Below are positions 1-64,000 of a stretch of DNA of 64,000 nt, piece after piece (the stretch's first letter is position 1; each line of letters begins with the position of its first letter). Source of the stretch: an uncultured Actinomycetota bacterium (lineage in GTDB: Bacteria > Actinomycetota > Actinomycetes > JAHEKZ01). A program made the translations under genes and the position numbers. The stretch is taken from contig CAVQYR010000001.1 in the NCBI GenBank assembly GCA_963718235.1, positions 576,001 to 640,000 on the forward strand, given 5' to 3'. The notes under the pieces were generated by a model. That model searched no databases. It worked only from the letters and a program-made list of their open reading frames with translations, and had not been told where the DNA came from.

Positions 1-523
1 CCTCGTCGAGCCGAAGCTTGTACCGCTCGAGGGTCGCCAACGCCTGGTTGGCGCGCGACAGGATCGCTGCGGAGTCCTCGAGCACGTAGCGGCGACCCGC
101 GACGTACAACGCGATGATGTTCATCGACTGGCTCACCGAGATCACTGGATGACCGGTCTGCTTGGCGACCCGCTCGGCGGTGCGGTGCCGGGTACCCATC
201 TCGTCGGACTGGATGGTGGGGTCCGGCATCAGGTGGACGGCGGCCCGGTGCACCTTCGTGGCCTCGGTGTCCAAGATCACGGCGCCGTCCATCTTGGACA
301 GCTCGCGCAGACGGGTCGCGGTGAACTCGACGTCGACTTCGAAACCCCCGCTGCACAACGCCTCGACGGACTTGTCGTAGCCGAGCACGACGAGCCCGCC
401 GGTACGCCCGCGCAGGATCCGCTCGAGCCCGTCGCGCAGCGACGTGCCGGGCGCCATGGTGGCCAGGGTGCTGCGCAGCTGGGAGTCGGGGTCGGGAGCA
501 GTGGGCTTGTCAGCGGCTGCCAC
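1..523 (-). CDS. disA: DNA integrity scanning diadenylate cyclase DisA (5' part; runs off window)
   Basis: Not in ORF track. Manual translation from GTG at 523 (GGGGAG upstream): MAAADKPT...[25 protein letters not shown]...[13 protein letters not shown]...[11 protein letters not shown], i.e. DAC motifs DGA and RHR; lies downstream of radA as usual. Confidence 0.95.
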
Positions 524-608
524 GCGTTCACTCCCCGTTGCTCGGCGCCGGGCTGAGGTCGGAGCCCTCGATCGTGAGCACTCCGAAGCGCCGGCTCGTC
601 GCCGGAGT

Positions 609-1988
609 CTAGCCCGGCACGTGGTCGACCGAGGCCAGCATGAGACGCAGCGCGGCATGGATGTCTGGCACCTCGACGACCCGCATTCCGTCGGGTTCGG
701 GCACCGACCCCGACGGCACGATCGCTCGCGTGAACCCGAACCGGGCCGCCTCGGCGAGCCGGCGGGAGAGTCCGGTGACCGCCCGGATCTCCCCGGCCAG
801 CCCGACCTCTCCGATCGCGACGAGGTCGGCGGGCAGCGGCCGGTCGATCACCGCGCTGGCGATCGCGAGGGCCACCGCGAGATCGGTGGACGGCTCTCGC
901 AGCTGGACCCCTCCGACGGTGGCCGCGTAGACCTCCGACTGGGTCAGCGGGATGCGTCCGCGCCGGTCGAGCACGGCCAGGATCATCGAGGTGCGCGACG
1001 AGTCGAGCCCGGACGTGGCCCGGCGCGGGTTGTTCTGCGAGGTCGGGGTGACCAGGGCCTGGACCTCGGCGACGAGCGGCCGGCGGCCCTCCAGGGTCAC
1101 GGTCACGCACGTGCCTGGAACGGGCTCGTCGCGTCGGGTGAGGAACAGACCGCTCGGGTCGGCCAGCCCGACGATGCCGGCTTCGTTGAGGTCGAAGCAG
1201 CCGACCTCGTCGGTGGGGCCGAAGCGGTTCTTCACGGCGCGCACGAGTCGCAGCCGGTTGTGCCGGTCTCCCTCGAAGGAGAGGACGACGTCGACGAGGT
1301 GCTCCAGGAGACGCGGGCCGGCGACCGAGCCGTCCTTGGTGACGTGCCCGACGAGCACGGTCGCGATCCCGCGCTCCTTGGCCACCCGGATCAGGGTGGC
1401 CGCGACCTCGCGCACCTGGGTCACGCCCCCCGGCGAGCCGTCGACGTCGGGACTGGCGACGGTCTGCACCGAGTCGAGCACGAGCAGGCCGGGCTGCACG
1501 GCGTCGATCTGCCCGAGCACCGCGGACAGGTCGTTCTCGGCAGCCAGCCACAGCCGCGCGTTCACCGCGCTGATCCGGTCGGCGCGCAGCCTCACCTGGG
1601 CGGCCGACTCCTCGCCGGTGACGTACAACGTGGTGATCCCGTCGCGGGCCGTGCGGGCTGCGACGTCGAGCAGCAGGGTGGACTTGCCGACGCCGGGCTC
1701 ACCGGCCAGCAGGACGACGCCTCCGGGGACCAGGCCGCCGCCGAGCACCCGGTCGAGCTCGGCGACGCCGGTAGGCCGGGCCCGGGCCGCCTCGACGTCG
1801 ACCTCGACGATCGGCCGGGCCGGGGCGCTGACCGGCCCCGCCGTCGCTCCGCGGGTGCGGACCACCCCGACCTCATCGACGCTGCCCCAGGCCTGGCACT
1901 CACCGCACCGGCCGACCCACTTCGAGGTGGTCCAGCCGCACTCGGCGCAGCGGAACGCCGGGCGGTCCTTGGCGGAGGGCTTGACCAT
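609..1988 (-). CDS. radA: DNA repair protein RadA/Sms
   Basis: C4 zinc finger CAECG..CGEC, Walker [15 protein letters not shown] motif, Lon-like C-terminus ([11 protein letters not shown]). Confidence 0.98.
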
Positions 1989-2022
1989 GAGGGCACGGTA
2001 GCCGCCCGCGCTGACAGGACGG

Positions 2023-2811
2023 TCAGCCGCGGGGAGTCTCGCGGGTGCGACCCTTCCGGGGCGGCTGCAGGGCAGCTGCCTGGACGGTGGCGGGGTGCGG
2101 CGCCGGCTGGTGGCCGGCCGCGACCCGCTCGTCGCACAGCCGGACGAGCTCGGCGTAGGCGGCCTCGCCCATCAGGGCCACGAGCTCGTCGTGACCGCTC
2201 ACGTACACCGGGCTGCTCGCCACATGGGCCTCGGTGTTCCCGGTGCAGTACCAGGACAGGTCGTGCCCGCCCTCTCCCCAGCCGCGGCGGTCGTACTCAC
2301 CGACGCTGATCTCGAGGTACTCGGTGCCGTCGGGCCGCTCCACGTGGCGGTAGGTGCGTCGGATGGGCAGCTGCCAGCAGACCTCGGGCTTGGTCTCGGT
2401 GATCGGCAGCCCCTTCCTCAGGGCCAGCTTGTGCAGGACGCACCCGGCTCCGGCCGGGAAGCCCGGCCGGTTCAGGAACACGCAGGCGCCGTCGACGACG
2501 CGCGTCTTGCGGTCACCCTCGTCGTCCTTCTCGGTCGTCTTCTTGGCCCCGTGGAACTGCCAGTCGTCGGCGGTCAGCTCGGCGGCCCACTTCTTGACCC
2601 GCTTCTCGTCGTCCTTGTCGGAGAAGTGGGCGCCGAGGGTGCAGCACCCGTCGTCGGGGCGGCCGGCGTAGATCCCCTTGCACCCGGAGCCGTAGATGCA
2701 GGTCCAGGACGAGGTCAGCCAGGTGAGGTCGCAGCGGAACACCTGGTCGGCGTCGACGGGGTCGGTGAACTCCACCCATGCGCGAGGGAAATCCAGCATG
2801 ACTTCGGGCAC
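2023..2811 (-). CDS. Conserved Cys-rich actinobacterial hypothetical protein (Rv0495c-like)
   Basis: C-terminal part of ORF 2023..3609; start GTG 2811 preceded by TACCCT at 6 nt. Motifs [39 protein letters not shown]; divergent from ppx as in the conserved locus. Confidence 0.8.
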
Positions 2812-2853
2812 CGGATCAGGGTAGGGCCCCAGTCGGGGAGTAGCGTCGCCGGC

Positions 2854-3783
2854 ATGCGGCTCGGTGTGCTGGACGTCGGATCGAACACGGTGCACCTGCT
2901 CGTCGTCGACGCCCACCACGGTGCTGCGCCGCGCTCGAAGTACTCCTACAAGACGCAGCTGCGGCTGGCCGAGGCGCTGGAGGCTGACGACTCGATCGGG
3001 CCCGAGGGAGTCGAGCGGCTCGTCACGTTCGTCGGGGAGGCTGCGCAGGTCGCCGAGGACAAGGGCGCGCAGGCGATGCTGCCGTTCGCGACCTCGGCGA
3101 TCCGGGAGGCGCCCAACGGCGAGGCGGTGCTCGACACCGTGCGCGCGAAGACGGGGGTCGACCTGCAGGTCCTGACCGGTGAGGAGGAGGCGCGGCTCAC
3201 GTTCCTCGCCGTCCGACGGTGGTTCGGCTGGTCCAGCGGCCGACTCCTGGTGTTCGACATCGGTGGTGGGTCGTTGGAGGTCGCAGTCGGTCGGGGGGAA
3301 TCGCCCGAGGCTGCGTTCTCGCTGCCGCTGGGCGCCGGTCGCCTCACCCGTGACTGGCTCGAGGGAGACCCACCCGATCCGGCCCAGGTGAAGCGGATGC
3401 GCAAGTACGTGCGCGCCGAGATCGCTCGGCTGGCACCGGAGCTGGGCGAGCTCGAGGGAGAGCTGCACGCCGTCGGCACGTCGAAGACGTTCCGACAGCT
3501 GGCGAGGATCACCGGCGCCGCCCCGTCCGAGGCCGGACCCTACGTCCGGCGGGTCCTGCCGCACGCCGAGCTGCTCGACTGGATCCCTCGCCTGTCGACA
3601 ATGACCCACGACGACCGTGTGCAGCTTCCGGGTGTCTCACCCGGCCGGGCCGGGCAGCTGCTCGCCGGCGCGGTCGTTGCCGACGCCTGCATGGACCTGT
3701 TCGAGGTCGACCGACTGACGATCTGCCCCTGGGCGCTGCGAGAGGGCGTGATCTTGCGCCGGTTGGACACGATGGACCGATGA
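2854..3783 (+). CDS. ppx: Ppx/GppA family exopolyphosphatase
   Basis: [50 protein letters not shown]; ATG 2854 is 7 nt after TAGCGT. Confidence 0.95.
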
Positions 3784-4598
3784 GCAGCGCGGTGCGTGTT
3801 CCCGATGCCAAGGTCGCGCTGTCGACGGCGTCGGCGTACCCGGAGTCGACGGCGTCGGCCTTCGAGCTGGCCGCGCGCCTGGGCTACGACGGGATCGAGG
3901 TGATGGTAGGTACCGACGCCATCAGCCAGGACCCGCAGGCCCTGCAGCGGCTCTCGGACTACCACCAGGTTCCGATCCTGGCGATCCACTCGCCGTGCCT
4001 GCTCATCACCCAACGGGTGTGGGGGACCGATCCGTGGGGCAAGCTCGTCCGCGCCAAGGAGGTCGCCGAGCAGCTGAGCACGCCAGTGGTCGTGGTCCAC
4101 CCACCGTTTCGTTGGCAGCGCGACTACGCGCGCGACTTCGTGGGCGGGCTCGCGCGGATGGCGTCGGAGACCGACGTGGTGTTCGCCGTGGAGAACATGT
4201 TCCCGTGGCGTGCGCGCGGACGCGAGGTCGCCGCGTACGCGCCGGACTGGAACCCCGTGGACGACGACTACGAGCACCTCACCCTCGACCTCTCGCACAC
4301 CGCCGTCTCCGGTGACGACGCGCTCGCGATGGCTGAGGCGATGGGTTCGCGACTGGCCCACGTGCACCTGGCCGACGGCTCGGGGTCGAACCGCGACGAG
4401 CACCTGGTGCCCGGGCGCGGCACCCAACCGTGCTCGGTGCTGCTGGAGCGGCTCGCCGGCCAGTCCTTCGCCGGCTCGGTGGTGCTCGAGGTGAACACCC
4501 GCAAGGCAGCGAGCCGTGCCGAGCGTGAGGCCGACCTCGCCGAGGCCCTGGCCTTCACCCGGCTCAACCTCGTCGCCGCGGAGCCGCTGGCGACATGA
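3780..4598 (+). CDS. Sugar-phosphate isomerase/epimerase (xylose isomerase-like TIM barrel)
   Basis: [42 protein letters not shown] metal-binding pattern; overlaps ppx stop (ATGA). Confidence 0.88.
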
Positions 4599-5347
4599 GC
4601 CGCGACCGGGGACCCACGGTGCGAGAGCCGGGATCGGCATCCGCCGTCGTCGTCGAGCAGCTGCGGGTCAGCCGTGGCGGGCGGCTGGTCCTGCGCGACC
4701 TCAGTGTCGAGATCGCCCGCAGTGAGGTGACCGGTCTGCTGGGTCCCAGCGGCTCCGGCAAGACCACCCTGATGCGGTCGCTCGTCGGGGTGCAGGTGGT
4801 CGAGTCCGGGGCCATCACCGTGCTCGGTCGCCCAGCGGGCGCCGCCGAGCTGCGCCAGTCGGTCGGCTACGTCACCCAGTCCACCTCGGTGTACGGCGAC
4901 CTCACCGTGCGGTCGAACCTGCGCTACTTCGCGAAGGTCCTCGGCGCACCACGCGACGACGTCGACCGGGTGATCGACGAGGTCGACCTCGTGGACGGCG
5001 CCGACCAGCTGGTCAACCAGCTGTCCGGCGGGCAGCAGTCCCGGGTCTCGTTGGCGGTGGCCCTGCTCGGGTCCCCCGAGCTCCTCGTGCTCGACGAGCC
5101 GACGGTCGGCCTCGACCCCGTGCTGCGCCGGGACCTGTGGGCGCTGTTCCACCGGCTCGCGCGCACCGGGATCAGCCTGCTGGTGTCCAGCCACGTCATG
5201 GACGAGGCCTCGCGCTGCGACCGGCTCCTCCTCCTGCGCGACGGCGAGCTGCTGGCCGACGCCACGCTGCAGTCGCTGCTCGAGCGCACGGGGACGACCG
5301 ACGTCGAGCAGGCCTTCCTGTCCCTGATCGAGGGGAGGGCACGTTGA
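4595..5347 (+). CDS. ABC transporter ATP-binding protein
   Basis: [29 protein letters not shown]. Confidence 0.95.
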
Positions 5348-6075
5348 CCCGGCACCGGACGACGGCGACCGCCGGCCGGGTCCTCGGCCAGCTGCGCAAC
5401 GACCCGCGCACGATCGCGCTGCTGCTCGTGGTCCCGGCGGTGCTGATGGGTCTTCTGGCATGGATGCTGCCCGCGAGTGACTTCGACCAGTTCGGTCCGC
5501 CCCTGCTCGGCATCTTCCCGCTCATCGTGATGTTCCTGGTCACGTCGGTGGCCACGTTGCGGGAGCGGGCCTCCGGGACGCTCGAGCGGCTGCTGTCCAT
5601 GCCGATCGCCAAGGCCGACTTCGTGCTCGGGTACGCCCTGGCCTTCGGCGCCTTCGCCGTCGCGCAGGCCTTCATCGTCTACGGGCTGTCGTTCGGGCTG
5701 TACGGCCTCGACGTCCGTGGCTCGCCATGGCTGCTGCTGCTCGTCACCGTCGTCGACGCGCTGCTCGGCACCGCGCTCGGGCTGTTCGTCAGCGCCTTCG
5801 CAACCACGGAGTTCCAGGCGGTCCAGTTCATGCCGGCCTTGATCCTGCCGCAGCTGCTGCTGTGCGGCTTGATCGTCCCGCGCGACGAGCTGCCCACCGC
5901 ACTGCGTCTGCTGTCCAACGTCCTGCCGATGTCCTACGCCGTCGACGCGACACAACAAGTGGTCGCGTATGAGGCCGTGACGTCCATCTACTGGTCCAGC
6001 CTGGCTGTGGTGGCCGGATTCATGGTCGTCTCGCTCGGTCTCGGGGCCGCGACGCTGCGGCGGCGGACTCCGTAG
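5344..6075 (+). CDS. ABC-2 type transporter permease
   Basis: TTG start overlapping upstream stop; RERASGTLERLL, ATTEFQAVQFMP, ~6 hydrophobic segments. Confidence 0.92.
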   Translation: MTRHRTTATAGRVLGQLRNDPRTIALLLVVPAVLMGLLAWMLPASDFDQFGPPLLGIFPLIVMFLVTSVATLRERASGTLERLLSMPIAKADFVLGYALAFGAFAVAQAFIVYGLSFGLYGLDVRGSPWLLLLVTVVDALLGTALGLFVSAFATTEFQAVQFMPALILPQLLLCGLIVPRDELPTALRLLSNVLPMSYAVDATQQVVAYEAVTSIYWSSLAVVAGFMVVSLGLGAATLRRRTP

Positions 6076-6094
6076 CCGTCAGTAGAGTGGCGTC

Positions 6095-7024
6095 GTGATT
6101 CGACGCGTCCTGCTGGCCATGTCCGACAACAACGCGGTGAAGCAGCTGGCCACGACCACCCCCGGCGTCAGCGGGGTGGTCACCCGCTTCGCCGCGGGCG
6201 AGACAACCGAGGACGCCGTCGCGGCGACCCGCGCACTCGTGGGCGCAGGGCACCTGGTGACGCTCGACCACCTCGGTGAGGACACCCTCGACGAGGGCCG
6301 GGCGACCGCGACCAGGAACGCCTACGGCGAGCTGCTCGGCAGGCTGGCCGACGAGGGGCTGGCCGGGGAGGCCGAGGTGTCGGTGAAGCTCTCGGCGGTC
6401 GGGCAGGCGCTCCCGGGTGATGGACCCCGGATCGCCACCGACAACGCCCGAACGATCTGTGAGGCGGCGTCGGCGGCGGGGACGACGGTGACCCTCGACA
6501 TGGAGGACCACACCACCACCGACCTGACCCTGGAGACGCTCCGCACCCTGCGGGTGGACTTCCCCCAGACGGGCGCGGTGCTCCAGGCATACCTGCACCG
6601 GACGCTGGGTGACTGCGTGGACCTCGCCTACGAAGGCTCCCGGATCCGCCTGTGCAAGGGCGCGTACAAGGAGCCCGAGTCGGTCGCCTTCGTCGAGCGT
6701 GACGAGGTCGACCGCGCCTACGTCCGTTGTCTGAAGGTGCTGCTGCAGGGGCAGGGCTACCCGATGATCGCCACGCACGACGACCGTCTCGTCCGGATCG
6801 CCGAGGCGCTGACGGTGCGCTACGGGCGGGGCGTCGACGAGTACGAGTTCCAGATGCTGTTCGGTGTCCGCACGGGGGAGCAGCGCCGGCTCGTCGACGC
6901 CGGGCACGCGGTGCGGGTGTACGTGCCCTACGGCACCGAGTGGTACGGCTACCTGGTGCGACGGATGGCCGAGCGTCCGGCCAACCTCACCCTCGGCGTG
7001 CGTGCCATCCTGGGGCAGGGCTGA
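6095..7024 (+). CDS. Monofunctional proline dehydrogenase
   Basis: RFAAGET, TLDHLGE, SVKLSA, LDMED, VLQAYLHRT, RLCKGAY, ATHD, FQMLFG, YVPYG..WYGYLVRRMAERP. Confidence 0.95.
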   Translation: MIRRVLLAMSDNNAVKQLATTTPGVSGVVTRFAAGETTEDAVAATRALVGAGHLVTLDHLGEDTLDEGRATATRNAYGELLGRLADEGLAGEAEVSVKLSAVGQALPGDGPRIATDNARTICEAASAAGTTVTLDMEDHTTTDLTLETLRTLRVDFPQTGAVLQAYLHRTLGDCVDLAYEGSRIRLCKGAYKEPESVAFVERDEVDRAYVRCLKVLLQGQGYPMIATHDDRLVRIAEALTVRYGRGVDEYEFQMLFGVRTGEQRRLVDAGHAVRVYVPYGTEWYGYLVRRMAERPANLTLGVRAILGQG

Positions 7025-7073
7025 CCGGCCGACCTCTCGGCCCAGGCCGACCACCGACGCGTGAGGACTGACG

Positions 7074-7883
7074 ATGAGTGACCGGGTAGCCATTCTCGGG
7101 ACCGGCAAGATGGGTGAGGCGCTGCTGTCGGGGTTGCTGCGTTCGGGGTTTCCGGCATCGTCGCTGGTGGTCAGCACCCGCAGCCCGCAACGGGCCGAGG
7201 TGCTCGCCCAGCGGCACGGCGTCGAGGTGGCGGGCAGCGCCGCGGCCGTGGCATCGGCCGACACGGTCGTGATCGCCGTCAAGCCGCAGGACATGTCGGC
7301 GCTGCTCGACGAGGTCGCCGGCCAGGTCACCGCGGACCAGCTGGTCGTCTCGGTGGCCGCGGGGATCACGACGTCGTTCCTGGAGGCCCGCCTCGGCGAC
7401 CAGGTGCCCGTCGTCCGGGTGATGTCGAACACTCCGGTTCTCGTCGACGAGGCGATGAGCGCGCTGTCGGCTGGCTCGCACGCCGACGAGTCGCACCTGG
7501 CCCGAACCGAGGCGCTGCTGCGGTCGGTCGGGCAGACGATCCGGGTCCCGGAGTCGCAGCAGGACGCCGTGACGGCGCTGTCGGGCAGCGGTCCGGCGTA
7601 CTTCTTCTACCTCGTCGAGGCGATGACCGACGCCGGGATCCTGCTCGGGCTGCCGCGCAGCGTCGCCCACGACCTGATCGTGCAGACCGCGATCGGGGCC
7701 GCAGTCATGCTGCGCGACTCCGGGGAGGCGCCGCAGACCCTGCGCGAGGCGGTGATGTCCCCGGCCGGCACCACGATCGCGGCGATCCGGGAGATGGAGA
7801 ACCACAAGGTCCGGGCCGCCTTCCTGGCTGCCCTGGAGGCTGCCCGCGACCGCAGCCGCGAGCTCGCCTCCGGCCACGAGTAA
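7074..7883 (+). CDS. proC: Pyrroline-5-carboxylate reductase
   Basis: GTGKMG, AVKPQ, RVMSNTP, TALSGSGPAY, SPAGTT. Confidence 0.97.
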   Translation: MSDRVAILGTGKMGEALLSGLLRSGFPASSLVVSTRSPQRAEVLAQRHGVEVAGSAAAVASADTVVIAVKPQDMSALLDEVAGQVTADQLVVSVAAGITTSFLEARLGDQVPVVRVMSNTPVLVDEAMSALSAGSHADESHLARTEALLRSVGQTIRVPESQQDAVTALSGSGPAYFFYLVEAMTDAGILLGLPRSVAHDLIVQTAIGAAVMLRDSGEAPQTLREAVMSPAGTTIAAIREMENHKVRAAFLAALEAARDRSRELASGHE

Positions 7884-7994
7884 CCCGCCCGCGCCGTCCG
7901 GCCGACCCGGCGACCCCGCCGTCCCGGCCCCTTCGACCGATGATCAGGTTTGCTGGCCCTGACGTGGCTTGACCGACCGTAGAAGGCCCCGTTT

Positions 7995-8029
7995 CGGGCT
8001 CACGATCAGCAAACCTGATCGTGAGCCCG
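7995..8029. terminator. Perfect 15-bp hairpin between convergent proC and trkA
   Basis: CGGGCTCACGATCAG-caaac-CTGATCGTGAGCCCG. Confidence 0.7.
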
Positions 8030-8033
8030 GGGG

Positions 8034-8738
8034 TCAGGTGGTGTGGGCGAAGCGCTCGAGGGCGTCGATGCGACCGGCGACGGCGAGCGTCGAGCCGGGA
8101 GTCAGCTCGGTGTCGGGGGTGGCGTAGGTGAACGCGTGACCCGGCACCTTGATCCCGACCACGGTCACGTCGTACGTGCGGCGCAGGTGCGCGTCGGCCA
8201 GCGTCTGGCCGGCGTGGTCGGGCGGGACCAGCATCTTCACGACCGCGAAGTCGTCGTCGAAGCGGATGTAGTCGAGCAGGTGGTCCGACACCAGGTGGGC
8301 CACCCGCTCGCCCGCCTCGGACTCCGGGTACGTCACCCGGTGCGCGCCGATCCGCTCGAGGATCCGCCCGTGCTCGACCGTGATGGCCTTGGCCCAGATC
8401 GTCCCCACCCCGAGGTCGACCAGCACGCTGGTCGACAGCACGCTGGCCTCGATGCCGTGTCCGATGGCCACCACAGCGTGGCTGAAGTCGGCGGCACCGA
8501 GCTGCTGCATGGCCAGCAGGTCCGTGGCGTCGGCCTGGACGGCGTGGGTCACCGTGTCGGCGATCCGCTGCACCAGGTCGGCCTTGGTGTCGACGGCCAG
8601 CACCTCCCGGCCGAGTGACACCAGGGTCGTGGCCACCGCACTGCCGAACCGGCCCAGGCCGACCACGAGCACCGGCTCCCGGTCGGAACCCGACGCTCCT
8701 CTGCTTCGTCTTGGTCCTTGGTCAGCCAACGAGGACAC
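8034..8738 (-). CDS. trkA: TrkA/KtrA potassium uptake regulatory subunit (RCK_N + RCK_C)
   Basis: VVGLGRFG, QADATD, AVVAIG, IWAKA, YPESEAGERVAH, YDVTVVGIK. Confidence 0.93.
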   Translation of the reverse strand: MSSLADQGPRRSRGASGSDREPVLVVGLGRFGSAVATTLVSLGREVLAVDTKADLVQRIADTVTHAVQADATDLLAMQQLGAADFSHAVVAIGHGIEASVLSTSVLVDLGVGTIWAKAITVEHGRILERIGAHRVTYPESEAGERVAHLVSDHLLDYIRFDDDFAVVKMLVPPDHAGQTLADAHLRRTYDVTVVGIKVPGHAFTYATPDTELTPGSTLAVAGRIDALERFAHTT

Positions 8739-10107
8739 GTCCTTCCGGCAGGTGGTAGCGACGGTCGCGGGCCCTCAGGGCGAGGGCCACGGCCAGAGTG
8801 GTCGGTCCGACCCGCCCGACGAACATCAGCAGGGCCAGCAGCACCTGCGCGGGGTCGTCGAGCGTTCCGGTGAGGCCGGCCGAGAGCCCCACCGTGCCCA
8901 GCGCGGAGATGACCTCGAACAGCGCCTGGTCGAGGTCGGCGCCCGACAGGGGGATCAGCGCGAGCGTCCCGGCGACCGACAGCATGGCGAAGACGACGGT
9001 GATCGTCAGGGCCTGCTGGACCGTGGCCAGTGACAGCCGGCGTTGACCGACGTCGACCTCACGGTCGCCGCGTGCCTGGGCCCACAGGACCAGCAGCAGC
9101 ACGGCCAAGGTCGTGACCCGGATCCCGCCCGCGGTGCTGACCGAGCCGCCGCCGACGAACATGAGCGTGTTGGTCACCAGAAGGGTCTCCGGGTTCGCCT
9201 CGGCGTAGTCGAAGGTGTTGAAGCCGGCCGTGCGCGGGCTGACGCTGCCGAACCACGCGTTCAGGGTCTTGGTCGCCACCGACATCGGACCGAAGGTGGC
9301 CGGGTTGTCCCACTCCGAGGCGAGCACGGAGAACAGGCCGTAGGCCAGGAGAGCCAGCGTGACCCAGATCGTCACCCTGGAGTGCAGCGAGAACGCACGC
9401 CAGCCCCTGCGTGGGTCGAACAGGTCGAACAGCACAGGGATGCCGATACCGCCGAGGATGATGGCCGCCGAGACCGTGAGCAGGACCACCGGGTCGCCGG
9501 CAAATCCCATCAGGCTGTTGCTGAACAGCGCGAAGCCGGCATTGTTGAACGCCGTGACTGCGTGGAAGACCCCGAGCCACACGGCGTGCCCGAACGGCTC
9601 GCCGTAGCCGAGCCACCAGCGCAACGTCAGGACGACGGCGCAGAACAGCTCGACCGCGAAGGTCAGCGCGGCGATCGTCACCACGACCCGGCGCACGTCG
9701 CCGAGGGCGGTGACGCCCGTCTCGGTCGAGGTGTACAGGCGCGCCCGAAGACCGAGCCGGCGGGACACCAGCAGGCTGAGCAGGGCGGCCCCGGTCGTGA
9801 TGCCCAACCCACCGACCTGCACGAGGAGCAGGATCACCGCCTCGCCGAACCCCGACCAGTAGGTGGCCGTGTCGACCGTGGACAGGCCGGTGACCGATAC
9901 CGCCGACGTCGAGGTGAACAGCGCGGTGATCAGCGGCGCGCCGCCGGGACCGCTGCGGGCGAAAGGGAGCATCAGAAGGAAGGTCCCGACCACGACGACG
10001 CCGCCCAGCAGGGCGGCCACGAAGGCGGCGGGCCGCGTGGCCCGCTGTCGGGCCAGTCGCCCGCGAATACCGCGGTCACCGGCCCGTGACGGGAAGAGCA
10101 GGTTCAC
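8722..10107 (-). CDS. trkH: TrkH/KtrB potassium uptake membrane subunit
   Basis: Four pore-loop motifs: SAVSVTGL, TAFNNAGF, SPRTAGF, SALGTVGLS; MFVGRVGP. Confidence 0.94.
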   Translation of the reverse strand: MNLLFPSRAGDRGIRGRLARQRATRPAAFVAALLGGVVVVGTFLLMLPFARSGPGGAPLITALFTSTSAVSVTGLSTVDTATYWSGFGEAVILLLVQVGGLGITTGAALLSLLVSRRLGLRARLYTSTETGVTALGDVRRVVVTIAALTFAVELFCAVVLTLRWWLGYGEPFGHAVWLGVFHAVTAFNNAGFALFSNSLMGFAGDPVVLLTVSAAIILGGIGIPVLFDLFDPRRGWRAFSLHSRVTIWVTLALLAYGLFSVLASEWDNPATFGPMSVATKTLNAWFGSVSPRTAGFNTFDYAEANPETLLVTNTLMFVGGGSVSTAGGIRVTTLAVLLLVLWAQARGDREVDVGQRRLSLATVQQALTITVVFAMLSVAGTLALIPLSGADLDQALFEVISALGTVGLSAGLTGTLDDPAQVLLALLMFVGRVGPTTLAVALALRARDRRYHLPEGRVLVG

Positions 10108-10166
10108 TGGTCCTCCCGTCGACTCTCGTGGCGCGAGCAGCGCCGGGGCAAACCTACGATGGACGA

Positions 10167-11519
10167 GTGATCTCCCTGAGCCGTTCGGCGTCGTGTCTGG
10201 TCGTCTGCGTGCTCGGGGTGGGTGGGCTCACCGCGTGCTCCGGAGGTGAGGAGTCGACGATCGAGGTGGCCAGTGTGGCCTCGGCGACCGTGGTCGAGGT
10301 CGTCGACGCTCCCGCCACGGTGACGGCGAACGCTTCGGCACAGGTCACGTCGCCGGCCACCGGTGACGTGCGAAGCCTGCGGGTGAGGGACGGTCAACGG
10401 GTCCCCGAGGGCCGGGTGCTGCTCGTGATCAGCTCACCGGAGGCCCAACGCACGCTCGCCCAGACCCAGCAGGCCGCTGCTGCTGCGTCGACCTCGGTGG
10501 ACCTCAACGGGATCGACGTGTCGACGTCCCAGTCGCAGGCGGATGCCGCAGCCCGCCGAGCGTTCGCGCAGGCCCGCCGCGCGGCGCAGCAGATCCCGGA
10601 CCAGACCCTGCGCGCGCAGGCCCTGAGCCAGGTCGACCAGGCCGAGGCGCAGTACGAGGCCGCCCAGGCGGCGGCGAGCTCTGCGGTCGACCAGATCAAC
10701 CAAGGCGTCGACAACCTCGCGTCGGCCCTCAACGCGTTCACTGCCGCGCAGCGCACCCAGGCCGACCTCGCCGTGCGGGCCGCGCAGAGTGCGGTCGACG
10801 CGCTGACCGTCCGGGCGCCGATCACCGGAACCGTCGTCCTCGGGGCCTCGTCGGGCGGTTCGGCCTCGTCGTCCGACCTCGGCGGGCTCGTGGACCAGCT
10901 GCCGGACTCGATCGCCGGCCAGGCGGGCGCGCTTCTTGGGGGTGGCTCGGCGGGTGGCGGCAGCACCACCGGCACGCTGGAGGTCGGCAGCCCGGTCAGC
11001 AGCGGCGACCCGCTGCTCACCGTCACCGACGTCTCCACCCTGTCCCTGACCGCGGAGGTCGACGAGACCGACGTCTTGCTGGTCGAGCCAGGCGTCGACG
11101 CAGACGTCGAGCTCGACGCGGTGCCAGGGGCGAGCTACCGGGCCACCGTGCGCAACATCGACCTGAACCCCACGACGTCCGGACGAGGTGGCGTCGGCTA
11201 CGTCGTGCGGCTGGACCTGTTCGGTGGGACCACGGCCGACGGCGGGGTCGCGCCCAGGCCGCGTCCGGGGATGTCGGCGGTGGCATCGCTCAAGGTCCGA
11301 ACGGCCAAGAACGCGGTCGCGGTGCCGGCGGCTGCGGTCTTCCGCGACGGCGACCGTGACGCCGTCTGGCTCGTCGACGACGGGGTGGCACGCAAGCAGA
11401 ACGTCACCCTCGGCGCGCAGGGCGAGGAGCAGATCCAGGTCACCGAGGGCGTCGCGATCGGTGACACCATCGTCGTCCGCGGCGCCGACCAGGTGCGCGA
11501 CGGCCAAGAGGTTCCGTGA
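10167..11519 (+). CDS. Efflux periplasmic-adaptor (MFP) family lipoprotein
   Basis: GTG 10167 six nt after TACGAT; lipobox LTAC, lipoyl-like VRDGQRV, coiled coil, VRAPITGTV, EVDETDV, PGMSA. Confidence 0.85.
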   Translation: MISLSRSASCLVVCVLGVGGLTACSGGEESTIEVASVASATVVEVVDAPATVTANASAQVTSPATGDVRSLRVRDGQRVPEGRVLLVISSPEAQRTLAQTQQAAAAASTSVDLNGIDVSTSQSQADAAARRAFAQARRAAQQIPDQTLRAQALSQVDQAEAQYEAAQAAASSAVDQINQGVDNLASALNAFTAAQRTQADLAVRAAQSAVDALTVRAPITGTVVLGASSGGSASSSDLGGLVDQLPDSIAGQAGALLGGGSAGGGSTTGTLEVGSPVSSGDPLLTVTDVSTLSLTAEVDETDVLLVEPGVDADVELDAVPGASYRATVRNIDLNPTTSGRGGVGYVVRLDLFGGTTADGGVAPRPRPGMSAVASLKVRTAKNAVAVPAAAVFRDGDRDAVWLVDDGVARKQNVTLGAQGEEQIQVTEGVAIGDTIVVRGADQVRDGQEVP

Positions 11520-12241
11520 GCGTCGATGCCGAACCGGTGACCACCTCCGCGGAGGCGATCGTCGCGTCGAACGTGGTGCGCACCTACCACCTCGATGGCG
11601 TCGAGGTGAACGCGCTCCTGGGCGTCTCCCTTCGGGTCGAGCCCGGTGAGTACGCGGCGATCGTCGGCCCGTCGGGCTCGGGCAAGTCGACGCTGATGCA
11701 TCTGCTGGGGCTGCTGGACCGCCCGACGTCGGGTTCGGTCCGGGTCGGTGGGCGCGACGCCACCGGGCTCAGCGACACCGAGCTCGCCGCCCTGCGCAAC
11801 GAGACCATCGGGTTCGTCTTCCAGTCGTTCCAGCTGCTCGCCCGGACGACGGCCACCGACAACGTCTCGTTGCCCCTGGTCTACCGAGGGACGCCTCGGC
11901 ACGAACGACGCGAGCGTGCGGTCGCGGCGCTGGAGACCGTCGGCCTCGGGCATCGCCTGGACCACCGGCCGTCCCAGATGTCCGGCGGTGAGCAGCAGCG
12001 GGTCGCGATCGCCCGCGCGCTGGTCGGCGAACCGCGGGTCCTGCTGGCCGATGAGCCGACGGGCAACCTGGACACCCGCACGGGCGAGGAGATCATGTCG
12101 ATCCTGGACAGCCTCAACCGCGACCGTGGAGTGGCGGTGCTCCTCGTGACCCACGACCGGGACGTCGCCGCCCGGGCGAGGCGGCAGATCCACATGCGCG
12201 ACGGACTGGTCGAGTCGGACAGTCACGGGCGCACGACGTGA
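11516..12241 (+). CDS. MacB/LolD-type ABC ATP-binding protein
   Basis: GPSGSGKST, IGFVFQSFQL, SGGEQQRVAIARA, ADEPTGNLD. Confidence 0.95.
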   Translation: MSVDAEPVTTSAEAIVASNVVRTYHLDGVEVNALLGVSLRVEPGEYAAIVGPSGSGKSTLMHLLGLLDRPTSGSVRVGGRDATGLSDTELAALRNETIGFVFQSFQLLARTTATDNVSLPLVYRGTPRHERRERAVAALETVGLGHRLDHRPSQMSGGEQQRVAIARALVGEPRVLLADEPTGNLDTRTGEEIMSILDSLNRDRGVAVLLVTHDRDVAARARRQIHMRDGLVESDSHGRTT

Positions 12242-13422
12242 GGCTCGGCGAGGGGTTCCGGGTCGCGCTGGACGCTCTTGCCGCGAACCGGCTGCGCAGC
12301 CTGCTCACGATGCTGGGCGTGATCATCGGCGTGGCCGCCGTCGTCGTCCTCGTCGCCATCGGCAGCGGGGCCAAGCAGGAGGTCGAGAGCCAGGTCGAGG
12401 GGCTGGGGTCGAACATCATCTTCGTGGTGCCGGGCAGCTTCGACCTCGGTGCTGCCCCGTCGATCTCCCGGCTGGAGCTGGACGACGTCGACTACGTCGG
12501 ACGGACGATCGGCAACCCCGACGCGGTGGCCACCACCGTGTCCAGCGGCGAGACGGTCAGTGTGGGTGCGAACGAGGTGTTCGCCACCATCGCCGGCACC
12601 AACGAGAACGTGCCGAACGTGTTCGACCGACCGGTCGCGCGAGGTGAGTACCTGACCACCGCCGACGTCGACACCCGCCGACGGGTCGCGGTCCTCGGCT
12701 CGGAGGTGGCCGACGCCCTGTTCGGCGACGTCGAGCCACTGGGCCGGCAGGTCAGCATCGGAGGTGTGCGGTTTCGGGTGATCGGCGTGTTCGAGGAGGT
12801 GGGGTCGACCTTCGGGGTCAGTCGCGACGACGAGGTGCACATCCCCGTCACCACGGCCCAGCAGCTGTTCGGGGTCGACCGGATCGACGCGATCGCGGTG
12901 AAGGCGCCGACGATCGACGACGTTGACGCGACGAAGGCCGAGATCCTGGCGGCGCTGAGGGACAAGTACCCCGACGATGAGTTCTCTGCGGTGACGCAGA
13001 CCCAGATCCTCGGCACGCTGGGGTCGATCCTCGGACTGCTCACGCTGGTGCTCGCGGCGATCGCCGCGATCTCGTTGCTGGTCGGCGGGGTGGGGGTCTC
13101 CAACATCATGCTGGTCAGCGTGCGCGAGCGAACCCGTGAGATCGGCCTGCGCAAGGCGCTCGGCGCGCGTCAGCGCGACATCACCGTGCAGTTCCTCGTC
13201 GAGGCAGTGCTGCTCACCACGGTCGGTGGCGTGATCGGGATGTCCCTGGGTGTGGCGACGGCACTGCTGCTCGGGTCGGTGTCACCACTGCCGGCGGTCA
13301 TTGCCTGGTGGTCGCTGGCCCTGGCGTTCGTGGTGTCGGTCGGGGTCGGTGTGTTCTTCGGGGTCATTCCGGCCCGCCGGGCCGGACGCCTCGACCCGGT
13401 GGTGGCGCTGCGCACCGAGTGA
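12238..13422 (+). CDS. MacB/FtsX-type ABC permease
   Basis: RSLLTMLGVIIG, NIMLVSVRERTREIGLRKALGA, PARRAGRLDPV. Confidence 0.95.
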   Translation: MRLGEGFRVALDALAANRLRSLLTMLGVIIGVAAVVVLVAIGSGAKQEVESQVEGLGSNIIFVVPGSFDLGAAPSISRLELDDVDYVGRTIGNPDAVATTVSSGETVSVGANEVFATIAGTNENVPNVFDRPVARGEYLTTADVDTRRRVAVLGSEVADALFGDVEPLGRQVSIGGVRFRVIGVFEEVGSTFGVSRDDEVHIPVTTAQQLFGVDRIDAIAVKAPTIDDVDATKAEILAALRDKYPDDEFSAVTQTQILGTLGSILGLLTLVLAAIAAISLLVGGVGVSNIMLVSVRERTREIGLRKALGARQRDITVQFLVEAVLLTTVGGVIGMSLGVATALLLGSVSPLPAVIAWWSLALAFVVSVGVGVFFGVIPARRAGRLDPVVALRTE

Positions 13423-13470
13423 CCTCTGGCTCTTCCGAGCGAGCGACCGATGCCCGATAGCGTGCCGGGC

Positions 13471-14664
13471 ATGGTCGTCCCACCGGGTCCGTGCCGGGCC
13501 ATCGTCGTCTGGGACGACAGCCTGCTCGCCTACGACTTCGGTCCGCTGCACCCGATGGCCCCGGTGCGGCTCGACCTGACGATGCGACTGGCCCGTGAGC
13601 TCGGAGTCCTGGACCACCTCGAGCTGCTCGACGCACCAGCGGCGTCCGACGTGCTGCTCGCCCTGGTCCATGACGCCGACTACGTGGCCGCGGTCCGGGC
13701 GGCCGGCGCAGGTGTGGGCGGGGCGGACCACGCATTCGGGCTCGGCACCCCCGACGTGCCGGTGTTCCCTGACATGCACGAGGTCTCGTCGCGGGTCGTC
13801 GCGGCGACCACCGAGGCGGCGCGCAGCGTCCTGTCCGGCGGCTGCGACCACGCCGTGAGTCCGGCGGGCGGCCTGCACCACGCGATGCGCGCCCACGCCT
13901 CAGGCTTCTGCGTGTACAACGACGTCGCGGTGGCGATCCAGTGGCTGCTCGGCCAGGGCGTCGAGCGCGTCGCGTACGTCGACGTCGATGTGCATCACGG
14001 GGACGGCGTCGAGGCGGTCTTCTGGGACGACCCCCGCGTCCTGACCGTCTCGCTGCACGAGTCACCGAGCACGCTGTTCCCGGGCACGGGCTGGGCCCAG
14101 GACGTCGGCGGCGCCGGTGCCGAGGGCTGCGCCGTCAACGTGGCACTGCCCCCCGGCACCGGTGACGACGCCTGGCTGCGGGCCATCGTCTCCGTCGTCC
14201 CGGAGCTGCTGGAGGTCTTCTCGCCCCAGGTGCTGGTCACCCAGCACGGGTGCGACAGCCACTTCCTCGACCCTTTGGCGCACCTGGCAGTCAGTGTCGA
14301 CGGCCAGCGCACGGCAGCCGTGCTCCTGCACCAGTGGGCCCACCGGTTCGCCGACGGGCGGTGGGTGGCGACGGGCGGCGGGGGCTACGCCGTCGTCGAC
14401 GTCGTGCCCAGGTCCTGGACCCACCTGATGGCCGAGGTCGCGGGGGTGCCCCTCGATCCGGAGACCGCCGTTCCGGCCGGCTGGCGGGAGTACGTCGCCG
14501 AGCGCCTCCAGCAGGTGGCGCCGCTGCGGATGACCGACGGCGACCACCCCGTGGTCAGGGACCTCGCCTCGGGCTACGACCCGGCCGACCCGGTCGATCA
14601 GGCGATCCTCGCGACCCGGCGGGCGGTCTTTCCCCATCACGGGCTGGATCCGCAGCCTTACTGA
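13471..14664 (+). CDS. acuC: AcuC-like Zn-dependent (histone deacetylase family) protein deacylase
   Basis: HPMAPVR, GGLHHA, SGFCVYND, DVDVHHGDG, LFPGTG, GCD..DPL, GGGGY. Start placed at ATG 13471 (7 nt after TAGCGT); ATG 13450 is the alternative. Confidence 0.9.
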   Translation: MVVPPGPCRAIVVWDDSLLAYDFGPLHPMAPVRLDLTMRLARELGVLDHLELLDAPAASDVLLALVHDADYVAAVRAAGAGVGGADHAFGLGTPDVPVFPDMHEVSSRVVAATTEAARSVLSGGCDHAVSPAGGLHHAMRAHASGFCVYNDVAVAIQWLLGQGVERVAYVDVDVHHGDGVEAVFWDDPRVLTVSLHESPSTLFPGTGWAQDVGGAGAEGCAVNVALPPGTGDDAWLRAIVSVVPELLEVFSPQVLVTQHGCDSHFLDPLAHLAVSVDGQRTAAVLLHQWAHRFADGRWVATGGGGYAVVDVVPRSWTHLMAEVAGVPLDPETAVPAGWREYVAERLQQVAPLRMTDGDHPVVRDLASGYDPADPVDQAILATRRAVFPHHGLDPQPY

Positions 14665-14814
14665 TGCCCCGAACGGGTGCGCCCGTCCGGGTGGGTTCAG
14701 CTCGGCCCGCTCCCCAGCAGCCCCAGGCGTCACTACGCTGAGCCGAGCTGCCCGAACCGTCTGAGTCCCGCAGGGGAAGCCGGGGCGCGGTCGGGCGTAG
14801 GGGATCGGTGTCAG

Positions 14815-15021
14815 ATGAGCGCGTCAGACCAACCTCCCTTGGCGGGGGCGAAGTTCCTCACGGTGGCCGAGGTCGCCGCGATCATGCGCGTGTCCAAGAT
14901 GACCGTGTACCGGTTGGTGCACTCCGGGGAGCTCCCCGCTCTTCGGGTCGGCCGGTCCTTTCGGGTCCCGGCCTCGGCCGTGGACGACTACCTGCGTGAC
15001 TCCTTCATCGAGACCGCCTGA
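14815..15021 (+). CDS. Small HTH_17/excisionase-like DNA-binding protein (Rv0500A-like)
   Basis: FLTVAEVAAIMRVSKMTVYRLVHSGELPALRVGRSFRVP; conserved position before bS22. Confidence 0.92.
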   Translation: MSASDQPPLAGAKFLTVAEVAAIMRVSKMTVYRLVHSGELPALRVGRSFRVPASAVDDYLRDSFIETA

Positions 15022-15118
15022 CCCTGTGCCGCCTACTCGCGGGTAGGGTGACGCTTGCGGTCGTCAGGCTGCAACGTCCTCGGGGCCAGGCCCCTCACTT
15101 GAGCCGAAAGAGATCACC

Positions 15119-15217
15119 GTGGGTTCTGTCGTCAAGAAGCGCCGCAAGCGGATGGCGAAGAAGAAGCACCGCAAGCTCCTTCGCAAGACCCGCGTCCAGC
15201 GGCGCAACAAGAAGTAG
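15119..15217 (+). CDS. 30S ribosomal protein bS22 (32 aa)
   Basis: Below ORF-track cutoff; manual translation [32 protein letters not shown]. Confidence 0.95.
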
Positions 15218-15231
15218 CACGCAGGAACCCG

Positions 15232-16248
15232 ATGCCGGCAGTCGTCCTCGTCACGGGGGTTTCTCGCTACCTGGGCGGGCGACTGGCGCACCTCCTCCAG
15301 CAGCGCCCCGACGTAGAGCGGGTCATCGGAGTCGACGTCGTGCCACCCAAGGCCGATCTCGGCCGCACCGAGTTCGTGCGGGCCGACATCCGCAACCCCG
15401 TGATCGCCAAGGTCATCGCCGCGGCCCAGGTCGACACCGTCGTGCACATGAACGTCATCGCGACCCCAGTCGGGGCCGGCGGGCGTTCGTCGATGAAAGA
15501 GATCAACGTCATCGGCACCATGCAGCTGTTGGCGGCCTGCCAGAAGGCGCCGAGCATCGACAAGCTCGTCGTGAAGTCGTCAACCGTCGTGTACGGGGTC
15601 TCGTCGAAGGACCCGGCGATGTTCACCGAGGACACCGAGCCCAAGCGGCTCCCGCGCTCGGGCTTCGCGAAGGACTCGGTCGAGGTCGAAGGCTACGTCC
15701 GCGGTTTCTCCCGCCGCCGGTCCGACGTCACGGTGTCGATGATCCGGTTCGCCAACATCTTCGGCCCCGGCATGGACACACCGTTGAGCCGGTACTTCTC
15801 GCTGCCGGTCGTGCCCACGGTGCTCGGCTTCGACGCGCGCCTTCAGCTGGCCCACGAGACCGATGCGTTGGAGGTGCTGCGACGCTGCACGTTCGAGGAG
15901 CACCATGGCACGTTCAACGTCGCCGGTGACGGCGCCCTGATGCTGTCGCAGGCGATCGCCCGGGCGGGTCGGGCCAACCTGCCGCTGCCCCCACCCTTCG
16001 CCGGCTTGGCGCGCGACATCGTGCGAAGGGCGGGGCTCATCGACTTCTCGCCCGAGCAGGTCGAGTTCCTGAAGTACGGACGCGTGGTGGACACGACGCG
16101 CATGCGCGAGCGACTGGCGTTCGAGCCGGCCTTCAGCACCGGCGACACGTTCGACGAGTTCGTCGATCGGCACCGGTTGGCCCGAGTGGTGCCGCTCGGG
16201 GCGCTGTCGGCGCTCGAGGACACGTTGACCGCACGGGGAGGTGCCTGA
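15232..16248 (+). CDS. NAD-dependent epimerase/dehydratase family protein
   Basis: VLVTGVSRYLG, KEINVIGTMQLLAAC, KSSTVVYG, RFANIFGP. Confidence 0.9.
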   Translation: MPAVVLVTGVSRYLGGRLAHLLQQRPDVERVIGVDVVPPKADLGRTEFVRADIRNPVIAKVIAAAQVDTVVHMNVIATPVGAGGRSSMKEINVIGTMQLLAACQKAPSIDKLVVKSSTVVYGVSSKDPAMFTEDTEPKRLPRSGFAKDSVEVEGYVRGFSRRRSDVTVSMIRFANIFGPGMDTPLSRYFSLPVVPTVLGFDARLQLAHETDALEVLRRCTFEEHHGTFNVAGDGALMLSQAIARAGRANLPLPPPFAGLARDIVRRAGLIDFSPEQVEFLKYGRVVDTTRMRERLAFEPAFSTGDTFDEFVDRHRLARVVPLGALSALEDTLTARGGA

Positions 16249-17264
16249 TGCCCGACGCCCGGGTCATCCCGCTGGACGGCGCAGAGCCCGGCCGGCGGCG
16301 TCCGAAGGCGGCCAAGAGCCCAACGCCGCCAGGTGTCGACGACCTGCAGCGCGCCGTCGACGACGAGTCCGACGGTCCGGAAGGCTCGGCCCCGCCACCC
16401 AGCGACTCAGCCGGGGCGCCGGCAGCGGGCTGGGAAGGCCATCTGGCCACCGGTCTTCGGTTCCTGCGGCGGCGGCTGGAGGGACAGTACGAGGTCGACG
16501 ACTTCGGCTACGACCCCGAGCTCACCAACGACGTGCTCATCCCGATCCTGCGCCCGCTCGCGGACCGCTGGTTCCGGATCGAGGTGCACGGTCTGGAGAA
16601 CATCCCGGCCGAGGGCGGCGTGCTGATCGTCGCGAACCACTCCGGGACGGTGGCGCTCGACGCGATCATGACCCAGGTCGTGCTTCGCGACCGGCACCCG
16701 CAGCACCGCAACCTGCGCATGCTGGGGGCCGACCTCGTCTTCGCCCTGCCCTTCATCGGTCAGCTGGCCCGTCGCTCTGGGCACACGCTGGCCTGCAACC
16801 CCGACGCCGAGCGACTCCTGAGGGCCGGTGAGGTCGTCGGGGTCTGGCCGGAGGGCTTCAAGGGAATCGGCAAGCCCTACTCCGAGCGGTACAAGCTGCA
16901 GCGCTTCGGTCGTGGTGGGTTCGTGTCGGCTGCGCTTTCGGCCAAGGTGCCGATCGTGCCCTGCTCGATCGTCGGCGCCGAGGAGATCTACCCCATCCTG
17001 GGCAACGCCAAGACGTTGGCCCGGCTCCTCGGTCTGCCTTACTTCCCGCTGACGCCGACGTTCCCGTGGCTCGGACCCCTCGGCGTCGTCCCGCTGCCGA
17101 GCAAGTGGCACATCGAGTTCGGCGAACCGATCCTCACCGACGGCTTCGACGACGCGGCCGCGGAGGACCCGATGCTGATGTTCAACCTCACCGACCAGGT
17201 GCGTGAGACGATCCAGCACACGTTGTACAAGCTGCTCATGCAGCGACGCAGCGTCTTCTTCTGA
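16248..17264 (+). CDS. Lysophospholipid acyltransferase family protein
   Basis: ANHSG...D, VWPEGFKG, FGRGGFV, IEFGEPI. Confidence 0.9.
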   Translation: MPDARVIPLDGAEPGRRRPKAAKSPTPPGVDDLQRAVDDESDGPEGSAPPPSDSAGAPAAGWEGHLATGLRFLRRRLEGQYEVDDFGYDPELTNDVLIPILRPLADRWFRIEVHGLENIPAEGGVLIVANHSGTVALDAIMTQVVLRDRHPQHRNLRMLGADLVFALPFIGQLARRSGHTLACNPDAERLLRAGEVVGVWPEGFKGIGKPYSERYKLQRFGRGGFVSAALSAKVPIVPCSIVGAEEIYPILGNAKTLARLLGLPYFPLTPTFPWLGPLGVVPLPSKWHIEFGEPILTDGFDDAAAEDPMLMFNLTDQVRETIQHTLYKLLMQRRSVFF

Positions 17265-17278
17265 CCGAGGCGGCCGGG

Positions 17279-18172
17279 TCAGGTCGCGGCGTCGCGTCGA
17301 CGTTGGTCGGCCACGACGCCCCCGACCACACCCGCTGCCACACCGACTGCCAGCGCGGTCGGGAGCCCGATCTTGGCCACCTTGCGCCCGGTCCGGTAGT
17401 CGTAGACCTTCCAGTCCATGGCCTTGGCATGGCGTCGAAGCGCGGTGTCCGGGTTGATCGCCGTGGGGTGGCCGACCATGGCCAGCATGGGGATGTCGTT
17501 GGCCGAGTCGGAGTACGCCGAGCACCGCTGGAGGTCGAGCCCCTCACGATCGGCCAGGGCACGGACCGCCTCGGCCTTGGCCGGGCCGTGCAGCGGTGCC
17601 CCGCGCAGACGCCCGGTGTAGACGCCGTCGTCGACCTCGGAGACGGTGGCCAGGGCCCCGGTGAGCCCGAGTCGCTCAGCGATGATCGACGCCATCTCGA
17701 TCGGCGCTGCCGACACGAGCCACACCCGATGACCTGCCTTGAGGTGCTGTGCCGCCAGGGCCACGGTGCCGGCGTACAGCCGGTCGGCGATCCGCTCGTC
17801 GAAGATCTCCTCGGTGAGGGCGTTGATCTCGTCGACGGTGTGGCCGGCGACGAACGACAACGCGGAGTCGACCGCCGATGCCATGTCCTCGAGGTCCTCC
17901 CGGCCGGCCACCCGGAACTTCACCTGCTTCCAGGCGAAGTCGCGCACGTCGCTCATCGTGAAGAACTTGCGCTGAGCGAGTCCCATCGCGAGGTGGAAGA
18001 CCGACGCTCCGCGCACGATCGTGTTGTCGATGTCGAAGAAGGCCGCCACGGTGGGGTCGAGGTCAGTGTCGGTGTCGGTGTCGGCGAATGAGCGGTCGAC
18101 CCGGGCCCGTGCGGCCGCGGCCTCGCCGGCGACCACGGCGGGCGCGCGCCGAGACGAGCGACGGACAGGCAT
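17279..18172 (-). CDS. HAD-IB family hydrolase (SerB1-like)
   Basis: FFDIDNT, WLVSA, GPAKA, AYSDSANDIPML, AINPD. Confidence 0.92.
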   Translation of the reverse strand: MPVRRSSRRAPAVVAGEAAAARARVDRSFADTDTDTDLDPTVAAFFDIDNTIVRGASVFHLAMGLAQRKFFTMSDVRDFAWKQVKFRVAGREDLEDMASAVDSALSFVAGHTVDEINALTEEIFDERIADRLYAGTVALAAQHLKAGHRVWLVSAAPIEMASIIAERLGLTGALATVSEVDDGVYTGRLRGAPLHGPAKAEAVRALADREGLDLQRCSAYSDSANDIPMLAMVGHPTAINPDTALRRHAKAMDWKVYDYRTGRKVAKIGLPTALAVGVAAGVVGGVVADQRRRDAAT

Positions 18173-18197
18173 GCCTTCAGGCTACGGGTCCCAACGG

Positions 18198-18899
18198 TCA
18201 GCGGCCGACCGTGGACATCACGGTGGCGAAGTCGACTGCCGAGCGCAGCGGGTCTGAGCGCTTGCCCGATCGAACCGCCTTGCGGGCCTGGGCGATCTTG
18301 CCCCGCAGCACGTCCTCGGGCGACGGAGGTGGCGGCGCCGTCCAGGTCGAGGCACTGCTGGGTGCGGAGCCACCCACGGCCGGGCCGGAGCCGCTGCCCG
18401 AGACCGTCGGTGCGGCGCCGCTGGGTGCCCGGAAGACCTGGGAGACCCAGAGGCTGCCGTCCTTGCCGACCGCGGTGCCGATGCCGAACTGGGTGAAGAC
18501 CGGGTCCAGGATGTTCGCGCGGTGCTCGGGGCTGGCCATGAAGGCGTCCTCGATCGAGCGCCAGTCGCCGCCGACCCCGACGTTCTCGGCCACGACCTGC
18601 CAGCCGGAGACGTCGGCACCGAGCGTCGGGTTGTGGAACAGCTCGTCGGCGTCTGCGCATCGCTGGGCCTGTGCCCGGGCCACCGCCGACAGGTCCGCCT
18701 GCAGGGACATGGCCGCCACCCCATGGCCCGACCGGGCGGCGTTGACCGCGGAGGCGAAGCTGCCCTCGTCGGGACCGGCGAAGGCGACACCCGCCGAGAG
18801 CACTCCCCAGGCGAGGGCCAGCACCAGGGTCGCCAGGAGGGACCGCGTGACCGGCCTCCCTGCCGACGCGGCGCTCCGACCTGCTGGGTGCTCACCCAC
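18198..18899 (-). CDS. Secreted CAP/SCP domain protein
   Basis: GTG 18899 with AGGAGG RBS; signal peptide (..GVAFA), VNAAR, LFHN, AENVG, MASPEHRANIL, FGIG, WVSQVF; Pro/Ser linker. Confidence 0.87.
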   Translation of the reverse strand: MGEHPAGRSAASAGRPVTRSLLATLVLALAWGVLSAGVAFAGPDEGSFASAVNAARSGHGVAAMSLQADLSAVARAQAQRCADADELFHNPTLGADVSGWQVVAENVGVGGDWRSIEDAFMASPEHRANILDPVFTQFGIGTAVGKDGSLWVSQVFRAPSGAAPTVSGSGSGPAVGGSAPSSASTWTAPPPPSPEDVLRGKIAQARKAVRSGKRSDPLRSAVDFATVMSTVGR

Positions 18900-18928
18900 G
18901 GCGACTCCTCCTGGGACGGTCGCTCCAT

Positions 18929-18964
18929 CGACTCGGGCTGCGACTCGGGCTGCGACTCGGGGTG
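18929..18964. repeat. 3 x 12-bp tandem repeat CGACTCGGG(C/G)TG
   Basis: Units at 18929, 18941, 18953 in the CAP/acyl-CoA ligase intergenic region. Confidence 0.85.
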
Positions 18965-19059
18965 CGACCCGTACGGGTCCTCCCAGGAGGTGTCGGGGCC
19001 TGAGGTCAGGACTTGAGCCCCGGGTGGGGCCGGGCGCGCTGTGCGAGACTCTCCGGACC

Positions 19060-20601
19060 GTGAGTACCAACCTCGCCGACTACCTGCGCCGGGCCTCTGC
19101 AGCGCGGGGCTCGCACCCGGCGCTGGTCGTCGGCGCGACCCGGCTGACCTGGCGTGAGCTGGACGACGCCGTCGACGCTGCTGCGTCCGGAATGCGGGCA
19201 TCAGGTCTGGACCCCGGGGACCGGGTCGGGCTCGTGCTGGGCAACCGCCCGGAGTTCGTCATCGCCTACTTCGCCGCGCTGCGGGCCGGCCTGGTCGCCG
19301 TCCCCCTCAACCCCGGCTTCACCGCGAGCGAGATCGCCACCTGCCTGGGCCACGCGGGCGTACGGATGGTGGTCGCCGACGGCGACAGCGTCGACGCCGT
19401 CCGCTCGGCCGGGCTGCCCGAGGCGGTGATCGTCGTCGCCGGGCGGCAGCGGACCGCCGAGGGTCCGTCCGAGGGTGGCATCCGCCGGTTCGACGACCTG
19501 CTCGCGGCGGGGCGGGCCACCGGAGTCCGGTCAGCGGACCCAGCGGTCGTCGGCGAACGGCTCGCGGTGATCCTGTACACCTCCGGTACCTCGGGGGAGC
19601 CGCGCGGGGCGATGCTCACCCACGATGCGCTCGCGGCCAGCATCGAGCAGGTGGCCGCCGTACAGGTCGACGGTCAGTCGTTGATGACCCCCGAGGACGT
19701 CGTGCTCGTCGTGCTGCCGCTGGCCCACGTGTACTCGCTGAACGGCACGCTCGGGAGCCTGGTCCGCCAGGGTGCCACTGCGGTGCTCGTGGAACGGTTC
19801 GACGCCGACGCGACGCTGCGCCTCGTGCACGAGCACGGGGTCACCCAGATCCCCGGCGCCCCGCCCTTGTGGATGAGCTGGGCGGACCGGGCCGACCTGC
19901 GCGAGCGGCTGGCCGGAGTCCGGGTGCTGTTCAGCGGCGCCGCCCCGCTGCCGGCCTCGGTGCTCGAGCAGATCACCACGACGACCGGGCTGCCCGTCTA
20001 CGAGGGGTACGGCCTGACCGAGGCCGCGCCGGGCGTGACCTCGACCTTCGTGTCCGGGCAGCCCAAGGCTGGGTCGGTCGGGCAGCCGTTCCCGGGGGTC
20101 GAGGTCCGGTTGGTCGACGACAACGGGGGCCTGGCCCTGCCCGGCGACCCGGGCGAGATCTGGATCCGTGGGGCGAACCTGTTCTCGGGTTACTGGCCCG
20201 ACGGTTCCGACGGTCCGGACCCCGACGGCTGGTACGCCACCGGAGACGTCGCCTACGCCGACCCAGACGGCGACCTTCATCTGGTCGACCGGCGCAAGGA
20301 CCTCGTCATCGTCAGCGGGTTCAACGTGTACCCCCGCGAGATCGAGGACGTGCTGCAGCAGCACCCCGACGTCGCCGAGGCCGCGGTGGTCGGGGTTCCC
20401 CATCCGCAGACCGGTGAGGCCGTCAAGGCCTACGTCGTCGCCCGAGCCGGGGCGACACTGACGCCGGAGTCGGTCCAGGCGCACTGCGACTCGCGCCTGG
20501 CCAGGTTCAAACGGCCGACGATCGTGGTGGTGGTCGACGAGCTCCCGCACTCGGTCACCGGCAAGGTGGCCAAGCGACGGCTGCGGGACGAGGGGCTATG
20601 A
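19060..20601 (+). CDS. Long-chain fatty acid--CoA ligase family AMP-binding protein
   Basis: YTSGTSGEPRG, EGYGLTEA, ATGDVA, DRRKDLVIVSGFNVYPREIE, TGKV. Confidence 0.93.
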   Translation: MSTNLADYLRRASAARGSHPALVVGATRLTWRELDDAVDAAASGMRASGLDPGDRVGLVLGNRPEFVIAYFAALRAGLVAVPLNPGFTASEIATCLGHAGVRMVVADGDSVDAVRSAGLPEAVIVVAGRQRTAEGPSEGGIRRFDDLLAAGRATGVRSADPAVVGERLAVILYTSGTSGEPRGAMLTHDALAASIEQVAAVQVDGQSLMTPEDVVLVVLPLAHVYSLNGTLGSLVRQGATAVLVERFDADATLRLVHEHGVTQIPGAPPLWMSWADRADLRERLAGVRVLFSGAAPLPASVLEQITTTTGLPVYEGYGLTEAAPGVTSTFVSGQPKAGSVGQPFPGVEVRLVDDNGGLALPGDPGEIWIRGANLFSGYWPDGSDGPDPDGWYATGDVAYADPDGDLHLVDRRKDLVIVSGFNVYPREIEDVLQQHPDVAEAAVVGVPHPQTGEAVKAYVVARAGATLTPESVQAHCDSRLARFKRPTIVVVVDELPHSVTGKVAKRRLRDEGL

Positions 20602-20840
20602 CCGACCACCGGATCACGCTTCTGGGCAAGCCTGGCTGTCATCTGTGCGATGACGCCCGGCTGGTCGTGACGCGGGTCGCCGACGAGCTCGGTGTGCCCT
20701 GGGACGACGTCGACATCACCAGCGACCCGGAGCTGCAGGCCCGGTGGTGGGAGCAGATCCCGGTCACGCTGATCGACGGCGTGCAGCACGACTTCTGGCG
20801 TGTCGACGAGCAGCGGCTGCGCGCAGCGCTGGCACGCTAG
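20598..20840 (+). CDS. Glutaredoxin-like protein (DUF836 type)
   Basis: KPGCHLCDDA, EQIPVTLIDG; conserved upstream of rex. Confidence 0.9.
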   Translation: MTDHRITLLGKPGCHLCDDARLVVTRVADELGVPWDDVDITSDPELQARWWEQIPVTLIDGVQHDFWRVDEQRLRAALAR

Positions 20841-20903
20841 GACCTCAGACGAGCACGTGCCCACGGCGCACACAGGCGTGCAGGACGAGGCGGAGGTCGG
20901 GGC

Positions 20904-21273
20904 ATGGGGTTCGGTGAAGCGGTCAGGTCGGGGTTCGCCAAGTACGCGACGTTCTCCGGTCGCGCCTCCCGGTCCGAGTACTGGTGGTGGTGGCTGTTCT
21001 CCGTGCTGGTGGTCGGCGCCGCCGTGGTCCTCATCGTGCTGGGCCGCAGCTCCGACGGCACCTCGGCGATCGGTGCCGTCGGTTGGGTCCTGTACGTCGT
21101 GGCGGTGATCGGCCTGATCGTGCCCTCGTTGGCGGTCCTCGTCCGTCGGTTGCACGACACGGGTCGTTCCGGTTGGTGGTACTTCATCAGCTCTCGTGCC
21201 CTGCATCGGGGGCATCTGGCTGCTCGTGCTGCTCGTGGGCGAGGGAACGGCGGGTCAGAACCAGTACGGGTGA
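20904..21273 (+). pseudogene. DUF805 family membrane protein with +1 frameshift (pseudogene or sequencing error)
   Basis: FSGRASRSEYWW..VRRLHDTGRSGWW; removing one base near 21192 gives ...SLVPCIGGIWLLVLLVGEGTAGQNQYG* ending at TGA 21271-21273. Confidence 0.8.
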
Positions 21274-21347
21274 CCCCGTGGGCCTGCGAGGCGCTCCCTT
21301 GAGCAGGTCCGGACATCGCGGCTGGTGGACGCCGCCCACGCGCGACT

Positions 21348-21365
21348 TTGTGCCTGCGTTCACAA
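21348..21365 (+). promoter_or_regulatory. Rex operator (ROP) upstream of rex-hem operon
   Basis: TTGTGCCTGCGTTCACAA vs consensus TTGTGAA-N4-TTCACAA; TACCCT -10-like hexamer at 21371-21376. Confidence 0.88.
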
Positions 21366-21502
21366 GCGCCTACCCTGGGCGCGCAGCCCGTTCCCCGACC
21401 GTCAGGTGCCACTCCGGTGGCCCCCCGGCAACAGGGGCCGGGCAAGCGCCGTAGCCCGCTCCCGGGGTCACCAGCCCCGGGGGCTGTCCCCAGGAGACGC
21501 AC

Positions 21503-22189
21503 GTGGCCCTCACCGCAGGCGACCGCCGCGGGCGCACCGGTGTCCCGGACGCCACCATCGCGCGGCTGCCGGTGTACCACCGGGTCCTGACCGGGCTGGC
21601 CGAGCGCGGCGTCGCCACCGTCTCCTCCGAGGAGCTGGCCGAGGCGGCGGGGGTCAACTCGGCCAAGCTGCGCAAGGACCTCAGCCTGCTTCGCACGCAC
21701 GGCACCCGCGGCGTCGGCTACGACGTCGGTCACCTGCTGGCCCAGATCGGTCGTGAGCTGGGGCTCAGCCAGGAGTGGCCGGTCGTCATCGTCGGCGTGG
21801 GCAACCTGGGTCACGCCCTGGCCAACTACGGTGGCTTCGCGCGTCGTGGGTTCCGGCTGGTGGGACTGCTCGACGCGGACCCGGCGCGCTACGGCGAGCT
21901 CGTGGCCGGGGTGACGGTTCGGCCGGTCACCGACCTTGCGGCGTTGGCGCACACCGAGCGGGTCGCGATCGGCGTCGTCGCCACTCCCGCTGTGGCCGCC
22001 CAGCAGGTCTGCGACGTCCTGGTGGCAGCGGGCGTGCGCAGCATCCTGAACTTCGCCCCCGCCGTGCTGTCGGTCCCCGACGGGGTCGACGTGCGTCAGG
22101 TCGACCTCGCCAGCGAGCTGCAGATCCTGGCGTACCACGAGCAGCGCAAGGCAGCGGCAGGCATCGTCGGGGCAGGGGTCAGCGCATGA
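21503..22189 (+). CDS. rex: Redox-sensing transcriptional repressor Rex
   Basis: ATIARLPVYHR, SSEELA, KLRKDLS, GTRGVGYDV, VGVGNLGHAL, ILNFAP. Confidence 0.97.
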   Translation: MALTAGDRRGRTGVPDATIARLPVYHRVLTGLAERGVATVSSEELAEAAGVNSAKLRKDLSLLRTHGTRGVGYDVGHLLAQIGRELGLSQEWPVVIVGVGNLGHALANYGGFARRGFRLVGLLDADPARYGELVAGVTVRPVTDLAALAHTERVAIGVVATPAVAAQQVCDVLVAAGVRSILNFAPAVLSVPDGVDVRQVDLASELQILAYHEQRKAAAGIVGAGVSA

Positions 22190-23490
22190 GCCTCCTGGTG
22201 GTCGGGGTCTCGCACCGGACGGCGCCGGTCCCCGTGCTCGAGCGGGTGGCCCTCAGCGGAGACTCGCTCGACAAGCTGCTGCTCGACGTCGCGGGCTCGC
22301 CTGCTGTGGCTGAGGCGCTGGTGGTCTCCACCTGCAACCGGGTCGAGGTCTACGTCGAGGCCTCGAAGTTCCACCCGGCCGTCGACGCCGTCACCGACCA
22401 GCTGCTGCGTCACACCGGGGTGGCCGCCGACCAGCTCAAGGCCCATCTCTACGTGCACTACGAGGACCGTGCGGTCGCCCACCTGTTCGCGGTGACGGCC
22501 GGTCTCGACTCGATGGTGGTGGGCGAGGCTCAGATCCTCGGCCAGGTGCGCTCGGCACTGGGCACTGCCCAGCAGCGGGGCACAGCCGGCCGGGTGCTCA
22601 ACGACCTGGTCCAGAACGCGCTGCGGGTCGGCAAACGCGCCCACACCGAGACAGGAATCGACTCCGCCGGTGCCTCGCTCGTCGGCGTTGCCCTGCAGCT
22701 GGCCGACCATTCGCTGCAGGGGCTCGCCGGACGCCGTGGGCTGGTCGTGGGTGCCGGGGCGATGGCCTCGCTGGCCGCCACGTCACTGCACCGGGCCGGC
22801 GTCGAGGTCACGGTCGCGAACCGAACACCGGAGCGGGCGCAGCGGCTGGCCGACTCCCTGGGCGGTAGCACCGTCCCGCTCGACGACCTCGCCGGTGCGC
22901 TGCAGACGGTCGACCTGGCGGTGGCCTGCACCGGTTCTCTGGGGCACGTCCTCGGCCAGGCGCAGGTCGATTCGGCCCAGCAGGCGCGTCACTTCGAGTC
23001 GCTGGTGCTGCTCGACCTCGCGCTGCCCCGTGACATCGACCCTGGCGTGCTGGGCATCCATGGCGTGACCCTGATCGACCTCGAGGACCTCGGTGACCTG
23101 CTCAGGGATGCCTCCTACGAGCACGACGTCGAGGGTGTGCGCCGGATCGTCGCGCACGAGGTCGAGGGCTACCTCGACGCACGCCACTCGGATCGGGTCA
23201 CACCGACCGTCGTCGCGCTGCGCAGTCGTGCGTCGCAGATCGTCGAGGCCGAGCTGGCCCGGTTCGACACCCGTCAGGTCGACCTCGACGGCACTGCGCG
23301 CACCGACGTCGAGCAGCTGGTCAACCGGGTCGTCGACAAGCTGCTGCACGCGCCCACGGTGCGGGTGCGCGAACTCGCCGGCGAGCCCGACGGCGACGCC
23401 TACGCCGACGCGCTGCACCGGCTGTTCGACCTCGACCCCCGCGTGGTCGAGGCTGTGGCGACCCCTGACCCCGACGAGGGGGTTCGATGA
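22186..23490 (+). CDS. hemA: Glutamyl-tRNA reductase
   Basis: SHRTAPV, STCNRVE, GLDSMVVGEAQILGQV, GAGAMA, DLALPRDID. Confidence 0.97.
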   Translation: MSLLVVGVSHRTAPVPVLERVALSGDSLDKLLLDVAGSPAVAEALVVSTCNRVEVYVEASKFHPAVDAVTDQLLRHTGVAADQLKAHLYVHYEDRAVAHLFAVTAGLDSMVVGEAQILGQVRSALGTAQQRGTAGRVLNDLVQNALRVGKRAHTETGIDSAGASLVGVALQLADHSLQGLAGRRGLVVGAGAMASLAATSLHRAGVEVTVANRTPERAQRLADSLGGSTVPLDDLAGALQTVDLAVACTGSLGHVLGQAQVDSAQQARHFESLVLLDLALPRDIDPGVLGIHGVTLIDLEDLGDLLRDASYEHDVEGVRRIVAHEVEGYLDARHSDRVTPTVVALRSRASQIVEAELARFDTRQVDLDGTARTDVEQLVNRVVDKLLHAPTVRVRELAGEPDGDAYADALHRLFDLDPRVVEAVATPDPDEGVR

Positions 23491-24422
23491 GTACGCCGAT
23501 CCGGCTCGGGACCCGGCGCAGCGCCCTGGCGGCCGTCCAGTCGCAGCTGGTCGCCGACGCCCTCACCGCGGTGACCGCAAGGCCGGTCGAGCTGGTGTTC
23601 GTGACGACCTCGGGTGACAAGAGCACGGCCCCGCTGACCCAGATCGGCGGCACCGGGGTGTTCGTCGGGGCCCTGCGCGACGCCTTGCTGCGCGGTGAGG
23701 TCGACCTCGCCGTGCACTCGCTGAAGGACCTCCCCACGACACCGGCCGCGGGGCTACGCGTTGCGGCAGTCCCCGTGCGCGAGGACCCACGAGACGCCCT
23801 GGTCGCCCATGACCGGCTGGCCCTCGCCTCGCTCCCACCCGAGGCCAGGGTCGGCACCGGGTCGCCCCGACGGGCAGCCCAGCTGGCAGCGGCCCGCCCG
23901 GACCTCCAGGTGGTCGACGTCCGCGGCAACGTCGACACGAGGCTCGGTCTCGTCGGCGACGGCACGCTGGACGCCGTCGTGCTCGCCCTCGCCGGACTCC
24001 GGCGACTCGGTCGCGAGGACGCGGTGACCGAGGTGATCGAGCCCGACGTCATGCTCCCGGCACCGGGCCAGGGAGCCCTGGCCGTCGAGACGACCGACTC
24101 GGTCGACCCGGCCCTCCTGACTGCGCTGCTCAGACTCGACGACCCCGCCACGCGCGCGGCCGTCACTGCGGAGCGCGCCGTGCTGTCCGCCCTCGAGGCG
24201 GGCTGCTCGGCACCCGTCGGCGCCCTCGCGGTCGTCGACGAACCGGGGTTCCACACCCCGGAACTCACCCTGCAGGCGTTCGTCGGCTCCACCGACGGCC
24301 ACACCCAGCAACGCCTGTCCATCACGGCACCACTCGCCGACGCCGAAGCAGCGGGCCGCCAGCTCGCCGCCAGGCTGCTCGACGCAGGGGCTGCCGCCTT
24401 TCTAGGGGAACCTGCCCTGTGA
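23487..24422 (+). CDS. hemC: Hydroxymethylbilane synthase
   Basis: GTRRSALA, AVHSLKDLP, GTGSPRR, RGNVDTRL, PAPGQGAL, LEAGCSAP. Confidence 0.97.
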   Translation: MSTPIRLGTRRSALAAVQSQLVADALTAVTARPVELVFVTTSGDKSTAPLTQIGGTGVFVGALRDALLRGEVDLAVHSLKDLPTTPAAGLRVAAVPVREDPRDALVAHDRLALASLPPEARVGTGSPRRAAQLAAARPDLQVVDVRGNVDTRLGLVGDGTLDAVVLALAGLRRLGREDAVTEVIEPDVMLPAPGQGALAVETTDSVDPALLTALLRLDDPATRAAVTAERAVLSALEAGCSAPVGALAVVDEPGFHTPELTLQAFVGSTDGHTQQRLSITAPLADAEAAGRQLAARLLDAGAAAFLGEPAL

Positions 24423-26029
24423 GCATCAAGAACACGAAGAAGAAGCCGCTCGGAACCGTCGCCTTCGTCGGTGCCGGGCCGGGCGACCCCGAGCTGCTGG
24501 CCGTCCGCGCGGTGCAGCTGCTGCGCGAGGCCGACGTGGTCGTCGTCGACCGTGACGCGTCCCGTGCCGCCGTCCAGGCGTATGCCGCGCCTGACGTCGA
24601 GGTGGTCGACGCGTCGTGCGGTGAGGACGGTCAGCCGTTGACCCAGGCGGCGCGGGCCAAGCTCGTGGTCGCTGCGGCGAAGCGTGTGGCGCACGTGGTG
24701 CGGCTGATGGACGGCGACCCGATCCTCTTCCACGGTTTCGCCGACGAGGCCCTCGCGTGCGAGAAGGCCGGTGTGGGCTTCGAGGTCGTGCCTGGGGCGT
24801 CGTCGGTCTCCGCGGTGCCGGCGTTCGCCGGGGTGCCGCTCACCACCGGCAAGTCGCGAGCCGTGCACATCGTCACCACGTCGGACAGCCACCCCCACTG
24901 GAGCGACCACGTCGCACCGACGACCACGGTGGTCGTCCTGGGCGGGGTCGAGCGGATCGCCGACGCTGCCGCTGGTCTGCAGGGGGCCGGCCGCGCTGCC
25001 GACACCCCCGTGGCGGTCACCTCGCACGGTTCGACCACGGCCCAGCGAACGGTCGTTTCGACGCTGGCCGACGTGGCGCGCGACGTGAAGACCGCCGCGT
25101 TGGACCAGCCGGTGCTCATGGTCGTGGGTGAGGGAGTCGGGCTGCGCGACCGGCTGTCGTGGTTCGAGAGCAAGCCGCTGTTCGGCTGGCGGGTGCTCGT
25201 GCCCCGAACCAAGGAGCAGGCGGGTTCGCTCAGCGAGCAGCTGCGCCGCTACGGCGCCGTGCCTGACGAGGTGCCGACGATCTCGGTCGAGCCACCGCGC
25301 ACGCCGCAGCAGATGGACCGCGCTCTGCACGGCCTCGTGTCGGGTCGGTTCCAGTGGATCGCGTTCACGTCCACCAACGCGGTCCGCGCCATCCGCGAGA
25401 AGTTCGAGGAGTACGGCCTCGATGCCCGGGCGTTCGCCGGGATCAAGGTGGCTGCAGTGGGCGAGCAGACCGCCGCCGCGCTGCAGGCCTTCGGGGTCAA
25501 GCCCGACCTGGTGCCCAGCGAGGAGCAGTCGGCTGCGGGGCTCCTGGCCGACTGGCCGGCCTACGACGACCTGTACGACCCGATCAACCGGGTGTTCCTG
25601 CCGCGGGCTGACATCGCGACGGAGACCCTCGTGGCCGGACTGGTCGAGCTGGGCTGGGAGGTCGAGGACGTCACCGCCTACCGCACCGTGCGAGCGGCGC
25701 CGCCGCCGGTGCAGACCCGTGAGGCGATCAAGTCGGGTGGTTTTGACGCCGTGCTGTTCACGTCGTCCTCGACCGTGCGCAACCTGATCGGTATCGCCGG
25801 CAAGCCGCACGCGTCCACGGTGGTCGCGGTGATCGGTCCGCAGACCGCCAAGACTGCCGAGGAGCACGGGCTGCGGGTCGATGTGCTCGCCGCGACCCCG
25901 TCGGTGTCGGTGCTCGCCGAGGCGCTGGCCGAGTTCGGCGCCTCGCAGCGGCTGGCCGCACTGGCCAACGGCGAGTCGGTCTGGCGGCCGTCCTTGCGCA
26001 AGCCGGCCACGCGGCGGAAGGCGAAGTAG
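24419..26029 (+). CDS. hemD: Bifunctional uroporphyrinogen-III C-methyltransferase / uroporphyrinogen-III synthase
   Basis: VGAGPGDPELL, RLMDGDP, then WFESKPLFGWRVLVPR, FTSTNAV, AYRT, FTSSSTV. Confidence 0.93.
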   Translation: MSIKNTKKKPLGTVAFVGAGPGDPELLAVRAVQLLREADVVVVDRDASRAAVQAYAAPDVEVVDASCGEDGQPLTQAARAKLVVAAAKRVAHVVRLMDGDPILFHGFADEALACEKAGVGFEVVPGASSVSAVPAFAGVPLTTGKSRAVHIVTTSDSHPHWSDHVAPTTTVVVLGGVERIADAAAGLQGAGRAADTPVAVTSHGSTTAQRTVVSTLADVARDVKTAALDQPVLMVVGEGVGLRDRLSWFESKPLFGWRVLVPRTKEQAGSLSEQLRRYGAVPDEVPTISVEPPRTPQQMDRALHGLVSGRFQWIAFTSTNAVRAIREKFEEYGLDARAFAGIKVAAVGEQTAAALQAFGVKPDLVPSEEQSAAGLLADWPAYDDLYDPINRVFLPRADIATETLVAGLVELGWEVEDVTAYRTVRAAPPPVQTREAIKSGGFDAVLFTSSSTVRNLIGIAGKPHASTVVAVIGPQTAKTAEEHGLRVDVLAATPSVSVLAEALAEFGASQRLAALANGESVWRPSLRKPATRRKAK

Positions 26030-26032
26030 GCC

Positions 26033-27025
26033 GTGTCCTTCCCGGTCGATCGGCCGCGGCGGTTGCGGCGGTCGCCCGCGATGAGGCGGCTGCTGGCCGA
26101 GACCACGGTCTCACCGGGCCAGCTCGTGCTGCCCGTGTTCGTCAAGGAGGGCTTGTCCGAGCCGGTGCCGGTGGCGTCGATGCCGGGTGTCGTCCAGCAC
26201 TCGATGGACTCCCTGCGCCTGGCCGTCGAAGGCGCGGCGAAGGCCGGGGTCGGCGGAGTCATGCTGTTCGGGATCCCCGCGACCAAGGACGCCTTGGGTT
26301 CCGGTGCGGATGCCGATCACGGAGTGGTGCAGCAGGCGCTGCGGTTGCTGCACGCCGACGTCGGCGACGAGCTGGTGCTCATGGCCGACCTGTGCCTGTG
26401 CGAGTACACCGACCACGGTCACTGCGGCCCGCTCACGTCGTCCGGCTCAGACGCGACGGTCGACAACGACGCCACGTTGGAGCGGTATGCGTCGGTCGCG
26501 GTGTCTCAGGCGCGAGCGGGGGCGGAGGTGATTGCGCCGAGCGGCATGATGGATGGCCAGGTCGCCGCGATCAGGGCCGGGCTGGACGCCGCGGGCTACG
26601 CCGACACCCCGGTGCTGGCGTACGCAGCCAAGTACGCCTCGGCGTTCTACGGCCCCTTCCGCGACGCGGCCGAGAGCACGCCGTCCTTCGGTGACCGGCG
26701 CAGCTACCAGATGGATCCCCGCAACAGTGACGAGGCGATGCGCGAGGTGTTCGCCGATCTCGAGCAGGGTGCCGACTGGGTGATGGTGAAACCGGCCGGG
26801 CCGTACCTCGACGTGATCGCCCGGGTGGCCGACGCGGTCGACGTCCCGGTGGCGGCCTACCAGGTGTCGGGGGAGTACGCGATGGTCGAGGCGGCGGCCG
26901 CCAACGGCTGGATCGACCGCGAGCGTGCGATCGAGGAGTCGCTGGTGGCGATCCGTCGCGCTGGCGCCCAGCAGATCATCACCTACTGGGCGGTGGACGC
27001 TGCTACGGCGATGAGCCGCCGTTGA
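26033..27025 (+). CDS. hemB: Porphobilinogen synthase (Zn-type)
   Basis: DLCLCEYTDHGHCG, APSGMMDG, AKYASAFYGPFR, MVKPA, AYQVSGEY. Confidence 0.97.
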   Translation: MSFPVDRPRRLRRSPAMRRLLAETTVSPGQLVLPVFVKEGLSEPVPVASMPGVVQHSMDSLRLAVEGAAKAGVGGVMLFGIPATKDALGSGADADHGVVQQALRLLHADVGDELVLMADLCLCEYTDHGHCGPLTSSGSDATVDNDATLERYASVAVSQARAGAEVIAPSGMMDGQVAAIRAGLDAAGYADTPVLAYAAKYASAFYGPFRDAAESTPSFGDRRSYQMDPRNSDEAMREVFADLEQGADWVMVKPAGPYLDVIARVADAVDVPVAAYQVSGEYAMVEAAAANGWIDRERAIEESLVAIRRAGAQQIITYWAVDAATAMSRR

Positions 27026-27060
27026 GTTGCCGGAGCCGGACTTCGGCGTTCTGGGCGGCG

Positions 27061-27078
27061 GTATCACTGTGATACTAT
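27061..27078 (+). promoter_or_regulatory. TA operator palindrome overlapping -10 of leaderless antitoxin
   Basis: GTATCAC-T-GTGATAC (27061-27075); TACTAT (27073-27078) lies 6 nt before ATG 27085. Confidence 0.75.
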
Positions 27079-27084
27079 ACCGTC

Positions 27085-27291
27085 ATGGCCCTCACCCTAC
27101 GAACCGATGCTGAGCTCGAGGCCGCTCTGACCGCCCTCGCCGAGGCGGAGGGCGCCTCGCGGCAGGAGGTCATCCGACGGGCCGTGCTCGACCGGCTCGA
27201 GCGGACCGTTCATGCTGCCCGGGTCGACGAGTCAGGACGACGGATGACGCAGCGATGGGGCGACGTGCTCGACCGCCTCGGCACGGTTTGA
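27085..27291 (+). CDS. Ribbon-helix-helix (CopG-like) antitoxin
   Basis: MALTLRTD..EAALTALAEAEGASRQEVIRRAVLD; directly upstream of Doc toxin. Confidence 0.85.
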   Translation: MALTLRTDAELEAALTALAEAEGASRQEVIRRAVLDRLERTVHAARVDESGRRMTQRWGDVLDRLGTV

Positions 27292-27295
27292 GCGC

Positions 27296-27664
27296 GTGGA
27301 GTACCTCGATCTGGAGGATCTGCTCGGGCTGGTCCGCCGGCTGGCGACTGGGCCGGTCCGAGACGTGGGACTGCTCGATTCGGCGGCCCAACGCCCACGT
27401 TCGAGTGCCTTCGGTGAGGACGCCTACCCGACCCTGGAGCAGAAGGCGGCGGCGCTGCTGCAGTCGGTCGTCGGCAACCACGCGCTGGTCGACGGCAACA
27501 AGCGACTGGGCTGGCTGGCCACCACGGTGTTCGTGGACATCAACGGCTACGAACCTCGGTTGACCGACGACGAGGCGTTTGTTCTGGTGCTCGAAGTGGC
27601 CGGGGGTTTGACAGACATCCCCGTGATCGCCGAGCGGCTTCGGGCTGGGAGAATCCCCGGGTGA
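27296..27664 (+). CDS. Doc/Fic family toxin
   Basis: [25 protein letters not shown], Fic/Doc motif HALVDGNKR. Confidence 0.92.
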
Positions 27665-28989
27665 CCCCCCCACTGCCCTACCCGGCCGCGGCGCCGGCGT
27701 CCCAGGCACTGTTCGACCGCGCCCTGGCCGTGACCCCGGGCGGGGTGAACTCTCCCGTGCGGGCTTTCCGCGCCGTCGGTGGCACCCCGCGCTTCATGGC
27801 CCGCGGCGACGGACCGCACCTGTGGGACGCCGACGGCCGCCGGTACGTCGACCTCGTCTGCTCGTGGGGCCCGATGATCCTCGGCCACGCACACCCCGGC
27901 GTGATGGCCGAGGTGCACGAGGCCGTTGCGCACGGGTCGTCGTTCGGTACCCCCAGCGCGGGTGAGGTGCTCCTCGCCGAGGAGATCGTGGCGCGTACCC
28001 CGGTCGACCAGGTCCGGCTGGTGTCCAGCGGCACCGAGGCCACCATGTCGGCCATCCGCCTCGCCCGCGGATTCACCGGTAGGAGCAAGGTGCTCAAGTT
28101 CGCCGGCTGCTACCACGGCCACGTCGACTCGCTGCTCGCCTCTGCCGGGTCGGGGGTCGCGACGTTCGGTCTGCCGGACACGCCCGGTGTGACCGCGGCC
28201 CAGGCGGCGGAGACTCTCGTAGTCCCGTACAACGACCTCGAGGCGGTCCGGTCGGCGTTCGCCGAGCACGGTGACTCGATCGCCTGCGTCATCACCGAGG
28301 CGGCCGCGGCCAACATGGGAGTGGTCCCGCCGGCGGCGGGGTTCAACCAGGCGCTGGCCGACCTGTGTCGGGCGCACGGTGCCTTGTTCATCTCCGACGA
28401 GGTCATGACCGGCTTCCGGGTGAGCCGGTCGGGCTGGTTCGGGCTCGACGGCGTCACGCCCGACCTGATGACCTTCGGCAAGGTGATGGGTGGCGGACTC
28501 CCGGCCGCGGCGTTCGGCGGACGGGTCGAGGTGATGGCCCATCTCGCACCGGCCGGCCCGGTCTACCAAGCGGGAACGCTCGCCGGGAACCCGGTCGCCG
28601 CCGCGAGTGGCCTGGCGACCTTGCGGCTGTGCGACGACGCCGTGTACCAGCACGTCGACGCCACGGCGGCCACAGTGGGTGACCTGGTGTCCTCGGCGCT
28701 CTCGGCCGAAGGCGTCGCGCACCAACTGCAGACCGCGGGGTCGTTGTTCAGCGTCTTCTTCCACGACGGTCCGGTCGCCGACTACGAGACCGCCCGCATG
28801 CAGGACGCCTGGCGCTACAGCGCCTTCTTCCACGCCATGCTCGAGCGCGGCGTCTACCTTCCGCCCTCTGCGTTCGAGGCATGGTTCGTCTCCGCCTCGC
28901 ACGACGACGATGCCGTGGCTGAGATCGCCGGTGCCTTGCCGCACGCGGCCCGCGCGGCAGCCGCGGCCGTTGCTCCCGAGGGGCGATGA
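27661..28989 (+). CDS. hemL: Glutamate-1-semialdehyde 2,1-aminomutase
   Basis: [49 protein letters not shown]. Confidence 0.97.
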
Positions 28990-28992
28990 GCG

Positions 28993-29640
28993 GTGTCTGA
29001 GCTGACCACCGTCCACCTGCTGCGCCACGGCGAGGTGCACAACCCGGAGGGCGTGCTCTACGGGCGCCTGCCGGGCTACCACCTGTCCGACCTGGGTCGT
29101 CAGATGGCGCTGCGCATCGCCGAGCACCTGTCGACCCGCGACGTCGGGCGCGTGGTGAGCTCACCCCTTGAGCGGGCGCAGGAGACCGCTGCCCCGATCG
29201 CGGCGGCGCACGACCTCGACGTCGTCGTCGACCCCCGCCTGGTCGAGGCCGACAACGTCTTCCAGGGGTTGACCTTCGGGGTCGGCGACGGGGCACTGAC
29301 CCGGCCGACCCACTGGAAGCACCTCTACAACCCGTTCCGCCCTTCGTGGGGCGAGCCGTACCGGCAGCAGGCCGAGCGCATGCTCGCGGCGATGGCCGAC
29401 GCGCGTGACCACGTGCTGGGTCGCGCGGCGGTGATCGTCAGCCACCAGCTGCCGATCTGGGTCACCCGGTCGTCGATCGAGGGGCGTCGGCTGTGGCACG
29501 ACCCCAGGCGACGCGAGTGCAGCCTGGCCAGTCTGACCTCGGTCACCTACGAGGGTGACCGGATCGTGGCGCTGACCTACAGCGAGCCGGCGGTCGACCT
29601 GCTGCCGGCCAAGGGCGCCCGCACCAAGCCTGGCGCCTGA
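28993..29640 (+). CDS. Histidine phosphatase family protein
   Basis: LLRHGEVHN, SSPLERAQETA, VSHQLPI. Confidence 0.92.
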   Translation: MSELTTVHLLRHGEVHNPEGVLYGRLPGYHLSDLGRQMALRIAEHLSTRDVGRVVSSPLERAQETAAPIAAAHDLDVVVDPRLVEADNVFQGLTFGVGDGALTRPTHWKHLYNPFRPSWGEPYRQQAERMLAAMADARDHVLGRAAVIVSHQLPIWVTRSSIEGRRLWHDPRRRECSLASLTSVTYEGDRIVALTYSEPAVDLLPAKGARTKPGA

Positions 29641-29642
29641 CC

Positions 29643-30221
29643 GTGTCCCGCGCGATGCTCACCCTGCTCGGGTGCGTGCTGCTCTCGGTCGCTGCCTGCT
29701 CCGGCGGTGACCAGACGCAGGCGGTCGGCGGTGACGGCCAGGGGTTCGTCGACGGCGACGGCTCGGTCAACGTGATCGCCCCCGACGACCGGTTGCCGGT
29801 CAGCGACATCTCCGGTGAGACCCTCGACGGCGAACCACTGAGCGTCGCCGACCTCGAGGGCGACGTCGTGGTGCTCAACGTCTGGGCTTCGTGGTGCGCG
29901 CCCTGCCGGCAGGAGGCCGAGGGGCTTCAGGGCGTCTACGAGGCGACGAAGGACGACGGCGTCTCGTTCGTCGGTATCAACACCCGGGACCAGCCGGCGG
30001 CCGCCCAGGCGTTCGAGCGGGCCGAGGGCATCACCTACCCGAGCCTGGTCGACGACGGCGGGCAGCTGCTGCTCGCGTTCAGCGACACGTTGCCACCGAG
30101 CTCCATCCCCTCGACCCTGGTCCTGGACCGCGAGGGTCGGCTGGCCGCCCGGATCCTCGGCCCGACCACGTTCACCCAGCTCAAGCGTGTGGTCACCGAA
30201 GTGGCGAGCGAGGGCCCGTGA
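29643..30221 (+). CDS. TlpA/ResA-like thiol-disulfide oxidoreductase lipoprotein
   Basis: Lipobox VAAC; WASWCAPCR; IPST. Confidence 0.92.
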   Translation: MSRAMLTLLGCVLLSVAACSGGDQTQAVGGDGQGFVDGDGSVNVIAPDDRLPVSDISGETLDGEPLSVADLEGDVVVLNVWASWCAPCRQEAEGLQGVYEATKDDGVSFVGINTRDQPAAAQAFERAEGITYPSLVDDGGQLLLAFSDTLPPSSIPSTLVLDREGRLAARILGPTTFTQLKRVVTEVASEGP

Positions 30222-30973
30222 CCGGGGTTCTGGCGACGACCACCGAGACGGTCGTCTCGGGGTCGCTGCTGCTGGCCATCCCGATCGCCGTGGCGGCCGG
30301 CGTCGTCTCGTTCCTGTCCCCGTGCGTGCTGCCCCTGGTTCCCGGGTACCTCTCCTACGTCACCGGCCTGCTCGGGGTCGACCTCGGCGACGCCCGACGC
30401 GGTCGGCTGCTCCTGGGTACGTCGCTGTTCGTGCTGGGGTTCACCCTCGTCTTCGTCTCCTACGGCGCGCTGTTCGGGGGGCTGGGATCGCTGCTCCTGC
30501 AGTACAGCGACCAGATCACCCGGCTGCTCGGCGCATTCACCATCGTGTTCGGTCTGGCCTTCATGGGGCTGGTGCCGTGGCTCAACCGGGACTGGCACCC
30601 GCAGCAGCGACCGTCGGTCGGGCTGGCCGGCGCGCCCTTGCTGGGCATCTTGTTCGGCATCGGCTGGACGCCGTGCATCGGACCGACCCTGGCCGCGGTC
30701 CAGACCCTCGCCTACGACCAGGCCAGCGCGGCGCGCGGCGCCCTCCTGACCGCCGCCTACTGCGTCGGGCTCGGGCTGCCGTTCCTGCTGGTGGCGGTGG
30801 CCTTCCGTCGGACCGCGGGCGCCATGGCGTTCGTGAAGCGCCACTACGTCGCCGTGATGCGGATCGGCGGTGGCATGCTCGTGCTGGTCGGTCTGCTGAT
30901 GGTGACCGGCACGTGGGAGCAGATCACCGTGTCACTGCGGGTCTGGACCGGGTCGTTCGGAACCGTGTTCTGA
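30218..30973 (+). CDS. ccdA: Cytochrome c biogenesis protein CcdA
   Basis: SFLSPCVLPLVPGYL, GWTPCIGP; GTG overlaps upstream stop. Confidence 0.93.
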   Translation: MTGVLATTTETVVSGSLLLAIPIAVAAGVVSFLSPCVLPLVPGYLSYVTGLLGVDLGDARRGRLLLGTSLFVLGFTLVFVSYGALFGGLGSLLLQYSDQITRLLGAFTIVFGLAFMGLVPWLNRDWHPQQRPSVGLAGAPLLGILFGIGWTPCIGPTLAAVQTLAYDQASAARGALLTAAYCVGLGLPFLLVAVAFRRTAGAMAFVKRHYVAVMRIGGGMLVLVGLLMVTGTWEQITVSLRVWTGSFGTVF

Positions 30974-32535
30974 TGTCGACGTCCGACGTCCGACAGCCAG
31001 AGCTCGGCGCCGTCGGCGGGGTCCGCTGGCTGTGGCGGCAGCTCACCTCCATGCGGACCGCGCTGATCCTGCTGTTCCTTCTGGCCGTCGCGGCGATCCC
31101 CGGCTCGGTGTTCCCCCAGCGCGGGGTCGCGCCGATCCGGGTGAGGCAGTTCCTCGACGCCAACCCGGTCACCGGTCCCTGGCTCGACCGCCTCGGGTTC
31201 TTCGACGTCTACGCGGCACCGTGGTTCGCCGCGATCTACCTGCTGCTGATGATCTCCCTGGCCGGCTGCATCGTTCCGCGGATCGCTGCCCACTGGAGGA
31301 TGACCCGCGCGGCCCCACCACCGGTTCCCCGCAACCTGGCCCGGATGCCGGTCCACGAGCAGTCGTCGAGCCTCGAGAGCCCCCGAGACGTCGTCGCGCA
31401 GGCGGCACAGCTGCTGCGGCGCAAGCGGTTCCGGGTCGTGGTCTCCGACGACGGGCAGGCCGTCGCCGCCGAGAAGGGGTACCTGCGCGAGACCGGCAAC
31501 CTGGTCTTCCACGTCGCGCTGCTGCTGTTGCTCGTCGGGGTTGCCGTGGGGGGACTGTTCGGCTTTCGGGGCACGGTGATCGTCGTGGAGGGCGAAGGGT
31601 TCGCCAACACCTTGACCCAGTACGACGACTTCCACCCCGGGCGCCGCTTCACCGAGTCGCAGCTGGCCCCGTTCTCCTTCGCGCTCGACGACTTCGACGC
31701 CACCTTCGTGGAGAGCGGGCCGCGCACCGGCCAGCCGGACAGCTTCAACGCGCGGGTGACCTACCGGTCGGAGCCCGGCGCCGCGACGGAGGGGTTCGAC
31801 ATCAGGGTCAACCATCCGTTGCAGGTCGGTGGCACCAAGGTCTTCCTCCTCGGCCACGGCTACGCGCCGACCTTCACCGTTCGCGACGGCAACGGGGAGA
31901 TCGCCTTCTCCGGTTCGGTGCCGACGCTGCCACAGGACGCCGCGTTCACCTCGGTCGGTGTGGTGAAAGTCCCCGACGCCCGACCGGAGCAGCTGGGCTT
32001 CAACGTCCGGTTCACCCCCACGGCGCCGGTCACCATCGACCCGGCGGTGGGTCCGGCGTCCACCTTCCCGGAGCCCACGGACCCTCGGGTGTTCCTCGGC
32101 GCCTGGTCCGGCGACCTGGGGCTGGACGCCGGGGTTCCGCAGTCGGTGTACGAGCTCGACACGGCGTCGATGACCCAGCTCGGCAACGACGACCTGGGCG
32201 TCGGTGAGACCTGGGAGCTGCCCGACGGTGCGGGCTCGATCACCTTCGACGGCTTCGTTGAGTACGGCAACTTCCAGGTGGCCAGCGATCCGGGCCGGGT
32301 GATCGCCCTCGTGGCCGCCGTGCTGGCGATCACCGGGGTGATCGTCTCGTTGACCGTGCCACGGCGTCGGATCTGGGTCCGTGCGACGCAGCCCTCGCCA
32401 GGCCGTACCCTGCTGGAGGTCGCCGGGCTGGCGCGCAGCGAGTCCGGCAGTCTGCAGGAGGAGGTCAGCGCGCTGTCCACGGCGCTGACCGGCCCACTTC
32501 CTGCTCGCCTGTCACCTGAAGGGGACGACTCGTGA
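30973..32535 (+). CDS. resB: Cytochrome c biogenesis protein ResB
   Basis: WRQLTSMRTALILLFLLA, PWFAAIYLLL, EKGYLRETGNLVFH, RVNHPL. Confidence 0.93.
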   Translation: MSTSDVRQPELGAVGGVRWLWRQLTSMRTALILLFLLAVAAIPGSVFPQRGVAPIRVRQFLDANPVTGPWLDRLGFFDVYAAPWFAAIYLLLMISLAGCIVPRIAAHWRMTRAAPPPVPRNLARMPVHEQSSSLESPRDVVAQAAQLLRRKRFRVVVSDDGQAVAAEKGYLRETGNLVFHVALLLLLVGVAVGGLFGFRGTVIVVEGEGFANTLTQYDDFHPGRRFTESQLAPFSFALDDFDATFVESGPRTGQPDSFNARVTYRSEPGAATEGFDIRVNHPLQVGGTKVFLLGHGYAPTFTVRDGNGEIAFSGSVPTLPQDAAFTSVGVVKVPDARPEQLGFNVRFTPTAPVTIDPAVGPASTFPEPTDPRVFLGAWSGDLGLDAGVPQSVYELDTASMTQLGNDDLGVGETWELPDGAGSITFDGFVEYGNFQVASDPGRVIALVAAVLAITGVIVSLTVPRRRIWVRATQPSPGRTLLEVAGLARSESGSLQEEVSALSTALTGPLPARLSPEGDDS

Positions 32536-33533
32536 CCGATGCCGGGCTCGCGCAGCTGAGCAACAACCTGGTCTACGCGACGCTGGTCGTGCTGGCCCTG
32601 GCCCTGGTCTCGTTCGCGGCCGACCTGGCGTACGGTTCCGGCCGGGCACGGGCCCGGGCGTCGTCGACCCGGTCACGGGTAGCGGTCGGTGCCGGCGGCG
32701 GAGCCGACGCCGTCGACCTGCCGACCAGTCCCGAGGGCGGCCGCACAGAGGGCACCGAGACCGACAGCGACCGCCTCGGCCGGATCGGGGTGGCGCTCAC
32801 CGGCTTGGCCTTCGGCCTGCTGCTGGCCGCCGTCGTGGCCCGCGGGGTGTCAGCCGGGCGACCGCCCTGGGGCAACATGTACGAGTTCTCCCTGGCCGGA
32901 GCCCTGTCGGCGCTCGGGGTGTTCCTGGTCCTGCTGCTGCTCGGCCGCCAGGTGCGCTACCTGGGCGTGTTCGTCGTGCTGGCGGCGCTGGTGACTCTGG
33001 GGGTCGCGGTCGTCGTCCTGTACACCGAGTCGGCCCAGCTGGTCCCGGCCCTGAAGTCGTACTGGCTGTGGATCCACGTGACGGCGGCGATCATCAGCAG
33101 CGGGATCTTCACCGTGGCCACCGCCGCCACGGTGATGTACCTGGTGGCCGACGCGGCAGACCGCAGGAAGGCCGCGGGTCGACCCGGCGGGTGGGTCGGC
33201 GCCGTCGCCTCGCACCTGCCGGACGCGGTGACCCTGGACCGGGTGGCCTACCGCACGATCGCCTTCGGCTTCCCGCTGTGGTTCTTCACGATCGTGGCCG
33301 GCGCGATCTGGGCCGAGGCCGCGTGGGGCCGCTACTGGGGCTGGGACCCCAAGGAGACCTGGTCCTTCGTGACGCTGGTCCTGTACGCGGCCTACCTGCA
33401 CGCGCGCGCCACGGCGGGCTGGAAGGGCCGAAGTGCGGCGTTGGTCGCGCTGGCCGCCTACAGCTGCTTCCTGTTCAACTACTTCGGGGTCAACATCTGG
33501 TTCTTCGGCCTGCACAGCTACGGCGGCGTCTGA
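32532..33533 (+). CDS. ccsB: c-type cytochrome biogenesis protein CcsB/ResC
   Basis: PWGNMYE, WLWIHV, WWD motif GAIWAEAAWGRYWGWDPKETW, GLHSY. Confidence 0.95.
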   Translation: MTDAGLAQLSNNLVYATLVVLALALVSFAADLAYGSGRARARASSTRSRVAVGAGGGADAVDLPTSPEGGRTEGTETDSDRLGRIGVALTGLAFGLLLAAVVARGVSAGRPPWGNMYEFSLAGALSALGVFLVLLLLGRQVRYLGVFVVLAALVTLGVAVVVLYTESAQLVPALKSYWLWIHVTAAIISSGIFTVATAATVMYLVADAADRRKAAGRPGGWVGAVASHLPDAVTLDRVAYRTIAFGFPLWFFTIVAGAIWAEAAWGRYWGWDPKETWSFVTLVLYAAYLHARATAGWKGRSAALVALAAYSCFLFNYFGVNIWFFGLHSYGGV

Positions 33534-33862
33534 CGGTCGTCGTGGGTGCTGTCGTGGCTGCTGTCTGGACTGCTGTCGGGGGTGGGGTCCGGGGGAGCGG
33601 CGTCGGGTCCGGACGCCGGGTCCCAACCGTCGACGGGCTCGTCGACCGGGCCGTCGACCGGGCCGTCGACCGGGCCGCGCGCCTGCCGCTCGCGCCACAG
33701 GCGGTCGTCGAGGTCACGCAGGAACTTGGGGTCGTCGTCCGGGGCCTTGGGCGAGAGCGGCGGCCGGCGGCCCCCGGGGGCACCGCCACGGCGCTGGACC
33801 ATGGTGACCAGCAGGTACACCACCGCGAAGACGACGGCGAGCAACGCGAGAGCCTTGAGCAC
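33518..33862 (-). CDS. Small membrane-anchored protein with PDDDPxFL motif and repeat-rich acidic tail
   Basis: N-terminal TM helix, KAPDDDPKFLRDL; 12-bp repeats (33627-33674) encode GPVD x3-4. Confidence 0.65.
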   Translation of the reverse strand: MLKALALLAVVFAVVYLLVTMVQRRGGAPGGRRPPLSPKAPDDDPKFLRDLDDRLWRERQARGPVDGPVDGPVDEPVDGWDPASGPDAAPPDPTPDSSPDSSHDSTHDDRQTPP

Positions 33863-34063
33863 GGCGTCACCCCCTGGTCCGACGGCGGCCCGCAGCGCGT
33901 CGAGGCGCGATTCGGGACGTGTGGGACCAGCCTAACCGCGGCGTTCGCCGTTCGCGCGCGCAGACCAGCCCCCGCCGTCGTCCCAGACGGACAGCGGGCG
34001 CAGGGCGTGCGTGGGCGAGGGGGTCGGCGGGCGCAGGAGGTGGGGGCGAGCGATGGCCGCGGC

Positions 34064-34186
34064 CTACCGCTTCCAAAAGGAGCGGATCCGGTCGCGGGTG
34101 AGCCGGTTCGGGTGGACGACCACGCGCCGGGCGTCGTGCTCCAACGTGCGGATGTGCGCGTGGGCCTGCTCGAGCGAGGGAAGCAT
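34064..34186 (-). CDS. Putative 40-aa small protein divergent from lrp
   Basis: MLPSLEQAHAHIRTLEHDARRVVVHPNRLTRDRIRSFWKR*; GGAG 10 nt upstream; GC3-rich codons. Confidence 0.55.
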   Translation of the reverse strand: MLPSLEQAHAHIRTLEHDARRVVVHPNRLTRDRIRSFWKR

Positions 34187-34272
34187 GGGGAACAACTCCA
34201 AATCGGTGAATCCAAGGTCTCCAACTTCTTGCGTCTTCAATCATAAGGCAAGAGTCCGATATCGTCCAACGA

Positions 34273-34818
34273 ATGAGAGTCGATGAGGCCACGATGACCT
34301 TGGATGAGACGGTCGAGCCAGCCCGGCCGGGCCGGGCCGGTGGCCGGCGGCGCGAGCAGGGGCTGGACACCACCGACCAGGCGATCCTGGCCGCCCTGCG
34401 CACCAACGCTCGGATCCCCTACGCCGACCTGGCCCGGCTGGTGGGACTGTCCGGGCCCAGCGTGGCCGACCGGGTCAGGCGGCTGGAGCAGCTGGGGGTG
34501 ATCACCGGGTACCACGCTGCGGTGGCCCCCGCGGCGCTCGGGCTCGGGGTCGTTGCGCTGGTCGGCATCGAACAGACCGACGACGGAGACCAGGACGCCA
34601 TCGCGGCCGCCCTGGAGCGGCACCCGCAGATCGAGGACTGCTGGTTCGTGGCCGGCGACGAGGTGTTCGTGGTGAAGGTCCGGGTGGCCGACGTCGAGGC
34701 CCTGGAGAGCACCTTGCGCACCCTGCGCCGGATCGCCGGCGTCTCGCGCACCCACACGACCGTGGTGCTGTCCACCAAGTGGGAGGGACGGGCCGCGGCC
34801 GGCCCGCAGGCCGACTGA
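34273..34818 (+). CDS. Lrp/AsnC family transcriptional regulator
   Basis: LDTTDQAIL..NARIPYADLARLVGLS..RVRRLE..GVITGY; RAM domain VAGDE..THTTVVLS. Start may be ATG 34294. Confidence 0.93.
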   Translation: MRVDEATMTLDETVEPARPGRAGGRRREQGLDTTDQAILAALRTNARIPYADLARLVGLSGPSVADRVRRLEQLGVITGYHAAVAPAALGLGVVALVGIEQTDDGDQDAIAAALERHPQIEDCWFVAGDEVFVVKVRVADVEALESTLRTLRRIAGVSRTHTTVVLSTKWEGRAAAGPQAD

Positions 34819-34886
34819 CGCCGTCGCGCTCGGGGCAGGGCATACGCCCTGCCAGCCAGGCGCGGCCCGCGAGGCACAATGGGCGG

Positions 34887-35195
34887 GTGAGTCGCGTCCC
34901 TCCCGTCATCACCTACTCGGTGCTTCGCCTGTTGCTCTTCGCCGTCCCGTTCGGTCTCCTGCTGCTGGTCGGTGTGCCAGTGCTGTGGGCGCTGCCCGTG
35001 GCGTTCATCGTGTCGGCCCTGGTGAGCCTGTTCGCGCTGAGCGGCCAGCGCGATGCGATCTCGGCGTCGGTCGTCGACCGGTCGGCCCGGGTCAAGAACA
35101 CGATGGACGAGCGGGCAGCGGCCGAGGACGCGTGGGACGACGAGCAGCGCGCCAAGGACGAGGGCGCTCAGCGCGGCGACGACTCCGGGAGCTGA
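34887..35195 (+). CDS. DUF4229-like small membrane protein
   Basis: YSVLRLLLF, two TM helices, SL..LSGQR, acidic tail; GTG 6 nt after CACAAT. Confidence 0.75.
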   Translation: MSRVPPVITYSVLRLLLFAVPFGLLLLVGVPVLWALPVAFIVSALVSLFALSGQRDAISASVVDRSARVKNTMDERAAAEDAWDDEQRAKDEGAQRGDDSGS

Positions 35196-36448
35196 GCGGG
35201 CGCCGTGTCCTGCCCGACCCGGTCCGGTCGGTCGGCGGGTGCCGCATCGAGCTCGCGCAGCGGTCGGCTGAACCACGCCGCGATCAAGGTGAGGGTCGCG
35301 AGCCCGGCGCAGCCGGCGACCGTCGCCTGGGGCCCGACCGCGGCGACCACGAGACCGGCGAACAGGTACCCCAGTGGAACGACGCCGTAGGCCACCGACA
35401 CGATCACGCCCATGACGCGACCGCGCATCGGCTCCGGGGTGCGCTGCTGCAGGGTGAAGTTGACCACCGGGTTGATCGGTCCGGTCAGGACGCCGCCGAG
35501 GACGGCCCCGGCCACCAGCCATCCGTAGGGAGGCTGCAGGGCGAACCAGGTCAGGGCCAGGACACCCCCGGCCATGCCGACGACGAGCGCGATCCGCTGG
35601 CTCACCCGGTGACCCAGGGCGCTGTACCCCAGCGCGCCGGCGATGCCCCCGATGCTGAAGGCCATGAGCAGGACGCCGAGCCGCTCGGGCTCGGCCTGCC
35701 GCTCGAAGACGACGGGCAGTACCACGCCGAGGACCGGGTAGGTGATGGCCACGAAGGCGGAGGACAGCAGGGTCACCGAGCGGAGGACCCGGTTGTCCCA
35801 CACGAACCGGAGGCCGACCAGGGTGCCGGCCCAGAAGGGCGGCCGGTGCTTGGCCAGCGGACGTCCGGCCCCTGGCACGTGGACCAGGGCCAGAAGGGCC
35901 GCCGAGGCCACGAACCCGGCGAACATGGCCCACAGCGCGGGGACGGCGCCGACCAGACCGATCAGCACGCCTCCGACGGCCGGGCCGACGAGGAAGGCGA
36001 GTCCCCAGATGGCCTCGTGGATACCGTTCACCCGCTGGAGGGGGAGCTGGGCGGTCTCGGCGACGTCGGGCAGCATCGCCTCGCGGGCGGTGACGCCGGC
36101 CGGGTCGAAGACCGACCCGAGCACCCCGAGGGCGAGCACCCAGGCGAAGGTGAGGTCTGCGGTCAGCGCGACGAGCGGGATCCCTGCGACGGAGACGGCG
36201 GAGAAGACGTCGGAGACGACCGAGGTGCGTCGTCGGCCGAACCGGTCGACCATGGTGCCGGAGAACAGACTGGACAGCAGCATCGGCAGTGCGCTGACGC
36301 CGGCCACCACGCCTGCGGCGGCGGGGTTGCCCGTCAGCTCGAGCACGATCCACGGCATGGCCACCATCGCCACGCCGTTGCCGAGGCCCGACATCAACGT
36401 GGCCCCCTCGAGGGCCAGGAACGGGACGAGTCGCCGAGGGCTCGTCAT
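35168..36448 (-). CDS. MFS efflux transporter (Tap-like H+ antiporter family)
   Basis: Motif A GTMVDRFGRRR, ~12 TM segments, LQQRTPEPMRGRVMG. Confidence 0.9.
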   Translation of the reverse strand: MTSPRRLVPFLALEGATLMSGLGNGVAMVAMPWIVLELTGNPAAAGVVAGVSALPMLLSSLFSGTMVDRFGRRRTSVVSDVFSAVSVAGIPLVALTADLTFAWVLALGVLGSVFDPAGVTAREAMLPDVAETAQLPLQRVNGIHEAIWGLAFLVGPAVGGVLIGLVGAVPALWAMFAGFVASAALLALVHVPGAGRPLAKHRPPFWAGTLVGLRFVWDNRVLRSVTLLSSAFVAITYPVLGVVLPVVFERQAEPERLGVLLMAFSIGGIAGALGYSALGHRVSQRIALVVGMAGGVLALTWFALQPPYGWLVAGAVLGGVLTGPINPVVNFTLQQRTPEPMRGRVMGVIVSVAYGVVPLGYLFAGLVVAAVGPQATVAGCAGLATLTLIAAWFSRPLRELDAAPADRPDRVGQDTAPAQLPESSPR

Positions 36449-37035
36449 GACTGGCTCCGACGGCGACGGGTCGGTGGCGCGGTGACCCCGGCGAGCAGGC
36501 TGGTGGCCACGACCCCGGGCGCATCGCGGGCGGCCAGTCGGCCCTCGTGCACGGAGTCCCAGGCCGTGATGACCGCACCGCCGAGCAGGTCGACGACCCA
36601 GTCGACGGGCAGGTCGGCGCGAAGCTGTCCGGAGTCCTGACCGCGTCGGACTGCGGCCGCGACCGGCTCGAAGACCTCGTACCAGCGCCGGCCCAGGGTG
36701 GGGGAGTCGTAGATGACCGGGTCGGCGTTGAGGAAACGCAGGTAGGGCCCGAGCTCGACCAGCTGCTCGACGACCCGACGCAGCGCCGTCGCCGCGTCGT
36801 CGTCACCGGGTCGGGCCGAGTCGATGGCCGCGGCGACGGTGTCGAGGGCCTCGTCGGCCAGGGCGTGCAGCAGGTCGTCGCGGGTGGCGAAGCAGCGGTG
36901 CAGGGTGGTGCGTCCGACCCCGGCGGCGGCCGCGACCTCCGACAGGCTGGCCCGGGCGTCCTTGCTCAACCGCTCGGCGGCGGCGTCCAGGACGGCTCGG
37001 CGGGTCCGGTCGTGGCGGGGCATCGGGGTCGACAT
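36445..37035 (-). CDS. TetR/AcrR family regulator
   Basis: ATG 37035; RTRRAVLDAA..ASLSEVAAAAGVGRTTLHRCFATRDDL; stop overlaps MFS start. Confidence 0.9.
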   Translation of the reverse strand: MSTPMPRHDRTRRAVLDAAAERLSKDARASLSEVAAAAGVGRTTLHRCFATRDDLLHALADEALDTVAAAIDSARPGDDDAATALRRVVEQLVELGPYLRFLNADPVIYDSPTLGRRWYEVFEPVAAAVRRGQDSGQLRADLPVDWVVDLLGGAVITAWDSVHEGRLAARDAPGVVATSLLAGVTAPPTRRRRSQS

Positions 37036-37037
37036 GG

Positions 37038-37087
37038 ATGGAACACTCCTGCTTCGTATGGAACACCATTGTTCCATACGAAGCAGG
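37038..37087. promoter_or_regulatory. 18-bp perfect inverted repeat: TetR operator and/or menA terminator
   Basis: CCTGCTTCGTATGGAACA-ccat-TGTTCCATACGAAGCAGG (37048-37087) plus a third ATGGAACAC half-site at 37038. Confidence 0.75.
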
Positions 37088-37103
37088 CTCCGACCAGCCG
37101 GGC

Positions 37104-37979
37104 TCAGCCGAGGGCCAGGCCCACGGCGAGGGTGAGACCGAAGAGCAGCTGGGTGCGGCCGGTGTCCCGCAGGGTGACGATCAGCGCGCGGCCGGTCGCC
37201 CCCCGCAGGACCGCCCCGACCGGCGGCAGTCCGGGGACGACGGCCAGCAGGGTCAGTAGGGCCCACTCGGTCCACAGGACGGCGACCAGGACCCCCCCGG
37301 CCAGGGCGAGCAGCATCATCGCGACGTAGAGCCAACGGGTCCCGCGGTCGCCCAGCCGGACGGCCAGGGTCACCTTGCCCACCGCCTCGTCGGTCGGACG
37401 GTCGCGCAGGTTGTTCACGACCAGCAGGGCCGAGGCGAGCAGGCCGACCGGCACCGCGCAGACGAACGCCAGGGCGGTCAGCTGCTCGGTCTGGACGAAC
37501 GCCGTTCCGGTCACGGCCACCAGCCCGAAGAAGACGAACACGCTCAGCTCGCCCAGGCCTCGGTAGCCGTAGGGCGAGCGACCGCCGGTGTAGTACCAGG
37601 CGGCCACGATCGCGGCGACCCCGACCAGCAGCAGCCACCAGGCCTGGGTCCACAGCACCAGCACCAGGCCGGCCACGGCGGCCACGCCGAACATCCCGAG
37701 CGCCGCGCGCTTCACGACGCTCGGTTCCGCCGCGCCGCTGGCGACCAGCCGCACCGGGCCGACCCGCTCCTCGTCGGTGCCGCGCACGCCGTCGCTGTAG
37801 TCGTTGGCGTAGTTGACCCCGACCTGCAGGGACAGCGCGACGACGAGAGCCAGCAGGGCCTGGGCGGCGAGGAAGGAACCTTCGAACGAGGCAACCCCGG
37901 AGCCGACGGCGACGGGGGCGATCGCCGCGGGAAGGGTTCGCGGGCGCGCGCCCTCCCACCACTGGGCCGGTGTCGCCAT
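37104..37979 (-). CDS. menA: 1,4-dihydroxy-2-naphthoate polyprenyltransferase
   Basis: GARPRTLPAA, NYANDYSDGVRGTD, VVNNLRD..D..GKVTLAVRLG. Confidence 0.96.
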   Translation of the reverse strand: MATPAQWWEGARPRTLPAAIAPVAVGSGVASFEGSFLAAQALLALVVALSLQVGVNYANDYSDGVRGTDEERVGPVRLVASGAAEPSVVKRAALGMFGVAAVAGLVLVLWTQAWWLLLVGVAAIVAAWYYTGGRSPYGYRGLGELSVFVFFGLVAVTGTAFVQTEQLTALAFVCAVPVGLLASALLVVNNLRDRPTDEAVGKVTLAVRLGDRGTRWLYVAMMLLALAGGVLVAVLWTEWALLTLLAVVPGLPPVGAVLRGATGRALIVTLRDTGRTQLLFGLTLAVGLALG

Positions 37980-37996
37980 CAGGCTGCTCGCTCTCG

Positions 37997-39211
37997 TCAG
38001 GGTGCGGCGTCGAGCGTCTCCGGGGACGACGAGCCGGTGGCGAGGGTACGCACCGCGGCCCGGTCCGGCTTGCCCGAGGTCAGCAGGGGGAGCTCGGCGA
38101 GTCCGACGACGAGGCGTGGCAGCGCGGCCGCGGGAAGCTGGGTGGCCGCGAAGTCCCTGAGCTGCGCAAGCGTCGGCCAGGCCCCCGGTGCTGTGGGAAC
38201 GACCGCCGCGACGACCTGCTGACCCCACTCGGGGTCAGGGACTCCGACCACCACGACCTCGGCAACGCCCGGGTGGCCGGAAAGTACCGCCTCGACCCGG
38301 ACACACGACACGTTGACCCCACCGGAGACCACGACGTCGTCGTCGCGACCGAGCACGGTGAGGCGTCCCGCCTCGTCGAGGAGTCCGAGGTCCTGGGTGT
38401 AGAGCTCCTGGCCGCGCAGCACCTGCGACGTGAGGGTCGGTTCGAGTCGGTAGCCGGTGAACAAGGTCGGCCCGGATAGCACGACGTGTCCGTCGGAGTC
38501 GAGGCGCACCCCCACGCCCGGCAGCGGATGGCCGTCGTAGACGCACCCGCCGCTGGTCTCGGTCATGCCGTACGTCGTGACGACCCGAACGCCACGGTCG
38601 GCCGCACGCACGAGCAGCGACGGGTCGGACCCGGCACCGCCCAGGAGCACCACGTCGAGCCGGGCCAGTGCGGCGGTGGCCGCCGGGTCGTCCAGCAGCC
38701 GGTAGAGCTGGGTGGGCACCAGCGAGGTCGCCCGCACGCCGTCCCCACCGGTGTGGTCCAGCTGGGCGGCGGCAGCGGCGAAGGCTGACGGCGAGAACCT
38801 CTCGCTCAGGTCGAGGAGCACCGGGTGGGTGCCGGCGAGCAGCGAGCGCACCAGCACCTGCAGCCCCCCGATCGAGCTCAGGGGCAGGGCCACCACCCAC
38901 GCACCGGGGCCGCCGATCACCTCCTCAGTGGCCCGTGCGCTCGCGCGGAGCGCCTCGGCGGTGAGCATCGCCAGCTTGGGGACACCGGTCGAGCCGGAGG
39001 TCGCGACCACGACGCTGACGTCGTCGTGCTCGAGCGGTCGGTCCAGCTGGGCGGCCTCGACCAGGGCGGACCGCACGGCCGGCGGCCCCGGAGGAAGGGG
39101 GAGGATCGCCGGGCCGGACCCGTCGAGGGCGGCAGCCAGGCGACGGCGGAAGGGGTCCACGGCGTCCGCCCGCGTCGGGGCGTCCAGGGTGATCAGGTGC
39201 CGCGTACGCAT
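37997..39211 (-). CDS. menE: o-succinylbenzoate--CoA ligase (short actinobacterial form)
   Basis: [44 protein letters not shown]; between menA and menB. Confidence 0.9.
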
Positions 39212-39266
39212 CGCACCTAGGCTACTGACCGGGCCAGTGACCACTGCCGAGGAGGACCCTGCCGCG

Positions 39267-40139
39267 ATGACCGACCAGCCGGACCCCGCCGCGACGACGA
39301 TCAAGCCCGGTGCCGAATGGGTACGCAGTGGTGACTACGCCGACATCGAGTACCACACCGCCGACGGCATGGCGAAGATCACGATCAACCGGCCCGAGGT
39401 GCGCAACGCCTTCCGCCCGCAGACCCTCTTCGAGCTGCAGCACGCGTTCAACGTCGCCCGCGACGACGACACAGTCGGGGTGATCGTCCTGACCGGCAAG
39501 GGCGACCTCGCATTCTGCTCCGGGGGTGACCAGCGGATCCGGGGGGACGACGGCTACCTCGGGGACGACGACGTCGCCCACAAGGGGATCGGTCGGCTCA
39601 ACGTCTTGGACCTGCAGGTGCAGATCCGGCGCACGCCGAAGCCGGTGGTGGCGATGATCGCCGGGTACGCCGTGGGCGGCGGCCACGTGCTGCACGTCGT
39701 CTGCGACCTGTCGATCGCCGCGGACAACGCCCGGTTCCAGCAGACCGGTCCCAAGGTCGGGTCGTTCGACGGCGGCTACGGCTCCGGCCTGCTGGCCGCG
39801 CAGATCGGCCAGAAGCGCGCCAGGGAGATCTGGTTCCTGTGCCGTCAGTACGACGCGGCAACAGCACTCGACTGGGGCCTCGTGAACGCGGTGGTCCCGC
39901 TCGAGCAGCTGGAGATCGAGACAGTTCGCTGGTGTCGGGAGATGCTCGAGCACTCACCACTCGCGCTGCGCATGCTGAAGGCGTCGATGAACGCCGCCGA
40001 CGACGGTCTGGCCGGCGTGCAGCAGCTCGCCGGCGACGCGACCCTGCTCTTCTACATGACCGAGGAGGCCCAGGAGGGCCGCAACGCCTACCAGGACAGG
40101 CGCAAGCCCGACTTCGGCAAGTTCCCCAAGCGTCCCTGA
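39267..40139 (+). CDS. menB: 1,4-dihydroxy-2-naphthoyl-CoA synthase
   Basis: [45 protein letters not shown]; GAGGAGG RBS. Confidence 0.97.
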
Positions 40140-40142
40140 CCC

Positions 40143-41120
40143 GTGGCCCTCCCCTCGCTGGACGACCTCCTGGACGGATCGGTCTGTTTCGCCGTCCCTC
40201 TCACCGTCCGGTTCCGCGGCACCGACCATCGCGAGGGCCTGCTCGTCCGCGGTCCGGTGGGCTGGGGTGAGTTCGCGCCGTTCCCCGAGTACGGACCGGC
40301 CGAGTCGTCGAGGTGGCTCGCGGCTGCGATAGAGGCCGCGTGGACCGGCTGGCCGGAGCCACTGCGCGACACCGTTCCGGTCAACGCCATCGTCCCTGCG
40401 GTGGAGCCGGACGTCGCGTCGCGGCTGACCCGGGAGTCCGGCTGCACGACCGCGAAGGTCAAGGTGGCTGACGCTGGTCAGTCGCTGGCGCAGGACGTCG
40501 CGCGGGTGGCTGCCGTCCGGGATGCACTCGGCCCGGCCGGCGCGGTGCGGGTCGACGCTAACGGAGCGTGGACCCTCGACGAGGCGGTCGACGCCCTTCG
40601 TGAGCTCGAGCCGTTCGGTCTGGAGTACGCGGAGCAGCCGTGCCCGACGATCGAGGAGTGCGCCCAGGTGCGGCGGGTGGTCGACGTCCCGCTGGCGATC
40701 GACGAGGGGGTACGGCGGGCCGGAGACCCCCGGGCGGTGGTCGGGCTGCGCGAGGCCGCCGACGTCCTCGTGCTGAAGGTGCCCCCGCTGGGCGGGGTGG
40801 GCGCCGCGCTGCGCGTGGCCGAGACCTACGGGCTGCCGTGCGTCGTCTCGTCGGCTCTGGACACCTCCGTGGGGCTCGCGGCCGGGCTGGCCCTGGCCGC
40901 CGCGCTGCCTGAGCTCCCCTACGCGTGCGGCCTGGCCAGTGGGCTCCTGCTGGCTTCCGACGTCGTCACCGACCGCCTGCTGCCCGTGCAGGGAAGCCTC
41001 GGCGTGCGGCGCCCGTCGGTCGACCGCGCCGTGGTGTCCGCCTCGGCCCCCACCGATGGCTGGAACCGCTGGCGCTCGCGCCTGGCGCAGGCACACGAGG
41101 TCCTGTCCAGGACCTCCTAG
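40143..41120 (+). CDS. menC: o-succinylbenzoate synthase
   Basis: GWGEFAPF, TAKVKVA, RVDANGAW, YAEQP, AIDE, LKV.PLGG, VSSALDT. Confidence 0.93.
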   Translation: MALPSLDDLLDGSVCFAVPLTVRFRGTDHREGLLVRGPVGWGEFAPFPEYGPAESSRWLAAAIEAAWTGWPEPLRDTVPVNAIVPAVEPDVASRLTRESGCTTAKVKVADAGQSLAQDVARVAAVRDALGPAGAVRVDANGAWTLDEAVDALRELEPFGLEYAEQPCPTIEECAQVRRVVDVPLAIDEGVRRAGDPRAVVGLREAADVLVLKVPPLGGVGAALRVAETYGLPCVVSSALDTSVGLAAGLALAAALPELPYACGLASGLLLASDVVTDRLLPVQGSLGVRRPSVDRAVVSASAPTDGWNRWRSRLAQAHEVLSRTS

Positions 41121-41239
41121 GGCTCCTGCGCAATGCACCCGATCTGGCGATGAAGATCGGGTGTCCGGGCGGCCGATACAGTCGACAGGTCCGTCTGCCC
41201 GCGTTCTCGGCCCCCACGCGCCACCCGGCAGGAGAAGTG

Positions 41240-42931
41240 ATGAACCCCTCGACCGCGCTCGCCACGGTGCTGGTCGACGAGCTGCTGCGGTGCGGGGTGC
41301 GGGAGGCAGTGCTGTCGCCCGGGTCGCGCTCGACGCCGCTGGCGCTGGCCCTCCAGGCGGCCGACGACGACGGGCGGGTCCGCCTGCACGTGCGGATCGA
41401 CGAGCGCAGTGCGGGCTTCCTGGCCCTCGGGCTGGCCAAGGTGTCGCACGCCCCGGTCCCCGTCGTGACCACCTCGGGGACGGCGGCGGCGAACCTGCAC
41501 CCGGCCGTGCTGGAGGCCGACCAGAGCGGCGTGCCCCTGCTCGTGCTCTCCGCGGACCGCCCCCCTGAGCTGCGTTCGACCGGTGCCAACCAGACCATCG
41601 ACCAGGTCAAGCTCTACGGCAGCGCGGTGCGGCTGTTCGCCGAGGTCGGTACCCCGGATGCGGTGGTGGGCCTCACCGCCTACTGGCGGGCGCTGGCCGG
41701 GCGGGCCGCGGCCGCGGCCCTCGGCACCTTGTCGCGCGACCCGGGCCCGGTCCACCTCAACCTCGCGTTCCGCGAGCCCCTGGTGCCCAACGGCGACGCG
41801 ACCTGGCCGGAGCCGCTGGGAGGCCGCCCCGACGGTCAGCCCTGGACCCTGGTCGAGCCGGCCGACACGCTCGCGCCGAACGCGAGCCTGCCGGCGCGCA
41901 CCCTGGTGATCGTGGGCGACGCCCTTCCCGAGCTCGGGCGAGACGCCGTCCGCCTGGCCGAGGAGCGAGGCTGGCCCGTCGTCAGCGAGCCGAGCGGGAA
42001 CGCGCGCAGTGGGCCGAACGCGATCTCGACCGGCGGGCTCCTGCTCGCTTCGCCGCAGTTCCTCGTCGAGGCGCGGCCCGACCACGTGCTCGTCGTGGGT
42101 CGACCGACCGTCTCCCGGGCGGTGATGGTGCTGCTGGGTGACCCTCGGGTCTCCGTCTCGGTCGTGGCTGGGGCCGAGCGCTGGGCGGATGCCACGCGCA
42201 CGGCGGCGCACGTGCTGCCGGGGCTACCGGTCAGCGACGGCCACCACGAGCCGGACGAGGAGTGGCTGCAGACGTGGCGAGACGCCGAGGCTGCGGCCAG
42301 AGCGTCGCTCGACGACCTCCTGGACGAAGGCCTCAGCGAGCCGCGGCTGGCCCGCGACCTGTGCGCGGCGCTGCCCGCGGACGCCCTGCTCTACCTGGGC
42401 TCCTCGATGCCGGTCCGCGACGTGTTCCACGCCGCTGCGGCCCGCGACGGCGTGACCGTGCTGGCCAACCGCGGAGCCGCTGGGATCGACGGCACGATCT
42501 CTAGTGCGATTGGTGCGGCGCTTGCCTGGCAACGTTCCGGCGGTGGGCGGGCCTTCGCGCTGGTCGGTGACCTGACCGCGCTGCACGACGGAAACGGGCT
42601 GATCCTCGGACCCGACGAGATGCGGCCCGACCTCACGATCGTGGTCGTGAACAACGACGGTGGTGCGATCTTCGGTTTGCTGGAGCAGTCAGGCGAGGAG
42701 CACGCCGACGCCTACGAACGGGTTTTCGGCACTCCCCACGGGGTCGACTTCGCCGCCTGGTGCGGTGCGACGCAGACGCCGTTCACCCGCGCGCGCGACG
42801 TGGTCGGGGCCCTGACGGCTGCGCTCGACCCTCGCGGTGGCCTCCAGGTCGTCGAGCTGCGCACCGACCGAGCCGACGTGGCCAAGACGCAGGCCGCGCT
42901 GCGCGACGTCGTCACCCGAGCAGTCACCTGA
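41240..42931 (+). CDS. menD: SEPHCHC synthase (ThDP-dependent)
   Basis: SPGSRSTPL, IDERSAGF, TTSGTA, ANQTIDQ, NRGAAGIDG, GDL..LHD..NNDGGAIF. Confidence 0.96.
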   Translation: MNPSTALATVLVDELLRCGVREAVLSPGSRSTPLALALQAADDDGRVRLHVRIDERSAGFLALGLAKVSHAPVPVVTTSGTAAANLHPAVLEADQSGVPLLVLSADRPPELRSTGANQTIDQVKLYGSAVRLFAEVGTPDAVVGLTAYWRALAGRAAAAALGTLSRDPGPVHLNLAFREPLVPNGDATWPEPLGGRPDGQPWTLVEPADTLAPNASLPARTLVIVGDALPELGRDAVRLAEERGWPVVSEPSGNARSGPNAISTGGLLLASPQFLVEARPDHVLVVGRPTVSRAVMVLLGDPRVSVSVVAGAERWADATRTAAHVLPGLPVSDGHHEPDEEWLQTWRDAEAAARASLDDLLDEGLSEPRLARDLCAALPADALLYLGSSMPVRDVFHAAAARDGVTVLANRGAAGIDGTISSAIGAALAWQRSGGGRAFALVGDLTALHDGNGLILGPDEMRPDLTIVVVNNDGGAIFGLLEQSGEEHADAYERVFGTPHGVDFAAWCGATQTPFTRARDVVGALTAALDPRGGLQVVELRTDRADVAKTQAALRDVVTRAVT

Positions 42932-42952
42932 ACCGCGCCCGGGCGACACCGG

Positions 42953-43927
42953 CTAGGCCTGGGCCTTCTTGGTCTCCTCGATGATCGCCGGAAGGATCTT
43001 GTGCAGGTCACCGATGACGGCGTAGTCGGCGTAGCCCATGATCGCTGCCTCGGCGTCGTTGTTGATCACGATCATCGTCTTGGCGTTACGGCACCCGGCA
43101 ATGTGCTGGGTCGCCCCGCTGATCCCTGCGGCGATGTAGAGGTCCGGCGCCACCTTCGTACCGGTCTGCCCCACCTGCTCGGTGTGTGGTCGCCACCCGT
43201 TCCCGGTGACCACCCGAGAGCAGCCGACTGCTCCGCCGAGCAGCTCGGCGAGCTCCTCCAGCGGTGCGAACCCCTCGGCGCTGCCCACGCCACGCCCACC
43301 GGACACGATCACCTTGGCGTCGGCCAGTGAGACCTTGCCGGGGCCGGCCTCCTCGTCGGCCGCCGGCTGCGCGAGCACGACGAGGTCGGCGTCGGACAGC
43401 TCGGGGGTGAACTCGGCGACCGCGACCGTGGTCGCCCCGCCCGGCTCTGCGGCGAACGTGTGCGGGACGACGGTGGCGAGGGTCGTGGGTGCGTGCACGA
43501 TCGCCTCCTCGATGAGGCTGCCGCCCCACCGCGCCCTGGTCACCGTGGTCGGGTCACCGGGCTGGACGGCGACGCAGTCCGCGGCGACGGGAAGGTCGGT
43601 GATCGCACCCAGGTGGGCGAGCACCTCGTTCCCGCGCAGTGAACCGACGGCCAGCACGACCGTGGTGCCCGAGCGCTGCATCACCTCGGCCACCGCCCGC
43701 GCCGACGCGAGCGGCGCGTAGTCGGTCAGGCCGGGGTGCACGGCCAGGTGCGCCGTGGTGACTCCGTAGTCACCGAGGGCAGCTGTGGCGGGCCGGCCGT
43801 CTTCTCCGACGACGACAGCCTCGAGCGGCTCTGCGAGCCCACCCGCCAGCTGGCGACCGAAGGTCAGCGCCTGCAGCGTCAGCTCGTCCAGCTGTCCGTG
43901 GTCGTGGTCGACGAGGACGAGTACCAC
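42953..43927 (-). CDS. etfA: Electron transfer flavoprotein alpha subunit
   Basis: VSGGRGVG, VGCSR, QVGQTG, AAGISGATQHIAG, INND..AAI. Confidence 0.95.
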   Translation of the reverse strand: MVLVLVDHDHGQLDELTLQALTFGRQLAGGLAEPLEAVVVGEDGRPATAALGDYGVTTAHLAVHPGLTDYAPLASARAVAEVMQRSGTTVVLAVGSLRGNEVLAHLGAITDLPVAADCVAVQPGDPTTVTRARWGGSLIEEAIVHAPTTLATVVPHTFAAEPGGATTVAVAEFTPELSDADLVVLAQPAADEEAGPGKVSLADAKVIVSGGRGVGSAEGFAPLEELAELLGGAVGCSRVVTGNGWRPHTEQVGQTGTKVAPDLYIAAGISGATQHIAGCRNAKTMIVINNDAEAAIMGYADYAVIGDLHKILPAIIEETKKAQA

Positions 43928-44683
43928 TCAGATCACCCCGATCTGCTTGAAGATCTCGACGACTGCGGGCGCGGCTTCCGGACCGGTGCCCAGCACGGCG
44001 GCCTGCTTGGCCTCGGTCTGCGGGACGACGAGCCGGGTCTTCTGCAGCCGCGGCTCGGGACGGTCCGGCGTGCGTCGGTCGACCGGCTTCTTCTTGGCCC
44101 GGATGCGTCCTGGCACCGATGGGTAGCGAGGCACGTTCAGCCCGTCGAGCACGGTGACCACGGCCGGGAGCGGAACCTCGTAGCGCTCGCGCGCCGATGC
44201 GGTGGGTCGTTCGCAGGTGACCCGACCGTCGTCGACGGTCATCGCCTTCACCCCGGTGACGACGGGTCGGCCCAGGGTGTGGGCCACCCGGATGCCGACC
44301 TGGTAGCCGCTTGCGTCGGCCGACTCGTTGCCCATGATCACCAGGTCGAACGAGGTCTCGTCGGCCACGATCGCCTCGGCGATCGCCGTCGCCGTCGCCT
44401 GCGGGTCCCACTCCTGGCCGTCGGTCTCGATCAGGATGCCCCGGTCGGCGCCGATCGCCATCTGCTCGCGGATCTGCTCCTCGGCCTCGGCCGGGCCGAG
44501 GGTGAGCACGGTGACGCTGCCCCCGTGCTTCTCCACGAGCCGGACCGCCTCCTCGACCGCGACCTCCTCGTGCGGGCTGATCGTGAATCCGAGCCGGGCC
44601 GTCTCGATGTCCAGGCCGTCCTCGGTGATGGTGAACTTGCCCCCGCTCAGGGGGACCCGCTTGATGCAGACCAGGATGTCCAT
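43928..44683 (-). CDS. etfB: Electron transfer flavoprotein beta subunit
   Basis: ILVCIKRVP, AVEEAVRL, IGADRG, GNESAD..QVG, PRYPS..AKKKP. Confidence 0.95.
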   Translation of the reverse strand: MDILVCIKRVPLSGGKFTITEDGLDIETARLGFTISPHEEVAVEEAVRLVEKHGGSVTVLTLGPAEAEEQIREQMAIGADRGILIETDGQEWDPQATATAIAEAIVADETSFDLVIMGNESADASGYQVGIRVAHTLGRPVVTGVKAMTVDDGRVTCERPTASARERYEVPLPAVVTVLDGLNVPRYPSVPGRIRAKKKPVDRRTPDRPEPRLQKTRLVVPQTEAKQAAVLGTGPEAAPAVVEIFKQIGVI

Positions 44684-47202
44684 CAGGAGAGAATCCGCTC
44701 GTTCTTGGGGTCGAACAGGGGAGTGGCGCCGGCCACGGCGACCGTCACCGGGTAGTGCTCACCGAGGTACTCCACGACGAGCTTGGTGCCCTCGACGGCG
44801 TACTGCGGCGGCAGGTAGCTCATGAGCACGTGCTGCCCGAGTGACGGTGCCGAGCCGGCGCTGGTGACGAACGAGTACCGGCCGTGAGCGTCGACGATCG
44901 AACCGTGGTCGGGCGTGAGGATCGGCTCCTTGCCCATCATGTAGCGCTTCTCGCCGGTGCTGCTGGTGTGGTCGTCGACGGTCAACGTGCACAGCACGGT
45001 CACGGGCTCGGCCTCGCGGTGCTTCAGGTGCGCGGCTTTGCCGATGAAGTCGTGCTCCTTGATCTTCGGCGGAGCCATGCCGGCCTCGACGACGGTGTAC
45101 TCAGACTCCAGCTCTGCGCCGAAGGCCCGGTAACCCTTCTCGAGTCGTCCGGTCGTGCCGTAGACGCCAATGCCGACGGGGACGACGCCGTACTCCTGGC
45201 CAGCGTCCCAGACGGCGTCCCACAGCTGGGCGCCCTGCTCCATCGGGACGTAGAGCTCCCAGCCGAGGTCGCCCACGTAGGAGATCCGTGAGGCGAGCAC
45301 CTTCAAGGACCCGATCTCGATCGTGCGGCAGGTGCCGAACTTGAAGGCCTCGTTGGAGACGTCGTCACGAGTGATGCTGGACAAGATGTCCCTGGCCTTG
45401 GGCCCCCAGAGTCCCAGCGTCGTGTACGACGACGTGAGGTCGAACACCTGCGCCGTGCCGTCGGCCGGCAGGTTGTCGGAGAACCACTTGAGGTCGGCCA
45501 TTCCGTGAGCGCCACCGGTGACCACTCGGTAGTGGTCGTGTCCGAGACGCATCACGGTCAGGTCGGACTTGAAGCCACCGCTGGGCGAGAGCACCGGCGT
45601 GTAGACGACACGGCCGTTCGGGACGTCCATCTGGCGCATGCAGACCGTCTGCAGTGCCTCGAGCGCGCCGGGACCGGTGATGTCGAAGATGACGAAGGCG
45701 GTGAGGTCCACCATGCCTGCGGTGTCGCGCATCGCCAGGTGCTCGGCGTTGATGATCGGTGACCACCAGCGCGACTCCCACTCGGCGGTGCGTGGCATCA
45801 CGGCGTCGCCGTACTTGGCGACCAGGTCGGCGTTCGACTCGTACCAGAACGGCCGCTCCCAGCCGGCGGTCTCGAAGAACGTGGCTCCGAGCGCCTTCTC
45901 GCGCTCGTAGAACGGCGAGAGCCGCACGTTGCGGTTGGACTCCCACTGCTCGGCCGGGTGAACGATGCCGTAGGTCTTGTTGAAGCCCTCGGCCGTACGC
46001 TCCTTGACGTTCTTGCGCGTCGTCTGATGGGGGTAGAAGCGGGCGATGTCGGAGGCCTGCAGGTCGATCTCGGACTCGCCGTTGACCATCCACTCCGAGA
46101 CGGCGCGGCCGATGCCTGGGCCCTCCTTGATCCACACCGCAGACACCGACCAGAGGCCCTTGACCTCGGGCGTCTCGCCGAGCAGTGGCATGCCGTCAGG
46201 AGTCAGCGAGAGCAGTCCGTTGATGGCGTACTTCTGGCCGACGGTCTCGTCGCCGACGATCTCGGGCATCAGCTCGAGTGCCTGCTCGTACTGCAGCTCG
46301 AAGTCCTCGGCGGTGAAGGGGAACTCGGTGGGCGACAGCTGCGCCTCCTCGACCGACGGCAGGTCCTCGGGGTCGTAGAGGATCGCGCGGTGTGCGTAGG
46401 AGCCGATCTCCAGGCCGCCGCCGTGCTGGCGCTCGTACATGTTGGTGTCCATGTCGCGCACGATCGGGAACTCGATGTCGCCCTTGGCGTCGGCGAACCG
46501 GGGCACGGGTCCGACGTCGATCATCTGGTGCACTGCCGGCGTCAACGGGATCGAGGCACCGGCCATCCGGGCCAGGCGCGGACCCCACAGCCCGGTCGCG
46601 ATGACGACGTACTCGGCCTCGATCCGGCCCTTGTCGGTGACCACGGCCTTGACCCGGCCGTCCTCGACCTCGATGTCGTGCACCTCGGTCTCTGCCGAGA
46701 CCGTCAAGGCCCCCATCTCCTGGGCCTTCTCGCGCATCAGCGTGCCGGCGCGCAACGAGTCGACCACACCGACGGTCGGTGTGTAGAAGCCACCGAGGAT
46801 CACACTGCCGTCCATGTACGGCACGAGCTCGACGCACTCATCAGGGGTGAGGATGGTGCAGTCGGGAATGCCCCAGGCCTTGGACGACGACATGCGGCGC
46901 TGCAGCTCCTGCATGCGCTCCTCGGTGCGCGCGACCTCGATGCCACCGCACTGGGTGAAGACACCGAGCTCCTTGTACTGCTTGACGCTGTCGAAGGTGA
47001 GCAGCGCCATCTCCTTGGTGTGGTCGACCGGGAAGATGAAGTTCGACGCGTGGCCGGTCGAACCGCCGGGGTTCGGCAGCGGGCCCTTGTCGATCTGCAC
47101 GAGGTCGCGCCAGCCCAGACGCGCCAGGTGGTAGGCCATGGAGTTGCCGACGATGCCGGCGCCGATGATGACCGCCTTGGCCTTGGTGGGGAGGGTGCTC
47201 AT
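44683..47202 (-). CDS. Dimethylglycine oxidase/dehydrogenase-family flavoprotein (FAD domain + GcvT folate domain)
   Basis: IIGAGIVG, GGSTGHAS (covalent-FAD His region), TPDGMPLLG, AGWERP, SYVGDLGWE, RLEKGYR. Confidence 0.9.
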   Translation of the reverse strand: MSTLPTKAKAVIIGAGIVGNSMAYHLARLGWRDLVQIDKGPLPNPGGSTGHASNFIFPVDHTKEMALLTFDSVKQYKELGVFTQCGGIEVARTEERMQELQRRMSSSKAWGIPDCTILTPDECVELVPYMDGSVILGGFYTPTVGVVDSLRAGTLMREKAQEMGALTVSAETEVHDIEVEDGRVKAVVTDKGRIEAEYVVIATGLWGPRLARMAGASIPLTPAVHQMIDVGPVPRFADAKGDIEFPIVRDMDTNMYERQHGGGLEIGSYAHRAILYDPEDLPSVEEAQLSPTEFPFTAEDFELQYEQALELMPEIVGDETVGQKYAINGLLSLTPDGMPLLGETPEVKGLWSVSAVWIKEGPGIGRAVSEWMVNGESEIDLQASDIARFYPHQTTRKNVKERTAEGFNKTYGIVHPAEQWESNRNVRLSPFYEREKALGATFFETAGWERPFWYESNADLVAKYGDAVMPRTAEWESRWWSPIINAEHLAMRDTAGMVDLTAFVIFDITGPGALEALQTVCMRQMDVPNGRVVYTPVLSPSGGFKSDLTVMRLGHDHYRVVTGGAHGMADLKWFSDNLPADGTAQVFDLTSSYTTLGLWGPKARDILSSITRDDVSNEAFKFGTCRTIEIGSLKVLASRISYVGDLGWELYVPMEQGAQLWDAVWDAGQEYGVVPVGIGVYGTTGRLEKGYRAFGAELESEYTVVEAGMAPPKIKEHDFIGKAAHLKHREAEPVTVLCTLTVDDHTSSTGEKRYMMGKEPILTPDHGSIVDAHGRYSFVTSAGSAPSLGQHVLMSYLPPQYAVEGTKLVVEYLGEHYPVTVAVAGATPLFDPKNERILS

Positions 47203-47247
47203 GGTGCGTTCCCTTCGTTTCCTGACGGGTGGTGCCGGTGCGTGGTG

Positions 47248-47919
47248 CTACAGCGAACGGCGGATCGAGCCTTCGAATCCGTCGACGTGGGAGGACATGA
47301 CGGCGGTGGCGCGCTCGGCGTCACCGCTGCGGATGGCCTCGAGCAGGCTGCGGTGCTCGAGGACGGCGTCCTCGAGGTGGCTGACCCGGTCGAGGGCGAG
47401 GAACCAGATGCGTAGCGCGTGCATGTAGTGCTCGTCGAGCACGGATGCCAGGAACTCGTTGTGGGCGGCCCGGTGCACGAACCGGTGGATGCGCTGGTCG
47501 ACCTCGATCAGCCGGCGCTCCTCGGGCAGCTCGCCCAGGGCGTCCAGCTCGACGAGCAGGCCCTCGAGGTCGTCGCGGTCGGCGTCGTTTCGCCGCTCGG
47601 CGGCGAGACCGGCCGCGAACGGCTCCAGGACGCTGCGCACCTCCGACAGGGCGGCCAGGTCGCGGACGTCGACGCCTGCGACGAACATGCCGCGCCGGGG
47701 GTAGACCTCGACCAGGTTCTCCCTAGCCAGGGCGCGAAGCGCCTCGCGCACGGGGGTGCGGCCGATCCCGAGCCGGGCCATCAGGTCCTGCTCGCTGACC
47801 ACCGACCCGGGGGCGAGGTCGAGGGTGACGATCATGCTGCGGATCGCGTAGTAGGCCTGCTCCGACTGCGAGCCGGCATCGGCCGACGCCGGCTGCAGGA
47901 TCTCCACGGACGAGGTCAC
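47248..47919 (-). CDS. GntR family regulator (FCD domain)
   Basis: LGIGRTPVREAL, PRRG, FH..AHNEFL, EHR..L.AI, MSSH. Confidence 0.93.
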   Translation of the reverse strand: MTSSVEILQPASADAGSQSEQAYYAIRSMIVTLDLAPGSVVSEQDLMARLGIGRTPVREALRALARENLVEVYPRRGMFVAGVDVRDLAALSEVRSVLEPFAAGLAAERRNDADRDDLEGLLVELDALGELPEERRLIEVDQRIHRFVHRAAHNEFLASVLDEHYMHALRIWFLALDRVSHLEDAVLEHRSLLEAIRSGDAERATAVMSSHVDGFEGSIRRSL

Positions 47920-47920
47920 G

Positions 47921-47936
47921 GTATAGATATATCAGT
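47921..47936. promoter_or_regulatory. Candidate GntR operator
   Basis: AT-rich GATATATC palindrome (47926-47933) immediately upstream of the gntR start. Confidence 0.55.
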
Positions 47937-47964
47937 TACCCCCCGATTCGTACACCACCTCTTT

Positions 47965-48029
47965 CAAGTTGATCATGGACATGATGTGCGGTCTCGACCG
48001 GTTTCGACCGCATCTTCTGCTTGATCAAC
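47965..48029 (+). repeat. REP/MITE-like repeat, copy 1
   Basis: CAAGTTGATCATGGACATGATGTGCGGTCTCGACCG...; self-complementary ends GTTGATCA/TGATCAAC and internal TGCGGTC/GACCGCA stem. Confidence 0.8.
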
Positions 48030-48066
48030 GCGACGTGGGCGAGTGAAGCCCTGGGGTGGGGGGGAG

Positions 48067-48519
48067 TTACTGGCCGGCCTCCGCGGCGCGCAGCCGGCGG
48101 GCCAGCACCGACAGCATCGGGACGGCGACCTCGGGGTGCTCGTCGAGCAGGGCCTTGAACGTCGGCTTCTCCAGCGCGAAGGTCGTCATGCCCTCCGGCC
48201 CGGCCACGACATCGGCCGTGCGTGGTTCGCCGTCGATGAGCGACAGCTCGCCGAAGTACTGCCCAGGCCCGAGGGTCGCCACGGTGGTGCCTCCCTTGAC
48301 GACGTCGCCGGAGCCCTCCAGGACGAGGTGGAAGAGCACCCCTCGGGCGGAGAAGGTCTTGAACCCGGCGACCGACTCACCCTCGACGGTCACCTTCTCG
48401 CCAGGGGGGAAGCGGCCCTCCTCACCGGCGTGCACGAGCTTCTTCAGGGTGCGATGGGACAGACCGGAGAACAGGTCGGTCGACTCCATGACCGTGACGA
48501 TCGCCTCTGTGGAATCCAC
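48067..48519 (-). CDS. Stand-alone cyclic nucleotide-binding domain protein
   Basis: GTG 48519 with GGGAGG RBS; LFSGL, LVLEG, phosphate-binding cassette FGELSLIDGEPRTADV. Confidence 0.88.
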   Translation of the reverse strand: MDSTEAIVTVMESTDLFSGLSHRTLKKLVHAGEEGRFPPGEKVTVEGESVAGFKTFSARGVLFHLVLEGSGDVVKGGTTVATLGPGQYFGELSLIDGEPRTADVVAGPEGMTTFALEKPTFKALLDEHPEVAVPMLSVLARRLRAAEAGQ

Positions 48520-48646
48520 GTACGCTTCCCTCCCGCAAAGCCCCCGTCCGACCGTCGGGCGGAGGCGACAACCGTCGTCGCGGCTCGGTGCTGACCGAGG
48601 AGCGCGACGGACCTGGGCATGATCGTCCGCTGACCGGGTACGCCGG

Positions 48647-49351
48647 TCAACCCCCCGGTGCTGTCGTCCCCGGTCGGGACGGCGTCGAACGTGCAGAACA
48701 TGAGGTCCGAAACGGTCGAGACCGCACATCAAGTCCAAGATCAACTTGGGGGTGGGGTGGGGGGTCGGCGGTGAGGAGGCGCTGCAGCTCGGCCTCCAGG
48801 CCGGCCAGGCCGACGTCGACCACCTCGAGCGGCAGGCCGATCGCGGCCGCGGCCACGCGGGCGGCGGCGGTCAGCTCGGGCGTGCGTCGCTGGGCGAGCC
48901 ACACGACCCGGGTGTAGCGACCGAAGTAGTCGTCGCGCAGCTCGGGGTACCGGTCGAGCCCCAGCTCGGCCAGGACGGTCCGGCGAAACGAGAGCACCAG
49001 GAAGTCGGTGAGCACGTAGGTGCCGGGCTGCTCCTCGAACACCTGCTTCATCCGTTGGACGCCGGCGAACACGTCGTAGCAGTGCGCGCCGCCGAGCCGA
49101 CCGACACCGCGGCGGGCACAGACGTCGTCGAGCGCCCCGTAGGTGCCGCAGTCGGCGTACCCGACGGCCAACCGCTGGTGGCGGGCCGACAGCTCGTCGA
49201 GCGCCACCTCGACCGCGTCAGCGATCCGCTCGGGGTGGTTGTGCAGCAGCGGGGGCAGCGGTTTGACCTCGATCGGCCAGCCGCGGGCGTCGGCGACCGA
49301 GGAGATGTCGGAGGCGATCGCCCCGCACGCGACGACGCCGACGGAGGTCAC
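48647..49351 (-). CDS. DUF1638-like protein
   Basis: VVACGAI, LHNHPERI, GYADCGTYGALD, GAHCY, YVLTDFL, LGLDRYPELRDDYFG; coupled to the corrinoid activator gene. Confidence 0.82.
   Translation of the reverse strand: MTSVGVVACGAIASDISSVADARGWPIEVKPLPPLLHNHPERIADAVEVALDELSARHQRLAVGYADCGTYGALDDVCARRGVGRLGGAHCYDVFAGVQRMKQVFEEQPGTYVLTDFLVLSFRRTVLAELGLDRYPELRDDYFGRYTRVVWLAQRRTPELTAAARVAAAAIGLPLEVVDVGLAGLEAELQRLLTADPPPHPQVDLGLDVRSRPFRTSCSARSTPSRPGTTAPGG
48693..48748 (-). repeat. REP/MITE-like repeat, copy 2 (inverted relative to copy 1)
   Basis: Reverse complement matches 47965-48020 at 49/56 positions by manual alignment. Confidence 0.8.
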
Positions 49352-51198
49352 GTCGGGAAGCCCAGCTGCTCGACGAACAGGTCGTTGAAGTCCGAGCGGT
49401 CGGACAGCTCGAGGTACTCGATCTCGTCGAGCAGGGTCTGGGCGCCATGGCGCTCCTGGGCCGAGAGCAGCACCATCTTCGCCCCCTCACCAGCGACATT
49501 ACCGGCGCTGACGATGCGCAGCACCGGAAGGTTCGGCACCAGCCCGATCCGCACAGCACTGGACGGCGACAGGTACGTGCCGAACGACCCGGCGAGCAGG
49601 ACCTGCTGGATCTCGCCCTCGCCGACTCCGAACTCCTCCAGCAGCAGGCGCCAGCCCGTGGAGATCGCCGCCTTGGCGAACTGCAGCTCGCGCACGTCGC
49701 GCTGGGACAGGTAGACCGGGTCTCCCTCGACCGGCGAGGCGAGCTCGAAGACCCGCTCCTTGTCGATGGTCACCAGCCGGTCGGCCAGGGCAGGGGCGAC
49801 CTGGCGCGCCACGTCGTCGGTGACGAACCGACCGGAGGAGTCGAGCAGTCCGACCCGCACGAGCTCGCTCACGGCGTCGACCAGCCCTGACCCGCACAGC
49901 CCCACGGGCTCGACGTCACCGATGACCTGCAGCTCGAGGCCCTGGTCGGTGGCCCTGACCACCTCGATCGCCCCGGGTGCGGCCCGCATGCCGCTGCGGA
50001 TCGAGGCCGCCTCGAAGGCCGGGCCGGCCGGTGCCGCCGTGGCGAGCAACCGTTCGCCGTCACCGAGCACGAGCTCGCAGTTGGTCCCGATGTCGATGAA
50101 CAGCCGCAGCCGCTTGTCTCGGTCCATCCCCGTGGCCAGGACGCCGGAGATGATGTCGCCACCGACGTAGGCCCCCAGCGAGGGGAAGACCGACGCGCGG
50201 GCCCTGGGGTGGATCGACACCCCGAGGTCGTGGGCGGTGAGCCCCTGGTACCCGCTCGTGGCCAGGATGAACGGCGCGACCCCCAGGGGCTCCGGGTCGA
50301 TACCGAGGACGAGCTGCACCATGGTCGCGTTGCCGGCCAGAGCCACCTCGTACACCTCGGAGGGGTCGACACCGGCCTCTGCGCATGCCTCGTGCGCGAG
50401 CTCGTTGAGGGTCTGCTGGGCCAGGAACTGCAGCCGGCCCAGAGCCTCCGGGTCGAGCATGGTGGAGCTGATCCGGGTGATCACGTCGGCCCCGAACGGC
50501 TGCTGGCGGTTCAGCATCGAGTGGACGGCGGCCGGGGTCCCGGTCTTCACGTCCATCAGGTTGGCCACCACCGTCGTGGTTCCCAGGTCGAACGCCAGCG
50601 CGTACGCCCGCGCAGCCGTGTCCCCGGCCTCGACGCCGATGAGCTCGTCGTCGACGACGATCGCGGTCACCTTGTAGTCGGCGGCTCGGAGCACCCGCCC
50701 GAGCTCTCGGTGTACGGCGGGATCGACCCGCAGCTCGAGGTCGTCGATGGCGTCGAGCAGCCGGGCGAGGTCGCTGCGCTGGTCGGACAGCGTCGGCTCG
50801 TCGAGCTCGACGAACCGCTTCTGCAGCGCCGGCCGCAAGATGACCTGGCGCCCCACGCCCACCGTGGCCGCCTTGGGTCGGGTGGTCAGCGGGGGGACCT
50901 CGATCGACAGGTCGGTGTTGGCGGCTGCCATGCAGGCAAGACGCCAGCCGTCGTCGAGCTGGTCGGTGTCGAAGGCGCGGAGGTCCAGGCGCTGCACGGG
51001 GACGTCGCCGGACAGCACGCGCACCTTGCACTTCTTGCACGTGCCGTGGCCACCGCAGGTCGAGTCGATGGCGATGCCGTTCCAGCTGGCGGCGTCGAAC
51101 ACGGTGACGCCGGCCGGGACGCGCACCTCCTTGTCCGACGGTGTGAAGCTGAGTCGTACGCGGGCAGGACCGTGGTCCTCGACCGGCTCGACGGACAC
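49348..51198 (-). CDS. ATP-dependent reductive activator of corrinoid proteins (RACo/RamA-like; 2Fe-2S + ASKHA)
   Basis: CGGHGTCKKC...RLAC ferredoxin; DLGTTTV, GADVITRI, YVGGD, DIGTNCE, AGPAFE, GLCGSG, QFAKAAI, LAGSFG. Confidence 0.92.
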   Translation of the reverse strand: MSVEPVEDHGPARVRLSFTPSDKEVRVPAGVTVFDAASWNGIAIDSTCGGHGTCKKCKVRVLSGDVPVQRLDLRAFDTDQLDDGWRLACMAAANTDLSIEVPPLTTRPKAATVGVGRQVILRPALQKRFVELDEPTLSDQRSDLARLLDAIDDLELRVDPAVHRELGRVLRAADYKVTAIVVDDELIGVEAGDTAARAYALAFDLGTTTVVANLMDVKTGTPAAVHSMLNRQQPFGADVITRISSTMLDPEALGRLQFLAQQTLNELAHEACAEAGVDPSEVYEVALAGNATMVQLVLGIDPEPLGVAPFILATSGYQGLTAHDLGVSIHPRARASVFPSLGAYVGGDIISGVLATGMDRDKRLRLFIDIGTNCELVLGDGERLLATAAPAGPAFEAASIRSGMRAAPGAIEVVRATDQGLELQVIGDVEPVGLCGSGLVDAVSELVRVGLLDSSGRFVTDDVARQVAPALADRLVTIDKERVFELASPVEGDPVYLSQRDVRELQFAKAAISTGWRLLLEEFGVGEGEIQQVLLAGSFGTYLSPSSAVRIGLVPNLPVLRIVSAGNVAGEGAKMVLLSAQERHGAQTLLDEIEYLELSDRSDFNDLFVEQLGFPT

Positions 51199-51200
51199 CG

Positions 51201-52070
51201 CTACCCGGCCGCGGCTTCTGCGGCCTGCCGGGCTCGGAACCGCTGGATCCAGCTCGCACCCCACTCGTCGTTGCCGAGCATCAGGTCGGCCGCCTTGACG
51301 GCGTCGACGACCTCGGGCGTGCGCGCGTCCATGATGGCGCTGGTCAGACCGGACTTCATGGCCATGGGCAGGAACGCGGCGTTGAGGGTGTGCCGTCCTG
51401 GCATACCGAAGGACACGTTGGACGCGCCGAGGGTCATGTTGACCCCCAGCCCGTCGCGGATCAGCGAGATGGCCTCGAAGGTGCGGGCGGCGTGCAGGGA
51501 GTCGGCACCCACCGGCATCGCCAAGGGGTCGATGACGATGTCCTCGACCGGGATCCCGTACTTGGTCGTGGCCACCTCGACGATCTTGCGGGCCAGCTCG
51601 AAGCGGCGCTGCGGGTCCTCGGGGATCTCGGTCTCGTCGTTGGGCAGGGCGATGATCGCGGCGCCGTACTTCTTGACCAGCGGGAGGATGACCTCCATCC
51701 GGTCGTCCTCGGCGGTCACCGAGTTCACGAGCGCCTTGCCCTCGTAGGCGGCCAGCCCGGCGTCGAGCGCCTCGACGACCGAGGAGTCGATGCAGATCGG
51801 CAGGTCGGTGAGGCTCTGCACGAGCGTGACCGCCTTGGCCAGCAGCTCGGCCTCGTCGGTCAGGGGCACCCCCATGTTGACGTCGAGGACCATGGCGCCG
51901 CCGTCGACCTGCGCGGCGACGTCCTTCTCGATCGCCGAGAGGTCGCCGGCCCGAAGCTGCTCCTGGAACACCTTGCGTCCGGTGGGATTGATCCGCTCAC
52001 CGATGATGCAGAAGGGTTGGTCGTGACCGATCACGACCTGCTTAGCCGGCGAGCTGAGAACCGTGTGCAT
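51201..52070 (-). CDS. Methylcorrinoid:tetrahydrofolate methyltransferase (pterin-binding, MeTr/MtgA-like)
   Basis: IIGERINPTG, LDVNMG, ICIDSS, LVNSV, IDPL, GASNVSFGMP..R..LN. Confidence 0.9.
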   Translation of the reverse strand: MHTVLSSPAKQVVIGHDQPFCIIGERINPTGRKVFQEQLRAGDLSAIEKDVAAQVDGGAMVLDVNMGVPLTDEAELLAKAVTLVQSLTDLPICIDSSVVEALDAGLAAYEGKALVNSVTAEDDRMEVILPLVKKYGAAIIALPNDETEIPEDPQRRFELARKIVEVATTKYGIPVEDIVIDPLAMPVGADSLHAARTFEAISLIRDGLGVNMTLGASNVSFGMPGRHTLNAAFLPMAMKSGLTSAIMDARTPEVVDAVKAADLMLGNDEWGASWIQRFRARQAAEAAAG

Positions 52071-52995
52071 GGTGCTCCTGTTCCGATGCTGGGTGCGTGG
52101 CTTGGAAGACTCCGAGCTCGTCGACGAGCCGGGCCAGGCTGCCGTCGTGGCGGAAGTCGGCGAAGTGGACGCCGGCTACCCCGGTCAGCGACAGCGCGTG
52201 GCGCGCCTGCTCGAGGGCCATCTCGTACGAGGCCTCCGCGGGGTCGGCGGCGTCCCGAATGCGCTGGATCGTGGCGGCGGGCACGCTGATCCCCGGCACG
52301 TGCTCGTCCATGAACGCCAGGGCCCTGGCCGACCTGGTCAGGCAGATGGTGGGCAGCAGTGCCGTCCGCGAGGTGGTGCCGGCCTCGACGCAGCCGGCCA
52401 CGAACCGCTCGAGCCGGTCGGCGTGGTAGCCGATCTGCAGCTGCAGGAACCGGGCGCCGTTGGCCGACTTCTTGGCGGCCCGCTCGATCCGGTGCGCCAG
52501 GGGAGGTGCGTACGGGTTCTCCACGGCCCCGACGAACAGAGCTGGTGCGGGGTCGATCGCGCGCCCGGAGAGGTAGCGCCCCTCGCCGATCCCGGTCGCG
52601 ACCCGGATCAGCTGCGGTCCGTCGAGGTCGAACACCCGTCGCGCCTCCGGCTCGTCACCGGCGGTCACGTCGTCGCCGGTGAGCGCGCAGATGTTCTCGA
52701 CGCCGAACAGCGCCGCACCCACGATGTCGGCCTGGATCGCCAGACGGTTCTTGTCACGGCATACCACCTGCATGATCGGCTCGGCGCCGAGCTGCTTCAT
52801 GGCGATGGCGATCGACACGTTGGAAGCATGGGCGTGCGCCGCGGGGTTGTCGGTGGCGTTGATGGCATCGACGTGCGGTGCGATCATCTCGAGCTTGCGC
52901 CGCACCTCGTCCAGGCCACCGGAGTTGGTCGGTGGCAGCTCGGCGGTGACGACGGGCCGCTGGCCCGCCTCGAGCAGGTCCTGGAGTCGTGACAC
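52042..52995 (-). CDS. metF: Methylenetetrahydrofolate reductase (MetF, MetV-associated type)
   Basis: VTAELPP, INATDN, QVVCRDKNR, ALTGD, VFDLD, KK..GARFLQ.Q, GVH. Confidence 0.88.
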   Translation of the reverse strand: MSRLQDLLEAGQRPVVTAELPPTNSGGLDEVRRKLEMIAPHVDAINATDNPAAHAHASNVSIAIAMKQLGAEPIMQVVCRDKNRLAIQADIVGAALFGVENICALTGDDVTAGDEPEARRVFDLDGPQLIRVATGIGEGRYLSGRAIDPAPALFVGAVENPYAPPLAHRIERAAKKSANGARFLQLQIGYHADRLERFVAGCVEAGTTSRTALLPTICLTRSARALAFMDEHVPGISVPAATIQRIRDAADPAEASYEMALEQARHALSLTGVAGVHFADFRHDGSLARLVDELGVFQATHPASEQEHHAHGSQLAG

Positions 52996-52996
52996 G

Positions 52997-53455
52997 TCAG
53001 TGGTCCTCGGCGTGGAAGGGAGTGCGGAAAGGGCCCTCGAACTCGACCAGCGACAGCTCCGGCTCGTCGAAGGGCTCGGCAGGCAGAGCATGCCCTTGCC
53101 ACCCGAGGGGCGTCTCGTGGTCTCGCCGGGTGACCAGGTTGAGCCACGACGACGTGTTCTCCAGCTGGTTGTCCACCGGTGGTCGGGTGTCATGGATCTC
53201 GTCGCGCCAGTGCTTCGGCAGCAGCGGCAGGGTCCGACTGCGGTCCTCCGCCGCGACCCACACGCAGCGCATCTCCGGCTTGACCTCGCACCGGCCGTCC
53301 TCGCGCACCCCCCCGCACGGGCCGTTGCGCAGCGTCTTGGGACACGTCATCGGACACGTCATGCCCGTGGAGTGCAGGACGCACTGACCGCACGTTCGGC
53401 AGTCCCACACGGGTTTCTTGATCGCGTCCTCGAGGCGCGTGAGCAGGTCGGTCAC
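52997..53455 (-). CDS. MetV-like Cys-rich MTHFR partner subunit
   Basis: Eight Cys: CRTCGQC...CPMTCPKTLRNGPCGG...CEV...CVW; 1 nt upstream of metF. Confidence 0.87.
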   Translation of the reverse strand: MTDLLTRLEDAIKKPVWDCRTCGQCVLHSTGMTCPMTCPKTLRNGPCGGVREDGRCEVKPEMRCVWVAAEDRSRTLPLLPKHWRDEIHDTRPPVDNQLENTSSWLNLVTRRDHETPLGWQGHALPAEPFDEPELSLVEFEGPFRTPFHAEDH

Positions 53456-53464
53456 CAGTATCTC

Positions 53465-54130
53465 TCAGGCGTTGGCGAGGGCGCGCTTGCGCTGCAGGAG
53501 GTCCTTGGCCCGCCGGACGGCGGTCGAGGCGTCGGCGGCGTACCCGTCGGCTCCGACGGCGTCGGCGTACTCCTGGGTCACCGGTGCCCCGCCGACCATG
53601 ACGATCACCTGGTCGCGCAGACCGGCCTTCTCGAGTGCGTTGATGTTCGCCTTGAACATCGGCATGGTGGTGGTGAGGAACGCTGAGAAGCCGACGATGT
53701 CGGGCTGGTGCTCGTTGATCGCCTCGACGAACTTCTCCGGTGGCACCTGGACGCCGAGGTCGATCACCTCGAACCCGGCCCCCTCGAGCATGATGTTGAC
53801 CAGGTTCTTGCCGATGTCGTGCACGTCGCCCTTGACCGTCCCCATCAGGAACTTGCCGACGGTCTCGGCGCCGGTAGCCGCCAGGAGCGGGCGCAGCACC
53901 TCGAGGGCGCCGGCCATGGCCCGACCGGCGATCAGCATCTCCGGGACGAAGAAGTCGCCGCGCTCGAACCGCGCACCGACCTCCTCCAGCGACGGGATGA
54001 GCGCCTCGAACAGCAGGGTCTCGGGGTTCATGCCGTCGGCGATGCCCTGGTTGGTCAGCTCGAGGACGGTGGGGGCGTTGCCCACCAGCGTCTCGTCGTA
54101 CAGGCCCTTGAGAATCTCGTCGGGAGTCAT
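53465..54130 (-). CDS. Stand-alone corrinoid (B12-binding) protein
   Basis: Cap domain VGARFERGDFFVPEML; DxHxxG motif GDVHDIGKNLV; S.FLTTT; VGGAPV; GADGY. Confidence 0.95.
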   Translation of the reverse strand: MTPDEILKGLYDETLVGNAPTVLELTNQGIADGMNPETLLFEALIPSLEEVGARFERGDFFVPEMLIAGRAMAGALEVLRPLLAATGAETVGKFLMGTVKGDVHDIGKNLVNIMLEGAGFEVIDLGVQVPPEKFVEAINEHQPDIVGFSAFLTTTMPMFKANINALEKAGLRDQVIVMVGGAPVTQEYADAVGADGYAADASTAVRRAKDLLQRKRALANA

Positions 54131-54903
54131 GCGGCACCCACCCTTCGCGAACGCGGTTGATCAGGGGTTCCGAGTGCGCGGGACACCGCGCGCGCCTCGT
54201 CGACCAGGAGTCGGCCGACCCCTGGAATCCGGTCGCCGGTGAGGCGCACGGAAGGTCCGGTCACCGAGATCGCCGCGACGACGGTGCCGTCGGGGCCGGT
54301 GATGGGAGAGGCCACGGCCACCAGGCCGGGCTCGAGCTCGGAGTCTGCGACGGCGTACCCCACCCGACGCACCTTGGCCAGCTCGACGTCGAGCTGCTCG
54401 CGCGAGGTGAGGGTGCGCTCAGTACGCCGCTCGAGGCGGCCCTTGGGGACGGCGACGACGCCGTGGGCCAGGAACACCTTGCCCAGGGCCGAGCAGTGGA
54501 ACGGTACGGAGCGGCCGATCCAGTTGACTGCGCCGAGCAGGTACCGGGAGTCGACCTGGGCGATCTGTTCGACCGCGCCGGGACCGGGGACGGCCAGGTT
54601 GACCGTCTCACCGGTCACCTCACCGAGGCGGTCGAGGTGGGGCTGGGCCACCCGCAGCAGCGCGTTGGCCCGACCCGACCCGGCGAACCGGGTGAGCACT
54701 GGCCCGGGCCGCACCGCGGAATCGGGCCCGCGGCGGACCAGGCCGTGCCGCTCCAGGCTGGTGAGCAGGCGCGAGGCCGTGCTCTTGGGCAGCTCGGTGG
54801 CCGCGGCCAGCTCGGCGAACGGGACCGGGCGGGGCGACTCGAGTACGGCGATGAGCAGTGAGCTCGCTCGGTCGACGGCTTGGGTGCCGGAGGGCGCGCC
54901 CAT
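54127..54903 (-). CDS. IclR family transcriptional regulator
   Basis: AVDRA, LPKSTASRLL, GETVNL, HCSALGKVFL, GYA..E.E.G..AVASP, AAISVTGP; stop overlaps corrinoid start. Confidence 0.94.
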   Translation of the reverse strand: MGAPSGTQAVDRASSLLIAVLESPRPVPFAELAAATELPKSTASRLLTSLERHGLVRRGPDSAVRPGPVLTRFAGSGRANALLRVAQPHLDRLGEVTGETVNLAVPGPGAVEQIAQVDSRYLLGAVNWIGRSVPFHCSALGKVFLAHGVVAVPKGRLERRTERTLTSREQLDVELAKVRRVGYAVADSELEPGLVAVASPITGPDGTVVAAISVTGPSVRLTGDRIPGVGRLLVDEARAVSRALGTPDQPRSRRVGAA

Positions 54904-54971
54904 GGCGGTCAGTCCTTCCGGTCGTGGGTTGGAGCCAGGAGGGTGGAGCCAGCGTTGGCAGGGACGAGCAC

Positions 54972-54998
54972 GTTCTATCATATGGAACCCCCGTTCCA
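54972..54998. promoter_or_regulatory. Candidate IclR operator in divergent iclR/mttB promoter
   Basis: GTTCTATCATATGGAAC (54972-54988) overlapping TGGAAC-cccc-GTTCCA (54983-54998). Confidence 0.6.
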
Positions 54999-55067
54999 CG
55001 GGGCGATAGTAGGATTCGTCGTCCGGGCGGGTCAAGGCCGCGCCTTCGTCGGATTCGTGGAGGGTCG

Positions 55068-56507
55068 ATGTTCGTCAACCGCATGCCGCGCTACGAGATC
55101 CTGTCGGCAGACTCGATGGCCACGCTCGACCGGGGATGGCGGCGGATCGTCTCCGAGATCGGCGTGGAGTTCATGAAGCCGGAGGCGCTCGACCTCTTCC
55201 GCCAGGCGGGGCAGAAGGTGGAGGAGAACAACGTCTTCTTCGACCCCGACTTCCTGCTCGAGCAGGCGGCCAAGGCCCCCCGCGAGTTCGACATCCAGGC
55301 CCGCAACCATGCCAACGACGTGCACATCGGCGGAGACCACATGGTCTTCTCCAGCGTCTACGGACCGCCCTTCGTCCGGCGGGGCGACGTCCGGCGGGAG
55401 GGCACGCTGGAGGACTACCGCAACTTCGCCAAGCTGGCCCAGTCCTTCGACGTCCTCGACAGCGTCGGCGGGGTGGTCGCCGAGCCCAACGACGCACCGC
55501 TGGACTCCCGGCACCTCGACATGCTCTACGCCACCATGACGCTCACCGACAAGATGTACATGGGCAACGTGGTCAGCGGGGGCAACGCACGCGACACGAT
55601 CGCGATGAGCGAGATCCTCTTCGGTGGGCGTGAGTCGATCGAGCAGACACCGGCCTGCATCTCGCTCATCAACTGCAACTCACCCCTTCGCTGGGACGAC
55701 CGCATGCTCGACGCCCAGTTCGAGTACTCCGCGGCCAACCAGCCGGTGGTGCTGACCCCCTTCCTGCTCATGGGGGCCATGTCGCCGGTCACGATCCCCT
55801 CCGCGCTGGTCCAGCAGATCGCCGAGGCACTGACCGGGATCGCTCTGAGCCAGCTGATCCGCCCCGGGGCCCCGGTGGTGTTCGGCTCGTTCCTGTCCAA
55901 CATCGACATGCAGTCGGGCTCTCCCCAGTTCGGCACGCCCGAGTCGGCCATGGGCCTGCTGTGTACAGGCCAGATCGCGCGTCACTTCGGGCTGCCCTTC
56001 CGTGGCGGTGGCGGGCTCAACTCCTCCCAGGTGCCCGACGCCCAGGCCGCCTACGAGTCGCTCATGACGATGCTGCCGACCTTCCTGGCCGGCACGAACT
56101 TCGTCATGCACTCCGCGGGCTGGCTGGAGGGTGGTCTGGTCTCGTGTTTCGAGAAGTACGTCATCGACGTGCAGGTGCTCGAGATGCTGCAGAAGGAGTT
56201 CACACCACTCGAGATCACCGACGAGGACCTCGCCTTCGACGCCCACCAGGAGGTCGGCCACGGCGGTCACTTCCTCGGTGCGATGCACACCATGGAGCGG
56301 TTCCGAACGTGCTTCTACCGGCCGTTCCTGTCGTCGTCGGACAACTTCGAGCGGTGGACCCGCAACGGGTCCAAGGACACCGCGACCCGGGCCGGTGAGA
56401 TCGTCGACACCAAGCTCGAGGCCTACCAGCCGCCGCCGCTGGACGACGCGGTCCGCGAGCAGCTCGAGGACTACGTCATCCGTCGCCGCACCGAGCTCGG
56501 CGACTGA
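55068..56507 (+). CDS. Non-pyrrolysine MttB-superfamily methyltransferase (MtgB-like)
   Basis: EIGVEF, EP.D.P...RHLD, NCNSPLRWD, GAMSPVT, QLIRPGAPVVFG, GTPE, DAQAAYES, HSAGWLEGGL, VGHGGHFL; no in-frame TAG; GGAGG RBS. Confidence 0.93.
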   Translation: MFVNRMPRYEILSADSMATLDRGWRRIVSEIGVEFMKPEALDLFRQAGQKVEENNVFFDPDFLLEQAAKAPREFDIQARNHANDVHIGGDHMVFSSVYGPPFVRRGDVRREGTLEDYRNFAKLAQSFDVLDSVGGVVAEPNDAPLDSRHLDMLYATMTLTDKMYMGNVVSGGNARDTIAMSEILFGGRESIEQTPACISLINCNSPLRWDDRMLDAQFEYSAANQPVVLTPFLLMGAMSPVTIPSALVQQIAEALTGIALSQLIRPGAPVVFGSFLSNIDMQSGSPQFGTPESAMGLLCTGQIARHFGLPFRGGGGLNSSQVPDAQAAYESLMTMLPTFLAGTNFVMHSAGWLEGGLVSCFEKYVIDVQVLEMLQKEFTPLEITDEDLAFDAHQEVGHGGHFLGAMHTMERFRTCFYRPFLSSSDNFERWTRNGSKDTATRAGEIVDTKLEAYQPPPLDDAVREQLEDYVIRRRTELGD

Positions 56508-56527
56508 CCCCGATCAGAGCTGGAACG

Positions 56528-56564
56528 CGCGAACGGCGCAACCGAAGCGGTTGCGCCGTTCGCG
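56528..56564. terminator. Perfect 17-bp hairpin between convergent mttB and ABC SBP genes
   Basis: CGCGAACGGCGCAACCG-aag-CGGTTGCGCCGTTCGCG. Confidence 0.8.
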
Positions 56565-56595
56565 TCGAACTGTCCGGTTGTGAGACCGGGCAGGA

Positions 56596-57573
56596 TCAGC
56601 CGCCCTGAAGCCAGGCGTCGACCTTGTCCGGGTTGTCGTCGATCCACTGCTGGGCGGCGTCCTCGGGGGACATGCCGTCCTTGGCGATCATCAACGCAAC
56701 GGCGTTCTGGTCGTCGTTGGTCCAGGTGAAGTTCTCCACCAGCTGTGCGGCCGGGCCGTTCTCCTCCATGAAATCAGCCGCAGCGATCTTGTCCAGGATG
56801 TACTCGGGGTAGTCACAGGCCACGGTCGCCGGGTCGGCGTCACAGCCCTCGGTCCACACCGGCAGGTCGACCTTCACCAGCGGCACCTCGGACAGGAACC
56901 ACTGTGGCTCGTAGAAGTACCCGAGGACCCATTCCTTGTTCTGCTCGGCAGTGCGGAACGCCTGGATCAGGGCAGCCTCGCTGCCGGCGTACACGACCTC
57001 GAAGTTGAGGTCGAGGTTCTCGATGAGCGCCTCGTCGTTGGTGACGAACGAGGGGTCGCCGTCGAGCAGCTGGCCCTTGTCGCCCGACTCGGCGGTCTTG
57101 AACTTGTCCGCGTACTTGTTCAGGTTCTCCCAGTTCGTGATGTCCGGGTACTCCTCGGCCAGCCACGGCGGCACGTACCAGCCGATGACGCCGATGTTGC
57201 CGTTCGGGCCGACGTCGACCGCAGTGCCCTGCTTGTCGATGTACTTGGCCTTCAGGTCGTCGTGGCCCCAGTTCTCGATGACGACGTCGACCTCACCGGT
57301 GCCCATTCCCTGCCAGGAGACTTCTTCCTTGAGGTCCTTGTAGTTGACCGTGCAGCCGAGCTTGGTGGCGGCCACCTCACCGACCACGTAGGCAGACGCC
57401 TCGTAGCCGACCCAGGGGTTGATCGCCATGTTGAAGTCACCGCACTCGGAGGCCGCCGTGCTGCCGCCGTCCCCACCACCGCTGATGTCATCACTCCCGC
57501 ACGCCGCCACGGCCAGACTGGCTGCGGCAGCGAGCACTGCCAGACGGGCTACCCGTCGTCTTGCTCCTCGCAC
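56596..57573 (-). CDS. Glycine betaine/choline ABC substrate-binding lipoprotein (ProX/OpuAC-like)
   Basis: GTG 57573 with AAGGAG RBS; lipobox VAAC; NPWVGY, IENWG, GWYVP, YFYEPQW, CDYP, AAQQWI..N. Confidence 0.9.
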   Translation of the reverse strand: MRGARRRVARLAVLAAAASLAVAACGSDDISGGGDGGSTAASECGDFNMAINPWVGYEASAYVVGEVAATKLGCTVNYKDLKEEVSWQGMGTGEVDVVIENWGHDDLKAKYIDKQGTAVDVGPNGNIGVIGWYVPPWLAEEYPDITNWENLNKYADKFKTAESGDKGQLLDGDPSFVTNDEALIENLDLNFEVVYAGSEAALIQAFRTAEQNKEWVLGYFYEPQWFLSEVPLVKVDLPVWTEGCDADPATVACDYPEYILDKIAAADFMEENGPAAQLVENFTWTNDDQNAVALMIAKDGMSPEDAAQQWIDDNPDKVDAWLQGG

Positions 57574-57611
57574 TGTGTCTCCTTCTGTCGGGCCGCACGT
57601 CGCGGCACTGG

Positions 57612-59777
57612 TCACGCTGCCTCCACCCGTCCGTAGCGGGCTGCTGTGTGGACGGTGATCCGGTCGAGCATCACACCGAGCGCGGTGATGGCGATTCCGG
57701 CCGCCAACCCCTTTCCGAAGTCCTCGCCCTGGGAGAACCCGCTGATGACCAGGAAGCCGAGTCCGCCCCCGCCGACGAGACCGCCGATCACGACCATGGA
57801 GAGGACGAAGAGCAGTCCCTGGTTCGCGGCGAGCACGATCGAGCCTTTGGCCATGGGGAGCTGGACCTTGCCGATCATCTGCCAGCGGTTGGAGCCGGCT
57901 GCTTGGGCGGCCTCGACCGTGGTCGGTGAGACCCCTCTGATGCCGTCGGCTGAGATCTTGATGGCGACCGGTGCCGCATACAGCACGGCTGCTGCGATCG
58001 CCAGGAAGCGACCGGGGGGGAACAGTGCCAAGGCGGGGACGAGGTACACCAGCGAGGGCATCGTCTGCAGCCCGTCCAGCAGCGGCCGAACGGCGGTGTC
58101 GACCCGTCGGCTGCGGCCCATCCAGACTCCGACGACCACGCCCAGCACCATGACCAGGATCGCGGCGACGAGCGTCATGGCCAAGGTGACCATCGAGTCG
58201 TTCCAGAGGCCGGTCCCGAAGATGACGGCCAGGCAGATCGAGGTCGGAAGGAGCGCGCCACCCGCCCCTGACGCCACCGCGGCCACGACGAGCGCGGTGA
58301 TGATGCCCCAACACAACCACCAGGCGACGTCGAGCGACCCGTTGGCCCAGAGGCCGGAGCCGACGACGATGAGGGCGCACAGGACAGTCGACACCAGTCG
58401 TCGGCCCTGACTCGACGCGCCCACGCCGCCGAGGATCCCGGCGATGGCCAGGATCGTGCCTGCGACGAGCCACCACGGGGCGTTGGCCATCAGGTCCTGC
58501 AGCGGGTTGAGCAAGAAGTTCGTGACCGCGTCGCTGATCCACTTCGTGACCTGACCGAACGTGTCGGTGAACGCCTTGATGGCGTCGTTCACCCATCGCG
58601 CGATGCTGCGGCCCAGGTCACTGTCAGGGAACACCGACCAGCGAAGCTTGGTGTTCGACAGGTACACGAAGACGACGGCGACGATGCCGCCGGCGGCCAG
58701 CGTGGCGTTTCGGACGCGAGGGTTGATCCGCCGACGCGCTGTGACCTCGTAGCGCTCACCTGCGGCTACGGTCGCCCGGTCCAGCATGATCGCCATGATC
58801 ACGATGCAGGCGCCGGCGACGAACGAGACGCCCACGTTGAGCGCACCCAGTGCACGGACGATGGGGATACCCAGACCGGGCCCACCGACGAAGGCCGCGA
58901 TGATCGCCATGGACAGCGCCGCCATGATCGTCTGGTTGAGTCCGACGATGATCGTTCGGCGTGCCATCGGCAGCTGAACCTTCGACAGCAGCTGCCGCGA
59001 GGTCGACCCCAAGGCGGTGGTTGCCTCCACGGTGGTCGGCGAGACGGTGCGGAGCCCATGTGCCGAGATGCGGACCAGGGGAGGCAGCGCGTAGATCAGC
59101 GTGGCCACCACGGCGGCCGGGTTGCCGATGCCGAAGACGAGCACCAGCGGCGTCAGGTAGGCAAAGGATGGCATCGTCTGGAAGACGTCGAGCACCGGGG
59201 TCACCATCGCGGTTGCCCTCTCACTGCGCGACATCCAGATGCCCAGCGGCAGGCCGATGCCGACGCAGATCACGACGGACACCAAAGTGATGACCAGCGT
59301 GTCGATGCTCGCTTCCCAGTACCCGAGGTAGCCGAACGCCAGCATCGAGAAGAGGGTGAGCACGGCGATCCGGACGCTGGCCAGGGCGTAGGCCACCCAG
59401 ACGGCGAGGGCGACGACGCCCGCCCACCCGACCACGGCCACGGCCAGGGGACGCCCTGGGTCGGAAACGAAGAGCTTCTGCAACGTGCTGACCGTCCAGT
59501 CGATCGCGCTGCTGATCCAGTCGATCGGAAGGAAGAGGAGGTTGCCGTTGAACTTGGCCTCTTCGACGGAGTCTCTGAGGCTGTTCAGCCAGAGCTGGAA
59601 ATCGGTGAGCTCGGCCGTCGGCAGGTCCTGGGTGTTCCTGCCCTGGAGGAGCCAGCCCAGCACGACCCATACTGCGACCACTGCCGCGAGTGCGAGCCAG
59701 CGGTTGCGGTTGGTGCGGTCCGGTGGCGGTGGACTCTCGGGCTGGGGGTACTCGATCTCGGCGAGTTCGACAGCCAT
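57612..59777 (-). CDS. Glycine betaine ABC permease with two fused ProW-like domains
   Basis: Two copies of LD..QTMPS..YL.P, EAA loop and KVQLPMA. Confidence 0.92.
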   Translation of the reverse strand: MAVELAEIEYPQPESPPPPDRTNRNRWLALAAVVAVWVVLGWLLQGRNTQDLPTAELTDFQLWLNSLRDSVEEAKFNGNLLFLPIDWISSAIDWTVSTLQKLFVSDPGRPLAVAVVGWAGVVALAVWVAYALASVRIAVLTLFSMLAFGYLGYWEASIDTLVITLVSVVICVGIGLPLGIWMSRSERATAMVTPVLDVFQTMPSFAYLTPLVLVFGIGNPAAVVATLIYALPPLVRISAHGLRTVSPTTVEATTALGSTSRQLLSKVQLPMARRTIIVGLNQTIMAALSMAIIAAFVGGPGLGIPIVRALGALNVGVSFVAGACIVIMAIMLDRATVAAGERYEVTARRRINPRVRNATLAAGGIVAVVFVYLSNTKLRWSVFPDSDLGRSIARWVNDAIKAFTDTFGQVTKWISDAVTNFLLNPLQDLMANAPWWLVAGTILAIAGILGGVGASSQGRRLVSTVLCALIVVGSGLWANGSLDVAWWLCWGIITALVVAAVASGAGGALLPTSICLAVIFGTGLWNDSMVTLAMTLVAAILVMVLGVVVGVWMGRSRRVDTAVRPLLDGLQTMPSLVYLVPALALFPPGRFLAIAAAVLYAAPVAIKISADGIRGVSPTTVEAAQAAGSNRWQMIGKVQLPMAKGSIVLAANQGLLFVLSMVVIGGLVGGGGLGFLVISGFSQGEDFGKGLAAGIAITALGVMLDRITVHTAARYGRVEAA

Positions 59778-59779
59778 GA

Positions 59780-60850
59780 CTAGTGCGCTTCCTCGGCGAC
59801 GACGATCCGCAGGATGTCGTCCTGGTCCACAACCCCCAGGAGCTGGCCGCCCTCGACGACCCGCACCGGGTGCTCGGCGTCGATGACGCGGCGCGCGGCG
59901 TCTCGGACGATGGTGTCCGGTGACATCTCCGGTCCCTCCAGGGACTCGTCACCGCGCCGTTCGCGCATCACCCACCGCAACGTCAGCACGTGCGACCGGG
60001 GCACCTCGCTGACGAAGTCACGCACGTAGTCGTCCGCGGGGGCTCCCACGACTTCGGCCGGCGTACCCATCTGGATCAGTGCACCGTCTCGCATGATCAG
60101 GATCCGGTCACCCAGCTTGAGGGCCTCCTGCAGGTCATGGGTGATGAAGACCATGGTCTTGCCCACCTCGTGGTGCAGCCGGATGACCTCGTTCTGCATG
60201 TCGCGACGGATCAGCGGGTCGAGGGCGGAGAACGGCTCGTCGAAGAGCAGCACCGAGGGGTCGACCGCCAGCGCACGGGCCAGTCCGACGCGCTGCTGCA
60301 TGCCACCGGAGAGCTGGTCGGGGTAGGAGTCCTCGTTGCCGGTCAGACCGACGAGGTCGACGAGCTCCTGCGCCTTGGCCCGACGGTCGGCCTTGCCGAC
60401 CCCGCGGATCTCCAAGCCGTACGCGACGTTGTCGATGACCTTGCGGTGCGGCAGCAGCCCGAAGTGCTGGAACACCATGGAGACGTGGTGCCGACGCAAC
60501 TCCCTGAGCCGGGACTCCGACATCTTGACGACGTCCTCGTCTCCGATCAGCACCTTGCCGGAGGTCGGCTCGATCAGCCGGGTGAGGCAGCGCACGAGGG
60601 TGGACTTGCCGGAGCCGGAAAGGCCCATGACGACGAAGACCTCGCCCGGTGCGACGTCGAAGCTCACGTCGCGCACTGCTGCGGTACAGCCTGTCTTCGC
60701 CATCAGATCTGACCGACTGAGCTCGGCGTCCGGTGAGCCGACGATCTTGTCGGCCTTGGGTCCGAAGATCTTCCACAGCCCCTCGACGGTCAGGGCCGCC
60801 CCTCCAGTGGTGGTCGCCGGCAGTGCGGCGTCGTCGACAGCAACACTCAT
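59780..60850 (-). CDS. Glycine betaine/proline ABC ATP-binding protein (ProV/OpuAA-like)
   Basis: [50 protein letters not shown]-terminal CBS-like segment. Confidence 0.94.
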
Positions 60851-62562
60851 GCGTGGGCTCCCTGCTGGTCGCTCTGCTGGTTTCGGTAGTCACCCGGAGG
60901 GTAGAGCGGACTGCCGTCTCGGTAGCGGTAGTACGGCGCATCCGAGGGGGGAAGTGGCGTGTTGCCGGCGATGAGGTCTGCGGCCTTCTCGGCCAGCATC
61001 ATCACCGGGGCGTAGATGTTGCCGTTGGTGACGTAGGGCATCGAGCTGGCGTCCACGACGCGCAGGCCCTCGACGCCGTGTACCTCCATCGTCGTCGGGT
61101 CGAGCACTGCGTCGTCGTCGACGCCCATCTTGGCCGTGCACGACGGGTGGAGTGCGGTCTCGGCGTCCTTGGCGACCCAGTCGAGGATCTCCTCGTCGGT
61201 CTCCACCGAGGGTCCCGGTGAGAGCTCACCGTCGTTGAACGGCGCGAACGCCTGCTGGTTGAGGATGTCCCGGGCCACGTGGATGCACTCGATCCACTCC
61301 TGGCGGTCGGTGTCGGTGGACAGGTAGTTGAACTGCAGCGCCGGGTGCTGCCTGGGGTCGGTGGACTTGAGCTTCACGGTACCGCGCGCGTCGGAGTACA
61401 TCGGTCCGATGTGCACCTGGTAGCCGTGGCCCTCGGTGGGTGAGGTGCCGTCGTACCGGATCGCGATCGGCAGGAAGTGGAACATCAGGTTCGGGTAGTC
61501 GACCTGGTCGTTGCTGCGGACGAAGCCACCGCCCTCGAAGTGGTTGGTCGCACCGAGCCCCGAGCGCAGGAACATCCACTGCGCGCCGATTCCGGGGCGC
61601 TTCCACCAGGCGAGCCCGGGGGCGATCGACACGGGCTGCTTGCTGGCGTACTGGATGTACACCTCGAGGTGGTCCTGCAGGTTGGCGCCCACGCCGGGGA
61701 GGTCGGCGACGACCGGGATCCCGAGTGCGGACAGGTCGTCGGCGTTCCCCACGCCGGACAGCTGCAGCAGCTGGGGGCTGTTGATGGCCCCGCCGCACAG
61801 GATCACCTCGCCAGCGCTCACCGACCGCAGCGACCGTCCGGCCCGCAGGTACTCGACACCGACTGCGCGCTTGCCCTCGAACAGCACCCTGGTGGCGTGG
61901 GCGAGGGTCTCGACCTTGAGGTTCTTGCGGTCCATGACCGGGTGCAGGTAGGCCCGTGCGGCGCTGAGCCGGCGTCCGCGGTGGATGTTGCGGTCGAACC
62001 GGGCGAACCCCTCCTGGCGGTATCCGTTGACGTCGTCGGTCAACGGGTAGCCGGCCTGCTGGGAGGCCTCGAAGAAGGCCCCGAACAGCGGGTTGGTCGC
62101 GGGTCCGCGCTCGAGCACCAGCGGGCCGCTGCCTCCGCGCCACTCGTCGGCGCCGGCGAGGCAGGTCTCCATGCGCTTGAAGTACGGCAGACAGTGGGCG
62201 AAGTCCCAGGTCTCCATGCCCTTGTCGGCGCCCCAGCGCTCGTAGTCCATCGGGTTGCCGCGCTGGAATATCATCCCGTTGATGCTGCTGGACCCACCGA
62301 GCACCTTGCCTCGCGCGTGGTAGACCTTGCGCCCGCCCATGAAGGGCTCCGGCTCCGACTCGTACTTCCAGTCGTACAGGCGGCTGCCGATCGGGAACGG
62401 CAGCGCTGCGGGCATGTGGATGAACGGGTCCCAGATGAAGTCCGACCGTCCGGCCTCGAGGACCAGCACGCTCGTCGCCGGGTCGGTGCTGAGCCGGTTG
62501 GCCAGGGCCGACCCGGCCGATCCGCCACCCACGATGACGATGTCGAAGTGCCGGTCACTCAT
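60847..62562 (-). CDS. betA: Choline dehydrogenase (GMC oxidoreductase)
   Basis: [53 protein letters not shown]. Confidence 0.95.
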
Positions 62563-62589
62563 CAGTCGTGCTCCCAGGGCTCGTCACGG

Positions 62590-64000
62590 TCACGACCCGA
62601 ACCAGTGCTGCGGCTGGGGCTCGAGGTTGTTCCAGATGTGCTTGGTCTCGCGGTACTCGGCCAGGCCGTGGTGTCCCAGCTCGCGCCCGAAGCCGGACTG
62701 CTTGTAGCCGCCCCACTCGGCCTGTGGCACGTACGGGTGGTAGTCGTTGATCCACACCGTCCCCGCGCGCAGGCCGGCGGCCACCCGCTGGGCCTTGGCC
62801 GCGTCGGAGGTCCAGACCGCTCCGGCCAGGCCGTACGTCGTGTCGTTGGCCAGGGCGAGGGCCTCGGCCTCGTCGGAGAAGGTCTCCACCGTGAGGACTG
62901 GGCCGAACGACTCGTCCTGCACGATGCTCATCGCCGCGGCGCACCGGTCGAAGATCGTGGGCAGGTAGTAGAAGCCGTCAGCCAGGGCCGGGTCGTCGGG
63001 ACGACGGCCACCGCAGCGCAGCACCGCGCCCTCGGCGACCCCGGCGGCGACGTACGCCTCGACCTTGCCCAGGTGGGCAGCCGAGACCAACGGACCTGTC
63101 TCCGCCTTCTCGTCGAACGGGCCACCGAGCCGGATTGCTGACGTTCGCCGGACCAGCTCGTCGACGAAGTCGTCGTGGATCGACTCCTCGACCAGCAGCC
63201 GCGCCCCGGCCGAGCACACCTGGCCGGAGTGCAGGAACACCGCCGTCAGCGCGAAGTCGAGGGCCGCCTCACGGTCGGCGTCGGCGAACACGATGTTCGG
63301 GTTCTTGCCGCCCAGCTCGAGGGCGACCTTCTTCACCGTCGCCGCGGCCTCGACCATGATGTGGCGCCCCGTCGCGAGCCCGCCGGTGAACGAGACGAGG
63401 TCGACGCGGGGGTCGCTGGACAACGGTGCGCCGGCGGCCGGCCCGGCTCCGAGCACAAGGTTGGCCACGCCGGACGGGAGCCCGGCGTCGGCCAGCTCAC
63501 GCATCAAGAGGATCGCGGTGGACGGGGTGAGCTCGCTGGGCTTCAGGACGAACGTGTTGCCTGCCGCGAGCGCGGGTGCGACCTTCCACGAGGTCTGGAG
63601 CAGGGGGTAGTTCCACGGCGTGATCAGCCCACAGACCCCCACGGGTTCGTTCACGACCCGGCTGTCGACCTCGGGGCGGTCGACCTCGACCTGCCGGGTG
63701 CTCTCTTCGGCCGCGAGGCGGGCGTAGTAGCGAAAGACCGCGATGACGTCGTCGAGGTCGTACTCGGCCTCGACGTAACGCTTGCCGGTGTCCATCGCCT
63801 CGGCGCGGGCGAACTCGGCCTTGTGCGCCACCAGCCGGTCGGCCACCGCGCTGAGCAGCGCCCCTCGCTCGACACCGGAGGTGGAGGGCCACGGACCGTG
63901 GTCGAAGGCCGCTCGGGCGGCCGCGATCGCCGCCTGGGTGTCCTCGGCGGTCGCCTCGTCGACCTCGGTGACGAACGACCCGTCTGCGGGGCAGGTGATC
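62590..64000 (-). CDS. betB: Betaine-aldehyde dehydrogenase-like ALDH (5' end outside window)
   Basis: ITPWNYP, KPSE, FTGG, LELGGKNP, GQVCSAG, ESFGPV, WGGYKQSG.GRE; frame open to window edge; upstream of betA. Confidence 0.88.
   Translation of the reverse strand, partial: ITCPADGSFVTEVDEATAEDTQAAIAAARAAFDHGPWPSTSGVERGALLSAVADRLVAHKAEFARAEAMDTGKRYVEAEYDLDDVIAVFRYYARLAAEESTRQVEVDRPEVDSRVVNEPVGVCGLITPWNYPLLQTSWKVAPALAAGNTFVLKPSELTPSTAILLMRELADAGLPSGVANLVLGAGPAAGAPLSSDPRVDLVSFTGGLATGRHIMVEAAATVKKVALELGGKNPNIVFADADREAALDFALTAVFLHSGQVCSAGARLLVEESIHDDFVDELVRRTSAIRLGGPFDEKAETGPLVSAAHLGKVEAYVAAGVAEGAVLRCGGRRPDDPALADGFYYLPTIFDRCAAAMSIVQDESFGPVLTVETFSDEAEALALANDTTYGLAGAVWTSDAAKAQRVAAGLRAGTVWINDYHPYVPQAEWGGYKQSGFGRELGHHGLAEYRETKHIWNNLEPQPQHWFGS

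Follow-up and report, generated by a model that had tools for sequence, protein, structure and literature searches.

A gene cluster of ~21 kb in an uncultured Actinomycetota bacterium (JAHEKZ01) quite probably encodes cobamide-dependent breakdown of glycine betaine, by a route of the aerobic MtgBCD type. It packs betAB, ABC uptake, an MttB module, a dimethylglycine (DMG) flavoprotein, Etf and two regulators into positions 42953..64000 of the window, the 64,000-nt stretch that we analysed (GCA_963718235.1, CAVQYR010000001.1, 576,001-640,000, forward strand). Genes, families, residues, synteny and genome inventory were read directly; the substrates, the direction of each reaction and all regulatory links are what we infer from them. 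Profile searches and an ORF check found each part named in the original prediction to be present and intact, as open, stop-free ORFs with matching families. That prediction also spoke of one contiguous cluster. Since mttB lies on the plus strand, transcribed away from iclR-corrinoid-metV-metF-meTr-RACo-DUF1638 and toward the bet/ABC operon, the cluster consists of three blocks instead of a single operon. The respiratory context proposed for the host is likewise borne out: the window holds hem, ccdA/ccsA-type and men genes, and the genome encodes subunit I of a heme-copper oxidase; by its COX1, ccdA/ccsA-type and men genes, the host is predicted to respire aerobically.

The uptake and oxidation genes lie on the minus strand and encode an OpuAC/ProX-type substrate-binding lipoprotein (56596..57573; PF04069), a fused double ABC permease of the ProW/ChoW type (57612..59777; two PF00528 domains; TIGR03416 at 359 bits, cut-off 363), a ProV-type ABC ATPase (59780..60850; TIGR01186 above cut-off), the choline dehydrogenase BetA (60847..62562; TIGR01810 at 832 bits, cut-off 732; NF002550 above cut-off) and the betaine aldehyde dehydrogenase BetB (62590..64000, 5' end extending to C1:640176; PF00171). 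The best match of BetB, TIGR01804 at 588 bits, is below its cut-off of 669; betB starts outside the window, with a second IclR gene upstream of it. Choline and/or betaine would enter through the transporter, and choline would then be converted to betaine by BetA and BetB.

Methyl removal would fall to a 479-aa MttB-family methyltransferase in the MtgB role (55068..56507, plus strand; PF06253, 626 bits). Consistent with its description as non-pyrrolysine, the Pyl position is Leu317, codon CTC, and there is no in-frame amber codon. The Pyl-containing trimethylamine MttB (7XCL) shares PF06253 with it but aligns at 152 bits only, and TIGR02369, at 288 bits, falls short of its 525-bit cut-off. D. 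hafniense MtgB (2QNE, 9YCE) belongs to the same TIM-barrel family (E 1e-113), and in that enzyme mutagenesis and structure proved four residues to be betaine-binding: Y97 through a cation-pi contact, R312 and H348 through the carboxylate, and F356, whose change to Leu raises Km several hundred-fold (PMC13080624). Three of the four are kept in the window enzyme (Y98, equivalent to Y97, R312 and H348), as they are in 80/80 relatives in the residue table, while both MttB paralogues elsewhere in the genome are without the Tyr. R312 and, less strictly, H348 are conserved also in MtcB, MtpB, MthB and MtyB (PMC13080624), and are thus no marker of betaine. At the F356 position the window, all 80 relatives and S. 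meliloti have Gly, with no aromatic residue there; because of this Gly, the substrate of MttB is one that we infer. An invariant Trp352, which replaces I352 of D. hafniense, lies near position 356 and, judged from the alignment, may stand in for F356. With these two differences the enzyme is not filed as the D. hafniense subtype. Its identity to reference MttBs is ~45% at best, in a reference set without the validated Phaeobacter or Ruegeria MtgB.

The partners of MttB follow on the minus strand. A stand-alone corrinoid protein in the MtgC role (53465..54130; PF02310 and PF02607) carries DxHxxG as DVHDIG at 102-107; it is 46% identical to its S. meliloti counterpart, and the best NCBIfam MtgC model gives 210 bits, under the 370 cut-off. 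MttB would pass one betaine N-methyl to Co(I) of this protein with release of dimethylglycine, and a pterin-binding methylcorrinoid:THF methyltransferase in the MtgD/MtgA role (MeTr; 51201..52070; PF00809; NF005719 at 322 bits, cut-off 259; 47% to the S. meliloti partner) would move the methyl on to THF. MetV (52997..53455; PF12225; 8 Cys; 51% to S. meliloti MetV) and a MetF2-type methylene-THF reductase (52042..52995; PF02219, weak at 78 bits) could then oxidize methyl-THF to methylene-THF for FolD and Fhs, both found in the genome; alternatively, the canonical MetH could take methyl-THF for methionine. The cluster MetF is the second one, in addition to a housekeeping MetF at C1:1553988 (334 bits). 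A RACo/RamA-type ATP-dependent corrinoid reductive activator with an N-terminal 2Fe-2S domain (49348..51198; PF00111, PF17650, PF17651, PF14574) has Fer2 and the RACo linker, middle and C-terminal domains, a CGGHGTCKKC motif, and no second copy in the genome. Together with the DUF1638 protein (48647..49351; PF07796; 41% to S. meliloti DUF1638) it would re-reduce Co(II) at the expense of ATP after oxidative inactivation, and this could keep the system working in an aerobe. The two orphan MttB paralogues, acting on other substrates, probably draw on the single corrinoid/MeTr/RACo set as well.

DUF1638 has invariant C9, H37, C68 and C91 in a conservation analysis, and its predicted model is alpha/beta with a pLDDT of 97. 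A Foldseek search with this model returned no convincing match (CbiK chelatase 1QGO came first, with E 2e-4, TM 0.36 and rmsd 11.9), an ESM Atlas search gave no usable match, and a literature search found no paper on 4YYC. Two apparent RACo-DUF1638 fusions (P0105, P0021) were set aside: only RACo fragments lie inside them, and we read them as frameshift read-through. RACo was also rejected as a phylum-wide marker of the cluster, since its matches in 163/401 genomes (a tally that includes the unpublished genome G437 and on which none of our claims depends) are mostly at 33-40% identity, with only 3/400 others at or above 60%.

At the other end of the cluster, also on the minus strand, an 839-aa flavoprotein of the dimethylglycine oxidase/dehydrogenase family (44683..47202; DAO and folate-binding GCV_T domains) shares one nucleotide at its stop with etfB (43928..44683; PF01012), which in turn adjoins etfA (42953..43927; PF00766 and PF01012); a second etfA elsewhere in the genome is 41% identical. 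The flavoprotein carries a GSTGHA motif, which we take to be of the flavinylation type. Its best solved relative is the Arthrobacter N,N-dimethylglycine oxidase 1PJ5 (E 2e-167, 562 bits), and the mitochondrial, ETF-linked dimethylglycine dehydrogenase, with the same two domains, scores 307 bits. Although the sequence is closest to the oxidase, the adjacent EtfAB favours a dehydrogenase; unlike 1PJ5, this gene is co-transcribed with etfBA, and the electron acceptor may be O2 or ETF. The enzyme would convert dimethylglycine to sarcosine with the methyl loaded onto THF, electrons probably passing to EtfAB. Five further full-length DMG/sarcosine-type flavoproteins are encoded in the genome, and in seven regions that surround the other DAO/GcvT and etf matches, the ORF listing revealed no heterotetrameric sarcosine oxidase layout.

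Two regulators accompany these genes on the minus strand. The IclR gene (54127..54903; family match) is first in the minus-strand operon and occurs in 78/80 related loci; the GntR/FCD gene (47248..47919; family match) occurs in 15/80. Between iclR and mttB lies a conserved palindromic operator candidate, GTTCYA-N5-TGGAAC (54972..54988), present in 63/77 upstream regions against 0/77 control stretches within mttB (shuffle mean 0.01), the pattern having been derived from the same upstream regions in which it was counted. A sigma70-like promoter candidate directed toward iclR (TTGACC-18-TACTAT, 55006..55035, minus strand) is a consensus match only, and the single match in 14.5 kb scanned, with 0.4 expected. 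IclR at the palindrome probably governs the divergent promoters. A perfect 17-bp hairpin (56528..56564), located where mttB and the binding-protein gene converge, is likely a terminator. An Rfam search of the window gave no match at gathering score.

The original prediction proposed a synteny search, and we compared the neighbourhoods of 80 related loci, 44 of them full-length, with 10-kb flanks that limit the counts of distal genes. The core is conserved: MeTr, the corrinoid protein and IclR flank mttB in 44/44 full-length loci, accompanied by RACo in 42, DUF1638 in 39, betB in 39 and betA in 38; within the 10-kb flanks, the DMG flavoprotein was counted in 18, MetV in only 11 and MetF in only 10, which speaks against the proposed module. 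Recurrence of the arrangement in 80 related loci indicates that it is not due to chance. The same cluster is found in genomes of 1.4-2.0 Mb and 46-53% GC, and its carriers include cultured Nocardioides, Phycicoccus and Planobispora, which have an aerobic lifestyle. The recurring association with betAB and the ABC transporter genes, together with three of four MtgB residues, makes choline to betaine to dimethylglycine via corrinoid and THF, as originally proposed, the best reading; its description as O2-independent stands for the methyl-transfer step only.

The mechanism itself is not new. The implied surprise of finding such chemistry in an aerobe does not survive, and neither does novelty as anaerobe-only chemistry: in 2025, genetic work on Ruegeria pomeroyi and Phaeobacter inhibens cultured aerobically demonstrated MtgBCD betaine demethylation, with RamA, DUF1638 and a second MetF as parts of it (PMC12478193). 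The aerobic MtgBCD(E) demethylase/split methionine synthase is described from R. pomeroyi DSS-3, P. inhibens and S. meliloti (PMC12478193; 10.64898/2025.12.19.695462; 10.1101/192971). With it the window shares the non-Pyl MttB, stand-alone corrinoid protein, pterin-binding methyltransferase, RamA-like activator, DUF1638 and second MetF, and in the S. meliloti mtgBCDE locus the core genes come in the same order, with mttB pointing away from the corrinoid gene, which metV-metF-meTr-RACo follow, at 32-51% identity. In contrast to these systems, the window's host is an actinomycete and the cluster adds betAB, ABC uptake, the DMG flavoprotein, Etf and two regulators; the S. meliloti locus is without IclR and its palindrome, and the window's genome has a canonical MetH, no MtgE-like gene and apparent cobamide salvage. 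A RamA homologue is also near MtgB/MtgC/MtgA in D. hafniense, but that organism is an anaerobe using anaerobic acceptors, whereas the present cluster would derive betaine from choline and degrade dimethylglycine further. As the original prediction supposed, no characterised actinobacterial example was found within the papers searched, and 5% of Tara mtgC reads had previously been assigned to Actinomycetota (PMC12478193).

The same machinery could act on another substrate, such as choline, proline betaine, dimethylglycine or another methylated amine, leaving the betaine from BetAB as an osmolyte or to demethylation by another enzyme. The loss of F356 fits this idea, as do the several uncharacterised Rieske oxygenases and the five additional flavoproteins in the genome, and the four MtgB residues are a minimum set beyond which further determinants exist (PMC13080624). 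We nevertheless regard it as unlikely: R312 and H348 need an acidic group, which choline does not have, betAB adjoin mttB in 38-39 of 44 loci, and D. hafniense MtgB is inactive on choline and dimethylglycine (PMC13080624). Of the Rieske candidates, four of the five PF00848 places were scored (the fifth, a 70-aa fragment, was left out), and none of the four was a GbcA equivalog, the best score being 205 bits where the cut-off is 670. Choline and glycine betaine are common osmolytes; the papers searched held no answer to how actinomycetes without GbcAB strip the first methyl from betaine, and the cluster offers one that is testable in the cultured Nocardioides, Phycicoccus and Planobispora.

A low-oxygen or anaerobic role as in Desulfitobacterium and acetogens, silent in oxic growth, is very improbable. 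RACo with MetVF is typical of anaerobes, methyl transfer is independent of O2, and Actinobacteriota MAGs in peat express methyltransferase genes, but the genome encodes a heme-copper oxidase and the cultured carriers are aerobic. Moreover, the homologous system is active in oxic cultures (PMC12478193). Somewhat less remote, yet still improbable, is a mainly biosynthetic use here, in which betaine methyls feed methyl-THF for methionine, or the proteins act as a split methionine synthase, with no energy role. MtgC/MtgD form the methionine synthase core of Ruegeria (PMC12478193), and in MetH-less relatives these proteins are accompanied by an MtgE-like gene. Against this, the window's genome (G000) has a full 1162-aa canonical MetH with its reactivation domain and no stand-alone MtgE-like gene, the only match of that query being the MetH N-terminus, and the second MetF, MetV, the DMG flavoprotein and Etf are kept in the cluster. 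The catabolic module remains our preferred reading; on it, B12-dependent betaine demethylation would reach beyond marine Proteobacteria into Actinomycetia, with such cells as B12 sinks. The cell would have to salvage cobamides: salvage genes are present, neither of two corrin-ring genes sought was found in the genome, and the host appears to salvage its cobamide without making it. A cobalamin riboswitch search of the genome gave one sub-threshold match near the salvage genes (26.5 vs 31.5 bits).

In relatives, the module probably doubles as a split methionine synthase, although not evidently in the window's genome. Among 401 genomes sampled from the class, the 14 that are mttB-positive and MetH-negative all carry an MtgE-like homocysteine methyltransferase, and two genomes without mttB, G618 and G771, keep only the corrinoid-MeTr-RamA core plus an MtgE-like gene; both observations point to this double use. 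MetV/MetF, IclR and the bet genes are absent, together with mttB, around the core in these two, which fits a catabolic role. We therefore lean, with some reserve, toward the Actinomycetia module being a shared cobamide methyl-transfer hub that, with an unlinked MtgE-like protein, serves as the methionine synthase of several MetH-less lineages. These would include streamlined 1.4-2.0 Mb genomes. In two genomes the module would have shrunk to corrinoid-MeTr-RACo without mttB, and the window's genome would represent a state with MetH kept and no MtgE. If so, replacement of MetH by a split methionine synthase would have taken place in a second phylum, and carriers would rely on salvaged B12 for methionine as well as for betaine use. 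The link to MetH absence would correct annotations that label such genomes methionine auxotrophs.

A passenger insertion (47965..48748) is bounded by 67-nt inverted arms (47965-48031 and 48682-48748). Inside it, between DUF1638 and gntR, is a gene missing from the earlier list, encoding a 140-aa cNMP-binding-domain protein (48067-48489, minus strand; family match) and found in 0/80 related loci. The final ~35 aa of DUF1638 read through a repeat arm of the insertion, and the arms match repeats elsewhere in the genome.

Each gene that the original prediction had listed for the cluster (42953..64000) is present as a frame without internal stops and matches its expected family; the window is C1:576001-640000 of a genome of 3.17 Mb that is 95% complete. 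The genes are organised as three blocks: betB-betA-ABC on the minus strand, with a second iclR upstream of it beyond the window; mttB alone on the plus strand, separated from the ABC block by a perfect 17-bp hairpin; and iclR-corrinoid-metV-metF-meTr-RACo-DUF1638, followed by gntR-flavoprotein-etfB-etfA. Within the iclR-to-DUF1638 run, which lies on the minus strand, neighbouring genes are -29 to 9 nt apart. Although it adjoins etfBA, the flavoprotein most closely resembles dimethylglycine oxidase. Upstream of mttB lies a palindrome, GTTCYA-N5-TGGAAC (54972-54988), which is a candidate IclR operator; it is found in 63/77 loci with enough upstream DNA versus 0/77 control stretches, the pattern having been derived from those same regions. 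Genes of the menA/menB/menC/menD type (37104-42931) directly adjoin the cluster on its upstream-coordinate side, and NADH dehydrogenase-like ORFs, recognised from sequence, lie at most 10 kb past its other end.

Block 3 is split by a lone cNMP-binding-domain gene between 67-nt inverted arms (47965-48748), which is present in none of 80 related loci (the best 80 of at least 581). The arms belong to a repeat dispersed through the window genome, where 16 or more further matches occur, and the insertion has lengthened the DUF1638 frame by about 35 aa. C9, H37, C68 and C91 of DUF1638 (48758-49351) are invariant or near-invariant, also occurring in the S. meliloti protein, and suggest a metal or Fe-S site that would serve RACo. 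A fold search with a confident structure model returned no convincing match; RamA-like and DUF1638 genes are linked to B12 reactivation in an earlier study (10.1101/192971).

MttB is indeed non-pyrrolysine, the pyrrolysine position being Leu317 (codon CTC). In D. hafniense MtgB the proven betaine site comprises Y97, F356, R312 and H348 (PMC13080624), and the same site is modelled in PMC6855144. On 9YCE alignments, with positions hand-counted as the chain number plus 2, the window MttB shares Y98 (equivalent to Y97), R312 and H348, but its residue 356 is Gly, and its residue 352 is Trp instead of the Ile of MtgB. This pattern is the same in 80/80 relatives (the best 80 of at least 581) and in the S. 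meliloti cluster protein, and the Gly356/Trp352 combination argues against classing the protein as a D. hafniense-type MtgB. The Tyr is missing from the genome's two other MttBs, and of the three the window MttB still resembles MtgB most. Its betaine assignment rests on linkage to betAB; since R312 and H348 are common to carnitine, proline betaine, butyrobetaine and phosphocholine enzymes (PMC13080624), glycine betaine specificity is putative.

A synteny comparison of the kind that the original prediction had called for, here over species-representative genomes, found that the methyl-transfer core and the bet genes travel together, MetV and MetF not always. Among MttB relatives in species-representative genomes (at least 581), the best 80, at 76-90% identity, are mostly Actinomycetota by record title, including Ca. 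Nanopelagicales MAGs and cultured Nocardioides, Phycicoccus, Planobispora and Planomonospora. Their loci contain IclR (78/80), corrinoid protein (76), MeTr (69), RACo (67), betA (62), betB (60), DUF1638 (56), flavoprotein and MetV (24 each), MetF (23), etfB (10) and etfA (7). When restricted to the 44/80 loci with complete 10-kb flanks, MeTr, corrinoid protein and IclR each reach 44/44, followed by RACo (42), DUF1638 and betB (39 each), betA (38), flavoprotein (18), MetV (11) and MetF (10). Three loci (L030, L041, L042) are titled 'Bifidobacterium breve' or 'Rubrivirga', yet are nearly identical to Nanopelagicales-titled ones; these depositor labels look unreliable.

In a class sample, 32/401 genomes have an MttB match (E<=1e-60); 12 of these belong to the window genome's own family, which is over-represented, leaving 20/389 outside it. 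The entire cluster, with bet and ABC genes, occurs (L143-L147) in genomes of 1.4-1.7 Mb and 46-49% GC, with MttB identity of 70-71%. In a sister genus (L131-L134, L136-L137) the cluster is in two halves via corrinoid gene duplication, MetV and MeTr staying with mttB (first half, also at L018) and MetF, RACo and DUF1638 lying at a second locus. The copy in one relative, G006 (L139-L140), has many apparent frameshifts, which are probably assembly errors.

By gene content the cluster is of the aerobic MtgBCD kind, and by analogy would work like it. In aerobic Ruegeria pomeroyi, betaine use and methionine synthesis both depend on mtgC and mtgD, with induction of MtgB, MetF2, RamA and DUF1638, and 5% of Tara mtgC reads are assigned to Actinomycetota (PMC12478193); Dataset S2 of that paper gave no match for actinobacterial terms. 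Phaeobacter mtgB1 and mtgC mutants have growth defects, and MtgBCD Pfams were mapped on 15,525 marine genomes (10.64898/2025.12.19.695462); Fig. 6 and the supplements of that preprint may already list actinobacterial orders. At the S. meliloti locus, mttB is divergent from the corrinoid gene, which is followed by DUF1638, metV, metF, meTr and RACo, and bmt lies close by; its proteins are 32-51% identical to those of the window. Actinobacteriota in peat express methyltransferase genes (PMC10805028), and PMC9321204 gave no match for the terms sought. No characterised actinobacterial cluster was found in the literature searched, which excludes most subscription papers.

From work on Ruegeria, Phaeobacter and Desulfitobacterium we draw a betaine demethylation scheme that we consider probable. 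After uptake, BetA and BetB would carry out oxidation, MttB would transfer a methyl group to Co(I)-corrinoid, and MeTr would pass it on to THF for oxidation by MetVF or use by MetH; RACo and DUF1638 would provide reactivation, and the flavoprotein and Etf would act on dimethylglycine. The gene content of the window cluster is established, and its substrate, direction and regulation are putative.

The window genome has three MttBs but one corrinoid/MeTr/RACo/DUF1638/MetV set. The second MttB (locus L002 9106-19396, G000 C1:1080106-1090396) shows 53% identity and has Ala in place of Y97. Upstream of it lie genes for a monomeric sarcosine-oxidase-like protein, a peptide-type binding protein, a Rieske oxygenase (two overlapping frames), a GcvT-fused flavoprotein and a hydrolase, and its locus has no corrinoid partner of its own. 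The third (39%, Gly at Y97; locus L003 7979-15290, G000 C2:165979-173290) is divergent from a DAO-type gene and a GcvT-fused flavoprotein and adjoins a Zn alcohol dehydrogenase; paralogues about 40% identical to it recur across the family. The GbcA scores of four Rieske candidates (86-205 bits) fall below the cut-off of 670, and one of these could still be an unrecognised demethylase. The genome also encodes a separate housekeeping MetF, FolD, Fhs, a heme-copper oxidase, a canonical MetH of about 1160 aa and two stand-alone PF02574 proteins, one of which is a homocysteine S-methyltransferase above cut-off. The third PF02574 protein is tail to tail with a GcvT-fused flavoprotein (G000 C1:2109299-2112726), and most family genomes have a copy with a similar score. 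Behind an ABC ATPase lie cobU (fused to a metallo-beta-lactamase-fold domain), cobT and cobS (loci L100 7047-12762 and L098), and a few kb upstream is a cobalamin riboswitch match that stays below threshold; searches of this 95%-complete genome turned up no MetE, CobN or CbiC/CobH. From its gene content the organism reads as an aerobe salvaging cobamides.

The MetH reactivation domain occurs in 5/20 genomes of the window genome's family and in 0/14 of one genus. An MtgE-like protein, a stand-alone PF02574 protein of about 300 aa, is 40-43% identical to S. meliloti Bmt/MtgE, with the family's Cys motifs, and over a 288-aa segment reaches 280 bits with the Bmt model, whose cut-off is 338. It occurs in 15/20 family genomes, including 13/15 without MetH; the two MetH-less genomes lacking it are 73% and 84% complete. 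Its gene is found in 23/401 genomes; 21 of these belong to the mttB-positive set of 32, in which it accompanies 14/14 without MetH versus 7/18 with MetH. These 14 span four families, are mostly MAGs and include kin that are not independent; five contain MetE-family matches that are weak (E 1e-4 to 1e-12). On balance we favour the module acting as a split methionine synthase in these relatives. The window genome keeps MetH and is without the MtgE-like gene, and a dual function, in betaine use and as methionine synthase, is not evident there. The two carriers outside the mttB-positive set, G618 (97% complete) and G771 (95% complete), lack both an MttB family match and a MetH-length cobalamin domain; they contain a bare corrinoid-MeTr-RACo run with no iclR, metV, metF or bet gene nearby in the DNA covered.
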